DNA from: Octopus sinensis
Taxonomy: Eukaryota
Assembly: GCF_006345805.1 (NCBI RefSeq)
Contig: NC_043007.1
Location: 60,946,001-61,010,000, forward strand
Direction of reading: 5' to 3'
Length of the DNA stretch: 64,000 nucleotides
In this document: in pieces, positions 1 to 64,000 of the stretch
Layout: the number at the start of each line of letters is the position of its first letter
Numbering within the stretch: position 1 is the stretch's first letter
Program-made: the position numbers and the translations under genes
Notes under the pieces: generated by a model
The model's database searches: none
What the model was told of the DNA's origin: nothing
What the model saw: the letters and a program-made list of their open reading frames with translations, nothing else

Positions 1-1609
1 ACATAGCATCTGAATTGAACTTAGGGCCCTATTCAAAGATGTGAGGCGGCATGACATCACTGTCACTGGAGACACATCCAAAGACTATCACCTTCTTGCT
101 GGCCATGGCTTTGTAGTCTCCATTGCAGTTGTGCATGTCACACCTTACAGCCTTTGCAGTGTTCACATTGAGCATTGAGCAGCAGTCATGATGTCGGCAT
201 TTTGATACTTGGTGCCAAACAATAAGATACAGATAAATCTTTTCCTATATTCAAATGACTTCCAGTCCTTCATGTCTTTTTCTCAACTACAACTTTAATC
301 TTTATTCTTTCCAATGCCATTGACAACTCACCAAATACATCAAGCTGTTCCTGAAAATGGAGACAAAGTAATCCTCATATTTAGCCCTAACACCCTGTAA
401 GAGGCATTATGGTGGCAGAAGAAATAAGATCTTAGTCTCTTGATTTGTGAATTGAGATGGCACACTGAATACTTGGATAAACCTGTTAACTCCACTTAAG
501 AAAATTAATGAATAAGCTACTTGGTTATGAAATTAACTTGTTAAATGACAATTGGTTGGTAAAGTATCTTAGTTTCCTCAAGGGGCCTATTTAGTCGTCA
601 AACTCTAAATGAACTTATTGTCACTTGGTTTGATACAAAACTTAGTTTCCTCAGTTTAAATTGTATTGAGAGGAAAATGGTTAAGAGTAATAGACTCCAG
701 AATATTATAATAAAGTTCATCATTTTATGTCTGTTTTTCTCATGCTGGCTTGAGATGGACAGTTGTTATAGCATTTTGTTTCAGTACTTATTTCAGTCCT
801 TTGTCATCAAGCACAGAGCAACAGAGAAAACTACCAATCTTTGATACATTTTTTCTTTGCATGGTTTACAGTTAGATGTCCTTCCTATCAGCAGTCACTT
901 TACAGTTTGAACTGATAATATTTTCTCAAGCACACTACAGGCAACACTAGACTGCCTGTCTGCAGCAAGACCAGAGTTGCTTCTATTCTTTATCAGATTT
1001 ATTTTGAATTATTGCTTCATTCATCCTTTTTAGGAAACAAGCATGGATTTTACAACTGGATACCCTTCTATTCACAAACCATTTTACAGCATGGACAATG
1101 TACAGTTTGTCTTGTTACTTTTCTGGAGACGTTATCTGTGTGATAGGACTAAAAGTTACCCACTAAAATTTAAAATACATGAGAAAAAAGGCAATAAAAA
1201 CCAACAAATTACTGATTCACTTCAAATATGTTAATCTTTTTGACATCAACCAGCTTTGACCATTTATGATAGAGCCCACATTTCAACACAGAATGAACCA
1301 AACATCAAAAGGATAGACATAACTGTAGAGAACAGCAAATGCCAGGTCTGCAACTAGACTTGTGGATCCCACATTGGCCAACACAGTCATGTGTGGGTCC
1401 ACACAAAGTTAAATCTGGTGGAGAATCATTCTCAACCCTCAAGCATTGCTCTTGATGTTGAAGATCTGAACTAAGATCAGCTGTTCATATTTTTTTGTTA
1501 ACTGATTAATTGCACATAGAGAGAAACTAAGTAAATCATCAACTATGAATAAATAATTTTCTACTAACAAATCTTGTACATTCAAGCATATATGTGCGCA
1601 CATGTGTAT

Positions 1610-1676
1610 GTGCATGTGTGTGTGTGTGTATATATATATGTATGTCTGTGTGCATGTATCTATAACATAAGATATA

Positions 1677-1730
<54 letters not shown>
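1610..1730. repeat. Compound (TG)n/(TA)n microsatellite
   Basis: Runs of tgtg and tata read directly. Confidence 0.95.
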
Positions 1731-1731
<1 letters not shown>

Positions 1732-1734
1732 GGA

Positions 1735-2117
1735 CATCCGACTTACTAGAAAGAGCAGCTAAACTCCAAACCACTAATAGTTATAATTCTGAAATGGAAA
1801 GAGAAATAAAAACGTTTACCCTCTCCTTTCTGGACTATGCATAGTTTCGGCAATCTTTCGTAAATAAATTAATTTAATTAATTCATTTACCACTGGCGTT
1901 GCCTCGTCAGCAGAAAAGCCAAGGACTAACATATATCCACTAGGCGATGATAAACACGCCTCGAGTCTATATGCTATAAATTTTCAAAATCCACCACGCT
2001 CACATGGTTTACTCAGCAGTAAATATAAACTGCCGATTTAATTTCAAAATTAGCCAAAAAATCATTAATTAATAAATTTTAGGGTAGCAAAAAATTCTAG
2101 AAAAATTCTCCCCTACC
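1735..2117 (-). mobile_element. Hammerhead-bearing repeat (probable PLE pLTR or non-autonomous derivative); boundaries approximate
   Basis: CpG-retaining segment carrying a complete HHR and abutting a (TA)n tract; no coding remnant seen. Confidence 0.5.
1825..1918 (-). ncRNA. Type I hammerhead ribozyme, canonical core
   Basis: Minus strand reads CTTTTCTG-CTGACGA-GGCAA...TTGCC-GAAA-CTATGCATAG-TC-CAGAAAGG. Stem I 8 bp (1918-1911 with 1832-1825), stem II 5 bp, stem III 4 bp plus UGCA loop, GUC triplet. Predicted cut between 1833 and 1832. Confidence 0.9.
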
Positions 2118-3413
2118 AGCGGTCAAGTGAGAAAGAAAAAATAGAATTTGGGTAGTTTGACAGGATCTGACAAGTCAGAGGACTGCATTGAACTCCAGTG
2201 TCAGCTTTGGCATGGTTTTTACTGTTAGATGCCTTCCTAATGCCAACAACTTTTCCATATGCACTAGATGCTGTTTTCATACCACTGACACTAAATATAT
2301 ATATATATGTTTGGTGTTTCAACCATTGTGTTTAGTAAATGCAAATTTGATAATTATTGAATACTGAGAGAAAATACTGTTACAGCTGGGTAGCCTTCCT
2401 ACTATTCAATTGTGAAGTAATAATATTTGTTATTTCATACATAGGAAGATAGAGTAATTCTTTTTCTCCAAGGACAATATACAATAGTTATAATAAATTG
2501 CTTTGAAATCATAACTATTATGAAGAACATAGAGTGACACCTTACCCTCGTAACTACTTTGACTTCTCTGGATTCTATTATTTCAAAGGATTTTACTGTA
2601 GGAAAACTAAAGATGTTGCTTACAGCTAGATGAGGTTAAAAAGGTTGGATTTCAAGTTGACCTTGACCAATAACACTTACAAAATTATTTTTAAGTAACA
2701 ACTGCTTATTAAATAGGAATCCATTATAAAGGTATGTCTAAGTTGTTTGCATTAATAACCTGCTAAAACCCAGAATGTGATAAAGGATTTATGCTAAAAT
2801 GAAAAGGGAAGAACAGTATACTGAGAAGGTAAAGATATGTATCAGCTTATATTTATAGTTAAGATAAAAATCAATAAGATCATCTCTGTACATTTGTTGG
2901 CTGTCAATAACTAGTGATAATTTAAAGAACCCATCATTTTTATGTCCTCTTTTCCATGCTTGCTTTAGTTAAATGAAATTTTCTTAAGACAGATTTTCCT
3001 ATGGTTAGATGCTCTTCTTGCAGTTTGCCACCATATTTTTGATGTTCAACTTTCAAACTTTACCTATTATATATCCATCATTGATAATATAAGTACCAGG
3101 TATGTATTGATCATCAATCAGCTGTACCACTATCTTTCTACAAGCATGTATCAAGCTATCAGTGAGTTTGGTTTATGATCTAGTTTCAGCTCCTAGTATA
3201 ACGCCATTTCACTTCACTTTATTTACACTGGGGTTATGGCAATCTACCTATTTGCTCTACTACAACAAATTTAGACATATTAATTATTATGCCCAGTAAA
3301 ATTTTTTTAAAAAAGCTTTATCACAAATTAATAGTTTGATTCAGTTCCATAGGGAGGTAGGACAGTGATCTGCATTTTGTAATACCTGGTGTGGTAAATA
3401 TATTTACCCTTTA

Positions 3414-3648
3414 CAGTAATCCCTCGACTATTACAGGTGTTATGTTCTTACCCCACCAACCCCACCCCTGCGATAGGTGAAAATCCACAAAGTAGAAACA
3501 GTACTGTACTGCATACTTTTTTAAAATTATTTTTATAATTTGTATATATATATTTTATTATAAATGCAAAACAACACCATGGAGGAATCGTCATAAGCTT
3601 AAATAATAAACCACAATAGGTGAACCGCGATATAACAAGTGATTACTG
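3414..3648. mobile_element. Tc1/mariner (pogo/Tigger-like) MITE
   Basis: TA flanks at 3412-3413 and 3649-3650; termini CAGTAATCCCTCG...caagtgATTACTG. Confidence 0.8.
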
Positions 3649-4222
3649 TAATCATAAAATGAAAGGTTTTATGTTTTTGTTAATGAAGTTTACAGGCTGA
3701 TTGTTATATTTATGACAATATTTTATGTATACTTTATATGGTGAACTGACAGAATTGTTAGCTTCCTAGGCAAAAGTTCTTAGTGGCATTTTGTCTGTCT
3801 TTATGTTTTGAGTTCAAATTCCACCAAAGTCAACTTTGCTTTTCATCATTCCAGGATTGATAAAATTAGTACCAGTTGAACACTGGGGTTGATGTAATGG
3901 ATTTATCCCTCCCCAGAAATTGCTGGTCTTGTGCCAAAATTTGAAATCAATATTTTACATACATTTACAATTCAAAATGGCCATCCTTTGCTTTCACACT
4001 GCCCTTAATTTTTTCTCAAACAAAGTGAATGACTTATTATGTTTACCTAATGGGTAAATGTATATGTTGCACCTAGTATATCTAAAAGATCTCAGGAGAG
4101 AAAAACAACACAAAGTACAAAGTAACCAATTTCATGCTGTAAAGAAGAAGACCATCCTTTATTAAGAAACAGACATTAATGAAGCATGATAGATAAAAGT
4201 CAACAGAAGCAATAGTGCTTAA

Positions 4223-4442
4223 CCCTTTTGTTACAAACCTGGCTGAAACCGGCTTTGGCTCTGAGTACAAATGTCTTGCTTTCATAAGTTTTGAATTTAA
4301 ATCTTCCACCAAACCTTAGTCACAATTTATGTTCCTAAAACTAGCTGAATGATAACTAAGTTATTTTACAAAATTCTTTGTTATATTTAAAGTAATTGAA
4401 AGAAACACAGAGCATCTCAAAATAAATACAGTAACAAAAGGG
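4223..4442. mobile_element. TTAA-flanked MITE (piggyBac-like termini)
   Basis: TTAA|CCCTTTTGTTAC ... GTAACAAAAGGG|TTAA: 12-bp perfect TIR and TTAA TSD. Confidence 0.85.
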
Positions 4443-7400
4443 TTAATGATGCTTCTCAGTAGAAAACGTGTTCTAGTCAACATACTGAGTGGGCTTTATC
4501 AAGAATGTTTGGGTTTACTTTATATAGATAAATGTATAAATTGTTGAGAAAGAGCCCAAAAACTCTTTTCTGTTTCTTTCTAACAGTGTAAAAATAATTA
4601 ATTAATTAATTACTTTGTACTCCTGTTTGAGTTGTTTTTCCTTCCTGATATCTTTTGTATGGATTAGAATTTACTAACTTATAAAGAGTGTAATTTGTAT
4701 TATAATAAGAAGAGGGTTTATTAATTACATCAAACCCAGCACCCAACTGGTACTTGATTTTATTGACCCCACAAACTGATGAAAAGAAGAAAATGATCTT
4801 AACAGGATTTGAACTCAGAGTGTAAAGAGCTGGAACAAATAAGGCAAGAAATTTTTTCTGATACTCTAGCAATTATCAGCTTTCAGCCTTTAAGAATTGA
4901 TTCTAATTTAGAAACAAGATCAGCAATTTTGAGGAGAAGAGATAAGTGAATACTATCAACATCAGAAGGATGAAAAGCAAAGTTGATTTTAGTGGGATTT
5001 AAATTCTGAATACAAAGAGCCAGAAGAAATACTGCAAGAGATTTTACCAACACTGACAATACTTCCAAGCAAGTAACATAGATAAAGAGGAAGCTCTAAA
5101 AATCCAGGTCTACATATATTTACACCTGCAATATATAACACCTGCAATAGTCAAGGGATTACTGTAATGGGTAAATATATTTGCCACACCAGGTATTACA
5201 AAATACTGATCACCGTCCTACCTCCCTATGGAATTGAATCGAACTATTAATTTGTAATAAAGCTTTTTAAAAATTTTTACAGGCCATAATAATATATCTA
5301 AATTTGTTGTAGTAGAGCAAATGGGTAGTTTGCTGCCAATATCCTTGTGGGAAAGATATAAGCATATACTCCTCCTAAACAACAACAACAACAACAGCCG
5401 CCGCCACCACCACCACCTTTTAACATTTGTTTTTCATGCCGGCATGGGTTGGACAGTTTGACCAGAGCTGGCAAACTAGAGGGCTGCACCAGGTGCCAGT
5501 CTGATTTGGCTTAATTTCTACTTTGCAATGTATGCTAGGTGCTTTTAACATGGCATCAGCATAAGCGCTTTTAAGTGGCACTGACATGAGTGCTTTTATG
5601 TGACACTGGCACAGGACTTTTGTAGGACAGCTCAAACTGCATAATTCATATTCGAAGCAGTAGCAGTACCAGCAGGTTCTTGGAAAATGCATTACAAGTT
5701 CAATCATAGTACAATTTAAGCAAGCTTTGCACAGTTACAATACTGTTATATTGCCAAGTAATGAAAATTCAGTACAACAGGCAAACATAGATTGCAGCTT
5801 GACCGACCTCTGTTATGATCAATAAACACTTTTTTTTTTCTGAGGAAGGTTTGTGTATTGGAATCTTATTAGTGTTGATAATTTCATCAGATATTGAATT
5901 AAACCTTGTAATTGAGATGTCAAGTTACAATGCAGTATATTTTTATAAAATAATCTCAAAATCCTTATTAATCCACCATCTTCGAAAACACTTTGACTAT
6001 TTTTTAAATTTTTGTTGTCGTTTATCCCTAATTAACAACCTTATGATTAAAAAAGCATTACAACCCTGATTATCTTGTCTTTTTTGTCAGACATTAGATG
6101 CTTTGGACTACATTATTTAATGTGTTATTCTTAAAAGTATGCTGTTATCAAAATTTAGCTGTTATTTCTACCATGCTGCATAACAACACAGATATTACCC
6201 AGTGTTGTAATTTCTGTAGAAATAGGTAGGATATCATTCTTGTTAAGACAACAAAAAAATTCCACTTTTAAAAAGTTATTATCATCATCATTTTACATTC
6301 TCTTTCCATGTTAGCATGGGTTGGATGAATTATCATGTCTGAGTCATTTCTTATTGGGCAATACTGCTCATCAAACATATCATCCGGCTTTGTTTCTACA
6401 ACCAGATGCCCTTCCTAATGCCAATTAATTTATAGTTTTTGTCTTCTGCAGATGCTCATTATCCTTATGTAGCATCATCTTCTATGTCTACATCTCCACA
6501 GCCTCCTTTCTTGCATAAAACAGCTGATTTCTCTTATATGCAGTTTTTCTCTCACCTCACTCATACTCTTGTGTTAATACACACTAATATTACATACCCA
6601 TTAAAACATACTGCTATCATTTCTTTCTAGTCTTATGCATTTAAAGGTTCCATTTTGTTACTATGCAGCATTGGAGTTCTAACACAAGCATCATACAATC
6701 TGCCTTTCTTTCTGGTGGAAAAAGAACTTTGTTACTAGCAGCAGAAATATCTCCCTTAACTTTTTCCAACCCATTATCTAAACCAACTGTCTGGCTAATA
6801 ATGCCACCTCGATAATGGAAGTTACCTTCTACTTCTAGAGAGCCAACTGGCATTCAAGAGAATCTATTTCCAGCATGCTCCTAGTATGCATTGTTCCAAA
6901 GTATGTCACATACCAAGTATGCCTTCTCTGTTAACCTACCAACAGTTCTACTACATTTCTCATGTGTCCATAGCTTACACTGGGTATGGCATATAGACTC
7001 CTTTTCTGCATATCAAAGCCATTTCCTTGATGATACCAAGGGTCCTGTCTTCTTTTCTCACACCTAAGTAATTTCTTAATTCTTCCATAGATTCAGCCTT
7101 AAGAATAAGATTACTAGTTTTTAGGAGTTTCCATGGATGACTAGCCATAAACTCCTCTGTAATGGCCTGTAAGACTGACGAATAGAGGGAGCTGAGGACC
7201 CTCTACCTTGACACTAAATTTATTGTTGACCTTCATTTTACTTACTGTGCCTTTATACAGCCTTCACAAGCCTAGTTTCCTTCATGATCACAAGATTACA
7301 GAAAATGGAACCTTATCAAAAGCCTTCTCCAAATCCTAAGCATGGTGGCTTAATCTTAGCTAAATATTTTTCCTGTTGTTGCCTCACTAGGAAGATTTGT

Positions 7401-7624
7401 GATTTCTCTTCCAGGCACAAAGCCAAACTGCTCATCTAGGTTATTTCTAACAGATCAATTGTGCTATGATTCCCTCTACGACCTTCACATCCTAATCCAA
7501 CAATTTAGTGCCTTCATAATTTTCTCTCTAAAGAATCTCATTTGCTTTGTAGCAGTTTACAGTGCTATTGCTGTCAGTTATTGAGTATGACACCTTCTAG
7601 ATTATCCAGGTGATTATCATGTAT

Positions 7625-7902
7625 ACATATTTACATTTGATGGATATTTGTCCTCATCTTGTTTGTTGTTAACACAATGTTTCAGCTGATATACCCTTCA
7701 GCCTTCATCAGGTGTCTTGGGGAAATTTCGAACCTGGGTTCTCATTCCTAAGGTATTTTTTGATGTTGTTATTATTCAGGTCACTGCCTGGAATCGAATT
7801 TGGAATCTTCGGGTTAGTAGCCCGCGCTCTTAACCACTACGCCATATGCCCATCAAATGTAAATAATGTACATAATTCCTCATCTCTTAAATATAGAACT
7901 GT
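7625..7902 (-). mobile_element. tRNA-headed short element carrying a minimal HHR, with inverted tail copy and 12-bp TSD
   Basis: TSD attatcatgtat at 7613-7624 and 7903-7914. tRNA-like head 7851-7779 (A box TGGCGTAGTGG, B-box-like ATTCGATTCC). HHR at 7716-7671. 7851-7902 is an inverted, longer copy of the tail (catcaaatgtaaata...). Confidence 0.85.
7671..7716 (-). ncRNA. Minimal (PLE-type) type I hammerhead motif with two CpG-decay substitutions
   Basis: GACAC-CTGATGA-A-GGCTG...CAGCT-GAAAC-ATT-GTGTT. Restoring two CpG transitions gives CAGCC and the palindromic AACGTT stem III. Confidence 0.75.
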
Positions 7903-8147
7903 ATTATCATGTATGTTTCCTACCTCATCAGATATTTTGAGTACCTCAGCAACTGTCTTTAATGATCCTTCATTTTACTTAATCAATCACTGTATCTGGT
8001 GGTCTGCTGTCAATTTGAATGCTGGTCTTTTTGTAGTGTCGGCATGAGATAGTCCCTCTTTATCCAATGCATTTCTACATTTCAAGTATACTTCCCCCCA
8101 CTGGAGCTACATGAAGATCACAAACAACTGTGATAATTGGAGACATA

Positions 8148-8355
8148 TGGAAGGCGGCAAACTGGCAGAAATGTTGGCATGCTGGGCAAAATGTTTAGCG
8201 GTATTCAAATTCTGCCAAGGTCGACTTTGCTTTTCATCCTTTCAGGGTCAATAAATCAAGTACCAGTTGCATACTGGAGTCAATTTAGATCAACCGGCCC
8301 CCTCTCCAAAAATTACAGGCCTTGTGTCAAGAGTAGAAAAGAATTGGAGACACAT
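8148..8355 (+). mobile_element. tRNA-derived SINE, family A (Deu/Nin-like central motif)
   Basis: Head ggcggcaaactggcagaa; core ggtcgactttgcttttcatcctttcagggtcaataaa. Further copies near 3750, 4715, 4883, 21640, 27470, 28700, 31330, 52135, 59975 and 60470. Confidence 0.8.
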
Positions 8356-8916
8356 GGTGCTGAAAACCATTATAATTTCTTCCCAGTCACTCTTAAATTA
8401 CCATGTTAGTTCACACAAGACTTATATTGTTAACAGAGAAGACAAAGCAAATCACGGGGTCCTTGTTAGAGACAACTATAAGAATATGGAATCAGATTTT
8501 CTGGCACTGTTGTTTTGCTGAAGACAATATTACTATTTTATTACTGCATCCAACTCTTCTAATACCACAACAATTGTTATGATTTTCCTTCTATTAACAA
8601 GTGCTGTGCAAGAAAATGTAAGTTACGAACAAGATTAGACTGTAAACTGATTTTATTTAACATCTAGTTACTAAAAGTTCTTAAGAAAAGTGAACAATTC
8701 ACTTCTCATTTCCTACCAAGAATCTAATGGCTCTTACTGCAACTAATTTTCTCATTGCCAATATTAACTATGATAGACAAATGTTAATAGAATTAACCCA
8801 CCATTATTGCTTATGGTCTCAATCAACATTAGCACAGATAGAGATACTAAATATTATCAATAGGTTTTTAACATTTAAATACAGCACTGGTGTTTACCAA
8901 CCAATGTAATTGCTAA

Positions 8917-9318
8917 TATCTGGTTGAGTAAAAAGTAAGCAACATGTGGTCAAGCATTGCCTTCATGACAATGCTTGACCACACATTTCACTAATGATGC
9001 TCCAGAAGTTGGCTACAAAGTTCTTCCCCACCCAGCTTATTCCCCAGGCCTTTCTCCTACTGACTACTACTTTTTCAAGCACCTTGATGGTTTACTGAGA
9101 ATAGAGTTCAAAAATCAAACCGAAGCTGAAAGTGCATTCAAAGAGCTCATCAGCTCCAGATTTTTTGTTATCAGAATAAACAAACTTGTAACTCCTTGGC
9201 AAAAATGCGTTGATTGTAATGGTACTTATTTTGGTGAATAAAATTTCCACATTGTTGAAATATATTGTGATGAATTTCATGTTTCAAAACATTGCTTACT
9301 TTTTACTCAGCTAAGTAT
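8917..9318 (+). mobile_element. Internally deleted mariner element
   Basis: TIRs ...gttgagtaaaaagtaagcaa / ttgcttactttttactcagc; transposase remnants LHDNA and VLPHPAYSPGLSPTDYYFFKHL (YSPDLAP-type motif). Confidence 0.85.
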
Positions 9319-9446
9319 ATTTATATCACACACACATACCAGACCTTTAATGTTGCCAACACACACAATGAACAGTGAAAGACTATACAGAAAAAAAATA
9401 AACAATTGTTCCTTAAAACAATTTCAAATATTTCAGAGAACTGAAT

Positions 9447-9852
9447 AGGTGCAGGAGTGGCTGTGTGGTAAGTAGCTTGCTTACCAACCACATGGTTCTG
9501 GGTTCAGTCCTACTGCATGGCACATTGAGCAAGTGTCTTCTACTATAGCCTTGGGTCGACCAAAACCTTGTGAGTGGATTTGGTAGATGGAAACTGAAAG
9601 AAGCCCATCGTATATATGGATATATATATGCACGTGTGTGTGCGTATGTTTGTGTGTCTGTGTTTGTCCCCCCAACATCGCTTGACAACCAATGCTGGTG
9701 TGTTTATGTTCCTGTAACTTAGCGGTTCAGCAAAAAGAGACCGATAGAATAAGTACTAGGCTTACGAAGAATAAGTCCTGGGGTCAATTTGCTCGACTAC
9801 AGGCAGTGCTCCAGCATGGCCATAGTCAAATGACTGAAACAAGTAAAAGAGA
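9447..9852 (+). mobile_element. tRNA-derived SINE, family B (CORE-like), near full length
   Basis: Head gcaggagtggctgtgtggtaag, B box ggttcagtcc, CORE-like tgagcaagtgtcttc, tail gactgaaacaagtaaaag. Other copies near 13005, 29360, 29800, 38600, 49100, 56290 and 62513. Confidence 0.8.
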
Positions 9853-10480
9853 GTAACAGCTACAAAGTAATTAGTAAAAGAAATTTTAATCTTTTCATTT
9901 AATAAGCTGTTACTAATGTAGATGGTTAACTTTAGAATTTTTCCTCAAAATTTAAGGATTACATGAACACACATTTCTATGACACATAGGAACTTGCAAA
10001 TTCTATTTTATGATATTAATCTATTAAAGTATGATTCTCTTCTTGGATAGATTCCAGGACAAAGTAGACAGAACCACACAAAATTAAATATCTCCTACCT
10101 AGTGATACAATGAATATATGAGAATATGAATTCATGACTACAATATCTCAACCATTTGACACTTTCACAAACACAGAGTTCTGCTTATTCTCAGATTCAT
10201 ACTTGGAATATTCCCATGACTACAAAGCTGTTTGGGATTTGTAATAGATATTTCCCCCAGATGCAATTAAAAAATGAATAATGTTTTTTTCTGCAGATTT
10301 GAGAGGTTAATCTTATTGCTGATGAAATTGCTAATCTGATTAAATCTAGATAATCTGATCATGATTTGCTTTAAAAGGATAATTCCTACAGAGAAATGTA
10401 AACATTTGATCAGGATTCTTTCATACAGGTCACTACACATTTGTTTCTCCTTGTTCAGTGACAACAAAAAGTTTTACATA

Positions 10481-11107
10481 ATGTCACATTTAGAAGAGAT
10501 TTCAACTGATAAAATCCACTTTTCTGACTTTGTGAAAGAGAAAATAAGAGTATGGTTTAAAATGATGGATACTACAAAAGATGGATTCATGGCTAAAGAA
10601 GACTTTGAACTTATAGCTAATCGCTTTGCAGTGCAGTACAATTTGGATGAGGACAGAGCAAAAGAAATTTATGGGTGGCTTGTTGATGGGTTTAAAAAGG
10701 TTGACAATGAACACAGTGGTGATGTTATGCCATTGGTGACACAAATGGCTGAAGCAATTAAAAATGGTGCCAAAATCTCTGAGGATGAGTATATTGGTGC
10801 AATTGGACAACTTATGACAGTTGATCCACTTATGGCTCGGAACAGCCTGAAATCTGCTGTAACATTATTTTTCCAAATATTTGACTTTGACAAAGATGGC
10901 TTTATAACGTGTGATGAACTCGAAAAGGGATTGGCTTGTTTTGGATATGGCAACAAGGAGGTAATTGACAAAGTTTTTGAATGCATGGTGAAAGATCATG
11001 TGGGTAAAATGAGCCAGGATGAATATGTAAATGCATGGCTAGATTTTATATTTGGAGAAGATAAAGACAACCCATTTGTGAAGTATTTTGCTCCACATTT
11101 GCTTTAA
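10481..11107 (+). CDS. Sarcoplasmic calcium-binding protein / calexcitin-family EF-hand protein (208 aa, CDS in one exon)
   Basis: EF loops DTTKDGFMAKED and DFDKDGFITCDE, degenerate EF2/EF4, SCP-like SDF..KI..WF...D..KDG....DFE..A.RF pattern. Acceptor tttctccttgttcag ends at 10458, just before ATG 10481. Confidence 0.92.
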   Translation: MSHLEEISTDKIHFSDFVKEKIRVWFKMMDTTKDGFMAKEDFELIANRFAVQYNLDEDRAKEIYGWLVDGFKKVDNEHSGDVMPLVTQMAEAIKNGAKISEDEYIGAIGQLMTVDPLMARNSLKSAVTLFFQIFDFDKDGFITCDELEKGLACFGYGNKEVIDKVFECMVKDHVGKMSQDEYVNAWLDFIFGEDKDNPFVKYFAPHLL

Positions 11108-11400
11108 AAAGAGATATATACAAGGAAGGGAGCTTAAGAACTGATGGAATGTGAGAATTATTTAAACAGAAGAGAAAGGAAAAAATGTAAATCATTACAT
11201 TAAATTTCATGATTGTTATTTTAATGATAGTGTTTTAATTTTAGTGTTGTATGGTGAAATATCTATTTATTTCAGAGTAACAATTATGTCGCCTTCCTAT
11301 TTTTTTAAATGTATTTTTGTATTTGTATTTTAATCTGGTATAAACACTACTTGCTTAGAAATTCTTAATACTCATTTGTAATACATATTATTAAAATCAA

Positions 11401-11419
11401 AATAAACGTTTAAAATAAA
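11401..11419 (+). terminator. Candidate polyadenylation signals of the EF-hand gene
   Basis: AATAAA at 11401 and 11414, ~300 nt after the stop, in an AT-rich 3' UTR. Confidence 0.6.
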
Positions 11420-12107
11420 AATAATTGTATTAACTTTAAACACTCATGTTTGCCTTTTAGAGCCTTCTTTCTTACATCTGTTTACACCTTGGTACATATG
11501 TATCCAGATAATTTTTTAGATCTTAAACCTTTTCTACTTTTTATTTAATGAGCATTAAAAAATTCCATCAAACCAACAGATTTATTCAGTTTTTAAAAAC
11601 AACTTAGACGCATGTGATATTTCATGCTAAATGGTTATCATAAGCTATTTTAACTGTTAAACATAAAACTAATTTCTAGCTAAGGAAAAACATTATGTAA
11701 AATATCAGATCCTATTTAATGAAATTATAAAAATTCTAAATTTTATAAATTTAATATTAAGAAATCTTTATATACACTACATGTTGTTGAATTGCAAATT
11801 AAATATATGTACAATTGACTTGTTCTTTGAGTTGTTTACTGTTACAGATTATCCAGAATCTCAATATTTGGCTATATTGCTTATTTGCATGTTCTTCACT
11901 CTAGTAGCTAAGATTACTTAATGGATGTGGTTGCACCTCTTATCATTCAACAGAAGTTTTAAAATGTTAGTTACATGGCTGAATCCACACAAAATATTTT
12001 TCTATTATACATAAAAATTTTAATCAATTTTTGTTTTTGTATTTGGTTTGCAAGATTCTTGATATGAATTCATGTGTTGAAACAAATCTTCTTGTGGTGA
12101 TGGTCAC

Positions 12108-12363
12108 TATGCCAAAAATAATAAACACACACAGTGGTTCAATATCGTTTCTTTACTGTAAGTCAATTGGTTAATTATTTAGCCAGCTAATTGATATCAA
12201 TGATGATGTTGTGAATAGTAATGAAAGGACTTTGGCAAACAACCAATTGATTGTTTAACCAACACATTAAACAAACAAATGGTAAGTTAGCTGGCTAAAT
12301 AATTAACCAACTGAACAATAAAGTGACACTAAACCAGTGCATGTGTTTATTATTGTTGGTATG
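12108..12363. repeat. Foldback / MITE-like element with ~80-bp inverted arms
   Basis: ggttaattatttagccagctaa versus ttagctggctaaataattaacc, extending to aataataaacac / gtgtttattatt. Confidence 0.8.
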
Positions 12364-15266
12364 ACTCTCCCAAGATACAGCAACAGTAGTTTCACATTAA
12401 TGCTTAGAGGACATGAAGATAAAATGTGCTTCTAAATGGAAAGCAATCTTAGTGTGTAACCCTGGGTATATGTCTGAAAAACAACAGATAGAAAGTTGAT
12501 AAAGTTTGTTTCTTAAACTGGATCATTATAAAAATATTTGGCTTGCTCATTCTTATGTTGTCAGATTAAACTCTACTTTAATCACTTAATCTCTAGCCTA
12601 TTTGTTTTGGTTTACTTATCTGATTGTCCAAGTTAACTAATGATAGGTATTAATATTGCATATGTATCTAAAATATATACACTACACCATGAATATAAAC
12701 AGTAACAAAGTTACAGAAAATACTGTAATCATCATATAACTATATAAAACATGTCAATATTTATTCTATAAAGTTATTTACAAAGACAGAATGTTTGCTT
12801 TTCAATGCTAGCATGTGTTAGACAAATATATTACTGAGGCATTGTTTTACAACTGGACGTCCTTCTTTTGGATAAACCTGTGTTTTTCAAGTAAAGGATC
12901 TCTTATTCTACACTCCTTCAAAGGTGCAAAGACAGTGAACGATATTTTGACAGGAAATAATGTCATCACTTGTTCAGTGGTTTTTGGAGAGCTACAAATT
13001 AAAACACACACACATACACAATGAGCTTCATAGTTTCCAAAAACCAAATTCACCAAGCTTTTGGTCTGCCAGGAATTACAGTATAAGGCAGTTGTTCAAG
13101 GTGCTATGTAGTGACACCGAAGAGGAGTGGACTTCTTAATCACACAGTCATGCCTGTAAAAATAAAAAGTTAAACTATAAATTATCACATTTACTTGTGA
13201 TAAAAGACAGAGCAACTTGGTATAGAAGATGTGGAAGAAGTTGTAGAGGTGTTAACTTGTCGTAATGTATTAGTAGAGCCATGAAGACCAGTCCTTAGTC
13301 TGGGTGACTATGTAGGGACTGAATTAGCAGTGGGTGGGTCATCACAGTCACGAATATCGATAGGCTTAACAGCTGCAGCAGAACTGGGACAAATTGGCCT
13401 GAATAAATTAATCAAGTTTTAGTTGGTTACCTTGCTGATGCTGCTTCTGAATAATGAGTTCCTCTAAGGCTCTGAGATGTTGATAATCTTGCTGGACATC
13501 AGTTTTTATTGACAAGTCAATATATGAAATGATTAATGACATTATGAAGGGATTCTAGTATAATAAGAAAGAGTTTGGGTTTCTTAAGCTATGGCTTGTT
13601 GTCTTCATCTTCAATGTTTCTGTTGTTATCAACAACTTCATCTGCCATTTCCTTTTGGTCTCCTGGGCCACCTCTGCATCTGGCTAAAGTCAAATTCTCA
13701 TGTCATCTTCTGCAACGTCTTACTTGCCATTTGAACTATACAATGAAAATCCCTTGCTTCAAATTCATATCCTATCTTCACATTGTACAAAGTGTTTTTC
13801 CAAGCATTTGTATAACAATGGTTTTGAGTGCATTCCATGAAGCTGCTAACTTGTGGTTATACTTCTTGTTGTTACTACCACTTCTTTATTCCTATATGCT
13901 ATCCCAAAGTGTCCTCTTCTATCCCCTTGAGAGCTTCATTCAAAAATCTTCATTGGTATGTCTTGCAAGCTACAATTTCTTGATTCATGTTGCTGGATTG
14001 TCGTGATTAATATTGAGTTGAAAGAACATATACTTTATTTTACCCTCATTGCTGACAAGTAGCTACCCTCCCAGTTAAACAAATGCAGTGTCCAAAATTA
14101 GTAGAAATTTCAGCACATCAGGAGAAATATGAGGACATCCTCCTCATATTTAAGCATCCCAGGAATTAAATGTGGGGAAAGACCAGTCATTAGAGATATA
14201 CGTAATGAATGAACCACAATTTCTTGGAATAGTACTAACACACAGATAGCTGTTGCATTGTCTTTCAATGCCACACCACCACAAACTTCAAATGGTGCAT
14301 AACAAATGCATTCATACAACACAACACCAAAAGTCACTCCTTACACTAGGTACAGAGGCTTCATTTTGATACTCTGTTAGTCACCATCAAACAAATCATT
14401 TACTTTTCTATTGTAGATTTGGGAAATTAGCTCTTTACACTTAATTGCATCTTCCTGAATTAGATTTTCATAATTAATGATTTATTTTCATTAGACATAA
14501 GGGATAATTTAATTATGTAATGAAATATAACATATCTTGAAAGGCACAACAATGCAGAATGAACTATAATAACTGTTATAATTTAATTATTCATAGGCTG
14601 ATATAATATTTTGGAATATAAAAATCCCTTCTTCAGATTTTGCTGGGAATTGATTGAGTCACTGCTATAATTGGTTTTACAACGGTTACTGATTATTATG
14701 TAATAATGTCACTCTCAGCATATTTCTTATTTACTTTATTGACTTTTGACAAATGGAAATGTAGACTCAAAACCTCAGTGGAATCTGAAACTAAATATTT
14801 TAAGGTATTTAATTCAGTATTATATCTCTTAGAACAATCAACAAATTGAAAGCATTTAAACCGGCTGTATTTAGTCCAAATATTCCACCTGTTTTATGTT
14901 CAAACTGGCCAAATCCAGTCTCTCACACCTACTCTACAATGTCCTTCTAAAGATAAACAAACATATCATCAAAATATCAAGCATGATTAATTTAAAACAA
15001 TGCAACTGGCAGAGTAATATAAATGCTAAAGGGTCAAATTTCTTTACTCATTTTTTTTTTAATCAGTTGAAAAATATTTGGAAATATAAGGAAAATAAAT
15101 TGAAAATTTCAGCCATAATTTTACTTCCAACATTTAATTTCCCATATAAATATTTTTTTTGTTTTTTGCATTTAGTTTTGTTTTTATTAGATTTCAATTC
15201 ATTTATAACTTTTAACACATTTGAGTAAGGTCAAATCATAGTGATATACAGATAACTGATCTGTGG

Positions 15267-15414
15267 TCATTCTGCATTGGTGAAGCTAATTTCTTCATCT
15301 AATTTATGTTCTTCAGTAGCTGATGATGGTATATTTTCAAATGAAACTGTTGATTCTGGCGTATTCATTAGAAGAGCATCTTGCATATTTCGAGCATATT
15401 TTTGAGCCTTCTCT
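15267..15414 (-). CDS. bHLH gene last coding exon
   Basis: tttccag|A GAG AAG GCT...GCA GAA TGA; (R)EKAQKYARNMQDALLMNTPES...FTNAE*. Phase 2 matches the preceding exon. Confidence 0.85.
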
Positions 15415-18400
15415 CTGGAAATATCATTAAAAGACACAAAGAAATAAATAACTTGTTAATAAACAGAGATTACAAAAATAATATAATACTTTGGTAAATT
15501 GTAATTGTTACCAAATTTCATTTGTTACATAACATATTTGTATAACCTTGAAATTAAATTTTGTTTCTGTTATTTAAACTTGCAGATTGACAAATGATTT
15601 TTAAAAATCAGAATAATTCCATACAAAATAAAGGCTAATCTTAACATTTCACAGAATAACAGGCTCTTTAGTTTGTGGCTTCCATGTAACTTTACCCCTA
15701 GTTTTTAGGATTAGTTTCCTACTTATTTTAGAGTGTAAATGACTTCTGAAAATCCATGTTCTGTATATGTTACTTCATAAAAATGTTTGCAAAGAAAAAA
15801 AAAATTTTAATCCCACATTGGATTTCTGGGATCAAACAATGGTTTGAACTTTAGGCCACTACGAAATATTTTCAATGCCCCCATTTCTTTTATTTTCACT
15901 CTAGCTTATACATAATTGCACACAAATCATAGTAGTATTAGCAGCAGAATGGCATAGGTGTTATATTTAATGTGTAGCGGTCTATACCTTGATTTGACCC
16001 TTGGATTTGTTTTCCAATCAGAAAATTCTGTGTAAACTGGAATTTTGGTAGACTGAGTGATTATGTCAGCAAAAATCTAATCAATAAAATTATTCATAAA
16101 TTACTGGAGCTTCAAGTGATGATGTCACACAGATCTGGCCAAATCAGACTTATTTTGAAGTATATAAAAAGAGACTATTTCCAAGAAACTAAAGTTTAGA
16201 AGTCAGGAACTTAGCAATGTGAGTGGCAAAGTGTAACACCAGGCAAATTCTTGTATTTAGTAGGATCTCCAGTTAGGACTGTCAAAAGAATGGATTGTAA
16301 AATGTACTGCCTGCACTAAATCAGGAATATTCTTGCTTTCTTGTGAACACTCATACTATTACTATGAGTAAGTATCAGCTTGATGATCTAGGGAATAACA
16401 CTGCTGAAGTTGTACTAAAGATATATTTCATTAATGCTAAGGGACTAAGACATTATTTTTGCTATAAAGCTGTAAGGATGCTAGTTATATTTATCCTTGA
16501 GTCAAACAAATTCAGGAATTTTGCATAAAAAATAAGGACAAGTATGGCCATTATCATGCAGTTTTTATTCATGAATATATGATGTACCATGAATTTACAT
16601 GATATCCCTATTTGTAGGTCATGAAGAAGATGCATCATTTTAATGTATATGATAAATCTCAAAGTATTTTACATGCAGCAGCATCTTATATGACAATGAA
16701 CATAATAAGTTTGTTTTCTATAATTATATCCAATGAGAATACAGAACTTTTCTCACGTAAACCTTTTCTCATGTAAAGGTTGTTGTATCACTCTTAATTA
16801 CAATAGAAGTGCAATGCTTTTTTTCACTACAAAGAAACTAAGCTGATTGTTTTATAGACCTCAGCCAATGCTGGATGTTTGGCACTGGCCTATTTAATTG
16901 CAAACCATCTTACAAGTGCTACCATAATTCAAACTGCTTCACTTCTGCAAGTGACTAAGACACCATAACATCTTGATGTCTGATTTTGATTTGTCATACT
17001 CCATCATCACCATCATAATCATCATCAACAACACGTGATATTTTACGTAACTAGGTATGATTTATCAATATATCAATAAATTAAAATTGAATACTATTTC
17101 CTGCTTACCCACTCAGGTAGCAGTTCAGTATCTTCAATTCTTGTTCAGTTGGTCTACTCCTCCTATATCTTCATCATTAACTTTTGTAAGATGTAGGACA
17201 CTAATATTTATACACACACATTACTTAACTTGTTTTGTTACAATATTTCTAATTAAAATACTATCCTTTAGTTAAATTTTAAAATAATAGTGAACTTAGT
17301 CTGATTTTGTAAAACACTTATAAACTTTCTAAGGCAGCGTTCTGAGCACTACTTAGAAAATGTTAACACAAATATATGATAGAATTTTGTTTCAAATCTG
17401 CTCTAATTACTGATAATTACAAGTAAATGCAGTGAACTGTTAAATAATTTAAATATCATGATGTAAAATGAATTATTAATCCACTAATCCCCACAAATAA
17501 AATACAATTCTAGTGCAGAAAACTTGTGAACATTTTGAATTGGACCCAAATGAATATAGAACAAATAACATGAAACATGAAATACCGAAATTTATCAAAA
17601 CATTTAAAAGTTATAAAATGAAATTAATTCATTCACTATAATCTGATTAAGCCCATATGTTTGATTCAGATACTGATATGCCTCAAGCCAAAATACTATT
17701 GTTAAGTCAAGCAGCAGTAAGTTTAAAACTTATTCCATTTCCACCTAACAGTCCTGTCTTCAGGTTTATTCAAGAGAAAATGCTATATTTGATGTCAACC
17801 ATCTGGTCAAAATCTACACTAAACACAAAATTATGGCAACTGCTAAAAGACAACACCTTTTATACCATTGTGTAACAATTATTTCTTCAATTGCTCCAGA
17901 GAAATACACAGCTCATCAACAAAGGACAATGTCTCCATGTGTCTAACACACGTGGACATGCCTACAAAGTCAGAAAACAATACAGCTCTCATGACTTTCG
18001 GAAACATTTTTTCACGCTCAGAGTTGCTGAAGCATGGAATAAACTGCCTGCGTCAGTTGTTGACTGCCATGACACTGCATCTTTTAAGGCCCTCATGCTT
18101 TCCGAAATCCGCCGAAACTACACCTGATTATATATACACTTTAGATGAGTTGTAGTGCACCTGAGCACTGTACACAATTATTATTATTATTATTATTATA
18201 TTATTATTGAACTGTAAATTGGAATAGAAGATAAGGTAGTGGAAGTTATCATTATTTTCAATAACATATGTGGCCCTACATTACTGCCATCAGTAGTATA
18301 TGTGGGAGAAATGGCCTTTAACACCTGGCCCTTCACTAGTCCTCAATAACATATGTAGGAGAAATGGTAAGAATAAGCAATGTCAGTCTTAAATGCATGT

Positions 18401-21400
18401 TATCACTGCAAAGATGAAATATCCTTGTACTTCAATATGGTGAGTAACTGTGCATAACATACCTGACAACTGTCAAAGAAAAATGTGCTTTGATGATGTT
18501 GCAGTCAACAAGAGTACAACTGGTTCTGTAATCCTATTAGCTGTTAGTGCTTAATATCCACTAACGAATCAAACTGATGAAAGAAATTAACTCTGATGAG
18601 TGAGGATAGGCAACACTGCAATAATGAATACCCATTTAAATAAGTCACAGACTCAGATCAAATATTAGTGATATCTAATGAAAGATAGTGAGATATGAGT
18701 GATTAACAGCTTGAAATAACATGAAAGTAGGTTGTACCTTACTGTGTTTTTGAGTAAATAGTAACAAACTCACTTTTACTCTTATGTCAACAAGAAATAG
18801 TCTATCAGTTATCTTATCAGTCACATGAAAATTTTGAGTTAAATCAGGACAAAGTAGATTCATCACTTTTAATCTCTGTCTATGGTTACTTTCTTTGAAG
18901 AAGAATCTTTCTTGTGTGAACACACATAAGTGTTCTGACCAAACTCTCAATGATGATAACATAGTAATATGCTTATCCATATTGCCATGTTATTTCACTA
19001 CCCAACATTCCACCTGAGATGGGTGCTAAAACTTCACACAACACTAGATTACATCCATTAGATTACTGGAATAGACATCATACATAGTCAACCTATTTCA
19101 GTAGCAGATATATTTATATTCATCAACAACATGAACACATGTCCGGTACACCACCAACTGTCAAGGAATCACAACCACCCACATGTTCCAAAAGATCTAA
19201 TTAGTCACAAGTTCATTTGTTGTGATACAATTGAGAAACCACTTCAAATACCTAATACAAAATGTTAAAGCTTAAGTATTTTGTTACTGATGTATACAAC
19301 AAAAAGAAAACAGCATTGACCATCTGAAGCAAACACATTTGAAGAGTGATCTGTCACCAAATCCATTATTATTGCTCTGAAAATTACTTACTTATAAGGT
19401 CTTTGTTTATCCTCAGACATGTTCCTCCAGGTGTGTCCCATCATTTTACTAATGTGAGAAGTGTGAACACCAGGGTTAGCACTATAATAAATTAAAATAC
19501 AATATCACAATAAGTAAATTACAAAGCTGGCAGTACAACAGCTTTAATAGTTAATGTGTGTGGTCAAGATACTAGAAATAACAGCAAAATCTCTCTCAAA
19601 TGATACAGTTATCCTAGAAAAGGATACACTGAATAATGTAGATAAAGTACTAGCTTTTTCTGGGCAGCAGGATTTTTTTAGTTTTCAACTATTTTGGTTC
19701 AGATTGCACCTGTTGTGTTGGTTTTGAGCAAGAAACTCTCAGGAGTCAACCATAATACTGAGGTCTTTTAGAGATGCTTTTAGGCTGTCCTTGAATGTTT
19801 TCTTTTGCTCTCTCTCTCCCCATCAATCTAAAAGCTCAAAATTCTGCAACAGATTAGTTATAATGAGCATGTAATTTCTAAATAAATAAAAGATTAAGTA
19901 ATACTATAATAATTCTTGGAATTTAGTATTAATTATCATTGTAGGTAAATTAGATAATCCCAAAGATTAAACAACGAAATATTAGGTTTTTTATTATTAA
20001 CAAAACAGGAATTAATAATGGAAGATATATATTCCCAAAGGAATGTGTGACAGAACAAGGTCAGTGATTAGCTTACTCAATAAATTTTCTCCTATTCATC
20101 TGACTGAACATCATAAAACCATTCATCCAGGAAACTCGCCGGTGATCTATTTTAGGGAGGTATTCAATTTTATCTGTTTTCATTTTACTTTGAATAAAAA
20201 TAGAAACAGCTTCAGTTAAACATTCATATTGCAAACAGCTCACATTTCACAAAGTATAATATAATAACTTAACCATTTAGCATTCAGATTACTCTGTAAA
20301 AGTATTTAAAAATTTATTTCATTATATTACATATATAACATGTATTTGGTCCATATTTAACGTAAAATCACATTAAAATACAAATCAAAGACTGAAGAAA
20401 ACAAAAATATAAGAGAGGTGAAAAGAAATAGAAAAAGAAAACATCTATTCAACACCAAGTGCCTCAATTGGTTGTACACCACAAGGTTCAACGGGACCTA
20501 CTGAAGCAAGCCATTATACTCATGGCCCTACCACGAGCGATGGTGAGGCTAAGCTATCAGAAGAGCCAAGCACCATCATGGGCATCACTTGATGCCACAG
20601 TAATGCGAACTGCCAACGATCACAAGAACTTCACTGTTAATGGCCCGGCTACTCCAAACATCTCAAACACCACAGACCAGAAGAAATGGTTTACTGACAA
20701 GTTCAGATACTTAAGGATTTTGTACCATTCGGCTACAGAAGTAGTGACCCTCCCATTTACTGCAGCATCCAGGGTGTGGGAGAGTGCAAAGGAGTCACAA
20801 ACTGCAATGTCCCAGATAAGGCACCTACCTCTTGCCCAGGGACAAAAGGTAAGACCATGTGGTTTCTTCCCATCACTTCAGAATCAAGGGAATATTAACC
20901 TAAGTCAGTGCCTACTTAATGATTAAGTTTAGCTCAGTGACAAGCAAAACGACTAGCATTTAGGTGGCAAGGCAAACCATGAAGGCCAGTGGAGTAAAAT
21001 GTAATGCTTATTTACATTGCATTGTATTAATCACGTGATATCTTGCAGCTTCAAGATTTAGATGATGTGATTGTTTATTTTTAAAATGACATAATAGAGA
21101 AGGTGAGAAGCTAGATCTGGCCAGTTTAATGTTAAAGGATTAAAGAAGTATAAAAAGTATAGCGATAGCTAAAATAGTCAATTTTAACTTTATATGAAGT
21201 CAGTAATGCAATAATTATTATGCATACATTGTACCTTGTAGGTTTGAAAAAAGTGCATCAATCTTCATTTCAGTATACCTAAATATGCAGTTTGCTAGTT
21301 TCTGACAATGTCATGCAAATGTTTGAATGTTTGGACTTTCAAACCAATGTCAGTACAAGATGGATGCCAAACTGACAAAAATGGTTTTCTAATAAAAACA

Positions 21401-24400
21401 ATAATGTCCACGGATTTATATAACTTAATGTTACAAATTTTAAAAACAAATTATTTCAGTTAGATAAATGTTTATAGCCTAGATGCCATCTCTCTTTATT
21501 TCCTGAAACCCATCCAGATGCAGGAAGGATCCCTCACATTTTAACACTATTGTTATTTTCGATAAAATTTTTAAATATTAGAAGAATAGAAATATAAGCA
21601 GTTGGAAGAGCAACTGAGTATGGTCAGGTACAGTATTATATAAAGGCGGTGAATTGATGCAGTCATTAGAGCACCAGGCAGAATATTTTACATTATTTGG
21701 TCTGAGTGCAACAATTTCAAATCTTACTAAGGTCAACTTTGCCTTTCATCCTATTGGGGTAAAAAAAAAATTACAATTGAAAGTAGTGGATTGGTGAAAC
21801 TGTAAAAATGTCAAATCAGATGCCTTTCAGTATTTATTCTGGCACTGTGTTCTCAAATAAAATCCTGCTATGGCCTAGTTGCGCGGTAAAGTTTAACCAC
21901 TTGCCTGTTATACAGCAAAGGCACTACCTTCCTTCCTGGTTAAAAATCATAAAAAGAAAAACAAGCCCACTAAGTTTATAACCATGGTTGCATATATGCA
22001 CATAGCTGCTATTGTTATTGAGTAGGTAATTATAACAAGAACAGACATAGAGGGACAACAGAGGGATTACAGGAAATGCTAATTGAGCCAACCATAGGTT
22101 CTCTAAATAGGTATTTTTCTAGTTCCCATAATAAACAATCTGAATATAATGATGTAAAAAATATTTCTTTAAAAAAAAAATAGCTAAAAATGAAATAAGA
22201 TCAAACCTTTCACAACTGTCAAATGGTTCCTTATCACTAGATGCCTGATCCATCTTCTGACGTCGTATATTGGCCACTTCATGAAACTTCCATTCATAGG
22301 ATTCAAACTGATCATCATCTGTGATAATTCATAACAAAACCTAAGCCCAACAATGACATCTTCATGTGAAAACAACCATGGGTAATATCAAGAAGTTATT
22401 GTGTGTAATATCAGGAAATATGGCATACATACAGTAATAAGAATTTAACTTTTTATCTAACTATTTGGTGCATGTACAAAATGATGAAATGAACATTAAT
22501 TTTCTGAAGAAAATTATTTATTACCTTAAGGTAAAATTAAATAAAACAAATTTCTCATTTGTATATTTGCAATAAGTATTTTTCTAAATTTTATCAACAC
22601 AACTGCACTCTACTCCACTGGAAACCTATCTCTGCAAAATCTGAACTCCTCCTATAACTACTTGTCATTTACTCCCTCTCCTCCTTCTCTTCTATCACTA
22701 TTATTCTTTATATCTTTCACTGTGTATATGTAAATGTGTGGGTATGTGTATAGCAATCCTTTACTCATTGCAAGTCACTAAGCCTAGTATGTGCACTCAT
22801 CCTAAACCTCTTATGTCAACTTTCTCTGTATCTCTCTTTTATGCTCTCTATACAATGTAAAGTGTAACTCTTTTGGTACTAAGGGTGACTCAGACTGCAC
22901 CAGTTGTTCTGGTTTTAGACAAGCAGCTCCTAGGAACTGCTTGTCTCTAAAAGAGATGCTTTTAGATTGTCCTCGAACATCTTCATTTGTTCCTCACCTC
23001 CACTGGCATACTTTCCATGAAGTATTCACCATAGAGGAATTACTTTGGGATGCAATATTCTGACAGGCCCAGGCCATTTCACATGGGCCTTATGCAAGTG
23101 GTTTACAAGTATAGGTTATGTGTGTATGTGTACATACATATTTATATATCATCAGCTTCCTCATAATTTCATTGACTGACTAGTTTTGAACATTGACCTT
23201 CTCACATATACAGTTGACTTAAAATGAAAATGCACAGAACCTAGTGCATTATCACTGCACTTGCTGAAGTTACTCTCATTGTTGTAGGTTTACATCATTT
23301 CAATTGCATAATTTTTCAGAATTACTAGCTAAAAAAAAGTCAAATATTTTGATAACAAAAAATTCTCTCTTCTTCAACAATCCATATCTTCAGTTATCAT
23401 TTCTGTTCCATAATGATAGAAATAACAGATTTATTTCAAAAACTTGTGAAGTACAAGCAGGTTAGTGAAAAACGAGGTCCTGTCATCTTCAGCGGCAGAA
23501 ATCCTCATTATATAACATGAAAAGTCATTATTGATGATGTCTTTCATAGATTAGAGAAGGAATGGTAACACTTATAACATTTTCAGAAATGGCAAAACTG
23601 GAGAGAAATGTATAGGAAAAAACCACAATTTATGGTTTGCTGCAACATATTAAGATCTTCAGTTCCTCAGATAACCAATGATCAGGTGATGTTATCATAT
23701 TGCAAAATTATTCAAGTTTAGGCATTTACAGTGTCATAGGAACCCTACTCAATCAAAGATTAAAATAGGCCCATTAAGTGCTCACGCCACTCACTCAATC
23801 ATCTGTCACACTAATTCCATTCTCGTATGCTTATATACCCACCCACCTTTTCTGCTCCTCTATCCCACTTCTGTCTCTCATATTCACCTTGACCTCATAT
23901 CTCTCTCTCTTTCCCTCTCCCTCTATCTTTCTAGATAAGGAAGCCATGTATTTACCACTTAGCAAAACACTTGTTCATGTCCTTTTATCATACTTTCATA
24001 TCCCTCAGTACCATACCCAACTCAGCTGAGAATACTTCGTAGCCTCACTAGTGCTGGTGCCACAATGAAAGCACCCAGTACACTCGGTGAAGTGGCTGGC
24101 ATTCAGAAGAGCATACAGTTTGTCACAGCAGACATTGGAGCTCAGTGCAACTTTCAGGCTTGTCAGTTCATGTTGAACAGTCTAAACCAAGCCAGCATGG
24201 GAAAAGGGATCTTAAATTATGATGATGATGAGCTACGAGAAGGTAGATATATGGGCCATCCAATTTTAAAAGACACTAAGACAAAGTCATTATTTAACAA
24301 GGGAGCCTCCATGTTGTTGCTCAACCGGCTAAATATTGCTAAAAGAAGAACCAGAGAGAATTAAGAAACACTATTGCTAGGATTATGGTATACAACTATT

Positions 24401-27400
24401 ATGATAATTTTTTAAATACTAGTAAGGAAGAAATACAGTTAATACCCCAGTTTTCTCCTACTTGTTTCATCAATCCAATAGGTATGAAATATGAAGCAGA
24501 TTCTAGAATATAAAGTACCACAAAACAATTGGTTTAGTCTGTACTATCGCTTTGGTTATGACACATAACATCAGACACCAATATTTAAAGAAAGATGATG
24601 ACTAACTCTGACACTAAGCCACACATTTTCAGGGAGAGTAGTAGTTAATTTAATCAACTAGTATTTACTTTATTACTTTGGGGTCAATAAAAATTTGGAG
24701 AGAAACTGTCAACTGAACCAGTCTCAGTATATGAAGAACTCCATGAGAATGAAAAGTAAAATATTAATAAAGATGATAAATCTTTGAATAAAATCTAACC
24801 TTTTTTAACAATGGCACTCCTTAACTGCCTTTGTAAGCTATATTTCAATGGTTGCCCACAATCATCTGGTGAATATCTATCAGAGTAATCACAGTTTGCT
24901 TGATTTATCAATGCTGTCTCTTTGAATGAACCAAGATCACTAGGGTTTGAAAGCATGGTTGGTTGTTTGGTAACTTTCATAAAAGTGACAGGAGACACAG
25001 TGTTAGGAGAGACAAATTTGAGCTCCTCTGCAGGTTCCTCAGATGCTTCAAACTTTTGCCCTTCTTGAACTCCTTTAAAATTTTCCAAGATCTGCATTTA
25101 GAAAATACATAAAAATCATTCAGAAATGTGAATATCACTTAATTTTAAGATTATTATAGAAGCTGAAGCCCTCATCTGTGCAGAATGACCTATTTATTTT
25201 TATCAGAATACAAATCTTATTATCACCTTGTATCTATTCATTTTTACCAACACTATTCCCAGTGGAAATGGTTTTTATTTAAATTTGTGATAAACTACTG
25301 TTCATACAACTGGTTCAAATGCCAATGTTCCTTCTTCACTCACTTGACAGTGCACATATTAATATAGGACTTTGCAGTAAAAATTACCTAAATTACTGGT
25401 AAATCTCATCAATTAACAGCATTTATTATTGTTATTGGTTTTAGTTACTTATGAAGCCCATGCCAATAATGATTGGACAAATTTAATATTTTAGCACAGA
25501 TGTAATTACAAAATAATAAAAAAGTAGCAAATGAAGTCATCAACAAATATAACAATATGTCATGTAAAAAAGCACCCATTACACTCTTGGAGTGCATTAG
25601 GAAGGACATCCAGTAGTAGAAACCATTCCAAATCAGACTGGAACCTGGTGCAGCTCTCCGGCTTACCAGTTCTAGTCAAACTGTCTAACCCATGCCAGTA
25701 TGGAAAGTGGATGTTAAATGATGATGATGATGATGGAAGTTTGCAAAAAAAATTTGTAAATAAACAAAAGGTAAAAAAAATCATTGCTAAGAAAATCATT
25801 GAAGACAAGCAATTACCTGAGGCAACATTGGGTCACCAGTAAGAAGAGCTGGGTGCTTCAGTTTATATTCAGATATCAAACATGGAGTTTGAGTAACTGT
25901 AATAACCTCGCCAGGAGCAGATTCAGCAAACTAAAAATTTTATAGGAAACTGAATAAATAGCATATTAAACTAGTCGTATTCTTTTTAAAGTGAATTTTA
26001 GAAATGTTTTCCTGTCGTTGATAAAAAACAGGTAATTTATATGAAGTTTGCATAAGAAATGTAATGCTGTTGGCAACAGCCACAGACAACCTGACTTTAA
26101 TTCATTACAACATGAATCTTAAAAGAAGCCTCCATCCCCTGATGCTCATAACAAGTCCTACAATGTCCTGACCTGGACCTCCAGAGCTTACTGCCCAATG
26201 TTCAAGCTTGTTCACAATGTCAATGAGGGATACATTATAAAGTTCATCTGTTTACTGTATTTCCATACTCTACTGCTTGATGCTTGAAATTTTCAGCAAT
26301 GTTATCATGATACTTAAACAAAAACTGAAATAGACAGGGTGGTTCAGAAGTTCTCATATAACAATCTTTTTATACCTTTCATAATAATGAGTTGCTTATG
26401 CACGAGCATACTGTAATTTTATGTACTTCTACTGTTAGTAATATTACGACAATTATAACATATCAAAGTAATATTAAGACAATTATAACATATCTTACCG
26501 TAGGATCATGAAGTACAACTTTTTGTTCTAAATTTAATTCTGGATTTTTAAGTTCTATAGAAAGAGGAAAATATATTGAGAGACTATTACATAATTACAG
26601 ACATATTTTTATTTATTATTATGCCCCTCTATACAATATATTAGAATTGTATTAAAGTTAATCATAGCATACTCAAACTATTGTGTAGCTGAACAGAAAG
26701 TGTTAGTATCCTGGCTAAAGAATAGTGAATTTGTATTCTATCATTAATTTAATGCTGTGAGCAATATTCTGAAACACATCAACATAAATAGTAAAAGAGA
26801 AGGTAAGAAAAGAGAGTAGGGATTATCTATATATATATAAGAGAGAGAGAGAGAGATGTGCACGCACATGCATTTCCTTATGAATTCAGAAACTGAGTTG
26901 CCGATTTTGACATATGCAGCTCCTATTAAAATATCTAACCCATGCCAACATGGAAAACGGACATTAAATGATGATGATGATGATGAATTGAATGCAATTG
27001 TTTTAAGTCAGAAGAGTTAGAATGCTAAATATTTATTAAAAAAAAATCTAAAACGCACTAAATATCTTTTATCTAATAATTGCAATAAGCCCACCCCGCA
27101 CCTTAATAACAGATTTCTTATGTGCCCATATAAAAATGAAACTATAGATTGTTAATTGGATGAATAGGAAATAGTGTAAAGTGTTTCAAAAGACAAAGTA
27201 ACATTCATTAGCACTAACCTGTTTCACAAGTTGGAGTCACAATACTAAATGTATAGGTACCTACAATCAATCCATCATTGGGAAGGAAAATATTTAATGT
27301 ATTGTCATTATCAGTTTCACAGGTGAAGTTGAAATCTGGAGAAAATTGGTTCCCTTCTGTGTCTATTACTGTGGAACAAGGTTTCATGGCGTTGTTTGAA

Positions 27401-30400
27401 GTACTTTCTATATCTGAAGCCTTGAAACAATATAGAAAATATCCTATTAAAATATTAGTTTAAAATATTCATTTCTTTAATACTCACAAGGGGCTAAACA
27501 TAGAGGGGACAAACAAGGATAGTCAAAGGGTTTTTCAGTCGATTACATTGACCACTAGTGTGTAACTGGTACTTATTTAATTGATCCCAAAAGGATGAAA
27601 AGCAAAGTTGACCTTAGCAGAATTTGAACTCAGAACGTAACAGCAGACAAAATGCTGCTAAGCATTTTGCCCGGCGTGCTAACAATTCTGCCAGCTCACC
27701 ATTAAAAATATTGAAAACTAAGAAAACAGTAACAAGAACACAACTTTAAAAGACACTGATATTCTCCCATTATTTATTAGTTTACCATATGTGTTCTATC
27801 AAAAATAACTGATTTATCATCTAGTCTATATAAATGGCAGTATGTGTGTGTATAATAACTAACACATACATTTCTACAATTCTCAACTGATTTTCACCAA
27901 ACTTTACACATGCATTACTTATGCCCCAAGGATGGTTGTGCACTATAATATTTTGCACAGAGCTCCTATGTAAATAGACATAGTTTTTTTGTATGTAGGG
28001 TCTTCTATACCTTTTATAAAAGTGAAAGGATTTTGTCCAATTATTTCTTTTGACTGCCTACTTGCAACTATAACATAACATGCGTTATGTCTCCGGTAAT
28101 TTTCTTTCATGTAAATAAATATTAATTAAAAAATTTGCCAGCAAAATCTTATAAACTGACAATGTTCAAAAAGATGTACATGTTTAAGTTATATATGAAA
28201 ATAAGAGTGAACAAAATATGCTTAAAAAACAACTATATTTTGTAGTCCACATCCATAATCTACTCCCAAAACACTTCAGTAGCTCTACTTTGCATTGCTT
28301 GCAAACTTATATGTTCTATGATCATTTAAGTGCAACAACCTCCACAATAACCAGCCTTCAATTTGATTTTCCGTTCCTATGTTAATCATAAACCTTCTCG
28401 GTAGTTCAATTATTTGGTGAATAAAATACCAACAAAGCAACTTAAAATATCCAAAGGACAGGTGCATTTGCTAGTTCCTTCAATAAACTTTTAAATTTTG
28501 TTAAATCTGAACTAACAGTGAATTTTTAAACTTCAATACAGGTTTTCCTTCCATTATGTGTTACCACTGATATAACCATCATATACTATCACTGATATAA
28601 TAATTTTGTTTTAAAAATGTTATTTTAGTTTAAGTTAAAACAAAACATAAAATATTGTTTATTACATATTTAGCCTCTTGCATTTTGAAACTGAATTATA
28701 TAAGTCTTTTGACTAAAGGCACAAGGCTGGAACCTATTTTATAGCCCCCAAAAGAATGAAAGGCAAAGTGGACCTCAACAGAATTTTAACTCAGAACATA
28801 AAGCCAGAAGAAATGCTGCTAAACATTTTGTCTGGATTGCTAAAGATTCTGCCAGCACACTGCCTTCTAAATTATATAACAAGCTTATTGCATACAGTGC
28901 TGAGATGCACTACAATGAATATATCTTCAGTTTAAAACCCATTTTCCCATAATCTGATTATAAGATATATAAGAATTATTGCATCAAAATATACAATATA
29001 TAATTTTAGAAACATCTATCCAGCAATGAGAAAAAATACCCGTAATTCCCAGTTATGACAGGTGAAGAGTTAATTACTCTTCATGCTTAATTGTTCAATT
29101 TAATAAACTAAGCCACTCCAATCTGATGCAATCAGTATGTTAGCAACTAACTTTGAAAGACCAATAACCTTCCTTAATCTTTTTTATAACATTGCTCTTT
29201 ACTAGTTTCAATCAATGCACTGTGGCTGTGCTGTGTACTGTTTATCAACTTCAGTACTTTGGTGGTTATTTTATTTAACTTGGTGGGACGTAACCAAATA
29301 GCACAAGGTGTTTAGTCTGACATTCTACTGATTTTGGCATCCTCCATGGTTATACACATATATATATATCTATATATCCAACAGACTTCATCAACCAAAT
29401 TTTACCCCAGAAGATTTGGTTGACCCATGGGTATAGCATAAGAAACAACCCTAAGGTTCCACACAATGGAGTCAGTCATATGATTGTAAAATGAACTTCT
29501 AAACTACATAGCCACTCTTAATTCAACAACCGCTCATAACTTCTTTCTTATGACTGCAAGATGCAAATATGTACACATCATTTTGAATTCTCAATGTTAT
29601 CCTGGATATCTACAAATATACTACTATGCAATTCTTATCATCTCAACACAAGATTTGAAATAACTGCAGGAGAAAAAAAAATGTTCCTTACTGGCTTGGA
29701 ATAGTGAAGTAGCTCTGTTAAACAAAAGCTAAATATATTTTTCATACTCTCATTCAACAATTACTTGATATATTTTATTTCATTTATAATTCTACTTCAT
29801 TGATCTTTTATTTGTTTCAGTTATTAGACTGCGACCATGCTGGGGCACTGCCTTGAAGAATTTTTATTCAAATGAATTGACACCAATACTTTTTAATTTT
29901 TAGATCCTGGTACTTATTCTATTAGTGTCTTTGCTGAACCACTGTTACAGAGACATAAATAAACCAACAGCAGTTGTCAAGCAGTGGAAGGAGACAAACA
30001 CACACACACATCATCATTGTTTAACGTCCGTTTTCCATGCTAGCATGAGTTGGATGGTTCGACTGGGGTCTGGGAAGCCAGGAGGCTGCACCAGGCACCA
30101 ATCTGATCTGGCAGTGTTTCTACAGCTGGATGCCCTTCCTAACACCAACCACTCCGTGAGTGTAGTGGGTGCTTTTTGTGCCACTGGCATAGGGGCCAAA
30201 GGAGGCTGGAAACGGCCATGATCAGTTGCTGCTTTTTATGTGCCACTGGCATGGAAGCCAATCAAGGCGGCGCTGGCATCGGCCAGCATGGGTATCACAA
30301 CTACAATTTCCATTTGATTTTCATTTTGATGTTGATGTACTTGACTCAATAGGTCTCAAGCACAGCAGGTCGCCCTAGGATCCAAGGGATTTTTGAATGG

Positions 30401-33400
30401 GCTGGGGCTGTTTATGCAAAACTGGTGTAGGATACAGCCGTGAACTCTCTTTATTTGCCGGGTCTTCACAGTCACAGCATATCTTCAGAGGTCTTAGTCT
30501 TTCGGCATTGCCTCTGTGAGGCCCAACGTTTGAAAGTCATGCTTGACCACCTCATCCCATGTGTTCCTGGGTCTACAGCTACCCTGGATTCCTTCAACTG
30601 TTTGGGAGTGGCACTTCTTCACATCCATCCGTAGTACATGACCATACCAGCGCAAACGTCTCTCTTGCACGCCATATCCAATGCTTCTTATGTCCAATAT
30701 TTCTCTCAGGGCGTTTACACTCTGTCGTGTGTGCACACTAACATTACACATCCAGCGGATCGTGCTAGCTTCATTTCTTTCAAGCCTACACGTGTCCTCC
30801 ACAGTCACAGCCCATGTTTCACTGCTGTGAAGCATGGCAGTTCGCACACATGTATCGTACAATCTACCTTTCACTCTGAGCGAGAGGCCCTTTGTCACCA
30901 GTAGGGATAGAAGCTTTCTAAACTTTGCCCAGGCTATTCTTATTCTAGTGGTAACACTCTCAGAGCATCCATCCCCACTACTAACTTGGTCACCTAGATA
31001 GTGGAAGCTATCAACTACTTCTAGTTCTACACATGTATATATAAATATATGACAGGCTTCTTTCAGTTTCTGCCTTCCAAATTCACTCCACAGGAGCCAG
31101 CTGGGCAGTACTGGCATTGGCCACATTTGGATGGTGCTTTTTATGTGCCACCAGCACTGAAGCTAGTCGGGGGGGGGGGGGGGGGGGGGGCTGGCATCAA
31201 CCATGTTCAGTTGGTACTTTTTTTACGTACCACGAGCATGAGAAGCCAGTCAAGCAACACTGGCATTGATCGACACATGAATTGTGCTTATTGTGTGCCA
31301 CCAGCACGAGTGCCAGTCAGGTGACACAAACTCATTGGAGTGGCAGAAACAGCACAGAGTTCTAGACTAAATGACTGATCGATTTCTGGTGGTTGACTTT
31401 GCAATTCATCCTCAGGATCAATAAAATAAGTGCTACATTTTTAAGCAATAATGACCTTCTTCTATAAATATGTGATGCCATGCTAATGCAAGAAAACATT
31501 GTTTCAAGAAATTTAAAATATTACCAAATCACAAGTTGATGAACATTCATTCTTCCACTGTTCGTATGTATCATAACCCCACAAGGCTCTTCTTATATCT
31601 GCAATTGTACAATTATGTTGATTAGAACAGTATTTGCAAAATACTACATACAAGAAACAATAATGTATCTAATTTCTGTGTAGATATAAGAAAAGCAAGA
31701 GACATGTAAGGAGCTATACAGAGTCAGAGTTACATACAAACAAATAAATACCTTCTCTGCTGAGTCTGACAGTTAGGAACATTTTGGATAAGTCCACTGT
31801 TACTCTAAGCTCTTTGCAAACTTGGTTGATCATCTTCTCCAGGTATACAATATAACAAATGGCACGTTGCATCGTCACTACCTAAAATCAATTCAATATC
31901 ATAAATGGAAAATGTTTGTTCAGCATGGTTATAAAATGTAAAATATTTTAAAAGGACAATGACTATGAGATTAAGATACAACGCTAGTGATTACATGGTG
32001 TGTTCATATCATACAATAGCTATTGTGTTCCTAAATCTGCTCATAAGTGGTTCCTACAAGTAGCACTCATTCTTCTAAAGGAATGGTGAACAATACATCA
32101 TCATCATCGTTTAACGTCCGTTTTCCGCGCTAGCACGGGTTGGACGGTTCGACCGGGGTCTGGGAAGCCAGGGGCCGCTCCAGGCTCCAGTCTGATTTGG
32201 CAGAGTTTCTACGGCTGGATGCCCTTCCTAACGCCAACCACTCCGTGAGTGGATTGGGTGGGTGCTTTTTACGTGCCACCTGCACAGGGGCCGGGGGGTC
32301 CGGCATTGTTCGCAATCGGCAACTGGGTCCAGGGTACTTTGAATGGGTAGGGGGTATGTGGAATTGCTGCAGAAAGCAGCCCGGGTCTTTGCAGTCACAG
32401 CATATCTCCAGAGATCTCGGTCTTTCGCCATTGCCTCAGTGAGGCCCAATGCTCTGAGGTCATGCTTGACTACCTCATCCCATGTCTTCCTGGGTCTACC
32501 TCTCCCCCTGATACCTTCAACTGTTTGGGAGTGGCACTTCTTCACACATCTCTCTTCATCCATCCGCAGCACATGACCATACCATCGCAAGCGTCGCTCT
32601 TGCACACCACATCTGATGCTTCTTATATCCAGCATTTCTCTTAGGATGCTTACACTCTGTCTTGCATGTACACTGACACTACACATCCAGCGGATCATGC
32701 TAGCTTCATTTCTTTCAAGTCTACGCATGTCCTCTGCAGTCACTGCCCATGTTTCATTACCGTGAAGCATGGCAGTTCGCACACATGCATCATACAATCT
32801 ACCTTTCGCTCTGAGGGAGAGACCTTTTGTTGCCAGTAGGGGTAGGAGCTTTCTGAACTTTGCCCAGGCTATTCGTATTCTAGTGGTGATACTCTCTGTG
32901 CATCCACCTCCGCTACTAACTTGGTCACCCAGGTAGCGGAAACTATCCACTACTTCTAGTTTCTCTCCCTGGAGTGTGATGGAATCTGTTTTCTGAGTGT
33001 CTGTTGTGTCTATTGTCCCTGTGCATCTGCCGCACATGAAAGCTATCTTATCTGTTAATTTCCCTTTAATGTTGCTGCACCTCTTATGTGTCCATAACTT
33101 ACATTGGGTGCATCTTATGGAGTTTCTACCTGTACCTTTCCTACAGATTGAGCAGGGCCACCTACCCGAGGGGGTGTGTGCTGAGTACCTCTTGCTGCTT
33201 ACTAATACTTTGGTCTTTGCTACATTTATTCTAAGGCCCTTTGATTCCAACCCTTGCTTCCACACCCGAAATTTCTCTTCTAGTTCCGGTAGTGATTCTG
33301 CTATGAGAGCTAGGTCATCGGCATAGAGGAGCTCCCAGGGGCATCCCGTTTTGAATTCCTCTGTTATTGCCTGAAGGACTATGATGAATAAAAGGGGACT

Positions 33401-36400
33401 GAGGGCTGAGCCCTGGTGCACACCTACTTCTACCCGGAATTCTTCACTATATTCGTTGCCAATCCTAACCTTGCTGACAGCCTCTCTGTATAGAGCCTGT
33501 ACAGCCCTTATTAGCCATTCTTCAATCTCCAGTTTCCGCATCGACCACCAGATGAGGGAACGGGGAACCCTGTCAAAGGCTTTCTCCAAGTCTACAAAAG
33601 CTATGTAGAGGGGTTTATCTTTAGCTAGGTACTTCTCCTGCAGTTGTCGGACCAGGAATATAGCATCAGTGGTGCTTCTACCTGGTACAAAACCGAACTG
33701 CATTTCATCTAAACAAATTCTCTCCCTAATGAGATGGGTTATGACCTTCTCTGAGACCTTCATCACCTGGTCCAACAGTTTGATACCTCTGTAGTTATTT
33801 CTATCTAGAGCATCACCCTTACCCTTGTAGCAGTTGACTATGGTGCTGCTGCACCAGTCATTGGGTATGACTCCATTGTGAACTACCTGGTTTACAATGC
33901 GGGTGACTATGGTATAGCCCACATAGCCAGCTGTTTTAAGCATCTCAGCAGTGATTCCTGATAGGCCAGGGGCTTTGCCTGGTTTCATATCCTTAATTGC
34001 CTTATCTACAAGGGAGCTGTCTATTCGGGTAGCTGGTCCCTCTACTGGGTCAACATTTGGCAGGCTCTCCTCCTCCCATTCATTCTCCTCATTCAACAGT
34101 CTTTCATAATGGCTTCTCCAAGTCTCTTTCTTTTCACTAGCAGTAAAAGCAAGTGCCCCATCATCCATGCGGACACATTTCTCTCCTATAACATCACTAT
34201 TTTCTCTGACACACTGTCTGGCAATCCGAAATACTTCAGCTCTTTGATCCTCGCGTCGCTGGACATTGGCAAACTTCTTCTTTTCTGCTACGTCTTTGGC
34301 TATGTATACCTGCCGCCCAGCCTCCCTTTTGGCTATCTGGTACAGTTCCCTGCTGCCCCCATCTTTCCAGGCTTTCCAGGCCCGTCTCTTTTTACAGATG
34401 GCTTTATCTACTGCACTATTCCACCACCACGTAATTCTAGGTCTGGAAGGGACTTTGCACCATCCACAGACTCGGTCTGTGGCACTCAGCAAGCTGTCCC
34501 GTAGGAATTCCCAGCTACCTTCTATGTCTGAAGCTCCTCCTCCCTCTCATCAAATTTCTTGATGAGTATGTCCCTAAATTTCTGACCATGTGAAGGGTTC
34601 TTTAGCCTCCAAATCCTTCTTTTCTGGATTGGTTTGTTTCTTGGAGTCCTTCTGGCCTCAAGCTTAAAGTCACTGATGATTAGTCTATGCTGAGGGATAC
34701 ATTCTTCACCCGGGAGGGTCTTTGTATTCAAGAGCAACCCTATTAACTTTAAATTTAATTAGTCACTACATGTATTACATAAGGGTATAAAAGTTGGGGA
34801 ACATTGTAAGTATCCAAGTGTTTTGGATCATCAAGTGTCCACTTTCCACACTGGCATGGGTTAGACGGTTTGACTGGAACTGTTAAGCCGGGGAGCTGCA
34901 CCAGGTTCCAGCCTGATTTGGTATGGCTTCTACAGCTGGATGTCTTTCGTAATGCCAACTGCTCCAAGAGTGTAATGGGTGCTTTTTACATGCCATTTAT
35001 ATAACATGACTGCAATGTATAACAAAAAAAGTTGCAAAACACTGGTTTAAGCAATGCCATAAATCTTATACCATTTGTGCTTCCTGATTGAGTGGCAGGA
35101 AAGGCATCCAGGTGTAAAAAGAATTACTTCAGTAAAAAAGCCACCACATCCATTCAAGGGAATAAAGGATGTTAAAAAAAAGAGTAAATAATATATCCAT
35201 CGGAGAGAGTCTACCAAATATCGAACCAATTAAGGGACCAGCCAATTGATAGCAGCATAATAGATAAGGCAATTAAGGACATGAAGACAAGGAATGCCTC
35301 TGGGCCATCAGGAATCACTGCCGAGATGATTAAAATTTCCAGTAGTGTAGGATACAGCTTAGTCACCCATATAGTTAATCAGGTTATTCAGGAAGGCACC
35401 ATCCGCAATGACTGGGTAAAGAAGATGATGCCTTAGATAGAAACAACTACAGAGGTATTAAATTGCTAGACCAAGTCATAAAAGTTACTGAGAGGTTTAT
35501 AGCTCAATTGATTAGAAATAAATTAAACTAGATGAGATGCAGTTTGGCTTTGTACCTGGGAAGAGTACCACAGATGTCATCTTCCTAGTGAGACAGCTGC
35601 AGGAAAAGTACTAGGCCAAAAGTAAGCTGTTGTACTTAGCTTTTGTCGACCTGGAGAAAGCTTTTGACAGAGTTCCCCTGCTCTGTTATATGGTGGTGTC
35701 TAAGGAAGTTAGGAGTAGAGGAGTGGCTTGTTAGAGCTGTACAAGCCATGTACAGTGGTGCTGTCAGTAATGTGAGAGTCATCCATGAATAGTGATGAAT
35801 TTAGTGTAGGGGTTCACCAAGGCTCAGTTCTCAGCCCACTCATTATAGTCCTCCAGACCATAACAGAGGAATTCAAAACTAGGTGCCCATGGGAACTGCT
35901 ATATGCTGATGACCTTGCTCTTATTGAAGAATCTTTAGCAGTATTGGAGAAGAAATTCCAGGTATGGAAACAAAACCTGGAATCAAAGGGCCTTAAAGTT
36001 AACCTAGCTAAGATCAAAGTTGTTGTTAGTAAGAAAGAAGATAAAACTCTCTTTCCGTCAAATAAATGACCCTGCTCAATACATAAGAAAGGAGTTGGAA
36101 GAAATTCCATTTGCTGCACCCAGTGTAAACTATGGACACATAAGGGGTGCAGTGGAATCACAGGTAGATTAACAAATAAAGTTGTCTTTGTATGTGGCAG
36201 ATGTGCAGGAACAATAACTACTAAGAGCACACGGGACTTTGATTCTCTCAAATGCTCAGGAGGTTGTAGCTAGTTTCTGTTACCTAGGTGACCAAATTAG
36301 CAATGGTGGAGGATGCTCTGAAAGTATTATTTCTAGAAAAAGAATTGGGAAGTTCAGAGAGCTATTAACTCTGCTGGCAACAAAAGGACTCTCACTCAAA

Positions 36401-39400
36401 GTGAAAGGATGTTTGTGTGTGAATGGCTATACTCCATAGTAGTGTGACATGAGCTCTGAATGTGTAGACTGGAGAGAAATGAAGGTAGTATGCTCCATTG
36501 GATGTGAAACATCAGTGCATATGTATGGCAAAGTGCAAATGTATTGAGAGAAAAATTGGGCATAAGAGGAATCAAATGTAGCATGCAAGAGAGAAGACTT
36601 TGTTGGTTTGGACATGTGATGCGTATGAATGAAGACAGCTGCATAAAGAAATGCCAATCACTGAAAGTGGATGGTACCTGCAGAAGAAGGCAACCCAGGA
36701 AGATGTGGGATGAAGTGGTAAGGACTGATCTCAGGATGTTGGGCCTCACAGAGGAAATGACAATGGACCAAGATGTCTGGCGATATGAAGTTCTTGAGAA
36801 GACTCACTCATGTCAGTGAAACTGAGTTCTAGAAGCACTGTGTCCCACCCACACTTAATAAGAAAACTTCTCACACACACTACCACAATAAACCAAACTA
36901 CATCTCTTCTCTTATTCACATTTCTGCTTCATGCACTATGCTTCCTGCCCACTCCCCAATCCTGTCCTCTTGGCCCTGTGTCACTGTATCATTGCTCTCA
37001 GTTTGCCCCTGACCTGTGTGTTCCACCCACATGCCGTCTCACTGCATTATTGCTATCTGCTATCCCCCGACCTGTATGTTTCACCCACACATAACAAGAA
37101 ACCTTTTCACTCACCCTACCTCAACAACCCAATCTACATATCCACATCTCTTCTCTTCCTCACATTTCCTCCTTCATACACTATGCCTTGCTCTCACTCC
37201 CCAATCCTGTCCTCACGGCCCTGTTCCTCTGTATCATTGCTATTTGGTAGCTCACCCACCCATCCAACTCTATATATACCCAAGTTTTTGCCCCACCTCT
37301 ACACTTTTTAATCACACTTCCTTGCAATATCCTGCCCTTACATTATGACATTCAAACCTCAAGGGCATGTCCTGGCACTTGCCACCATCTATATCTCTCT
37401 CTCTTCCTATACTCAACCATCCCATTTATATTTTGATCCCCGTCCCATGTGAGTATGTCTGGAATTTTGTCACCATCTCTATCCTGCTGTCTTCCACTCT
37501 CTCCTTCTCATGTATTTCCCTCAGGTTGGGTAACCATGTATTTCCTTTGCAGTAGCACACCTGTTTCTGTCTTCATTCCTGAACACAATCTCTCTCTGGC
37601 TGAGTAACCTTGTACTTCCTCTACAGCAAGACACCAGTTTCTGTCTCTTTCTCTCACTATAACCATTCATCATCCGACACAAGATCACCTCATCTAATGC
37701 CCCCTCCTCTCTTGAAAGTTTTTTCTTCTTTGTCTTATCTTGCAAGTACTTGGTGACCCTGTCAGTGCAGGTGCTACTTAAAAGCACCCAGTCTACACTG
37801 TAAATTGATTGGTATTCAGCTGTAAAAACCTTACCAAAACTGACCTCACCTGTGCTTATTATCATCATCTTCGTTTAGCGTCCGCTTTCCATGCTAGCAT
37901 GGGTTGGACGGTTCAACTGGGGTCTGGGAAGCCAGAAGGCTGCACCAGGCCCAGTCTGATCTGGCAATGTTTCTACGGCTGGATGCCCTTCCTAACGCCA
38001 ACCACTCCATGAGTGTAGTGGGTGCTTTTTACGTGCCACCTGCACAGGTACCAGACAAGGCTGGCAAACGGCCACGATCGGATGGTGCTTTTTACGTGCC
38101 ACCTGCACAGAGACCAGTCAGGGCAGCGCTGGCAACGGCCATGTTCGGATGGTTCTCTTGATAATAATAATAATAGTCCTTTCTACTGGAAGCACAAAAC
38201 ATGCATGAATTGCATAATTTATATGAACCGATTGATCCTGGCTCTCTGAGTGGTTGGTGTTAGGAAGGGCATCTAGCTGTAAAAATCCTGCCAAAACAGT
38301 CACAGAAGTCTGGTGCAGGGTTCTGCCTGGCCGGCTTTTGTGAAACCATCCCACCCATGCTAGCATGGAAGGTGGACATTACACAATGATGACTCCTATA
38401 AAGCCGCTCTAGAAAGAAATTATGAGTTATCACCATCATTATCATTTTAACGTCCACTTTTCCTATTGAATTGGTCAGAGAGAATCTATTGAGGTGGATT
38501 TTCTACAATCAGATGCCTATCTTGTCTCCAACCCACACTTATTTCCAAGTAAGGTAGTACTATCCCATGGCTAAGCATGCTTTCCCATAAGACTAGTAAC
38601 AACTACCACGCAATATCAAGTCAAGGAGATACACATACACATATACAACATGCTTCTTTCAGTTTCCATCTACCAAATTTATTCACAACACTTTGGTCAG
38701 TCAGGTGGTATAGTAGAAGAAACTTGCTCAAAGTTCCACACAAGGGAAGAGAACCAGAAACTACATGATTGAGAAGTGAACTTCTTAACTACAGTCATGT
38801 GTATTATTTTTAAATTTGTGAATATAAAACAAGAAAAAAGACAAAAAAAAAATCATATTCAAAACCTTAGTTCCTTTAGAATATTCTGAATATCCAGGGA
38901 TTTGTTTATACAATTTATTCATTAATTCATTTAAAGTACGGTGACGAACTCTAGAAAGACAAAGAGAGAGAGGAGAAAAATAAAAATAAAAAGCAATAAA
39001 AAGAAATAGAATTTATTTAAATTTTCAACATTACAAGGTAATAAATTATTGTTACATTATGAGAGTTTTTGTTTCAATGTTACATTGTACAACTGAATAT
39101 CTTTATAGATTTCAGCCATTTGTTTTATATACAGTATTTTCATAGACAGGAAGAGGTGTTAGCCAGTCTAGTTTCACTCCCCTGTTGAGACTTCATCAGC
39201 AACTAAATACGTCTTTAACTTGACTACAGAGACACTTATAAATCCACTATTACTTAGGGCTGAGTAAATCAGAAACACTGGTTTGTTTATATAACATTAT
39301 TGATAGCTAGTTCAATTAAAAAATAACTGGTGTACTAACAGTCTTTTCCCCATTAAATCTATATTGTACTATAGAATATATACAGAGATAGATTAAAATG

Positions 39401-41711
39401 ACTACTCTCAACTGTTTATGGTCAAGCCTGAGGCAATGGAGACTTCCAGTGTTCTCAGCCCCTGGACCATATCCTTACTCACCACTATCAGGGCAGAGAT
39501 GGCTATTTGCAAGTGTGAGACCCCATGAGTCAAAGTGACTGTTCCAGCAAATCTCCCTCACCATCCTCCGGGGCAACACCTTTCCCATTTTGTCTGTTGG
39601 ATCCACAAGGCAGTCTGAATTATAAGAAATCGAAAGAATGTGAGAATTTCATAGCTAATTCTTTTTTTCTATTTCTTCTTTCCTTTTTCTTGTGGTTTCA
39701 TTTAAATATTATTTTTTCTAATAGTAAATATCATTGTTATGTTAAAATAAAAGCAAACTAAATATTAAAAAAAAATTTTAAATAAAAATACCTTTCATTT
39801 TCTCTGTGCTTTTGCATCAGTTTCTGTGAAGGTTTTTGTGCTTGTTGTCTTTGTTTTGAATACTGATATTGGACATAATTTGAATGTGCATGTAGCACAA
39901 CAGGAGACTCAAGGAGTGGGTAATTTCCACGGGGTCTTCGCTTTTTAGAAGACTGAAAAGCATTTTGAATATAAAATATATAAAATTCTTTATATAAATA
40001 GCAATTAGTTTGTTAGAAGTTTTTACATTTCTAATTCAAAATAATTTAATTCTAATTTACTACAATTATTTTTTCAATGAAATAAATACACCAATTTTTT
40101 TTCACACTAAACAAATCAATGAGGAGAGTCTCTACATGGTCACTTAACATGCTAAAAATAACAGCTAAATTCACACACACATATTACCATCTTAAGATAA
40201 AGAAAATGGACATATTGAATAACATGGCCTTGGGTTTCCTACTTATGGGAAAAAATAGGATAGTCACAACTGAAATTTTTTTTATCATAGGTGTACCCAG
40301 AGTTGACTTGCAATGAACCAGTAAGAGATGCTAAATGCAGGTAAACTGTAATGAGATGCTTTGCTCTAAAGTCATTAATATTTTAATCAAAATGAAACTA
40401 AACTTATTGTAAATAATATTTATTTTATCAATTTCACACACATATAAATGTATACAAAATTTAATATTAAACTCTTTTCTTTTCAAAGTATTATCACTCA
40501 TGTATGTATGTATATATATATAGGGTCATCTCATAAATAATGCGGTTTTTTTCAATTGCATGAACTAAAAGTCAGAGGGGAATGGGATAAACTACCTGCA
40601 TCATATTGCTATAAAAACAGGTACTAATTTTATCCCGTCCTTATTCTTAGTGCAATTTTTGAAGAGTGCAGTTCATTTTAACAGTTTCAGCATATTTTGC
40701 TTTATGAGTTCAATAAAGACAACAACAACACAACAGAAAGTACAAGGAATATTAATGCAGTATGTGGGAATTAGACAATAAGTGTAAGCCAGTGTCAATA
40801 GTAGTTCCAGAAATTCCAAGCAGGAAATATAGCCTAGAAGATGAGCGTCTTCCTGGAAGGTCTATAGAGCTCGATGAGGACGTCCGGCAAACCCTGGTGA
40901 AACAAAATCCCATTGTAACTGTTGAGAAACTAGCAGAGAAGCTTGGATTTGGTCATTCAACCAGTCATTCAAATCAGGGGTGGAAGAAAAACGACCATCT
41001 TTGGTTTCAAGACAAAAGGTGTTCTTCCATCAGGATAATGCTCAGCCACATGGAACGAGGATGACATTCGAAAGGCTGGAACAGTTTGAATGGGAAACGA
41101 TGCACTACCCACCATATTCGCAGAACATTGCTCCATCTGATTATCATTTATTCCTCAGTCTTCAAAATCATTTGGACAGTAAAAATATGAATTCTGTAGA
41201 CAAGGTTAGAACAGTACTGGAGGAGTATTTTTCATCATGGACAAGTGATTTTGGAAGAGGGGCCTTAGAAGTCTACCAGTTAGATGGAAGTGCATTGTAG
41301 AAAATGAAGGAGAGTATATTTTAGATTCAAAAAGAATTTTATCTTAATTCTGAAATATAAAACAAGCATAATGGCGGTGCCCCAGCATGGCCACAGCTTG
41401 TGAGTTGAAACTAGATAAAAAATTTTAAAAAATTAAAAACACATTATTTATGGGATGACCTAATATATATAGTTATACAATAATTGAACACATTCTAAAT
41501 CAAGGAATTATTTTACCTTTTTGAAGACATTCTTTTTAAAGTGCCTCAATTGATTGTTAGAAATACCATTAAACCTCTGTTTCTTAGAGTCAATAATTAT
41601 GTCTTGTTCTTCAATGCTGCTAGAACTATTTACATGGATCTCACTGATATATTCTGGAACCTTTTGGTCTTCATGAATGAGATGCGGTTTAGCTTTAAAT
41701 TCATCAAGGCA
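15267..41711 (-). CDS. Multi-exon orphan bHLH transcription factor (11 exons, 467 aa plus unresolved N-terminus)
   Basis: All 11 exons have AG/GT boundaries and matching phases, 1404 nt total with one terminal stop. bHLH: QKHRENERVRHRTLNELMNKLYKQIPGYSEYSKGTK/VVTMQRAICYIVYLEKMINQVCKEL. Confidence 0.88.
17930..18208 (+). mobile_element. CR1-clade LINE 3' end
   Basis: NTRGHAYKVRKQ...RKHFFTLRVAEAWNKLPASVV (TRGH..K...R..FF..RV...WN.LP motif), followed by an (ATT)n tail. Confidence 0.85.
18670..19400 (-). mobile_element. Degenerate Gypsy-type gag/protease remnant
   Basis: FHVTDKITDRLFLVDIRVKVSLL resembles retroviral aspartyl protease (FLVDTGA.VS); heavily decayed. Confidence 0.45.
20450..20920 (-). 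mobile_element. CRE-type non-LTR retrotransposon restriction-like endonuclease remnant
   Basis: Minus strand reads DGKKPHGLTFCPWARGRCLIWDIAVCDSFA...AEWYKILKY...FEMFGVAGP...QLSLTIARGRA with internal stops. Confidence 0.8.
22207..22318 (-). CDS. bHLH gene exon
   Basis: tcacag|AT GAT GAT CAG...TGT GAA AG|gtttga; (D)DDQFESYEWKFHEVANIRRQKMDQASSDKEPFDSCE; phases 1 to 2. Confidence 0.85.
24800..25091 (-). CDS. bHLH gene exon
   Basis: atgcag|ATC TTG GAA...AAA AAA G|gttaga; ILENFKGVQE...KYSLQRQLRSAIVKK; phases 0 to 1. Confidence 0.85.
26256..26324 (-). CDS. bHLH gene exon
   Basis: tatttcag|TTT TTG TTT AAG...AAT ACA|gtaaac; FLFKYHDNIAENFKHQAVEYGNT; phases 0 to 0. Confidence 0.8.
26499..26527 (-). 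CDS. bHLH gene micro-exon (29 nt)
   Basis: aatttag|AA CAA AAA GTT GTA CTT CAT GAT CCT ACG|gtaaga; (E)QKVVLHDPT; phases 1 to 0. Confidence 0.7.
27261..27420 (-). CDS. bHLH gene exon
   Basis: tgtttcaag|GCT TCA GAT...ATT GTA G|gtacct; ASDIESTSNN...FLPNDGLIV; phases 0 to 1. Confidence 0.75.
27470..27700 (-). mobile_element. SINE family A, full-length copy including 3' tail
   Basis: Head to tail on - strand, ending ttgtcccctctatgtttagccccttgtgagtattaaagaaat. Confidence 0.8.
29692..29714 (-). CDS. bHLH gene micro-exon (23 nt)
   Basis: ttttgtttaacag|AG CTA CTT CAC TAT TCC AAG CCA|gtaagg; (E)LLHYSKP. Supplies the phase 1-to-0 bridge the model needs. Confidence 0.65.
30008..31030 (-). mobile_element. 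5'-truncated RTE LINE (post-RT region, 3' UTR, ATG-repeat tail)
   Basis: LEVVDSFHYLGDQ...RIRIAWAKFRKLL...ERRLRWYGHVLRM; same family as 32.1-34.7 kb. Confidence 0.9.
31752..31881 (-). CDS. bHLH gene exon encoding helix 2
   Basis: gattttag|GTA GTG ACG ATG CAA CGT GCC ATT TGT TAT ATT...GAA G|gtattt; VVTMQRAICYIVYLEKMINQVCKELRV...; K..T...AI.YI..L helix-2 pattern. Confidence 0.9.
32095..34737 (-). mobile_element. Young, 5'-truncated RTE-clade LINE
   Basis: Endonuclease tail (QHRLIISDF), one frameshift near 34540, intact RT, CpG-rich 3' UTR, (ATG)n tail. Confidence 0.95.
32228..34492 (-). CDS. RTE reverse-transcriptase ORF (754 aa) with Cys-rich post-RT finger
   Basis: KGKGD...NYRGIKLL, QFGFVPGRSTTDAIF, FVDLEKAFDRV, GVHQGSALSPLLF, LLYADDL; then WPCSIC...CTQCKLWTHKRC...CGRC. 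Confidence 0.9.
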   Translation of the reverse strand: MLSATDRVCGWCKVPSRPRITWWWNSAVDKAICKKRRAWKAWKDGGSRELYQIAKREAGRQVYIAKDVAEKKKFANVQRREDQRAEVFRIARQCVRENSDVIGEKCVRMDDGALAFTASEKKETWRSHYERLLNEENEWEEESLPNVDPVEGPATRIDSSLVDKAIKDMKPGKAPGLSGITAEMLKTAGYVGYTIVTRIVNQVVHNGVIPNDWCSSTIVNCYKGKGDALDRNNYRGIKLLDQVMKVSEKVITHLIRERICLDEMQFGFVPGRSTTDAIFLVRQLQEKYLAKDKPLYIAFVDLEKAFDRVPRSLIWWSMRKLEIEEWLIRAVQALYREAVSKVRIGNEYSEEFRVEVGVHQGSALSPLLFIIVLQAITEEFKTGCPWELLYADDLALIAESLPELEEKFRVWKQGLESKGLRINVAKTKVLVSSKRYSAHTPSGRWPCSICRKGTGRNSIRCTQCKLWTHKRCSNIKGKLTDKIAFMCGRCTGTIDTTDTQKTDSITLQGEKLEVVDSFRYLGDQVSSGGGCTESITTRIRIAWAKFRKLLPLLATKGLSLRAKGRLYDACVRTAMLHGNETWAVTAEDMRRLERNEASMIRWMCSVSVHARQSVSILREMLDIRSIRCGVQERRLRWYGHVLRMDEERCVKKCHSQTVEGIRGRGRPRKTWDEVVKHDLRALGLTEAMAKDRDLWRYAVTAKTRAAFCSNSTYPLPIQSTLDPVADCEQCRTPRPLCRWHVKSTHPIHSRSGWR
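35190..37860 (+). mobile_element. Older degenerate RTE LINE with pyrimidine-rich 3' region
   Basis: GVHQGSVLSPL, CPWELLYADDL, RRLCWFGHVMRM with stops and frameshifts; inverted relative to the 32.1-34.7 kb copy. Confidence 0.88.
37860..38380. mobile_element. Two adjacent, oppositely oriented RTE-tail elements (family C SINE or RTE 3' ends)
   Basis: 37860-38160 (-) and 38225-38380 (+) share ggatgcccttcctaa and ccatgctagcatgg motifs in inverted orientation. Confidence 0.8.
38866..38950 (-). CDS. bHLH gene exon encoding end of basic region, helix 1 and loop
   Basis: Long pyrimidine tract tttctag|A GTT CGT CAC CGT...ACT AAG|gttttg; (R)VRHRTLNELMNKLYKQIPGYSEYSKGTK; phases 2 to 0. Confidence 0.9.
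39159..39206 (-). ncRNA. Decayed minimal hammerhead-like motif
   Basis: TTAGTTG-CTGATGA-AGTCTC...GGAGT-GAAAC-TA-GAC-TGGCTAA. Stem I pairs with 3 G-U, but stem II is mismatched and the triplet is GAC. Confidence 0.45.
39792..39952 (-). CDS. bHLH gene exon ending in the basic region
   Basis: cttttcag|TCT TCT AAA AAG CGA AGA...GAA AAT GAA AG|gtattt; SSKKRRPRG...MQKHRENE; phases 0 to 2; KKRRPR is NLS-like. Confidence 0.88.
40519..41465 (+). mobile_element. Internally deleted mariner transposon
   Basis: TIRs tagggtcatctcataaataatgcgg / cacattatttatgggatgaccta; remnants SLEDERLPGR..., FHQDNAQPH, HYPPYSQNIAPSDYHLF. Confidence 0.9.
41517..41711 (-). CDS. bHLH gene, most 5' confidently placed coding exon
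   Basis: tttcatttcag|TGC CTT GAT GAA...TTC AAA AAG|gtaaaa; CLDEFKAKPH...KKNVFKK; phases 0 to 0. Confidence 0.8.
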
Positions 41712-43459
41712 CTGAAATGAAACTGAGGAAAAACTAATATCTGAAATGAGAAACATTTACAATTATAAGAGCTTGACATAATATACAAATTAGTATGAAA
41801 ATAATGAAGTTAAATTTAAAGGGAGTAAAAAATGGCTCATAAAACAATTAAAGTATATTTTTCTGCTATTGACCCAACTGGTTATGTTGCCTTGAGACAC
41901 AGGACTAAGGACTCAATCTCACAGATCACAAGGTACTCTCCCAGAGTACACTCAGTAATACGGTTGAACTGGAAAAGTACAAACAAAAGTGGTTCTCTAA
42001 GCTATCTAGGGGATAGTGACTCCAAATAAGAACTGACTCGAACAATAATGACTTGTCCAACCAATACTAGCATGGAAAGTAGGCGTAACATGACCATAGT
42101 GATAATTAAAAATATTTGTTAGTCTTGTTGTAGATTGAAACTCAGAGATATATATTCCAAGTTTTCTGCAGTACAGTGCAGGTACTGTTACTGCAGTTTC
42201 AAATTTCTTGAATTCTCAACAGAATTTGTTTAACTCCATTAGTTGTGATGATGTAAAGATAAAGTTGTTGACTTTACAGAAAATGCTTTTACCTCCCACA
42301 AGGATGTGTGCTAATTTGTTTACCAGTGTTACTTTGATGACATAATATATAAAGCCAGGGTATTCTTGGACTACAAACTGCCATTTTCACTGGCAACTTT
42401 CCATTAGTAATTCCTTGGCATTTACTTTTGCTGATATTCCCCCCCTACATCTTGATTTTCGTTTGTCGAGGACCATTAGTTTCTATCAACAATTCTTTAT
42501 TAATTTCAGGAATTTGTTGACCCATAAACTAAAAGGACTTTGATTTGGTGTAAATACACATGATAAGCCTAGTTGTGGTTGAGCATTGGTCAAAAGTTCA
42601 TTACATGAACGTTTCCATTATCATTATACATTCATTTTTTATACAGGCATGAACTGGACAGATTGTTACTGCTCTTACGTGTATGAGAGGACATCGCTCG
42701 TGTGAGTCTCAGTTTTGACGTAACTTCTATGGCTGGATGCCCTTCCTAACACCAACTACTTTACAGTATACAGTGTGCTTTTTTTTATGTGTGACACCAG
42801 GGCTGGAGAGATTGTCATGTCTTCAAGAAGACTAAAGGTCTTCTCAAACTGGCACTTAGAGTTCACTTGGAACATGTTATTCTAACATCAAAGAAGAAAG
42901 GGTTAAGAAAGCAATGGATACCATGAATTGGATAGTGAAATTAAACTTAAAATTACTATTGCTATAACAGTCTTTATTTTGAAATTCTTATTGCTAACCT
43001 ATTAACTATAGATATCATTCATGAGTAAAACTGAAAGAAGTAAAAATTTGGGAAACTGAACTGAAAACTAAAGTTTGCAAAGTTGAAAGCAGCATATTAT
43101 ACTCCAAAATTGTCAAAGTCAGTACAAAGTTTTTTTTCAAAATTAAGTATACTAAAATACAATGAAAGTAACTTATTGTGATCACTCTGGACAGCCTTTT
43201 AGATAACAATATCCAGTTGACACTGCTTTTAGGACTCAACTCACTAATTTTGCTAATAACTTTCTCACAATATTAACCATAATTGTAATAAGCAACTTCT
43301 ACTGTATATTTGCATTAACAGGTAATTTTGCCGCAGAATGAATGTCTGGAGAATGTATACAAAATTCCTGGCAGCAAATCACTGACTTCTGGAATGCTGA
43401 AAATAATGACTGTCTTTAGAAGATTCTAACTTCAGATATGAAATAGAAGTAGGGCTTGT

Positions 43460-43940
43460 ATAATAAACATTATCAATGACATATACTCAATATATAAGCT
43501 TCATGTATTTGCCAGTAGTTTGTAATTTGGTATGGTGGAGAATGCTCTCTCAAAGTGGTGTATGTTAAAACACCTGAAAATTTACATGAGATAACTTACC
43601 TCTAATCCCATCCAGGAGTGATGGACATTGATATTTCACCATTTTTGTGGCTTATCAACATCACATACTCAAACAGGATCAGAGAGGAATCATATTGCCA
43701 GTAGCGTGCTGTGTGGGTAAGCCCAAACACTGCAGCACTAGTGTAATAAGCATTATCAACCACATATATTTCATGTATATGCTTCATGTATTTGCAATTT
43801 GGTGTGGTATTTCATGTATTACGATTTGGCATGGCGAAGAAGACTCTCTCAAAGTGCCAGATGAAAGTCATGGACAGGCAAGACACCTTACCTTTAATCC
43901 CATCCAAGAGTGGATGATAGAGAGAGACTGATATTTGAAT
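43460..43940. repeat. Diverged tandem duplication (~283-bp period)
   Basis: aataa(a/g)cattatcaa...gcttcatgtatttgc...ctctctcaaagtg...cttacct(c/t)taatcccatcca occurs twice. Confidence 0.75.
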
Positions 43941-44134
43941 AGCATAAAACATTACTCAGTCATACTTTCTACAAAGAGTAAAAAGAGCTTAGCATTTACC
44001 ACACAAAATATACTAAGAAGCTGTAAAGCTTATGCCTTTATCAAAGATAGATAAAGGATAATTGTAGTGAAATATCTGCTCCAAGAGTTAAAACCAAATT
44101 ATGGAACCAACTTTCACTAAGAAAGCGAAAATGT

Positions 44135-44170
44135 CTTTAACGTTTCGAGCCTACGCTCTTCCACAGAAAG
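44135..44170 (-). ncRNA. Minimal hammerhead motif with variant core (CUGUGGA)
   Basis: CTTT-CTGTGGA-A-GAGC-GTAG-GCTC-GAAAC-GTT-AAAG. Stems I and II are perfect, with a loopless palindromic AACGTT stem III. Confidence 0.7.
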
Positions 44171-44960
44171 GAACACAGAAAGAAACAAGGAGAGAAAATA
44201 AAGAAGGTGTAGTGGCTAGCGATCTATCATGGCGAATGCTGAACAGAAGGGTCACACAGGAGAGCTAGGAAGAAGGGGAGATAATAAAGTAGTAGTGATC
44301 CCAAAACGAAGGTGTGCATCCATGTGTATAAGAGAGTAGTATGTGCATGTGGAAGAGGGCTAGTGACCTTGACATGTGCGTGTGTGTATGTGTAAATGTG
44401 AGGTTGGGAAGTGGTCAGTGCTAGTGTGTGCATCGTGGTGTGATGTGTTGTATATGGTGGTGTATGGTGTAGTGGTGTGATGGTGTTGGGAGGTGGGAGA
44501 AACAAGAAAGGGGAAAGCAAGGGTGGGGTGTGGGTTAGGCTGAGGGTGGGGGTAGAGATGGGGTATGTGGGTAGGCAGAGGTGAGGTATGTGGGAGGGGG
44601 AGTAAGGGATGGGAAGGACAGGGAAGATGGAGTTGGAATGTATAGGGGTGGGGTTATGGGGGAGGGGTGACAATGAAGGGGAAGGTGAGTAGGAGTGAAG
44701 AGAAGAGAGGTGGGTGGGAGGAAGCAGGTGTAAAGGGGAGGGAGGAAAGTTGAGCCCATGTGGCGCAAAGGAGTGAAGAGAGATTATCCCTGTTTACAGC
44801 ACAAATAGGAGTACGGATGGCCCCTGAGCAAGGACAATCTGAACACAAACAGGGGTATCTAAAAGATACCACCATGCTAGATATAGCAGCCAAAACTTGA
44901 CTCTAAAATCACATTAAATGTTCATACAGCACCAGGAGAGAAGACAAAGAGATAAACTAG
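44135..44960 (-). mobile_element. Penelope-like element 3' remnant (GIY-YIG C-terminus, low-complexity tract, HHR)
   Basis: ...ISLHSFAPHGLN (L.T..P.GLN-type end) near 44750-44790, a long pyrimidine-rich minus-strand tract, then an HHR motif. Confidence 0.65.
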
Positions 44961-44978
44961 CAAAAAATTATTGGATAA

Positions 44979-45035
44979 ATCCAGATCCCAGATTTCTGGC
45001 TTTGCATAAGAAAGGCTTTGCCTCATCAGTGGAAT
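44979..45035 (-). ncRNA. Hammerhead-like motif with one extra A before GAAA
   Basis: TTCCA-CTGATGA-GGC...GCC-A-GAAA-TC-TGG-GA-TC-TGGA; AUC triplet, 3-bp stem III. Confidence 0.55.
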
Positions 45036-45100
45036 ACACACAAAATAGTATATAAATACATAAATATTTGTATTTATGTACTAGTTTGTGTGTATTCCAC
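45029..45100. repeat. 72-bp foldback adjoining the HHR
   Basis: gtggaatacacacaaa (45029-45044) / tttgtgtgtattccac (45085-45100), with inner ataaataca / tgtatttat. Confidence 0.9.
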
Positions 45101-45104
45101 TTTC

Positions 45105-45770
45105 CTATAGATCGAGTAGGGCCATCTACCTGAAGGGGATTGTGGTTTGACAGCTTTCCTACTTACTAAGACTTTGGTTTTTGCTAGGTTCACCCTAAGG
45201 CCCTTCGATTCCAAACCTCACTTCCACACCCTAAACTTCGTCTCTAGTTCTGGCAGTGACTTGGCTATTAGGGCAAGGTCATCAGCATAGAGGAGCTCCT
45301 AGGGGCAGCCTGTCTTGAATTCCTGTTATTGCCTGGAGGACTATAATGAATAAGAGGGGGCTGAGGACTGATCCTTGGTGAACTCCTACTTCTACTCAGA
45401 ATTCTTCACTATACTCATTGCCAACCCTCACCTTACTGATGGCATCCCTGTACAGGGCTTGTACAGCTCTTACCAATCACTTGTCTATCCCCAGTTTTCA
45501 CACTGACCACTAGATAAGGGATTGAGGGACCCTGTCAAAGACTTTCTCCAAGTCAACAAAGTACAGAGGTTTATCTTTGGCTAGATATTTCTCCTGCAGT
45601 TGCCTTACCAGAAATATAACATCAATAATGCTTCTGCCTGACACAAAACCAAACTGCATCTCGTCTAGGCTAATTCCCTCCCTAATTAGTTGAGCTATAA
45701 CCCTCTCTGTAACTTTCATCACCTGATCCAATAATTTGATACCCCTATAGTTATATCTATCTATATGCAT
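45105..45770 (-). mobile_element. RTE RT fragment
   Basis: NYRGIKLLDQVMKV...QFGFVSGRS...DLEKVFDRVP. Confidence 0.9.
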
Positions 45771-46079
45771 AAACAATTTAAAGAAAGACCGTCTGGTGCA
45801 TATAATCTTAAAATGTTAAAATAAGGAAATTGCACAATAATTTGATATAACATAATTAAATGCTTGAGTAAATAATAAAAATAAACCTCGGCGAAGCTTC
45901 AGCTTAAATTTGTAAAACAGTCGAAGGCTTTCTTAAATGTGAAGTCAAAATATGCACTAGCATTGTAAAGCAAAGTAACTATAACGTGTAAAATCAAATT
46001 CAAATGTGACAGTCAAAGTTTTCCGAGTGTCAAAACATTTTACCCATACAGCATTTTATCCGTTGACATTTTTCAGCTG

Positions 46080-46940
46080 GCTACAGCCGGGTTAGTATCA
46101 AAAGGGTTAATGCATTATTGTAATATGGCATGGCATTTTGAAATGCTGTCTCATCTGAAGAAGTAGAGGATATTCGCCTTCCTACATTGCTAACTAGGTT
46201 CTTAAGAATTACGGATGGATGATTAGATTCTTTGCTAATATAACATAGCTTTTCATTGGGCTTACAGTAGGATTTAAATTTATCTAATAGCAAATCTAAG
46301 TTGATATCTAAAAAATCTACGTTATTAAGGTTACTTTCTATTGTAAGCCATAAGCCCATTCTTTGGAAGAAAGTAATCAAATTCTTCCTAAGGTTATTTA
46401 AATCATGGGTGACTATAAGACTGTCATCCCTGTATAATCCTGCATTTATAAAGGGAATTCTAGATGCAGATTATGCAAAATATAAGTTCCTATAAGCATA
46501 CACAACTCTGCCCCATCATATGCCCCCATTGGTACATTGAAATGAGAATCCTCACTCTTTTTGACCCAGGTGGAATCATCATAAAAAAGAAGGGATTTCT
46601 TTGCATGCAGGTTAATATCTATTTCTGAATGCTTTTAGAAGCAAAGGCCTAGATATTGATGGGTAAAAATTGACAATATCAAACTGCATAAATTTGCAGT
46701 TATGCTTATGTCTAATCCCTTTGAACCAGATTTTTTGAAATCTGAAATAGGTGGTGGATTTTTGGAAGATTTAAGTCCATATTTGCTTCCATTAGATTTC
46801 TGCTTTGAATCAAAAAGAACGCTTTCCATATCATTCATCAAATAAACTCTTCCATTTTTTTCAATAAGTTTCTTGAGGTATTGCTTCTGTGCTGTGATGG
46901 GTGTATTTTTTACAGAAAAATCCAATGGGTAAAGTTCCAT
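46080..46940 (-). mobile_element. Penelope-like element, internally deleted (N-terminus, RT core, thumb)
   Basis: [19 protein letters not shown] (YRDD at 46423-46434), FLDINLDL...KPNEKLCYISKESNHP. Confidence 0.88.
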
Positions 46941-47039
46941 TTATTTCAGCTGTTTCTTCCTACTTGTGGAGAGTCGCTCAAACTTTCTAAAAAAGGATCG
47001 GGTTACACCAAATTAAGCACATAAATGCAAAACAAGGTG

Positions 47040-47750
47040 GAAAAAATAGCACTCGAATACCAGAGGTAAACGGAGGAGTTTATTTAAAGAATGAGATGGA
47101 AAGCCTTCTTCTTTGATACAAAGCAGAAATCTAATGGAAACAAATACGGACTTAAATCTTCCAAAAACCCACCATCTATTTCGGAATTGGAAGCCTTTGA
47201 AAAAGACCTTTTTGGGCTTATTAGAAAAATTAAATTCTGCAAATTCAACAACCAACTCCAGAGAGATATGAAGGAAAAAATTAGAGACATAAAGAACTTG
47301 GATAAGACCTTCATAAACTCTGACAAAACAAAAGACTTTTCAATGTAGCCATAATTTCTATAGAATATTTAATAGGAGAACACCGAATATTATCTACCCT
47401 TTTTGCAAAAACTTCGCCTCTTTTATTAACCAGTATACACAAAAATTATTACAAACAACTACAGTGCCGAATCTAATCTGAGAAAGTGCAACTACAAAGA
47501 TAAGACTTGTCCGTTGGAAGGTAAATGTCATGAAAAAAGAATTGTTTATAGAGCTAAAGTGCAGGTAGACGGCTCACAAGAATATAAAACGTACACAGGG
47601 GCTTTGGAAAATTCATTACAGACTCAATTCTATTCCCATGGTTTCTGTTTTATTATTACTTATATTCCACCAATGGATGGCACTTCAATGTTTAATGGGA
47701 GAAAAATACTGAGAAAAGGAAAATATATATGAGGATGTGTTGTTTATACC
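47040..47750 (+). mobile_element. Penelope-like element, internally deleted (N-terminus fused to GIY-YIG)
   Basis: MRWKAFFF...YGLKSSKNPP.I.EL.AFEKDL...SDKT; then CPLEGKCHEKRIVYRAKV...KTYTGALE. Confidence 0.85.
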
Positions 47751-47756
47751 CATGAA

Positions 47757-48552
47757 CTTGTTCATACCCAAGAAACGGACTTGTTGTTCATGCCCAAGAA
47801 ACGAACTTGTTGTTCATGCCCAAGAAACGGACTTGCTGTTCATGCCCAAGAAACGGACTTGCTGTTCATGCCCAAGAAACGGACTTGCTGTTCATGCCCA
47901 AGAAACGGACTTGCTGTTCATGCCCAAGAAACGGACTTGCTGTTCATGCCCAAGAAACGGACTTGCTGTTCATGCCCAAGAAACGGACTTGCTGTTCATG
48001 CCCAAGAAACGGACTTGCTGTTCATGCCCAAGAAACGGACTTGCTGTTCATGCCCAAGAAACGGACTTGCTGTTCATGCCCAAGAAACGGACTTGCTGTT
48101 CATGCCCAAGAAACGGACTTGCTGTTCATGCCCAAGAAACGGACTTGCTGTTCATGCCCAAGAAACGGACTTGCTGTTCATGCCCAAGAACGGACTTGCT
48201 GTTCATGCCCAGAAACGGACTTGCTGTTCATGCCCAAGAAACGGACTTGCTGTTCATGCCCAAGAAACGGACTTGCTGTTCATGCCCAAGAAACGGACTT
48301 GCTGTTCATGCCCAAGAAACGGACTTGCTGTTCATGCCCAAAAACGGACTTGCTGTCATGCCCAAGAAACGGACTTGCTGTTCATGCCCAAGAAACGGAC
48401 TTGCTGTTCATGCCCAAGAAACGGACTTGCTGTTCATGCCCAAGAAACAGACTTGCTGTTCATGCCCAAGAAACGGACTTGCTGTTCATGCCCAAGAAAC
48501 GGACTTGCTGTTCATGCCCAAGAAACGGACTTGCTGTTCATGCCCAAGAAAT
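47757..48552. repeat. Tandem minisatellite, 26-bp unit GCTGTTCATGCCCAAGAAACGGACTT, ~30 copies
   Basis: Read directly; near-identical units with no spacers. Confidence 0.97.
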
Positions 48553-49259
48553 GGACAATCCACAGAGTATAGATTATTTCTATAACATCATTCTCTATTG
48601 GTAAATTTTTTTTCTCACAACAATTTAAAGGAATGTTAAAGATAATTTATTTTAATAACATGATCTGTCCATATAGAGAATCAAATGAAAAAATTGAAAA
48701 ACAGTGGAAAGTTTTGTAATTAGTGGCAGGATAAGGATGAATATTTAAAAGAATTTGCACTGTTTAAGATGTTTGTAAGCAATTCCCAAACAACAAAAAC
48801 CGTTAGTTTCACTGCAACATTTAAATTTCATTTGTGTCTAAATATTTTCGTTCTTTGAAGCCACGAAAAAACCCTGACAAAAATTCGTGCTGCATCTGTT
48901 TAGTCAGTGAACAAGTCACATTTTCAAAGCAACGAAAATATTGAGATTTAAATGTTGCTGTGAAACTAACAGTTTTTTTTTTTATATGTGTCTTCTTGAA
49001 TGGCTTACAAACATATACGCTGCAATTGTTTCTGTTAATACTATTCTGCAGAAGACAGAATAGAAGAAATTGTGTGTGCAAATTTTTTATTTTCATCTTC
49101 ATTTATAGCATAGATAATTTTTTCCTCTGAAATGCTACCTTCGGCCTCCAGGATGCATTGATCGATCCCAGGCTTATAGTTGAAGACACTTTCCCTAGGT
49201 GCCATGCAGTGGTACTGAACCCAGAACTGTGTGGTTGGGAAGAATATCCATTTTCTTGA

Positions 49260-50370
49260 GGAAAAAATTGGATCGTGTGAATTTCCCCAGCCCTCCTCCT
49301 CACGTTCATTTTTTTTCATATTCGTTTAATACAAATTATTTTACACATATTGCACTTTTTGTGGGGGTGGCTGGGTGTCGAAGTTGGGTTACTGGACCGT
49401 GTGAATTATCCGAGTTTGCACCCCCACCCCGTCACAAAAATTGAAAAAAAAAAAAAAAAAAGGTTAATGTTTACAACTTAACCAGGAAACGAAAATCAGG
49501 AAAAAATAGTGCAATGGGTGTAAAAAAATGCGTAGGAAACGAACATGAAAAAAAAAAAATGAGTACAACGGAAGGGTTAAAAATGTGCAAAAACAATTGA
49601 AGATAAAATGACACAAAATTGAAGCCAAAAAATTAAAAATTACTGAAAGTGGGTAGTAATAAACACTATGTAGTATAGTAGTTCTACACTAGGATATCTG
49701 TAAAAAGTTGAATTTGATTTCGGAATATAACGAAGAAAAATTCGGATCTTGGGGGTTTTCCGAAAGTCCTCTCGCCACCTCAAGATTTCCCCTACAAGTT
49801 ACTTTATAATCGTAATGCATGACGTTTAAAGGTATTTAAGCAAAATTTCAAAAACAAAAAAACACATTTTCCTAAGAGTTACAAGGGAAAAACTTGGATC
49901 TTGTGAATTTTCCGAAGTCCTCTCCCCATCCGCTTGGAAAAGATTTTCCCCACAAATTTCTTCCTAATCCTAATGTATGCAGTTTGAAAGGTATTTCTAT
50001 AAAATTTCATTGACCCCCCCCTTTTCCTAAAAGTTATGAGGGGAAAATTCGGATCTTTCCTACAGATTTTTTTTTACACCCATTGCACTAGATTTTTCTA
50101 ATTTTCGTTTCCGAGTCATGTTGTAAACATTAACCAAAAATAGTGAAATATGTGTAAAATAATGTGTAGTAAACGAATATGAAGAAAAAAATTGCACCGA
50201 CAAACGGGAAAGTGGCGAGAGGACTCGGAACACTCCCGATGTGAATTTTCCGAGTCCTCCCCACCCCCGGTTCGCCAGCGCACATTTTTTTTCCATATTC
50301 TTTTACTACATGTTGTTTTACACCTATTACACTAATTTTTTCATATTTTTGCTCGGGTCAAAAACTGAAA
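49260..50370. repeat. Modular repeat with direct ~155-bp units and nested inverted blocks (unclassified)
   Basis: Motif GGATC-TGTGAATTTTCCGA-GTCCTC-CCCC recurs about 5 times; 49305-49530 is inverted relative to 50060-50195. Confidence 0.7.
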
Positions 50371-52274
50371 GTTAACCGTCGCCTCTATGTTTAGCCCTCT
50401 GCGGGCAATAAAAAAATCGACTTGTAACCACAGCAGACATTTGTCTTTCCTCTTTCAAGAACCAAATATTTGTAATTATTATCCACAAACTAAGTTTAAT
50501 AAAAAATGTTATTTGAATGAAAATATAAGAATGAGATGAAAATTGTAATATAAACATAAAATTATTTCATTAGAATTGAAATAAAAAGATTTTTCTTTAG
50601 TTCCTTGCAAGATAATTTTTAAAAAATTAAATAAGATAAACGTTTATGAAATTTTGAAATACTGGTGAATTCAGTCCATTTGAAATACTGATGAATTCAG
50701 TCAAATAAAAAATGAATTACGTAAAAATAAAAAGAGCTCAATTCAAGAAGTCCAATCGGCTGGTAGCGCGCCAATTGCAAAAAGGAGACATTTTGATAAT
50801 GCTGTTTATAATATTATTGTTCATTGACTATTTTCGAAAGAAAATTACATGTTGGAGCTATCTGTTGATTAAAGGGGTTACTTTTTAAGCAATGAAAGTC
50901 ACAAACATTTTTTGATGATATTGCACAAAGATAAGACATTCGGAAAGGGAGATTTGGGATGATGTGATGACCTATGACCTTCACTCATACAAAATTTCCT
51001 TTACCTCATCTTCTGACTTCTTTCTCTTAAGACTACGTATTTTTGTACATAATAAAATACAAAAACGATTAAAATATTTTTCGTAGAATAGCTACATGAA
51101 ATAATGAAGGCATCTAAGTATGGTATTCGTTCACTTTCTCCAATTAAAATATCTTAGGTCATGAGTGCTTTCTAGCATATATTCTTTCATTAATGTTTTC
51201 AGCAATTTTTAAGTAAATCATGAAAACCTTTTCTTTTGCTGATATATTAAATAATGGAAAGCATCAGTTTGATTTTTCTTTCAATTCCAGTGAAGAAAAT
51301 AACTTGAGTGATAAACGTTTTAGTATTCCATTCTTCAATGTTTTCAACTCCAAAGACGACGAAGTATATAAATAAAGGAGTTTTTGAACTCCATAAATTA
51401 TTTTGCTTGCATTTGTTATTAACTTTTTATCCTTAAGAAGTTTTAAAACAGCTTGTCAAATTTGTAGAAAATGAATTAGTACAATATGTTCTAGGTTTCT
51501 ACAATTAGAGCCAATTATCATATAATTGATTACGATAAAAAAAATTTCTTTAATTCATTGACTGAACTAAAATATATCTTGAAGTAAAATTGTAGAACCA
51601 ACGTAACCATTACAAAATGCAGCTTTAAGGTTTTCAAAGAAAGTCGTAATTATAAAAAATCTCATCTTTAAGGAATCAAATAAAAACTATTTGTATTCGA
51701 AAATATTCCTTATAAAAAACTCTGTTCGCAATTAAAATAAGGAGAGTTTTGTTATTGCAGTTGCTCATGATAATAAAAAGAACTTATCCACAAAGTCAAT
51801 AGCTTACCTTCCATTGTTTTTTCTGCCGCCAATTAATCTCGTCGATTGACTGAAAAGCCGCCAACTTCAATTTTTTTCCTTATTTTTAATATTTTTCTGC
51901 GATATTTTTGTTTAAGTAATTAAATTTTGAAAAATTTTAAATAATTAAGAGTATTTTCAATTTTTAAATTTGTAGTCGGAAACATACGATTTTTTACTTG
52001 CAATTTATGGTTTCTTAACATTCCAATTTGCTCGAAAATTGTGAAATTTAAATTTACAGAATTGTTTTTTTAATTAGGAAACTATTTCCGGAATAAATTC
52101 TATAAAATCTATAATAATGATGATGATGATGAGGGGGGGGGTCAAATTTTGCCACAAGGGCAGCAATTTTCGGGGAGGAGACGAGTCGATTACATCGACT
52201 CCAGTGTTCAACTGGTACTTATTTTATCGACCCCGAAACGATGAAAGGCAAAGTCGACCTCGGCGGAATTTGAA

Positions 52275-54640
52275 AATAATAATAATGATTTCTTTTATTG
52301 GCCACAAGGCCCCAAGATATGGAGGACAATATCGAAAGACGAGTTACAGCACAAAAAAAAATTACAAAAACATGTAGGGTTAACATCAATCAAAAGGAGA
52401 TACTACCACATTAAAGGATGTAACAGAGGATATATAATACAAAGTAGAGAAATAAATAGAATCCCAATAGCGGAGCAGTCCACTTAGAATAATCCGGGGT
52501 AAACCCCACACCAAAGTCCTAGATTACTCTGCCATCTCCGAGGCATGGAGAAGTACCCTCTTCCAGTTTCTTTCCGCCTGCTTAGAAAAGCATATTCAGA
52601 GTAAATCAATTCAGTCTCACCAGTCTTGCCACTGTCAACCATCTTTTGATAAACATGCTAGAAGGCAGCACCTCCTTCTCTACCCTAACCTTCCTCTTCA
52701 AATGATATTTGAAGAAATTGATGAGGGCTTCACCAGATAGTAATGTACCTGTCTTCAAACCTTTCAGACGGGTCCACCACACAGCCCTTTTGGCCACAGC
52801 CACTGAACAGAGAAAGATCTGCCTTCCTTCTCTGCTAAGAGAAGGTGGTGCGTCTACCTTCACTATACACTTGGCAGATAGCTAAATTCGTCTTACACGT
52901 GACAACAGCTGCTCTACACAATCCCACAACCCTCTAATGCATGGACACTGAATTATTGCATGCAGGACAATTTTGTTCCCCTGCAAGCATCTCGGGCAGG
53001 TTCAGCTGCTGGCACTTCCATGCCTGAAGAGCTTGTCTCGACCAAGCAATGCCCCCCTGTAGCACTGCTAAGTCAATGATTTTTGGAAATTGTCCATGAT
53101 CTACAACCCAAAGGTCCTCTGGAAAAGACTACTCAGACTGTTCTCATTAACGCCTAGATTTAATCCTAGGCCATCATCACTCATGTATTCAACTAGCGCC
53201 CTATTGAAATCTTGGGTTGTTTTCCCACTAACAGTTTTGGCTAGCTGGTACAATCCAGTGAGCACCTAACAACATTCTAGATGCCAAACACCCACCCTTG
53301 GTCTACGTTTGACCCATGACTGTAGCTCTGTCTAAGAGATGAGCTGCAGAAAGACATGTCACACAAAAGACACCCACATTAATTTACCCTCATTTTTGTT
53401 GTTGTCCTCATCATTGCAGTGATATAGATATTTCTGTAAGTACAACAGCCTCAAAGCATGGTGCTGCATCATTAAAGATGGCATCCCAAAACCACCAGGG
53501 TGTGGGTGTTGACAGCAGATGGATTTTCTGATTAGTGGGATTCCATGAGAATCGGAAAAGCAAGCACTCTAGTCTGGTCAGAGATTTCTTAGGACAAGGT
53601 ACAACAGCTCCAGGCAGCTTTACACTAGTGAGGTGATATATGCATTCGCTAATTCTATCCAGCCTTTCAAAGACAGCTTCCTTTCTGCCCATTTCTGGAT
53701 GAGCTTGGCCACCCTACTCATGACCTCTTTCCAGTTCCTATCTACTTGAAGATCTGGTCTGAACCAGATTCCAATCACTTTCACCAGACCCTCTCCATCC
53801 AGCAACAGAAATCGCTGCTCGTTAGCTTACTTGTCCTGATTTACGAGTGCTCCTGTGCATTCCTGATATTGTGTTGATCTTTTCTATGTCTGAAGAGTCT
53901 GACACCATGACATTGACATCGTCTGCATATGCAGACACAGCTCTCCTGTGACATAATTCCAGTGGGATATTCCTCAAATTCTCGATCTTTGCAGCAAGGG
54001 TTCTTAAGCTAATATATACAAAAGCAGGGAGAGGGGGCATCCTTGGCATACCGAGCGTTCAATACTGAAAGGTTCCGAGTGGTGGCCATTCAGTTTGACA
54101 ACTAAGCAGATGCCACTATATATTGTGGTCATCCAGCCTCTGAGGATGGACCAAAACTGACAGCTTTTAGGACAGACACCAGATAGCGATGGTCCACCCT
54201 GTTAAAAGTTTTGGACTGGTCCAAATTGGCCAGTGGTCCCCCCCAAGCCAGATCCATTCCCAACCCGTTCTATAATGTATCGCATGAGGTAGAGATTGTT
54301 ATGGATAGATCTATCAGGGATCGCACAGGTTTTTGCATACTCGACTATACTATTGACAACAAGCGCTAGCCTCTTAGTAAGTATCTTAGCTAAAATCTTT
54401 AATTCTGTGTTGAGTAGAGTTATGAGCCTGAAGTTTTCAATCATATCCTCTTTGTTTGGATCCTTTCTCAACAGCATCACCATTCCCTAGCTCAGACGAC
54501 TGGGAATGCTTCCCGTCTGTTGCCAGGAGCAGTAGACAGCTGTTAGAGGGAACAAGCCAACAAAGAAGCTTATATCTGGTCGATTGACTTGCTTGAAATA
54601 ACAGCCAAATCTCCTTCATAACACACCCTAGCATCCTAGA
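52275..54640 (-). mobile_element. Degenerate Tx1/L1-clade LINE (RT to 3' end)
   Basis: NFRLITLLNTELKILAKIL, AYADDVNV, GIWF...W.ERKLSLKG; 3' end with AATAAA and (ATT)n. Confidence 0.85.
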
Positions 54641-54680
54641 AAAGAAAGACACGTTCAGTTAAGTCTTGGAGGTGATGTGC

Positions 54681-54682
<2 letters not shown>

Positions 54683-54721
<39 letters not shown>

Positions 54722-54738
54722 TGTGTGTGTGTGTGTGT
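54683..54738. repeat. (GA)n(GT)n microsatellite
   Basis: Read directly. Confidence 0.95.
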
Positions 54739-55399
54739 ACTGCAGAAGGAATGCAAATAATTCGTGTATATCTTCGTGGACAGGAAAAAATCTTGAATTG
54801 GTAAGAATAATTAATCCAGTGCCCTTTAATAAACTGAAATATATTCACTGAGATTTGAAGCATATTTTAACGTAGGTTATATTTAATCACGGAATTCCAT
54901 GAACTTATATTTTTACGGAGAGGGTTTTTGTTCTACACTCATTTTTTACACCATACACACAAATGATTTGCAATAATCAATTATACAGAGGGAACTTTTT
55001 AGAGTCAACACCGAAACTAAATATACAAGATGTCTACTTCCAGTTAATGTCACGTTTTTCTTGTCCTGTAGATGGCAACTGGGCCTGGATTTATTACTAT
55101 TAAAGTGCCATACTATATCATTTCTTTTAGAAAACGCACAGTTTGATTTTTGTTTTTTTATTTTTTTTTCACGGTAATAGCATTCTGTTTTTGCGACCAG
55201 AAAGACAAATACCTTCAAGTTACTTGTTGAGAATCAAAGATAAACATTAGGTAAAGTTTCGTTTTTCAGTTTTTTCTTGAAAAAAAACCCCAAAACATTT
55301 TTATGCATTGGATTTAGTTAGGATAAATAGAAAATATGAACAGTTCTAAGCTGTTCAACGATATTTCATCTTATTGTCTAATATTTTTCTACGGTCACC

Positions 55400-55950
55400 T
55401 TGAAAGTTCGGCTTCGGTTGAGATACGTAGAATGAACAACGAAAGCTTTTCAAAGTTAAGGTTACACTTTGCTCTATGTTGACAAGTTAAATTCATTCTT
55501 AGTCAACGAACGAAAATAAAACTCATAATGCAGCAAGTAGTTATACATCCTATTAAAATACAATAAATAAAAAGTTTGTTGTCAATCTAATTCAAACATG
55601 TGCAACTTTTTTTCGAGAAATGGGCCGTACGACTGATCTAAATCTACATTTCCATGTGTACACATACGATTCTGTTCGTCTTGTGGTACGTTCTAATCGA
55701 ACAGGCATATGATCAAATACGTTCTCGTTGTGATCATCCTGTCTCTGTTATTCAGATTAGTATATGTCAATCTGTGGGATATTTTTGCAGTAATTTTTTG
55801 CTATTATAAACTTGTCTCACGAGGCTGGTGCAATCTTTGGTCCGTGAACTTTCGGAATAGATATCACTTCCCTCATGGAGAAGGAAAAAGGAAAAGAATT
55901 AGGTGGTATTTTTCCTTCTGTGAAATTTTTATTATTACATCCATTTCGTG
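55400..55950 (+). promoter_or_regulatory. Possible promoter / first non-coding exon of the + strand gene
   Basis: Non-repeat segment with retained CpGs and a candidate donor GTG|gtacgt at 55685; no transcript evidence. Confidence 0.3.
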
Positions 55951-56689
55951 AGACGGGTGTAATAATTAAAAACAAATTTATAGATTTCCTTGATCACTTT
56001 AACATGGGTGTACTTTATGAATCAGAAACTTCAGTCGTCCCGTTTTGTTTTTCTTAATTTAATTTTTGACTTTATTCGTGTGTTCATTATGACCCTACGA
56101 TTTTTTCTTTTAGATTGCCAAACTACATGTATACAAGTACAAGTCCAGTTAATTAAATTTTGAAAACAATTACTTTTTATGAATCCGTTTGTTGTATCAA
56201 GAATGCATTCGTTTCTTATTGTTTATTGCAATGTCAATCCTAACTGCGAAAATCTATGATCAAAGGCATTTCAGTTGTGACCATTTCCTCTTTTAGCCAG
56301 ACATATTGTATGGACAGGAATGACTTAGTTGTTAAGAAGTTCGCCTCACAACGACATCGCTCTTGATTCGATTTTCCTGCGCAGCACTTTCAGCAAATGT
56401 CTTCTATCATAGATTCAGGTCGTACAAAGACTTGCTAGGTGGAATGTGAGAGATAGAAGCTGTGTAGAAGTTCGCCGGAGATACTGTTTCTGTTTTTGGG
56501 TGGTAGATTTAACCTAGCATCTGGTTTAATACCATTACTTTTCCTTGGATACTTTTATTTCAGGCCAGTTTGTTGCAAGCATTTGCTCTCCATTCAAAGG
56601 ATAACTTTCTTCCACAAATCTGAAAGAGGTTACAGATATTGTTTTTACTAAACCATTAAAATAAACAAATCTAATGGAGGACTAAAGGC

Positions 56690-56960
56690 CCCCTTCGATC
56701 ATAAATGACTATGGATTGCACCTTTGTCCCTTCTGAGGCACAAGTTCAGCAGTCGCTCATGCATACCAGCCTCCCCTCTCCACGCTACTGATGTTATCCA
56801 AGGGAAAGGCAAAGGCCGATCCAGCTTGGAACCAGTGACGTTGCAAATCATTTCTACAGATGAGTGAACTGGAGCAATGTGAAATAAAGTGTCTTGCTCA
56901 AGAACACAAAACATAGTCTGGTCTGGGAATCGAACTCATTACCTGAGCCATGTGCCTTCA
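56690..56960 (-). mobile_element. CORE/MIR-like tRNA SINE
   Basis: Minus strand: gagttcgattccc B box, then cttgagcaagacacttt...ctccagttcactca. Confidence 0.7.
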
Positions 56961-57769
56961 CAATGTAGGACTACATAATCCAATATGTCCCCACTTTGCA
57001 GACTCCCTCAGGCTAGTGAAGCTTGTTATTCTGTATGTCAGTCTGTGGAGAAAACTTGAGTAATGAGGAAGTCTTGGAGGGGGAGTGCAGTTCTGGAAAG
57101 TAAGAATTGGACAATATCTTTTGCAAAATTTGCAGAGTAAGATTTAGCAAGTTTGATAAGAAGAAGGAAGCTGCTGCATTAGGTGGGCAGGAGTATTGTA
57201 CAAATTGCTTGTTTCAGAGCAGCATGAACTATTGTAGTAAAAGTAGAAGTCAGAAGAATGCAACATGTCAATGTGTGTGAGTAAAAATGTGTAACCCGTG
57301 AAATAGTTTGTTGGGAGAAAGGAACATTTCTAAGGTACTACAGTGGCACGTGGAGCACATTTGTACTTTGTAAAGAGTCAGAAACTTTCAGAAGTAAACT
57401 GCTTTTGGTTTTGAAGAGAAAAAGTAGCATTTGGTATGTGATTTTTGCTATATGTGGATATAACACATTGTCTCTCCATCATCCTTATTCAACATAATTA
57501 GTGTAACAAATATCTAGATATCAATGAAAATATATCATATGACAATGCTATAAACAAAGATAGAGTAAATAGCCAAAGACTATTATACCAGGCTTTAAAA
57601 AGTATGTAAGTCAGAATCTCCTCTTACTACACAATATTTCACATTGCATTTGCAGTATCAGTACTGATATTAACATTTGGGGAACTTGACTGGTGGTCTT
57701 TAGAGAATATCTGTTTAATAGAAATTAAAACCTATAACAGATACTCAGAAAATAGATTCCATCACACTC

Positions 57770-58540
57770 CAGGGGAGAAACTAGAAGTAGTTGATAGTTT
57801 CCGCTGCCTAAATGACCAAGTTAGTAGTGGGGTAGAGACTTAGTTAGTAGTGCTGAGAGAGTGTTACCACTAGAATAAGAATAGCCTGGGCAAAGTTTAG
57901 AAAGCTTCTTCCCCTACTAGCGACAAAGGGTCTCATGCTCAGAGTGAAAGGTAGATTGTACATTACATGTGTACGAACTGCCATGCTTCACATGTTGGTG
58001 GCATGTTGGGCCTCACAGAGGCAATGACGAAAGACCAAGATTTCTGAGATATGCTGTGACTGCGAAGACCCGACAAATGAAGTGAGTTCATGGCTTGTAG
58101 GACAGCCTGCTGTGCTAACCTTGGATCGTAGGGTGACCCACTGTGCTTGAGGAGACCTATTGAGTCAAGTACATCAACATCAAAATAAAAATCAAATGGA
58201 TATTGTATTTGTGATACCCGTTCCGGTGGCACATAAAAAGCACCATCCGAACGTGGCCAATGCCAGTGCTGCCTGACTGGCATGTGTGTCGGTGACATGT
58301 AAAAAGCACCAACCAATTGTGGCCGTTTGCCAGCCTCCTCTGGCCCTTGTGCCGGTGGCACATAAAAAGCACCCACTACACTCATGGAGTGGTTGGCATT
58401 AGGAAGGGCATCAAGCTGTAGAAACACTGCCAGATCAGACTAGAGCTTGGCGCAGCCTCCTGGCTTTCCAGACCCCAGTCGAACCGTCTAGCCCATGCTA
58501 GCATGGAAAACAGACATTAAACGATGATGATGATGATGAT
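57770..58540 (+). mobile_element. RTE 3' fragment with (ATG)n tail
   Basis: KLEVVDSF...RIRIAWAKFRKLL, a deletion, then a 3' UTR ending aaacgatgatgatgatgat. Confidence 0.88.
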
Positions 58541-59059
58541 CTTGACACTAACTGCAGGTTTCTACAGACAGTGGAAAAGAGGAGGGAAGAGGTTTAAGAT
58601 TAGTCTATCAGCCTTTGAGTGTCATATAGCATCACTCTAGTAGTGTCTACTAAACATTGACAGCAAAAATAAATATATCAACCAACTGTATGGTGTTGTT
58701 CATAAGTGAACATCATACAGTTCTGCAGTGAACTCCTCAAGAAGTACTCACTTCCTGATTACTTTCCCTCTAACCCTCCAGAATTGGACTTGCATACTTC
58801 AACAAAGATCTGGAAGAGAAACACTACATAAATAAAAATTTTGCATGTATGTCTCCCATAAACTTAATGAAGGTGTTAACATAACACAATGTGTAGTCTC
58901 TTTTAGGTTAGTGACCATTTCATCACATCACATGTCAAAGATTATGCTTTTACAATTTAAGAGCAGGAACTAATAGTGAACATAAAAGACAGTGAAGCCT
59001 TTAAACCACCAAGAAGCAAGTGAAAATGTAATGTGACATTTATGTAGAAGATATTACAT

Positions 59060-59380
59060 ATGATCAGTAGCTACCCCCAAAATGTCTTGAAGGTACTTCC
59101 TTTGAATGTATTGTTGCTTTATATACATTGTCACCTATTGGAAAGACTGCCCTTGGATAAAGAATATTATGTTTCTGAATACATGTATCAGAGCATTCTT
59201 ATCAAAACGTCTACTAGTTGCAAGCATAACAGGTCTAACATAGTTGTATGGGACAGAAAAAATTATATACACCCATATCTGTTAGCTGTGTTGCAGGTGT
59301 GAACATTTCTTTCAAAATCAGTGGGAAAGAGAATATTTATGGACAACTACTTTCAAACCTATAGCTCCTTTACACAGAAT
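59060..59380 (+). mobile_element. R4/Dong-type restriction-like endonuclease remnant
   Basis: KHNRSNIVVWDRK (HNRPDIVV.DK-like), followed by an N+..K..EK...Y..L-like stretch; decayed. Confidence 0.5.
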
Positions 59381-59504
59381 ATAAATTTACATAGTAGATG
59401 TCTGATTGGCAATCTTGAAACATTATGGTTTTTAACCAAAGAAAGTGATTGGCTAATGCAAACTTTGCAAATACCAATCTGTTAGTGGAACAGTAAAAAT
59501 ATGC

Positions 59505-59945
59505 TAGTGGAGCGCTTAGAGTACCATATGAGCGTGATCGTTGCCAGAGCAACAAGCTGGCCTCTGTGCCGGTGGCATGTAAAAAATACCATTCGAGTGT
59601 GATCATTACCTGCGTTGCCTTACTGGCACTTGTGCTGGTGGCACGTGAAAAAACATTCAAGCGAGGTTGTTGCCAGTGCTGCTGGACTGGCTCCTGTGCA
59701 GGTGGCACATAAAAAGCACCATTTGAGCATGGCTGTTGCCAGTACTGCCTGACTCGCCCTCGTGCCGGTGGCATGTAAAAGCACCCACTACACTCTCGGA
59801 GTGGTTGGCATTAGGAAGGGCATCAAGCTGTAGAAACTCTGCCAGATCAGATTGGAGTCTGGTGCAGCCATCTGGTTCGCCAGACCTCAGTCAAATCGTC
59901 CAACCCATGCTAGCATGGAAAGCAGACGTATGATGATGATGATAC
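59505..59945 (+). mobile_element. SINE family C with RTE-type 3' tail
   Basis: Internal ggtggcacgtaaaaagcacc-type repeats; 3' part matches the RTE 3' UTR; (ATG)n tail. Confidence 0.8.
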
Positions 59946-61017
59946 AAGATTTTTCTAACATTTAACATTTAAAAGGTTGTAAGCTGGCAAGATTGTTGGA
60001 ATGCTGGATGAAATGCTTAGTGGCATTTCCTCCAACTCTCCCTTCTGAGTTCAAAATCCATCAGGGTCAACTATGCTTTTCATTCCTCTAGGGGTCAATA
60101 AAATAAAGCACTCAAGTAATGGGGTCAATTTAACTAACTAACATCTTCCCACTAAAATATTTGGCCTTGTACCAAAATTAGAAGCAATTACTTTTATTAT
60201 ACATACATACACACACACACACACACATATGAGTATGTATGTGTGTGTGCCTGTGTGAAGAGTTGTAGTTCCTTTCACAGTTCACTATGGTGTTATTGGA
60301 TTTGTCCTTATCTCCAGTTTCTGTGGCATTAAGCAGATGAAAGACACATCATTATCTAGAATATACACCTGTATATTACAAGTTAATTTGAACTCAGTAA
60401 TGCAAGTCAGCAAATCACTTATACTACAGTGTTACTGTTAATAATAATGAATTTATGCCAATCAGTAACGACTACTTGGGGTAGTGAACTGGCAGAGTTG
60501 TTAGAGCATCAGACAATGCTTCATGGTATTTGTTCTGACTCTCTGCACACTGAGTTTAAACTCCACTGAGGTCAGCTTTGTCTTTTATTCATTCAGAATT
60601 AATAAAAACTACCAATCCAAGGTAGTGGATTGGCAAGAACTGTAAGCACATTAGACTAGGTGCCTTGTGGTACTTGTTCCAGGTTTCCTTCAAATCCCAC
60701 CATGGCTTACTTGGATGGTAAACTAAACCTGTTACCAGTTTAATACTACTTCCTTGTTACTTGGATGCCTTTAACAGAATCTACTCTGCTGCAAGAATTT
60801 GGGTCAGATTTCCAGTTTGAGGGTATCTTTCTTTCTCCCTCCCACCAGTTTTCTCTCACTGTCTTCTCTCCTGACTAAAAGATAAAAAAAACCCCCAAAA
60901 TTATCTACCTGAAGCCAGGTGGAATGGACCATTGAGACTAAGTGACTCACTAACAGACATATCTGAGTGATGACGACAGGATAAAAATTGCCTACCTCTT
61001 GACTAGTTGTTCAGTAT

Positions 61018-61018
61018 T

Positions 61019-61075
<57 letters not shown>
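61018..61075. repeat. (TA)n microsatellite
   Basis: Read directly. Confidence 0.95.
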
Positions 61076-61096
<21 letters not shown>

Positions 61097-61258
61097 ATAC
61101 ACAAATGCATATAAATATATTTATATATGAATCTATGAGTTTGATAAGCTCAATGCAAAACACACTCATTTCTTCAGTCTGATATTTAACTTTAAACATA
61201 AAGTATATTTGTTCTTATATTTTGTGTTTCTCTTGCTTGTTTCGTGTGTATGTGTGTA

Positions 61259-61297
<39 letters not shown>

Positions 61298-61522
61298 CCT
61301 TTACAACATTTTCTATCAATAGACATTGACACCTGTTCTGTCTATTTGATATTTTCTTCATTATTTATGAATTACAGAATGCCATTTAAATATGACGCAT
61401 TTATCTTACTATATCTTTAAGGTATTTCACATGCTGTTTCAGTATCCAGCGCATATCACTAGAATATGAAATTGGGACTAGACTATATCTACCTTGTTTT
61501 TCTATATTCTTTTAACATCTAG

Positions 61523-61687
61523 GGTGAAATGGCTCATGGAAGAATCTTAAGTTTGCTACTTCAAATTGAAAAGAATGTCATGTTTAAGGCCATAAAATCA
61601 ACAGATGTGTTATTGAATTCAAGAAATGTTTTAAGGCGTCAGCTTTTCATGTCATCTCCAGTTTACTTGGCTAAAAGGAAGAAAAAA
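61523..61687 (+). CDS. First coding exon of a + strand gene, probable mitochondrial protein
   Basis: ttttaacatctag|GGTGAA ATG (61529)...AAG AAA AAA|gtaagt. Reads MAHGRILSLLLQIEKNVMFKAIKSTDVLLNSRNVLRRQLFMSSPVYLAKRKKK: basic, few acidic residues, RR.LF.SS cleavage-like motif. Confidence 0.7.
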
Positions 61688-62512
61688 GTAAGTCATTCTT
61701 CATGAATTTGTTTTAAAAGATTGTCCTTGTCTATTGTTTTTTATTACTTTGTATCCATTAAATGGTTTTCCAAATACTTAATTCTCTTTGAGTGAAATAA
61801 TGACAGGGTGGCTTCTAACCCACTGCAGGGAGTTTCTAGACAGAATGTTGTATTCCACATTGTCTCAGTCTATCTATCAGTTATTAATCAGACCTGGAAA
61901 CAGATTTGTAGTTTTATTGTGTTGATTACTTATGATTATAGGCCTTTTGCTATTAAAAGGTCAACACATTGATTCTATTTCTTGTGCCAGAGCATAGAAT
62001 AAATGAATATTTATTTGGACATGTTTTAAGTAGATCTCCACATCAGAAGAAATAAGGGCCTTGCCATAACTCTACTTCATCTCATGGCACTACAGCATAC
62101 ATTATCATGGTCATGTGTATTGGATAAACCAGAAAAGAAAAACATTTAACAAACTTCAATTACTTTAATTACTAGAGGTAATTTTACCTCTTTGGTAACC
62201 ATATTTTGTATTATGTATTTGATCTAATAATATGTAATTTGAAATGTGATTTCAGTTAACAATAACTGAATGTACACCTTTCAAAATAATTATGAACCTG
62301 CATTTACATATAAACACATTAAAGCATTAATTATAAACATAAAATTTGCTTCATTTAGAATCACTGTCTACAATTACCCACACACATACACAGACACATG
62401 TAATGAAAATTTGCATTTAAATGAGTTGCTTTATAGAATTTAAAAAATACACAGTTGAAGTTTTTTTGCACTTATACCAGTGTAAACAATCTTAAAACTG
62501 ATGTATAAGCAT

Positions 62513-63175
62513 AGGCACAGCTGTGTGGTAAGGAGTTTACTTCATAACCACATAGTTCTGAGTTCAGTCCCACTGCATGGCACCTCGGGCAATTTTGATT
62601 TGGTAGACAGAAACTGAAAGAAGCTTGTATACATATATATCTGTGTGTGTGTATGTTCATGTCTGTGTTTGTCTTCCACCGCCACTTGACAACCAGTGTT
62701 GGTGTGTTTATGCTGCTGCAACACACTTTGAAAGATCAGTTACAGAGACTGCAGCTTGCCAAATTGAATGGATGCTAGTAAATCAGTATAGAATTCAGCA
62801 GCACACATCCTGTCACTGCTTGGTGTTCATTGCCAAGACACCAAATTCTCAATACTAAAGTCCACCTAGTTCAGAACAGATACATTGAAGTCCAAGTGAT
62901 GAGTGATTCTAGGGTTTCAATACTGATTGACATTTCTCCTAGGGTAAAAGTTACTTGTAATAGATCAGCATCCATCCATAAACATAGATACTCCTACTTC
63001 CTAGATCCTTGAAATTTCAAAGAAAGAGTTTCATCCTAGCGGTTTGGCAAAAGAGACTGATAGTACCCAGCTTTAAAAATTAATAAGTACTGGGGTCAAT
63101 TCATTTGACTTTAATGTTCTTCAACATGGTGCCCCAGCATGCCCACAGTCTGAGACTGAAACAAGTAAAAGATAC
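62513..63175 (+). mobile_element. SINE family B copy interrupted by ~300 bp of other sequence
   Basis: Head to ...ccagtgttggtgtgttta at 62513-62710; resumes ...tagcggtttggcaaaagagac...gactgaaacaagtaaaaga at 63035-63175. Confidence 0.75.
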
Positions 63176-63432
63176 TGTAACCTGAACTCTAGAATAATAC
63201 TGGTGCTTCATTTTGTATTTTATTTACGATGATTAAAGTTGAATTTGAATTACTAAAGAATATGTAAAAACATTGCATCAAAGAAGTATCACATTGTTGT
63301 ACCAATCACATCTTCTGCTCAGTTATCAAAAGTGTCATGTATCATGCACTCCACTAGACTAAGTTTGATCATGACTTCCAATAATGTTAGAATAATTTTA
63401 ACTCCTAAAAGGTAGCTGACCTACTGAAGTAT

Positions 63433-63647
63433 TTAATCCTTTAACATTCCGATTACTCCGTCAAATGTAATGCTTTTTTATTCAAATTGTTTTGAATTAA
63501 TCATTCATTATCTTATAGCTTTGAGGTTTCAATGATGTGATTGTTTATTTTTAGAATGTCAGTGAGAGGCTAGTTATGGCCAGTGTGAAAGCAAAACATG
63601 TAGAATATTTGGGCTGGATATGGTCAGTTTGAATATTAAAAGGCTAA
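63433..63647. mobile_element. TTAA-type MITE family (related copies near 14850-15040 and 20270/20995-21150)
   Basis: ttaatcctttaacattc...gaatattaaaaggctaa termini; shared internal aaatgtaatgc and gatgtgattgtttattttt. Confidence 0.65.
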
Positions 63648-64000
63648 ATGTATGGCAAAATAAGTGGTGTCTTCATCACTCAATTTTTTTGTTCTTAGTA
63701 TAGGTCAGTTGAATGACACAAAAACTCTGTGAACATACTTTTCTTATGCAACTATTTTCAGCATGGTTTCCTTTGTTTATAATCTCAGTTATTCAAACAT
63801 ATTACTCTTTGCTTGTCTCATTTAGATAAATGGGTGCCAATTCAATAATATGATTTTATAACATACATAATATTTGTAATTGCTAATGCTATAAATAGTA
63901 ATAAAAAATAATGTTAAAATCTAACAGAATGCGCATGCTCTTTAGTTCTATTGCTTATAATAATTCTAAATTCTCTTGATAGCGGGATCCAGTTCGTTTT

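What the first reader, a model, noticed from the sequence alone, without database searches (positions are those of the whole stretch)
15267..41711. Orphan bHLH protein with a C-terminal HMG-box-like segment: possible invertebrate MEIOSIN/STRA8-type factor
Seen: the reconstructed protein has a bHLH near the N-terminus, a Ser/acidic middle, and a C-terminal block KYSLQRQLRSAIVKK...FHEVANIRRQKMDQASSDKEPFDSCEREKAQKYARNM. Its K.PF-x9-KY spacing matches HMG helix 3 (K.PY-x9-KY), and LRSAI resembles helix-1 R..I. Helix 1 (RHRTLNELMNKLYKQI) resembles STRA8 (RHRATL..LFNNLRKTV, from memory). Known: bHLH plus HMG is the MEIOSIN architecture, and MEIOSIN/STRA8 are generally described as vertebrate meiotic initiators. 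Inferred, weakly: a distant homolog. The conserved HMG Trp is absent (QKM), so the resemblance may be coincidental.
Basis: partly seen in the sequence, partly recalled or inferred. Interest (0 to 1): 0.78.

Follow-up and report, generated by a model that had tools for sequence, protein, structure and literature searches.

The report
Octopus ortholog of meiosis initiator MEIOSIN
This octopus gene encodes a protein with a bHLH domain and a genuine SOX-like HMG box that is the mollusc counterpart of vertebrate MEIOSIN (BHMG1), so this meiosis-entry regulator predates vertebrates, although oyster and octopus databases already carry the BHMG1 name.

Summary
The full gene gives the 601-aa Octopus sinensis protein XP_036363449 (LOC118765447, "uncharacterized"). 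Thirteen GT-AG coding exons lie between 41740 and 15267, and a probable 7-nt first coding exon lies at 51814. The skipped exons (20187-20077, 19481-19392) plus the last exon form a true HMG box (Pfam 54 bits; the fold matches SOX, SRY and SSRP1 boxes). The bHLH (residues 119-184) passes Pfam and keeps a DNA-contacting basic region.

Orthology to vertebrate MEIOSIN is supported by four lines:
- The same two-domain architecture runs from molluscs through brachiopod, annelid, priapulid, echinoderms, hemichordate and amphioxus to newt and vole MEIOSIN.
- The HMG boxes form one clade apart from SOX (91/88).
- The bHLH domains form one clade (90/75).
- Domain introns share position and phase.

STRA8 shares one intron, does not group with the family, and is not detectable in the octopus genome. 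The oyster ortholog ("CgBHMG1") is testis-biased. Novelty is limited by existing annotation.

The parts
51808..51814 (-). Probable first coding exon end: ATGGAAG (Met-Glu plus the first base of Asp3) followed by donor gtaagc
   Evidence: Only match to ATGGARG|GT in the 22 kb upstream of exon 2. Context is aaaacaATGGAAG|gtaagcta. About 0.17 matches are expected by chance (my arithmetic: 22,260 positions x 2/4^9). Needed to give the MED... start of XP_036363449. Not confirmed by RNA.
41517..41740 (-). Coding exon 2 (residues 3-77), N-terminal region predicted disordered
   Evidence: Exact spliced mapping of P0001, acceptor ttctcatttcag, donor gtaaaata; pLDDT <50
39792..39952 (-). Coding exon 3: KKRRPRG basic patch and the start of the bHLH basic region (..LMQKHRENE), ends in phase 2
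   Evidence: The phase-2 intron falls in the same alignment column in Lingula, Priapulus and amphioxus.
38866..38950 (-). Coding exon 4 (85 nt): end of the basic region, helix 1 and loop (RVRHRTLNELMNKLYKQIPGYSEYSKGTK), ends in phase 0
   Evidence: Homologous exons are 82-91 nt with the same phases in four other species. Pfam HLH 32 bits over residues 124-173. AlphaFold helix 118-146.
31752..31881 (-). Coding exon 5: bHLH helix 2 (VVTMQRAICYIVYLEKMINQVC...)
   Evidence: AlphaFold helix 159-184, pLDDT about 66-82; conserved Y169 and L173
31525..31598 (-). Coding exon 6 (DIRRALWGYDTYEQWKNECSSTCDL)
27219..27420 (-). Coding exon 7, Ser/acidic linker
   Evidence: predicted disordered
26499..26554 (-). 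Coding exon 8, linker
25817..25930 (-). Coding exon 9, linker
24800..25091 (-).
22207..22318 (-).
Evidence: The motif is conserved in cephalopods and bivalves and absent outside molluscs. It forms a single low-confidence helix 458-472.
20077..20187 (-).
   Evidence: The intron after helix 1 shares column and phase in all five MEIOSIN-family genes mapped.
19392..19481 (-).
   Evidence: Homologous exons are 90 nt (93 in Priapulus) with identical phases in Lingula, Priapulus, amphioxus and vole MEIOSIN.
15267..15414 (-). Last coding exon: HMG helix 3 (KEKAQKYARNMQDALLMN), acidic tail, stop codon
   Evidence: The HMG-only AlphaFold model has three helices and matches solved HMG boxes.

Best explanation
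The window holds the single-copy Octopus sinensis ortholog of vertebrate MEIOSIN (BHMG1). It encodes a 601-aa transcription factor with an N-terminal bHLH and a C-terminal SOX-class HMG box, joined by about 310 residues of predicted disorder.

Shown here: the gene model, both domains, and common descent with vertebrate MEIOSIN.

[quoted passage not shown] The HMG box would bind and bend DNA through the minor groove. The bHLH would dimerise. Unlike vertebrate MEIOSIN, the octopus bHLH keeps the DNA-contacting basic residues (His5, Glu9, Arg10, Arg12, His13), so it probably also reads an E-box-like site. No STRA8-type bHLH is detectable in the octopus genome, so the protein probably works as a homodimer or with another bHLH partner. 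That would make STRA8-independent action the ancestral mode, and the STRA8 partnership with a degenerate basic region a vertebrate derivation.

My confidence is about 0.9 for orthology and about 0.5 for the meiotic-entry role. The figure given below is for the whole statement.
For: Gene model: P0001 maps letter for letter onto 13 GT-AG exons, and the gene is single copy in the genome.

Domains: Pfam HLH 32.0 bits (cutoff 20.7) and HMG_box 54.4 bits (cutoff 25.4). The best PDB sequence matches are SRY, SOX9 and SOX2. AlphaFold gives a helix-loop-helix at pLDDT 66-82. The HMG-only model matches solved HMG boxes with probability 1.00, rmsd 1.3-2 A and target-normalised TM up to 0.85.

Family: a mollusc profile searched against 1.84 billion representatives finds bHLH-then-HMG proteins of 423-1044 aa in brachiopod, annelid, priapulid, three echinoderm classes, hemichordate, amphioxus, newt 'meiosis initiator protein' and vole BHMG1. 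The vole locus abuts a SIX gene, as expected for mammalian BHMG1 (PMC4863877).

Trees: the HMG boxes of the family form one clade against 65 other closest HMG boxes (SOX-type, SSRP1, multi-HMG), with SH-aLRT 97 in the quick tree and UFBoot 91 / SH-aLRT 88 in the careful tree. The bHLH domains form one clade at 90/75, with a topology that mirrors the species tree.

Introns: two HMG introns (phase 2) and the pre-helix-2 intron (phase 0) share column and phase in octopus, Lingula, Priapulus, amphioxus and vole MEIOSIN. The basic-region phase-2 intron is shared exactly by the four invertebrates and lies at the equivalent place in vole. At least 13 other octopus HMG-box matches and most other octopus bHLH matches are uninterrupted across the domain.

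Signatures: W/C-[MIV]-N-G-[FY]-x-[ML]-F in HMG helix 1, and ..TK before helix 2.

Basic region: H, E, R, R, H are invariant across invertebrate phyla. Glu9 is lost in newt and vole, and the vertebrate HLH is below the Pfam cutoff.

No STRA8: PF23175 gives 0 matches in the genome at E<=1.

Expression: the oyster ortholog LOC105327228, labelled 'BHMG1', has FPKM 44-63 in mature male gonad, 1.1-1.9 in mature female gonad and 4-10 at stage 0. It clusters with PRDM9, ZCWPW2 and SoxH, and the pattern repeats in C. sikamea (PMC12111275 supplement). A citing paper calls CgBHMG1 'a factor involved in meiosis' (PMC8945556). A spliced oyster transcript exists.
Against: There are no expression or functional data for octopus itself.

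The oyster data show testis bias but not which cell stage expresses the gene. Low ovarian expression fits completed meiotic entry, but it also fits a male-differentiation role.

The bHLH tree's outgroup lacks SOHLH, TCFL5 and Myc/Max-type sequences, and its support is moderate (90/75). HMG clade support is moderate (91/88) on only 73 columns, with long branches for amphioxus, Diadema and Priapulus.

The vole basic-region intron cannot be aligned exactly.

No synteny with SIX5 was found, since the octopus SIX genes lie on unplaced scaffolds.

DNA binding and dimerisation are inferred from residues only.
Confidence: 0.6

Rival explanations
1. The gene is a MEIOSIN ortholog by descent, but in molluscs it works mainly in male sex differentiation or spermatogenesis rather than as a general trigger of meiotic entry.
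For: The oyster ortholog is about 30- to 45-fold higher in mature male than in mature female gonad, and it clusters with DMRT1, SoxH and Sox-like. Oyster authors file CgBHMG1 among 'sex-related genes'.
Against: Mature oyster ovaries hold oocytes already arrested in meiosis I (statement in PMC12111275). Low ovarian expression is therefore what a transient meiotic-entry factor would show. In adult vertebrates MEIOSIN was detected in testis only. The gene co-clusters with the meiotic genes PRDM9 and ZCWPW2.
Confidence: 0.25
2. The invertebrate gene is the pro-ortholog of both MEIOSIN and STRA8. On this view STRA8 arose in vertebrates by duplication of a MEIOSIN-like gene and then degraded its HMG box.
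For: STRA8 has a bHLH and is described as having an HMG-like domain (PMC13637641). It shares the phase-0 intron directly before helix 2. Like the family, it also has a phase-1 intron 35-45 codons later. No STRA8-type bHLH is found in octopus.
Against: STRA8 bHLHs do not group with the family in the tree. STRA8 lacks the basic-region intron and both HMG introns. The octopus protein does not hit Pfam bHLH_STRA8. Only mammalian STRA8 was examined.
Confidence: 0.12
3. The architecture arose independently: a lophotrochozoan SOX/SRY-like gene that captured a bHLH and is unrelated to MEIOSIN. This is what UniRef's 'Sex-determining region Y protein' label would suggest.
For: By raw sequence score, the octopus HMG box is as similar to SOX boxes (PDB SOX9/SOX2, 37 bits) as to vertebrate MEIOSIN boxes (51-54 bits against the mollusc sub-profile, similar to SOX-type hits).
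Against: The family HMG clade excludes SOX-type boxes. There is an unbroken taxonomic series of two-domain proteins. Intron positions and phases are identical in both domains. At least 13 octopus SOX-type HMG boxes are intronless across the domain. The NG[FY] helix-1 signature is shared.
Confidence: 0.03
4. It belongs to a known germline bHLH family (SOHLH or TCFL5) that gained an HMG box.
For: Mollusc 'SOHLH1/2' genes with gonad expression have been reported (PMC6529535).
Against: The published mollusc SOHLH accessions (C. gigas XP_011439966, EKC27190; O. bimaculoides XP_014781106, XP_014781566) are different genes from this family's XP_011425869 and XP_014772121. Family bHLHs cluster with vertebrate MEIOSIN bHLHs. 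The paper reports no HMG domain in Cg-SOHLH.
Confidence: 0.03

Closest known systems
Vertebrate MEIOSIN / BHMG1 (meiosis initiator protein; Ishiguro et al. 2020, as cited; Shimada et al. 2026, PMC13637641)
   Same: N-terminal bHLH and C-terminal HMG box separated by a long disordered linker. The HMG boxes form one clade and so do the bHLHs. Both HMG introns and the pre-helix-2 intron are identical in position and phase. They share the NG[FY] helix-1 signature and the ..TK|helix-2 junction. A mollusc ortholog shows testis-enriched expression.
   Different: Octopus and the other invertebrate members keep a canonical basic region (H5, E9, R10, R12, H13) and pass Pfam HLH. Newt and vole MEIOSIN have lost Glu9 and fall below the cutoff, and zebrafish and hagfish lack the bHLH altogether. 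No STRA8 partner is detectable in octopus. The linker is unalignable. Molluscs have extra motifs (YxWKFH..RRQK; SSPT[IV]DSTT, which cephalopods have lost). No SIX5 neighbour was found.
Oyster CgBHMG1 (LOC105327228; Yue, Li and Yu 2021, Gene 790:145692) and the database records 'basic helix-loop-helix and HMG box domain-containing 1-1' of Octopus vulgaris (CAI9730171) and Argonauta hians (GAB1609726)
   Same: These are direct orthologs. O. vulgaris is 600/601 identical. Argonauta is 71% identical to P0001 in alignment A1 and the oysters 29-30%, while the bHLH and HMG boxes themselves are nearly invariant across molluscs.
   Different: The O. sinensis record for this very gene is still 'uncharacterized protein LOC118765447'. 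The names appear to come from similarity-based annotation. I found no paper that tests orthology or discusses what it means for the origin of the MEIOSIN-STRA8 system.
STRA8
   Same: A germline bHLH protein with a reported HMG-like region. It shares the phase-0 intron before helix 2.
   Different: It has a different Pfam family (PF23175), which the octopus protein does not hit. It does not cluster with the family. It lacks the HMG introns and the basic-region intron. It is not found in the octopus genome.
SOX / SRY HMG-box transcription factors
   Same: The HMG box is of the sequence-specific class. These are the best PDB sequence and fold matches.
   Different: They fall outside the family's HMG clade. 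SOX helix 1 reads PMNAFMVW, against SWMNGFMMF here. At least 13 octopus SOX-type boxes are intronless across the domain. SOX proteins have no bHLH.

Membership tests
MEIOSIN / BHMG1 | N-terminal bHLH plus C-terminal HMG box in one polypeptide | tested here: met
   Pfam HLH 32.0 bits (residues 124-173) and HMG_box 54.4 bits (residues 507-564), both above the curated cutoffs. AlphaFold shows both folds, and Foldseek matches solved HMG boxes.
MEIOSIN / BHMG1 | HMG box groups with MEIOSIN HMG boxes rather than with SOX or other HMG families | tested here: met
   One clade holds all 22 labelled members, including newt and vole MEIOSIN. Support is SH-aLRT 97 (quick) and UFBoot 91 / SH-aLRT 88 (careful), and the clade is monophyletic in 90% of bootstrap trees. 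65 SOX-type, SSRP1 and multi-HMG boxes fall outside.
MEIOSIN / BHMG1 | bHLH groups with MEIOSIN bHLH | tested here: met
   The family, including three vertebrate MEIOSINs, lies on one side of a 90/75 split, with a topology that follows the species tree. Limitation: the outgroup was 19 intronless octopus bHLHs plus STRA8, with no SOHLH, TCFL5 or Myc-type sequences.
MEIOSIN / BHMG1 | Shared gene structure (intron positions and phases inside the two domains) | tested here: met
   Three introns share column and phase in octopus, Lingula, Priapulus, amphioxus and vole MEIOSIN. The fourth is identical in the four invertebrates and equivalent in vole. Homologous exons are 82-91 nt and 90-93 nt.
MEIOSIN / BHMG1 | Germ-cell expression at meiotic entry | not testable with these tools
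   There are no octopus expression data. The oyster ortholog is testis-biased in two species (PMC12111275 supplement). Public O. sinensis testis and ovary RNA-seq exists (SRP499429) but could not be mapped here.
MEIOSIN / BHMG1 | Heterodimerises with STRA8 through the bHLH | tested here: not met
   No STRA8-type bHLH is found in the octopus genome (PF23175, 0 matches at E<=1). This feature is also absent in zebrafish and hagfish MEIOSIN, so it does not define the family as a whole. The interaction itself is not testable here.
MEIOSIN / BHMG1 | Conserved neighbourhood (next to SIX5 in mammals) | tested here: inconclusive
   The vole locus abuts a SIX gene. The octopus SIX1_SD matches are all on unplaced scaffolds and none is on contig C11. 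The amphioxus and Lingula loci have other neighbours.
STRA8 | Pfam bHLH_STRA8 (PF23175) domain | tested here: not met
   P0001 has no PF23175 hit at E<=0.1, whereas all but one of the 120 listed STRA8 hits carry it.
STRA8 | bHLH clusters with STRA8, and the gene structure is shared | tested here: not met
   STRA8 (100/100 on its own) nests among unrelated octopus bHLHs. Only 1 of the 4 domain introns is shared.
SOX / SRY | HMG box within the SOX clade, with the RPMNAFMVW-type helix 1 | tested here: not met
   The box falls outside the SOX-type boxes in the tree. Helix 1 reads SWMNGFMMF.
Mollusc 'SOHLH1/2' (Qian et al. 2019) | Identity with the published accessions | tested here: not met
   The published accessions are XP_011439966, EKC27190, XP_014781106 and XP_014781566. 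This family's are XP_011425869 and XP_014772121.

The most novel reading that the evidence does not exclude
MEIOSIN is a bilaterian invention, not a vertebrate one. The ancestor would have had a two-domain MEIOSIN whose bHLH bound DNA itself, and it would have acted without STRA8. Vertebrates later added STRA8 as a partner and let the MEIOSIN basic region decay. Octopus and other invertebrates would then still trigger meiotic entry with this single factor, acting as a homodimer or with a generic bHLH partner. That would give the first candidate for a conserved animal 'meiosis switch' transcription factor outside vertebrates.
Probability: 0.4. Interest if true: 0.75.

Novelty: new member of a known kind. 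Interest (0 to 1): 0.5.

Why it matters
How germ cells decide to enter meiosis is understood at the transcription-factor level mainly in mammals (MEIOSIN-STRA8). The latest comparative study (Shimada et al. 2026, PMC13637641) stops at hagfish and says that more distant species were not examined. It therefore leaves open whether the two-domain form and STRA8 independence are ancestral.

The data here bear on both points:
- Two-domain MEIOSIN orthologs occur in protostomes and invertebrate deuterostomes, so the bHLH+HMG form is ancestral.
- Those orthologs keep a DNA-contacting basic region that vertebrates lost.
- Octopus has no detectable STRA8.

This gives a concrete, testable candidate regulator of meiotic entry in molluscs. 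It is relevant to oyster sterility and triploidy work and to cephalopod culture. It also corrects misleading database names ('uncharacterized', 'Sex-determining region Y protein'). The finding is tempered by existing BHMG1 labels in oyster and in two cephalopod annotations.

Tried and rejected
That explains the misleading 76% identity. It was replaced by exact mapping of P0001.
2. A regular-expression hunt for helix 2 found nothing useful.
3. Foldseek on the full-length AlphaFold model (mean pLDDT 43) gave nothing below E=2. It became informative only with the isolated HMG domain.
4. The third word-indexed search, with the family-wide alignment A2, saturated on common words and returned only octopods. 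No cnidarian or arthropod members could be sought this way.
5. I tested whether the family equals the published mollusc 'SOHLH1'. It does not, because the accessions differ.
6. Synteny with SIX5 was uninformative.
7. Literature look-ups of LOC and XP identifiers for octopus, C. virginica and Aplysia, and of run SRR14492791, found no papers. Yue et al. 2021 is not held.
8. Z-linkage: the O. sinensis Z chromosome is LG20 and the window is on contig C11, so the gene is probably autosomal. This rests on contig numbering only.
9. The spacing to the would-be Trp is off, there is no profile hit, and the segment is absent from non-mollusc members.
10. Two look-ups by exact protein (Diadema, newt) found no genomic record.

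Full report
OBSERVATION. The gene is on the minus strand. FHEVANIRRQK...DSCE lies in an exon at 22318-22207, and EKAQKYARNM in the last exon. Reading all minus-strand open frames showed two further frames that look far more like an HMG box. One is ..HRRVSWMNGFMMFSQMNRRKFI (20187-20077). The other is ANPGVHTSHISKMMGHTWRNMSEDKQRPY (19481-19392). Joined to the last exon they give Pfam HMG_box at 58.9 bits (E=6.7e-16).

GENE MODEL. A homology search with a rough draft returned Octopus sinensis XP_036363449 (LOC118765447, 601 aa, 'uncharacterized protein'). A splice-aware exact mapping places it letter for letter on 13 GT-AG exons between 41740 and 15267. Only the first 7 nt of the CDS are missing. 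The window is G000:C11:60,946,001-61,010,000 of a 2.72-Gb assembly, and the gene is single copy there. The O. vulgaris protein differs at one residue, H98R.

DOMAINS. In the full protein, Pfam HLH scores 32.0 bits (residues 124-173, cutoff 20.7) and HMG_box 54.4 bits (507-564, cutoff 25.4). The nearest solved sequences to the HMG box are SRY, SOX9 and SOX2. AlphaFold on the mollusc alignment predicts a helix-loop-helix (118-146, 159-184; pLDDT 66-82), three HMG helices, and disorder elsewhere. Foldseek on that whole model was uninformative. The isolated C-terminal 120 residues fold into three helices. The first 41 PDB matches, and 44 of the first 45, are HMG boxes: SSRP1, SOX9, SOX2, SOX17, SOX11, SRY and others, with probability 1.00 for the leading matches, rmsd 1.3-2 A for the best, and target-normalised TM up to 0.85. 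It is conserved in cephalopods and bivalves, degenerate in caenogastropods, and absent from every non-mollusc member. It is a lineage-restricted linear motif, not a second or degenerate HMG box.

RELATIVES. Cephalopod, gastropod and bivalve proteins share nearly invariant bHLH and HMG sequences. A HMMER profile of nine mollusc proteins was run against 1.84 billion cluster representatives, followed by local sub-profile scans and name look-ups. This yields proteins with an N-terminal bHLH and a C-terminal HMG box in the following taxa:
- further molluscs (Patella, Haliotis, Lottia, Aplysia, Bulinus);
- Lingula (brachiopod), Owenia (annelid) and Priapulus;
- the echinoderms Diadema, Antedon and Holothuria;
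- Saccoglossus (hemichordate) and Branchiostoma (amphioxus);
- newt 'meiosis initiator protein' and vole 'Basic helix-loop-helix and HMG box domain-containing protein 1'.

Mactra (bivalve), Capitella (annelid) and Watersipora (bryozoan) matched through the bHLH only, so their records may be incomplete or truncated. Pfam confirms both domains in most of the invertebrate two-domain proteins. Holothuria's HLH is just under the cutoff (19.0 against 20.7 bits) and Priapulus's HLH is seen only by the family sub-profile. Vertebrate MEIOSIN's HLH is sub-threshold (15.9-17.9 bits) and matches only the helix-2 half.

ORTHOLOGY TESTS.

(a) HMG tree. The tree holds 105 HMG boxes: 22 labelled family members plus the 83 other closest HMG boxes from that search. 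All family members fall in one clade, together with 17 unlabelled rows that are fragments or MEIOSIN-like vertebrate proteins. Support is SH-aLRT 97 in the quick search and UFBoot 91 / SH-aLRT 88 in the careful search, and the clade is monophyletic in 90% of bootstrap trees. Amphioxus plus vertebrates get 100/99. Sampled outgroup members are SOX-type N-terminal boxes, SSRP1 and multi-HMG proteins.

(b) bHLH tree. The tree holds 22 family bHLHs, five STRA8s and 19 intronless bHLH domains taken from the octopus genome. The family lies on one side of a 90/75 split, ordered as the species tree: vertebrates, amphioxus, ambulacrarians, protostomes. STRA8 (100/100 on its own) sits among the octopus paralogs. 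The outgroup lacks SOHLH, TCFL5 and Myc-type sequences, which I could not obtain.

(c) Gene structure. I fetched the loci of amphioxus, vole BHMG1 (which abuts a SIX gene), Lingula and Priapulus and mapped their exons exactly. Every intron was then projected onto one alignment:
- The phase-2 intron after HMG helix 1 and the phase-2 intron after ..(K/R)PY fall in the same column in all five species, enclosing a 90-nt exon (93 nt in Priapulus).
- The phase-0 intron right after ..TK/TR, before helix 2, is shared by all five.
- The phase-2 intron in the basic region, right after ..HRxxE, is column-identical in the four invertebrates. The vole has a phase-2 intron one 91-nt exon upstream (against 82-88 nt), in a region too degenerate to align.

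As a control, at least 13 other octopus HMG-box matches and most other octopus bHLH matches are uninterrupted across the domain, and none shows the paired breaks.

(d) Signatures. HMG helix 1 reads W/C-[MIV]-N-G-[FY]-x-[ML]-F in the family, against P-M-N-A-F-M-V-W in SOX.

STRA8. I used my recollection of mouse STRA8 only as bait, and real STRA8 records came back. The vole STRA8 gene shares just the phase-0 intron before helix 2, plus a phase-1 intron a similar distance downstream. It lacks the basic-region intron, and its later part has no introns at the HMG positions. The octopus protein does not hit Pfam bHLH_STRA8, and the octopus genome has no match to that profile at E<=1.

WHAT THE RESIDUES SUGGEST. 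Across invertebrate phyla the basic region keeps H-R-x-x-E-R-x-R-H, that is His5, Glu9, Arg10, Arg12 and His13. The profile aligns to Max's HHNALERKRR. Solved group A and group B bHLHs score alike (29-34 bits), so no class assignment is possible. Newt and vole MEIOSIN have lost Glu9. From general knowledge of bHLH-DNA contacts I infer that the invertebrate protein can bind an E-box-type site through its own bHLH dimer, whereas the vertebrate bHLH has become mainly a STRA8-docking module, as Shimada et al. report.

EXPRESSION AND PRIOR KNOWLEDGE. The meiosis literature treats MEIOSIN as a vertebrate gene. Shimada et al. [quoted passage not shown] A sea-anemone preprint lists 'Meiosin' among meiotic genes lost in deep-sea lineages. 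In oysters, however, the ortholog (XP_011425869/70 = LOC105327228) is labelled BHMG1 in the supplement of PMC12111275. Its FPKM values are 4.1-9.8 in stage-0 gonad, 1.1-1.9 in mature female gonad and 44-63 in mature male gonad, in the same cluster as PRDM9, ZCWPW2 and SoxH. The log2 fold changes are 5.5 in C. gigas and 4.4 in C. sikamea. That table cites Yue, Li and Yu 2021 (Gene 790:145692) on 'CgBHMG1'. That paper is not held. [quoted passage not shown] A spliced oyster transcript is present in a public run. The O. vulgaris and Argonauta records carry the BHMG1 name. No paper mentions the octopus, C. virginica or Aplysia loci. The family is distinct from the published mollusc 'SOHLH1/2'.

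CONCLUSION. The window encodes the octopus ortholog of MEIOSIN/BHMG1. Its supporting observation (which residues form the HMG box, and the missing Trp) was wrong because two exons were skipped. The STRA8 link is not supported.

Orthology is well supported (about 0.9). A role at meiotic entry is inferred from orthology and oyster testis-biased expression (about 0.5). A male-differentiation or spermatogenesis role is the main alternative.

The gene is a new, so far uncharacterised member of a known family. The wider point has not, as far as I could find, been made in the literature: two-domain MEIOSIN with an intact basic region, and without STRA8, is the ancestral bilaterian state. It can be tested directly with existing octopus gonad RNA-seq (SRP499429).

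Noticed in passing
window 32231-34546 (minus strand), inside the 7-kb intron between the helix-1 and helix-2 exons; related pieces at 30497-31162 and 45510-45815: A 772-aa open frame of a retrotransposon: Pfam RVT_1 at 103.8 bits plus a weak PHD-like finger. It has the same orientation as the host gene. A truncated, related C-terminal copy lies 1 kb downstream, and another RT fragment (RVT_1, 33 bits) lies at 45.5 kb. This explains the GC-rich block at 30-38 kb.
   Followed up: partly
window 10475-11107 (+ strand; open frame from 10340): A single-exon open frame encoding an EF-hand protein (EF-hand_7 at 54 bits). It lies about 4 kb beyond the 3' end of the MEIOSIN-like gene, on the opposite strand. 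By eye it resembles invertebrate sarcoplasmic calcium-binding proteins.
   Followed up: partly
window 47759-48556: A very regular tandem array of 30.8 copies of a 26-bp unit (98% matches). It is open in all three + frames simply because of the repeat.
   Followed up: partly
window about 42635-42745, 37878-37991, 32114-32227, 30043-30138, 34886-34996 and others: A short interspersed repeat recurs in the introns and flanks. Its translation reads ..GVRKGIQP / EGHPAVETLPDQ.. / ..ASQTPVEPSNPC. It is probably a SINE-like element. It was seen only in the ORF listing.
   Followed up: no
window 8969-9241 (+): An open-frame fragment ending ..HPAYSPGLSPTDYYFFKHLD.., which by eye looks like the C-terminus of a mariner-type transposase. 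It has no Pfam hit at E<=0.001.
   Followed up: partly
Family alignment (P0010 242-250, P0005 209-217, P0044 287-295; octopus residues about 243-254): A second linker motif, SSPT[IV]DSTT, is conserved in gastropods, bivalves and the brachiopod Lingula but has been lost in cephalopods (octopus reads KPCSTVIDTEGN). An RNKRKQ basic motif shows the same pattern.
   Followed up: partly
L002 (vole BHMG1) and L005 (vole STRA8): STRA8 and MEIOSIN share the phase-0 intron immediately before bHLH helix 2 and a phase-1 intron 35-37 codons later. The helix-2 exons are 106 and 112 nt. This hints that the two partners could be old paralogs, even though their bHLHs do not cluster in my tree.
   Followed up: partly
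Database records of the family: UniRef names many family members 'Sex-determining region Y protein' or 'transcription factor Sox-14 / Sox-17-alpha-like', and RefSeq calls them 'uncharacterized'. Given the HMG tree, these labels are misleading.
   Followed up: yes
G000 contig C11 versus O. sinensis LG20: Cephalopods have a Z sex chromosome (LG20 in O. sinensis, chr16 in O. vulgaris; bioRxiv 10.1101/2024.12.09.627507). The window lies on contig C11 (77.5 Mb), so this testis-biased gene family member is probably autosomal. That inference rests on contig numbering only.
   Followed up: partly
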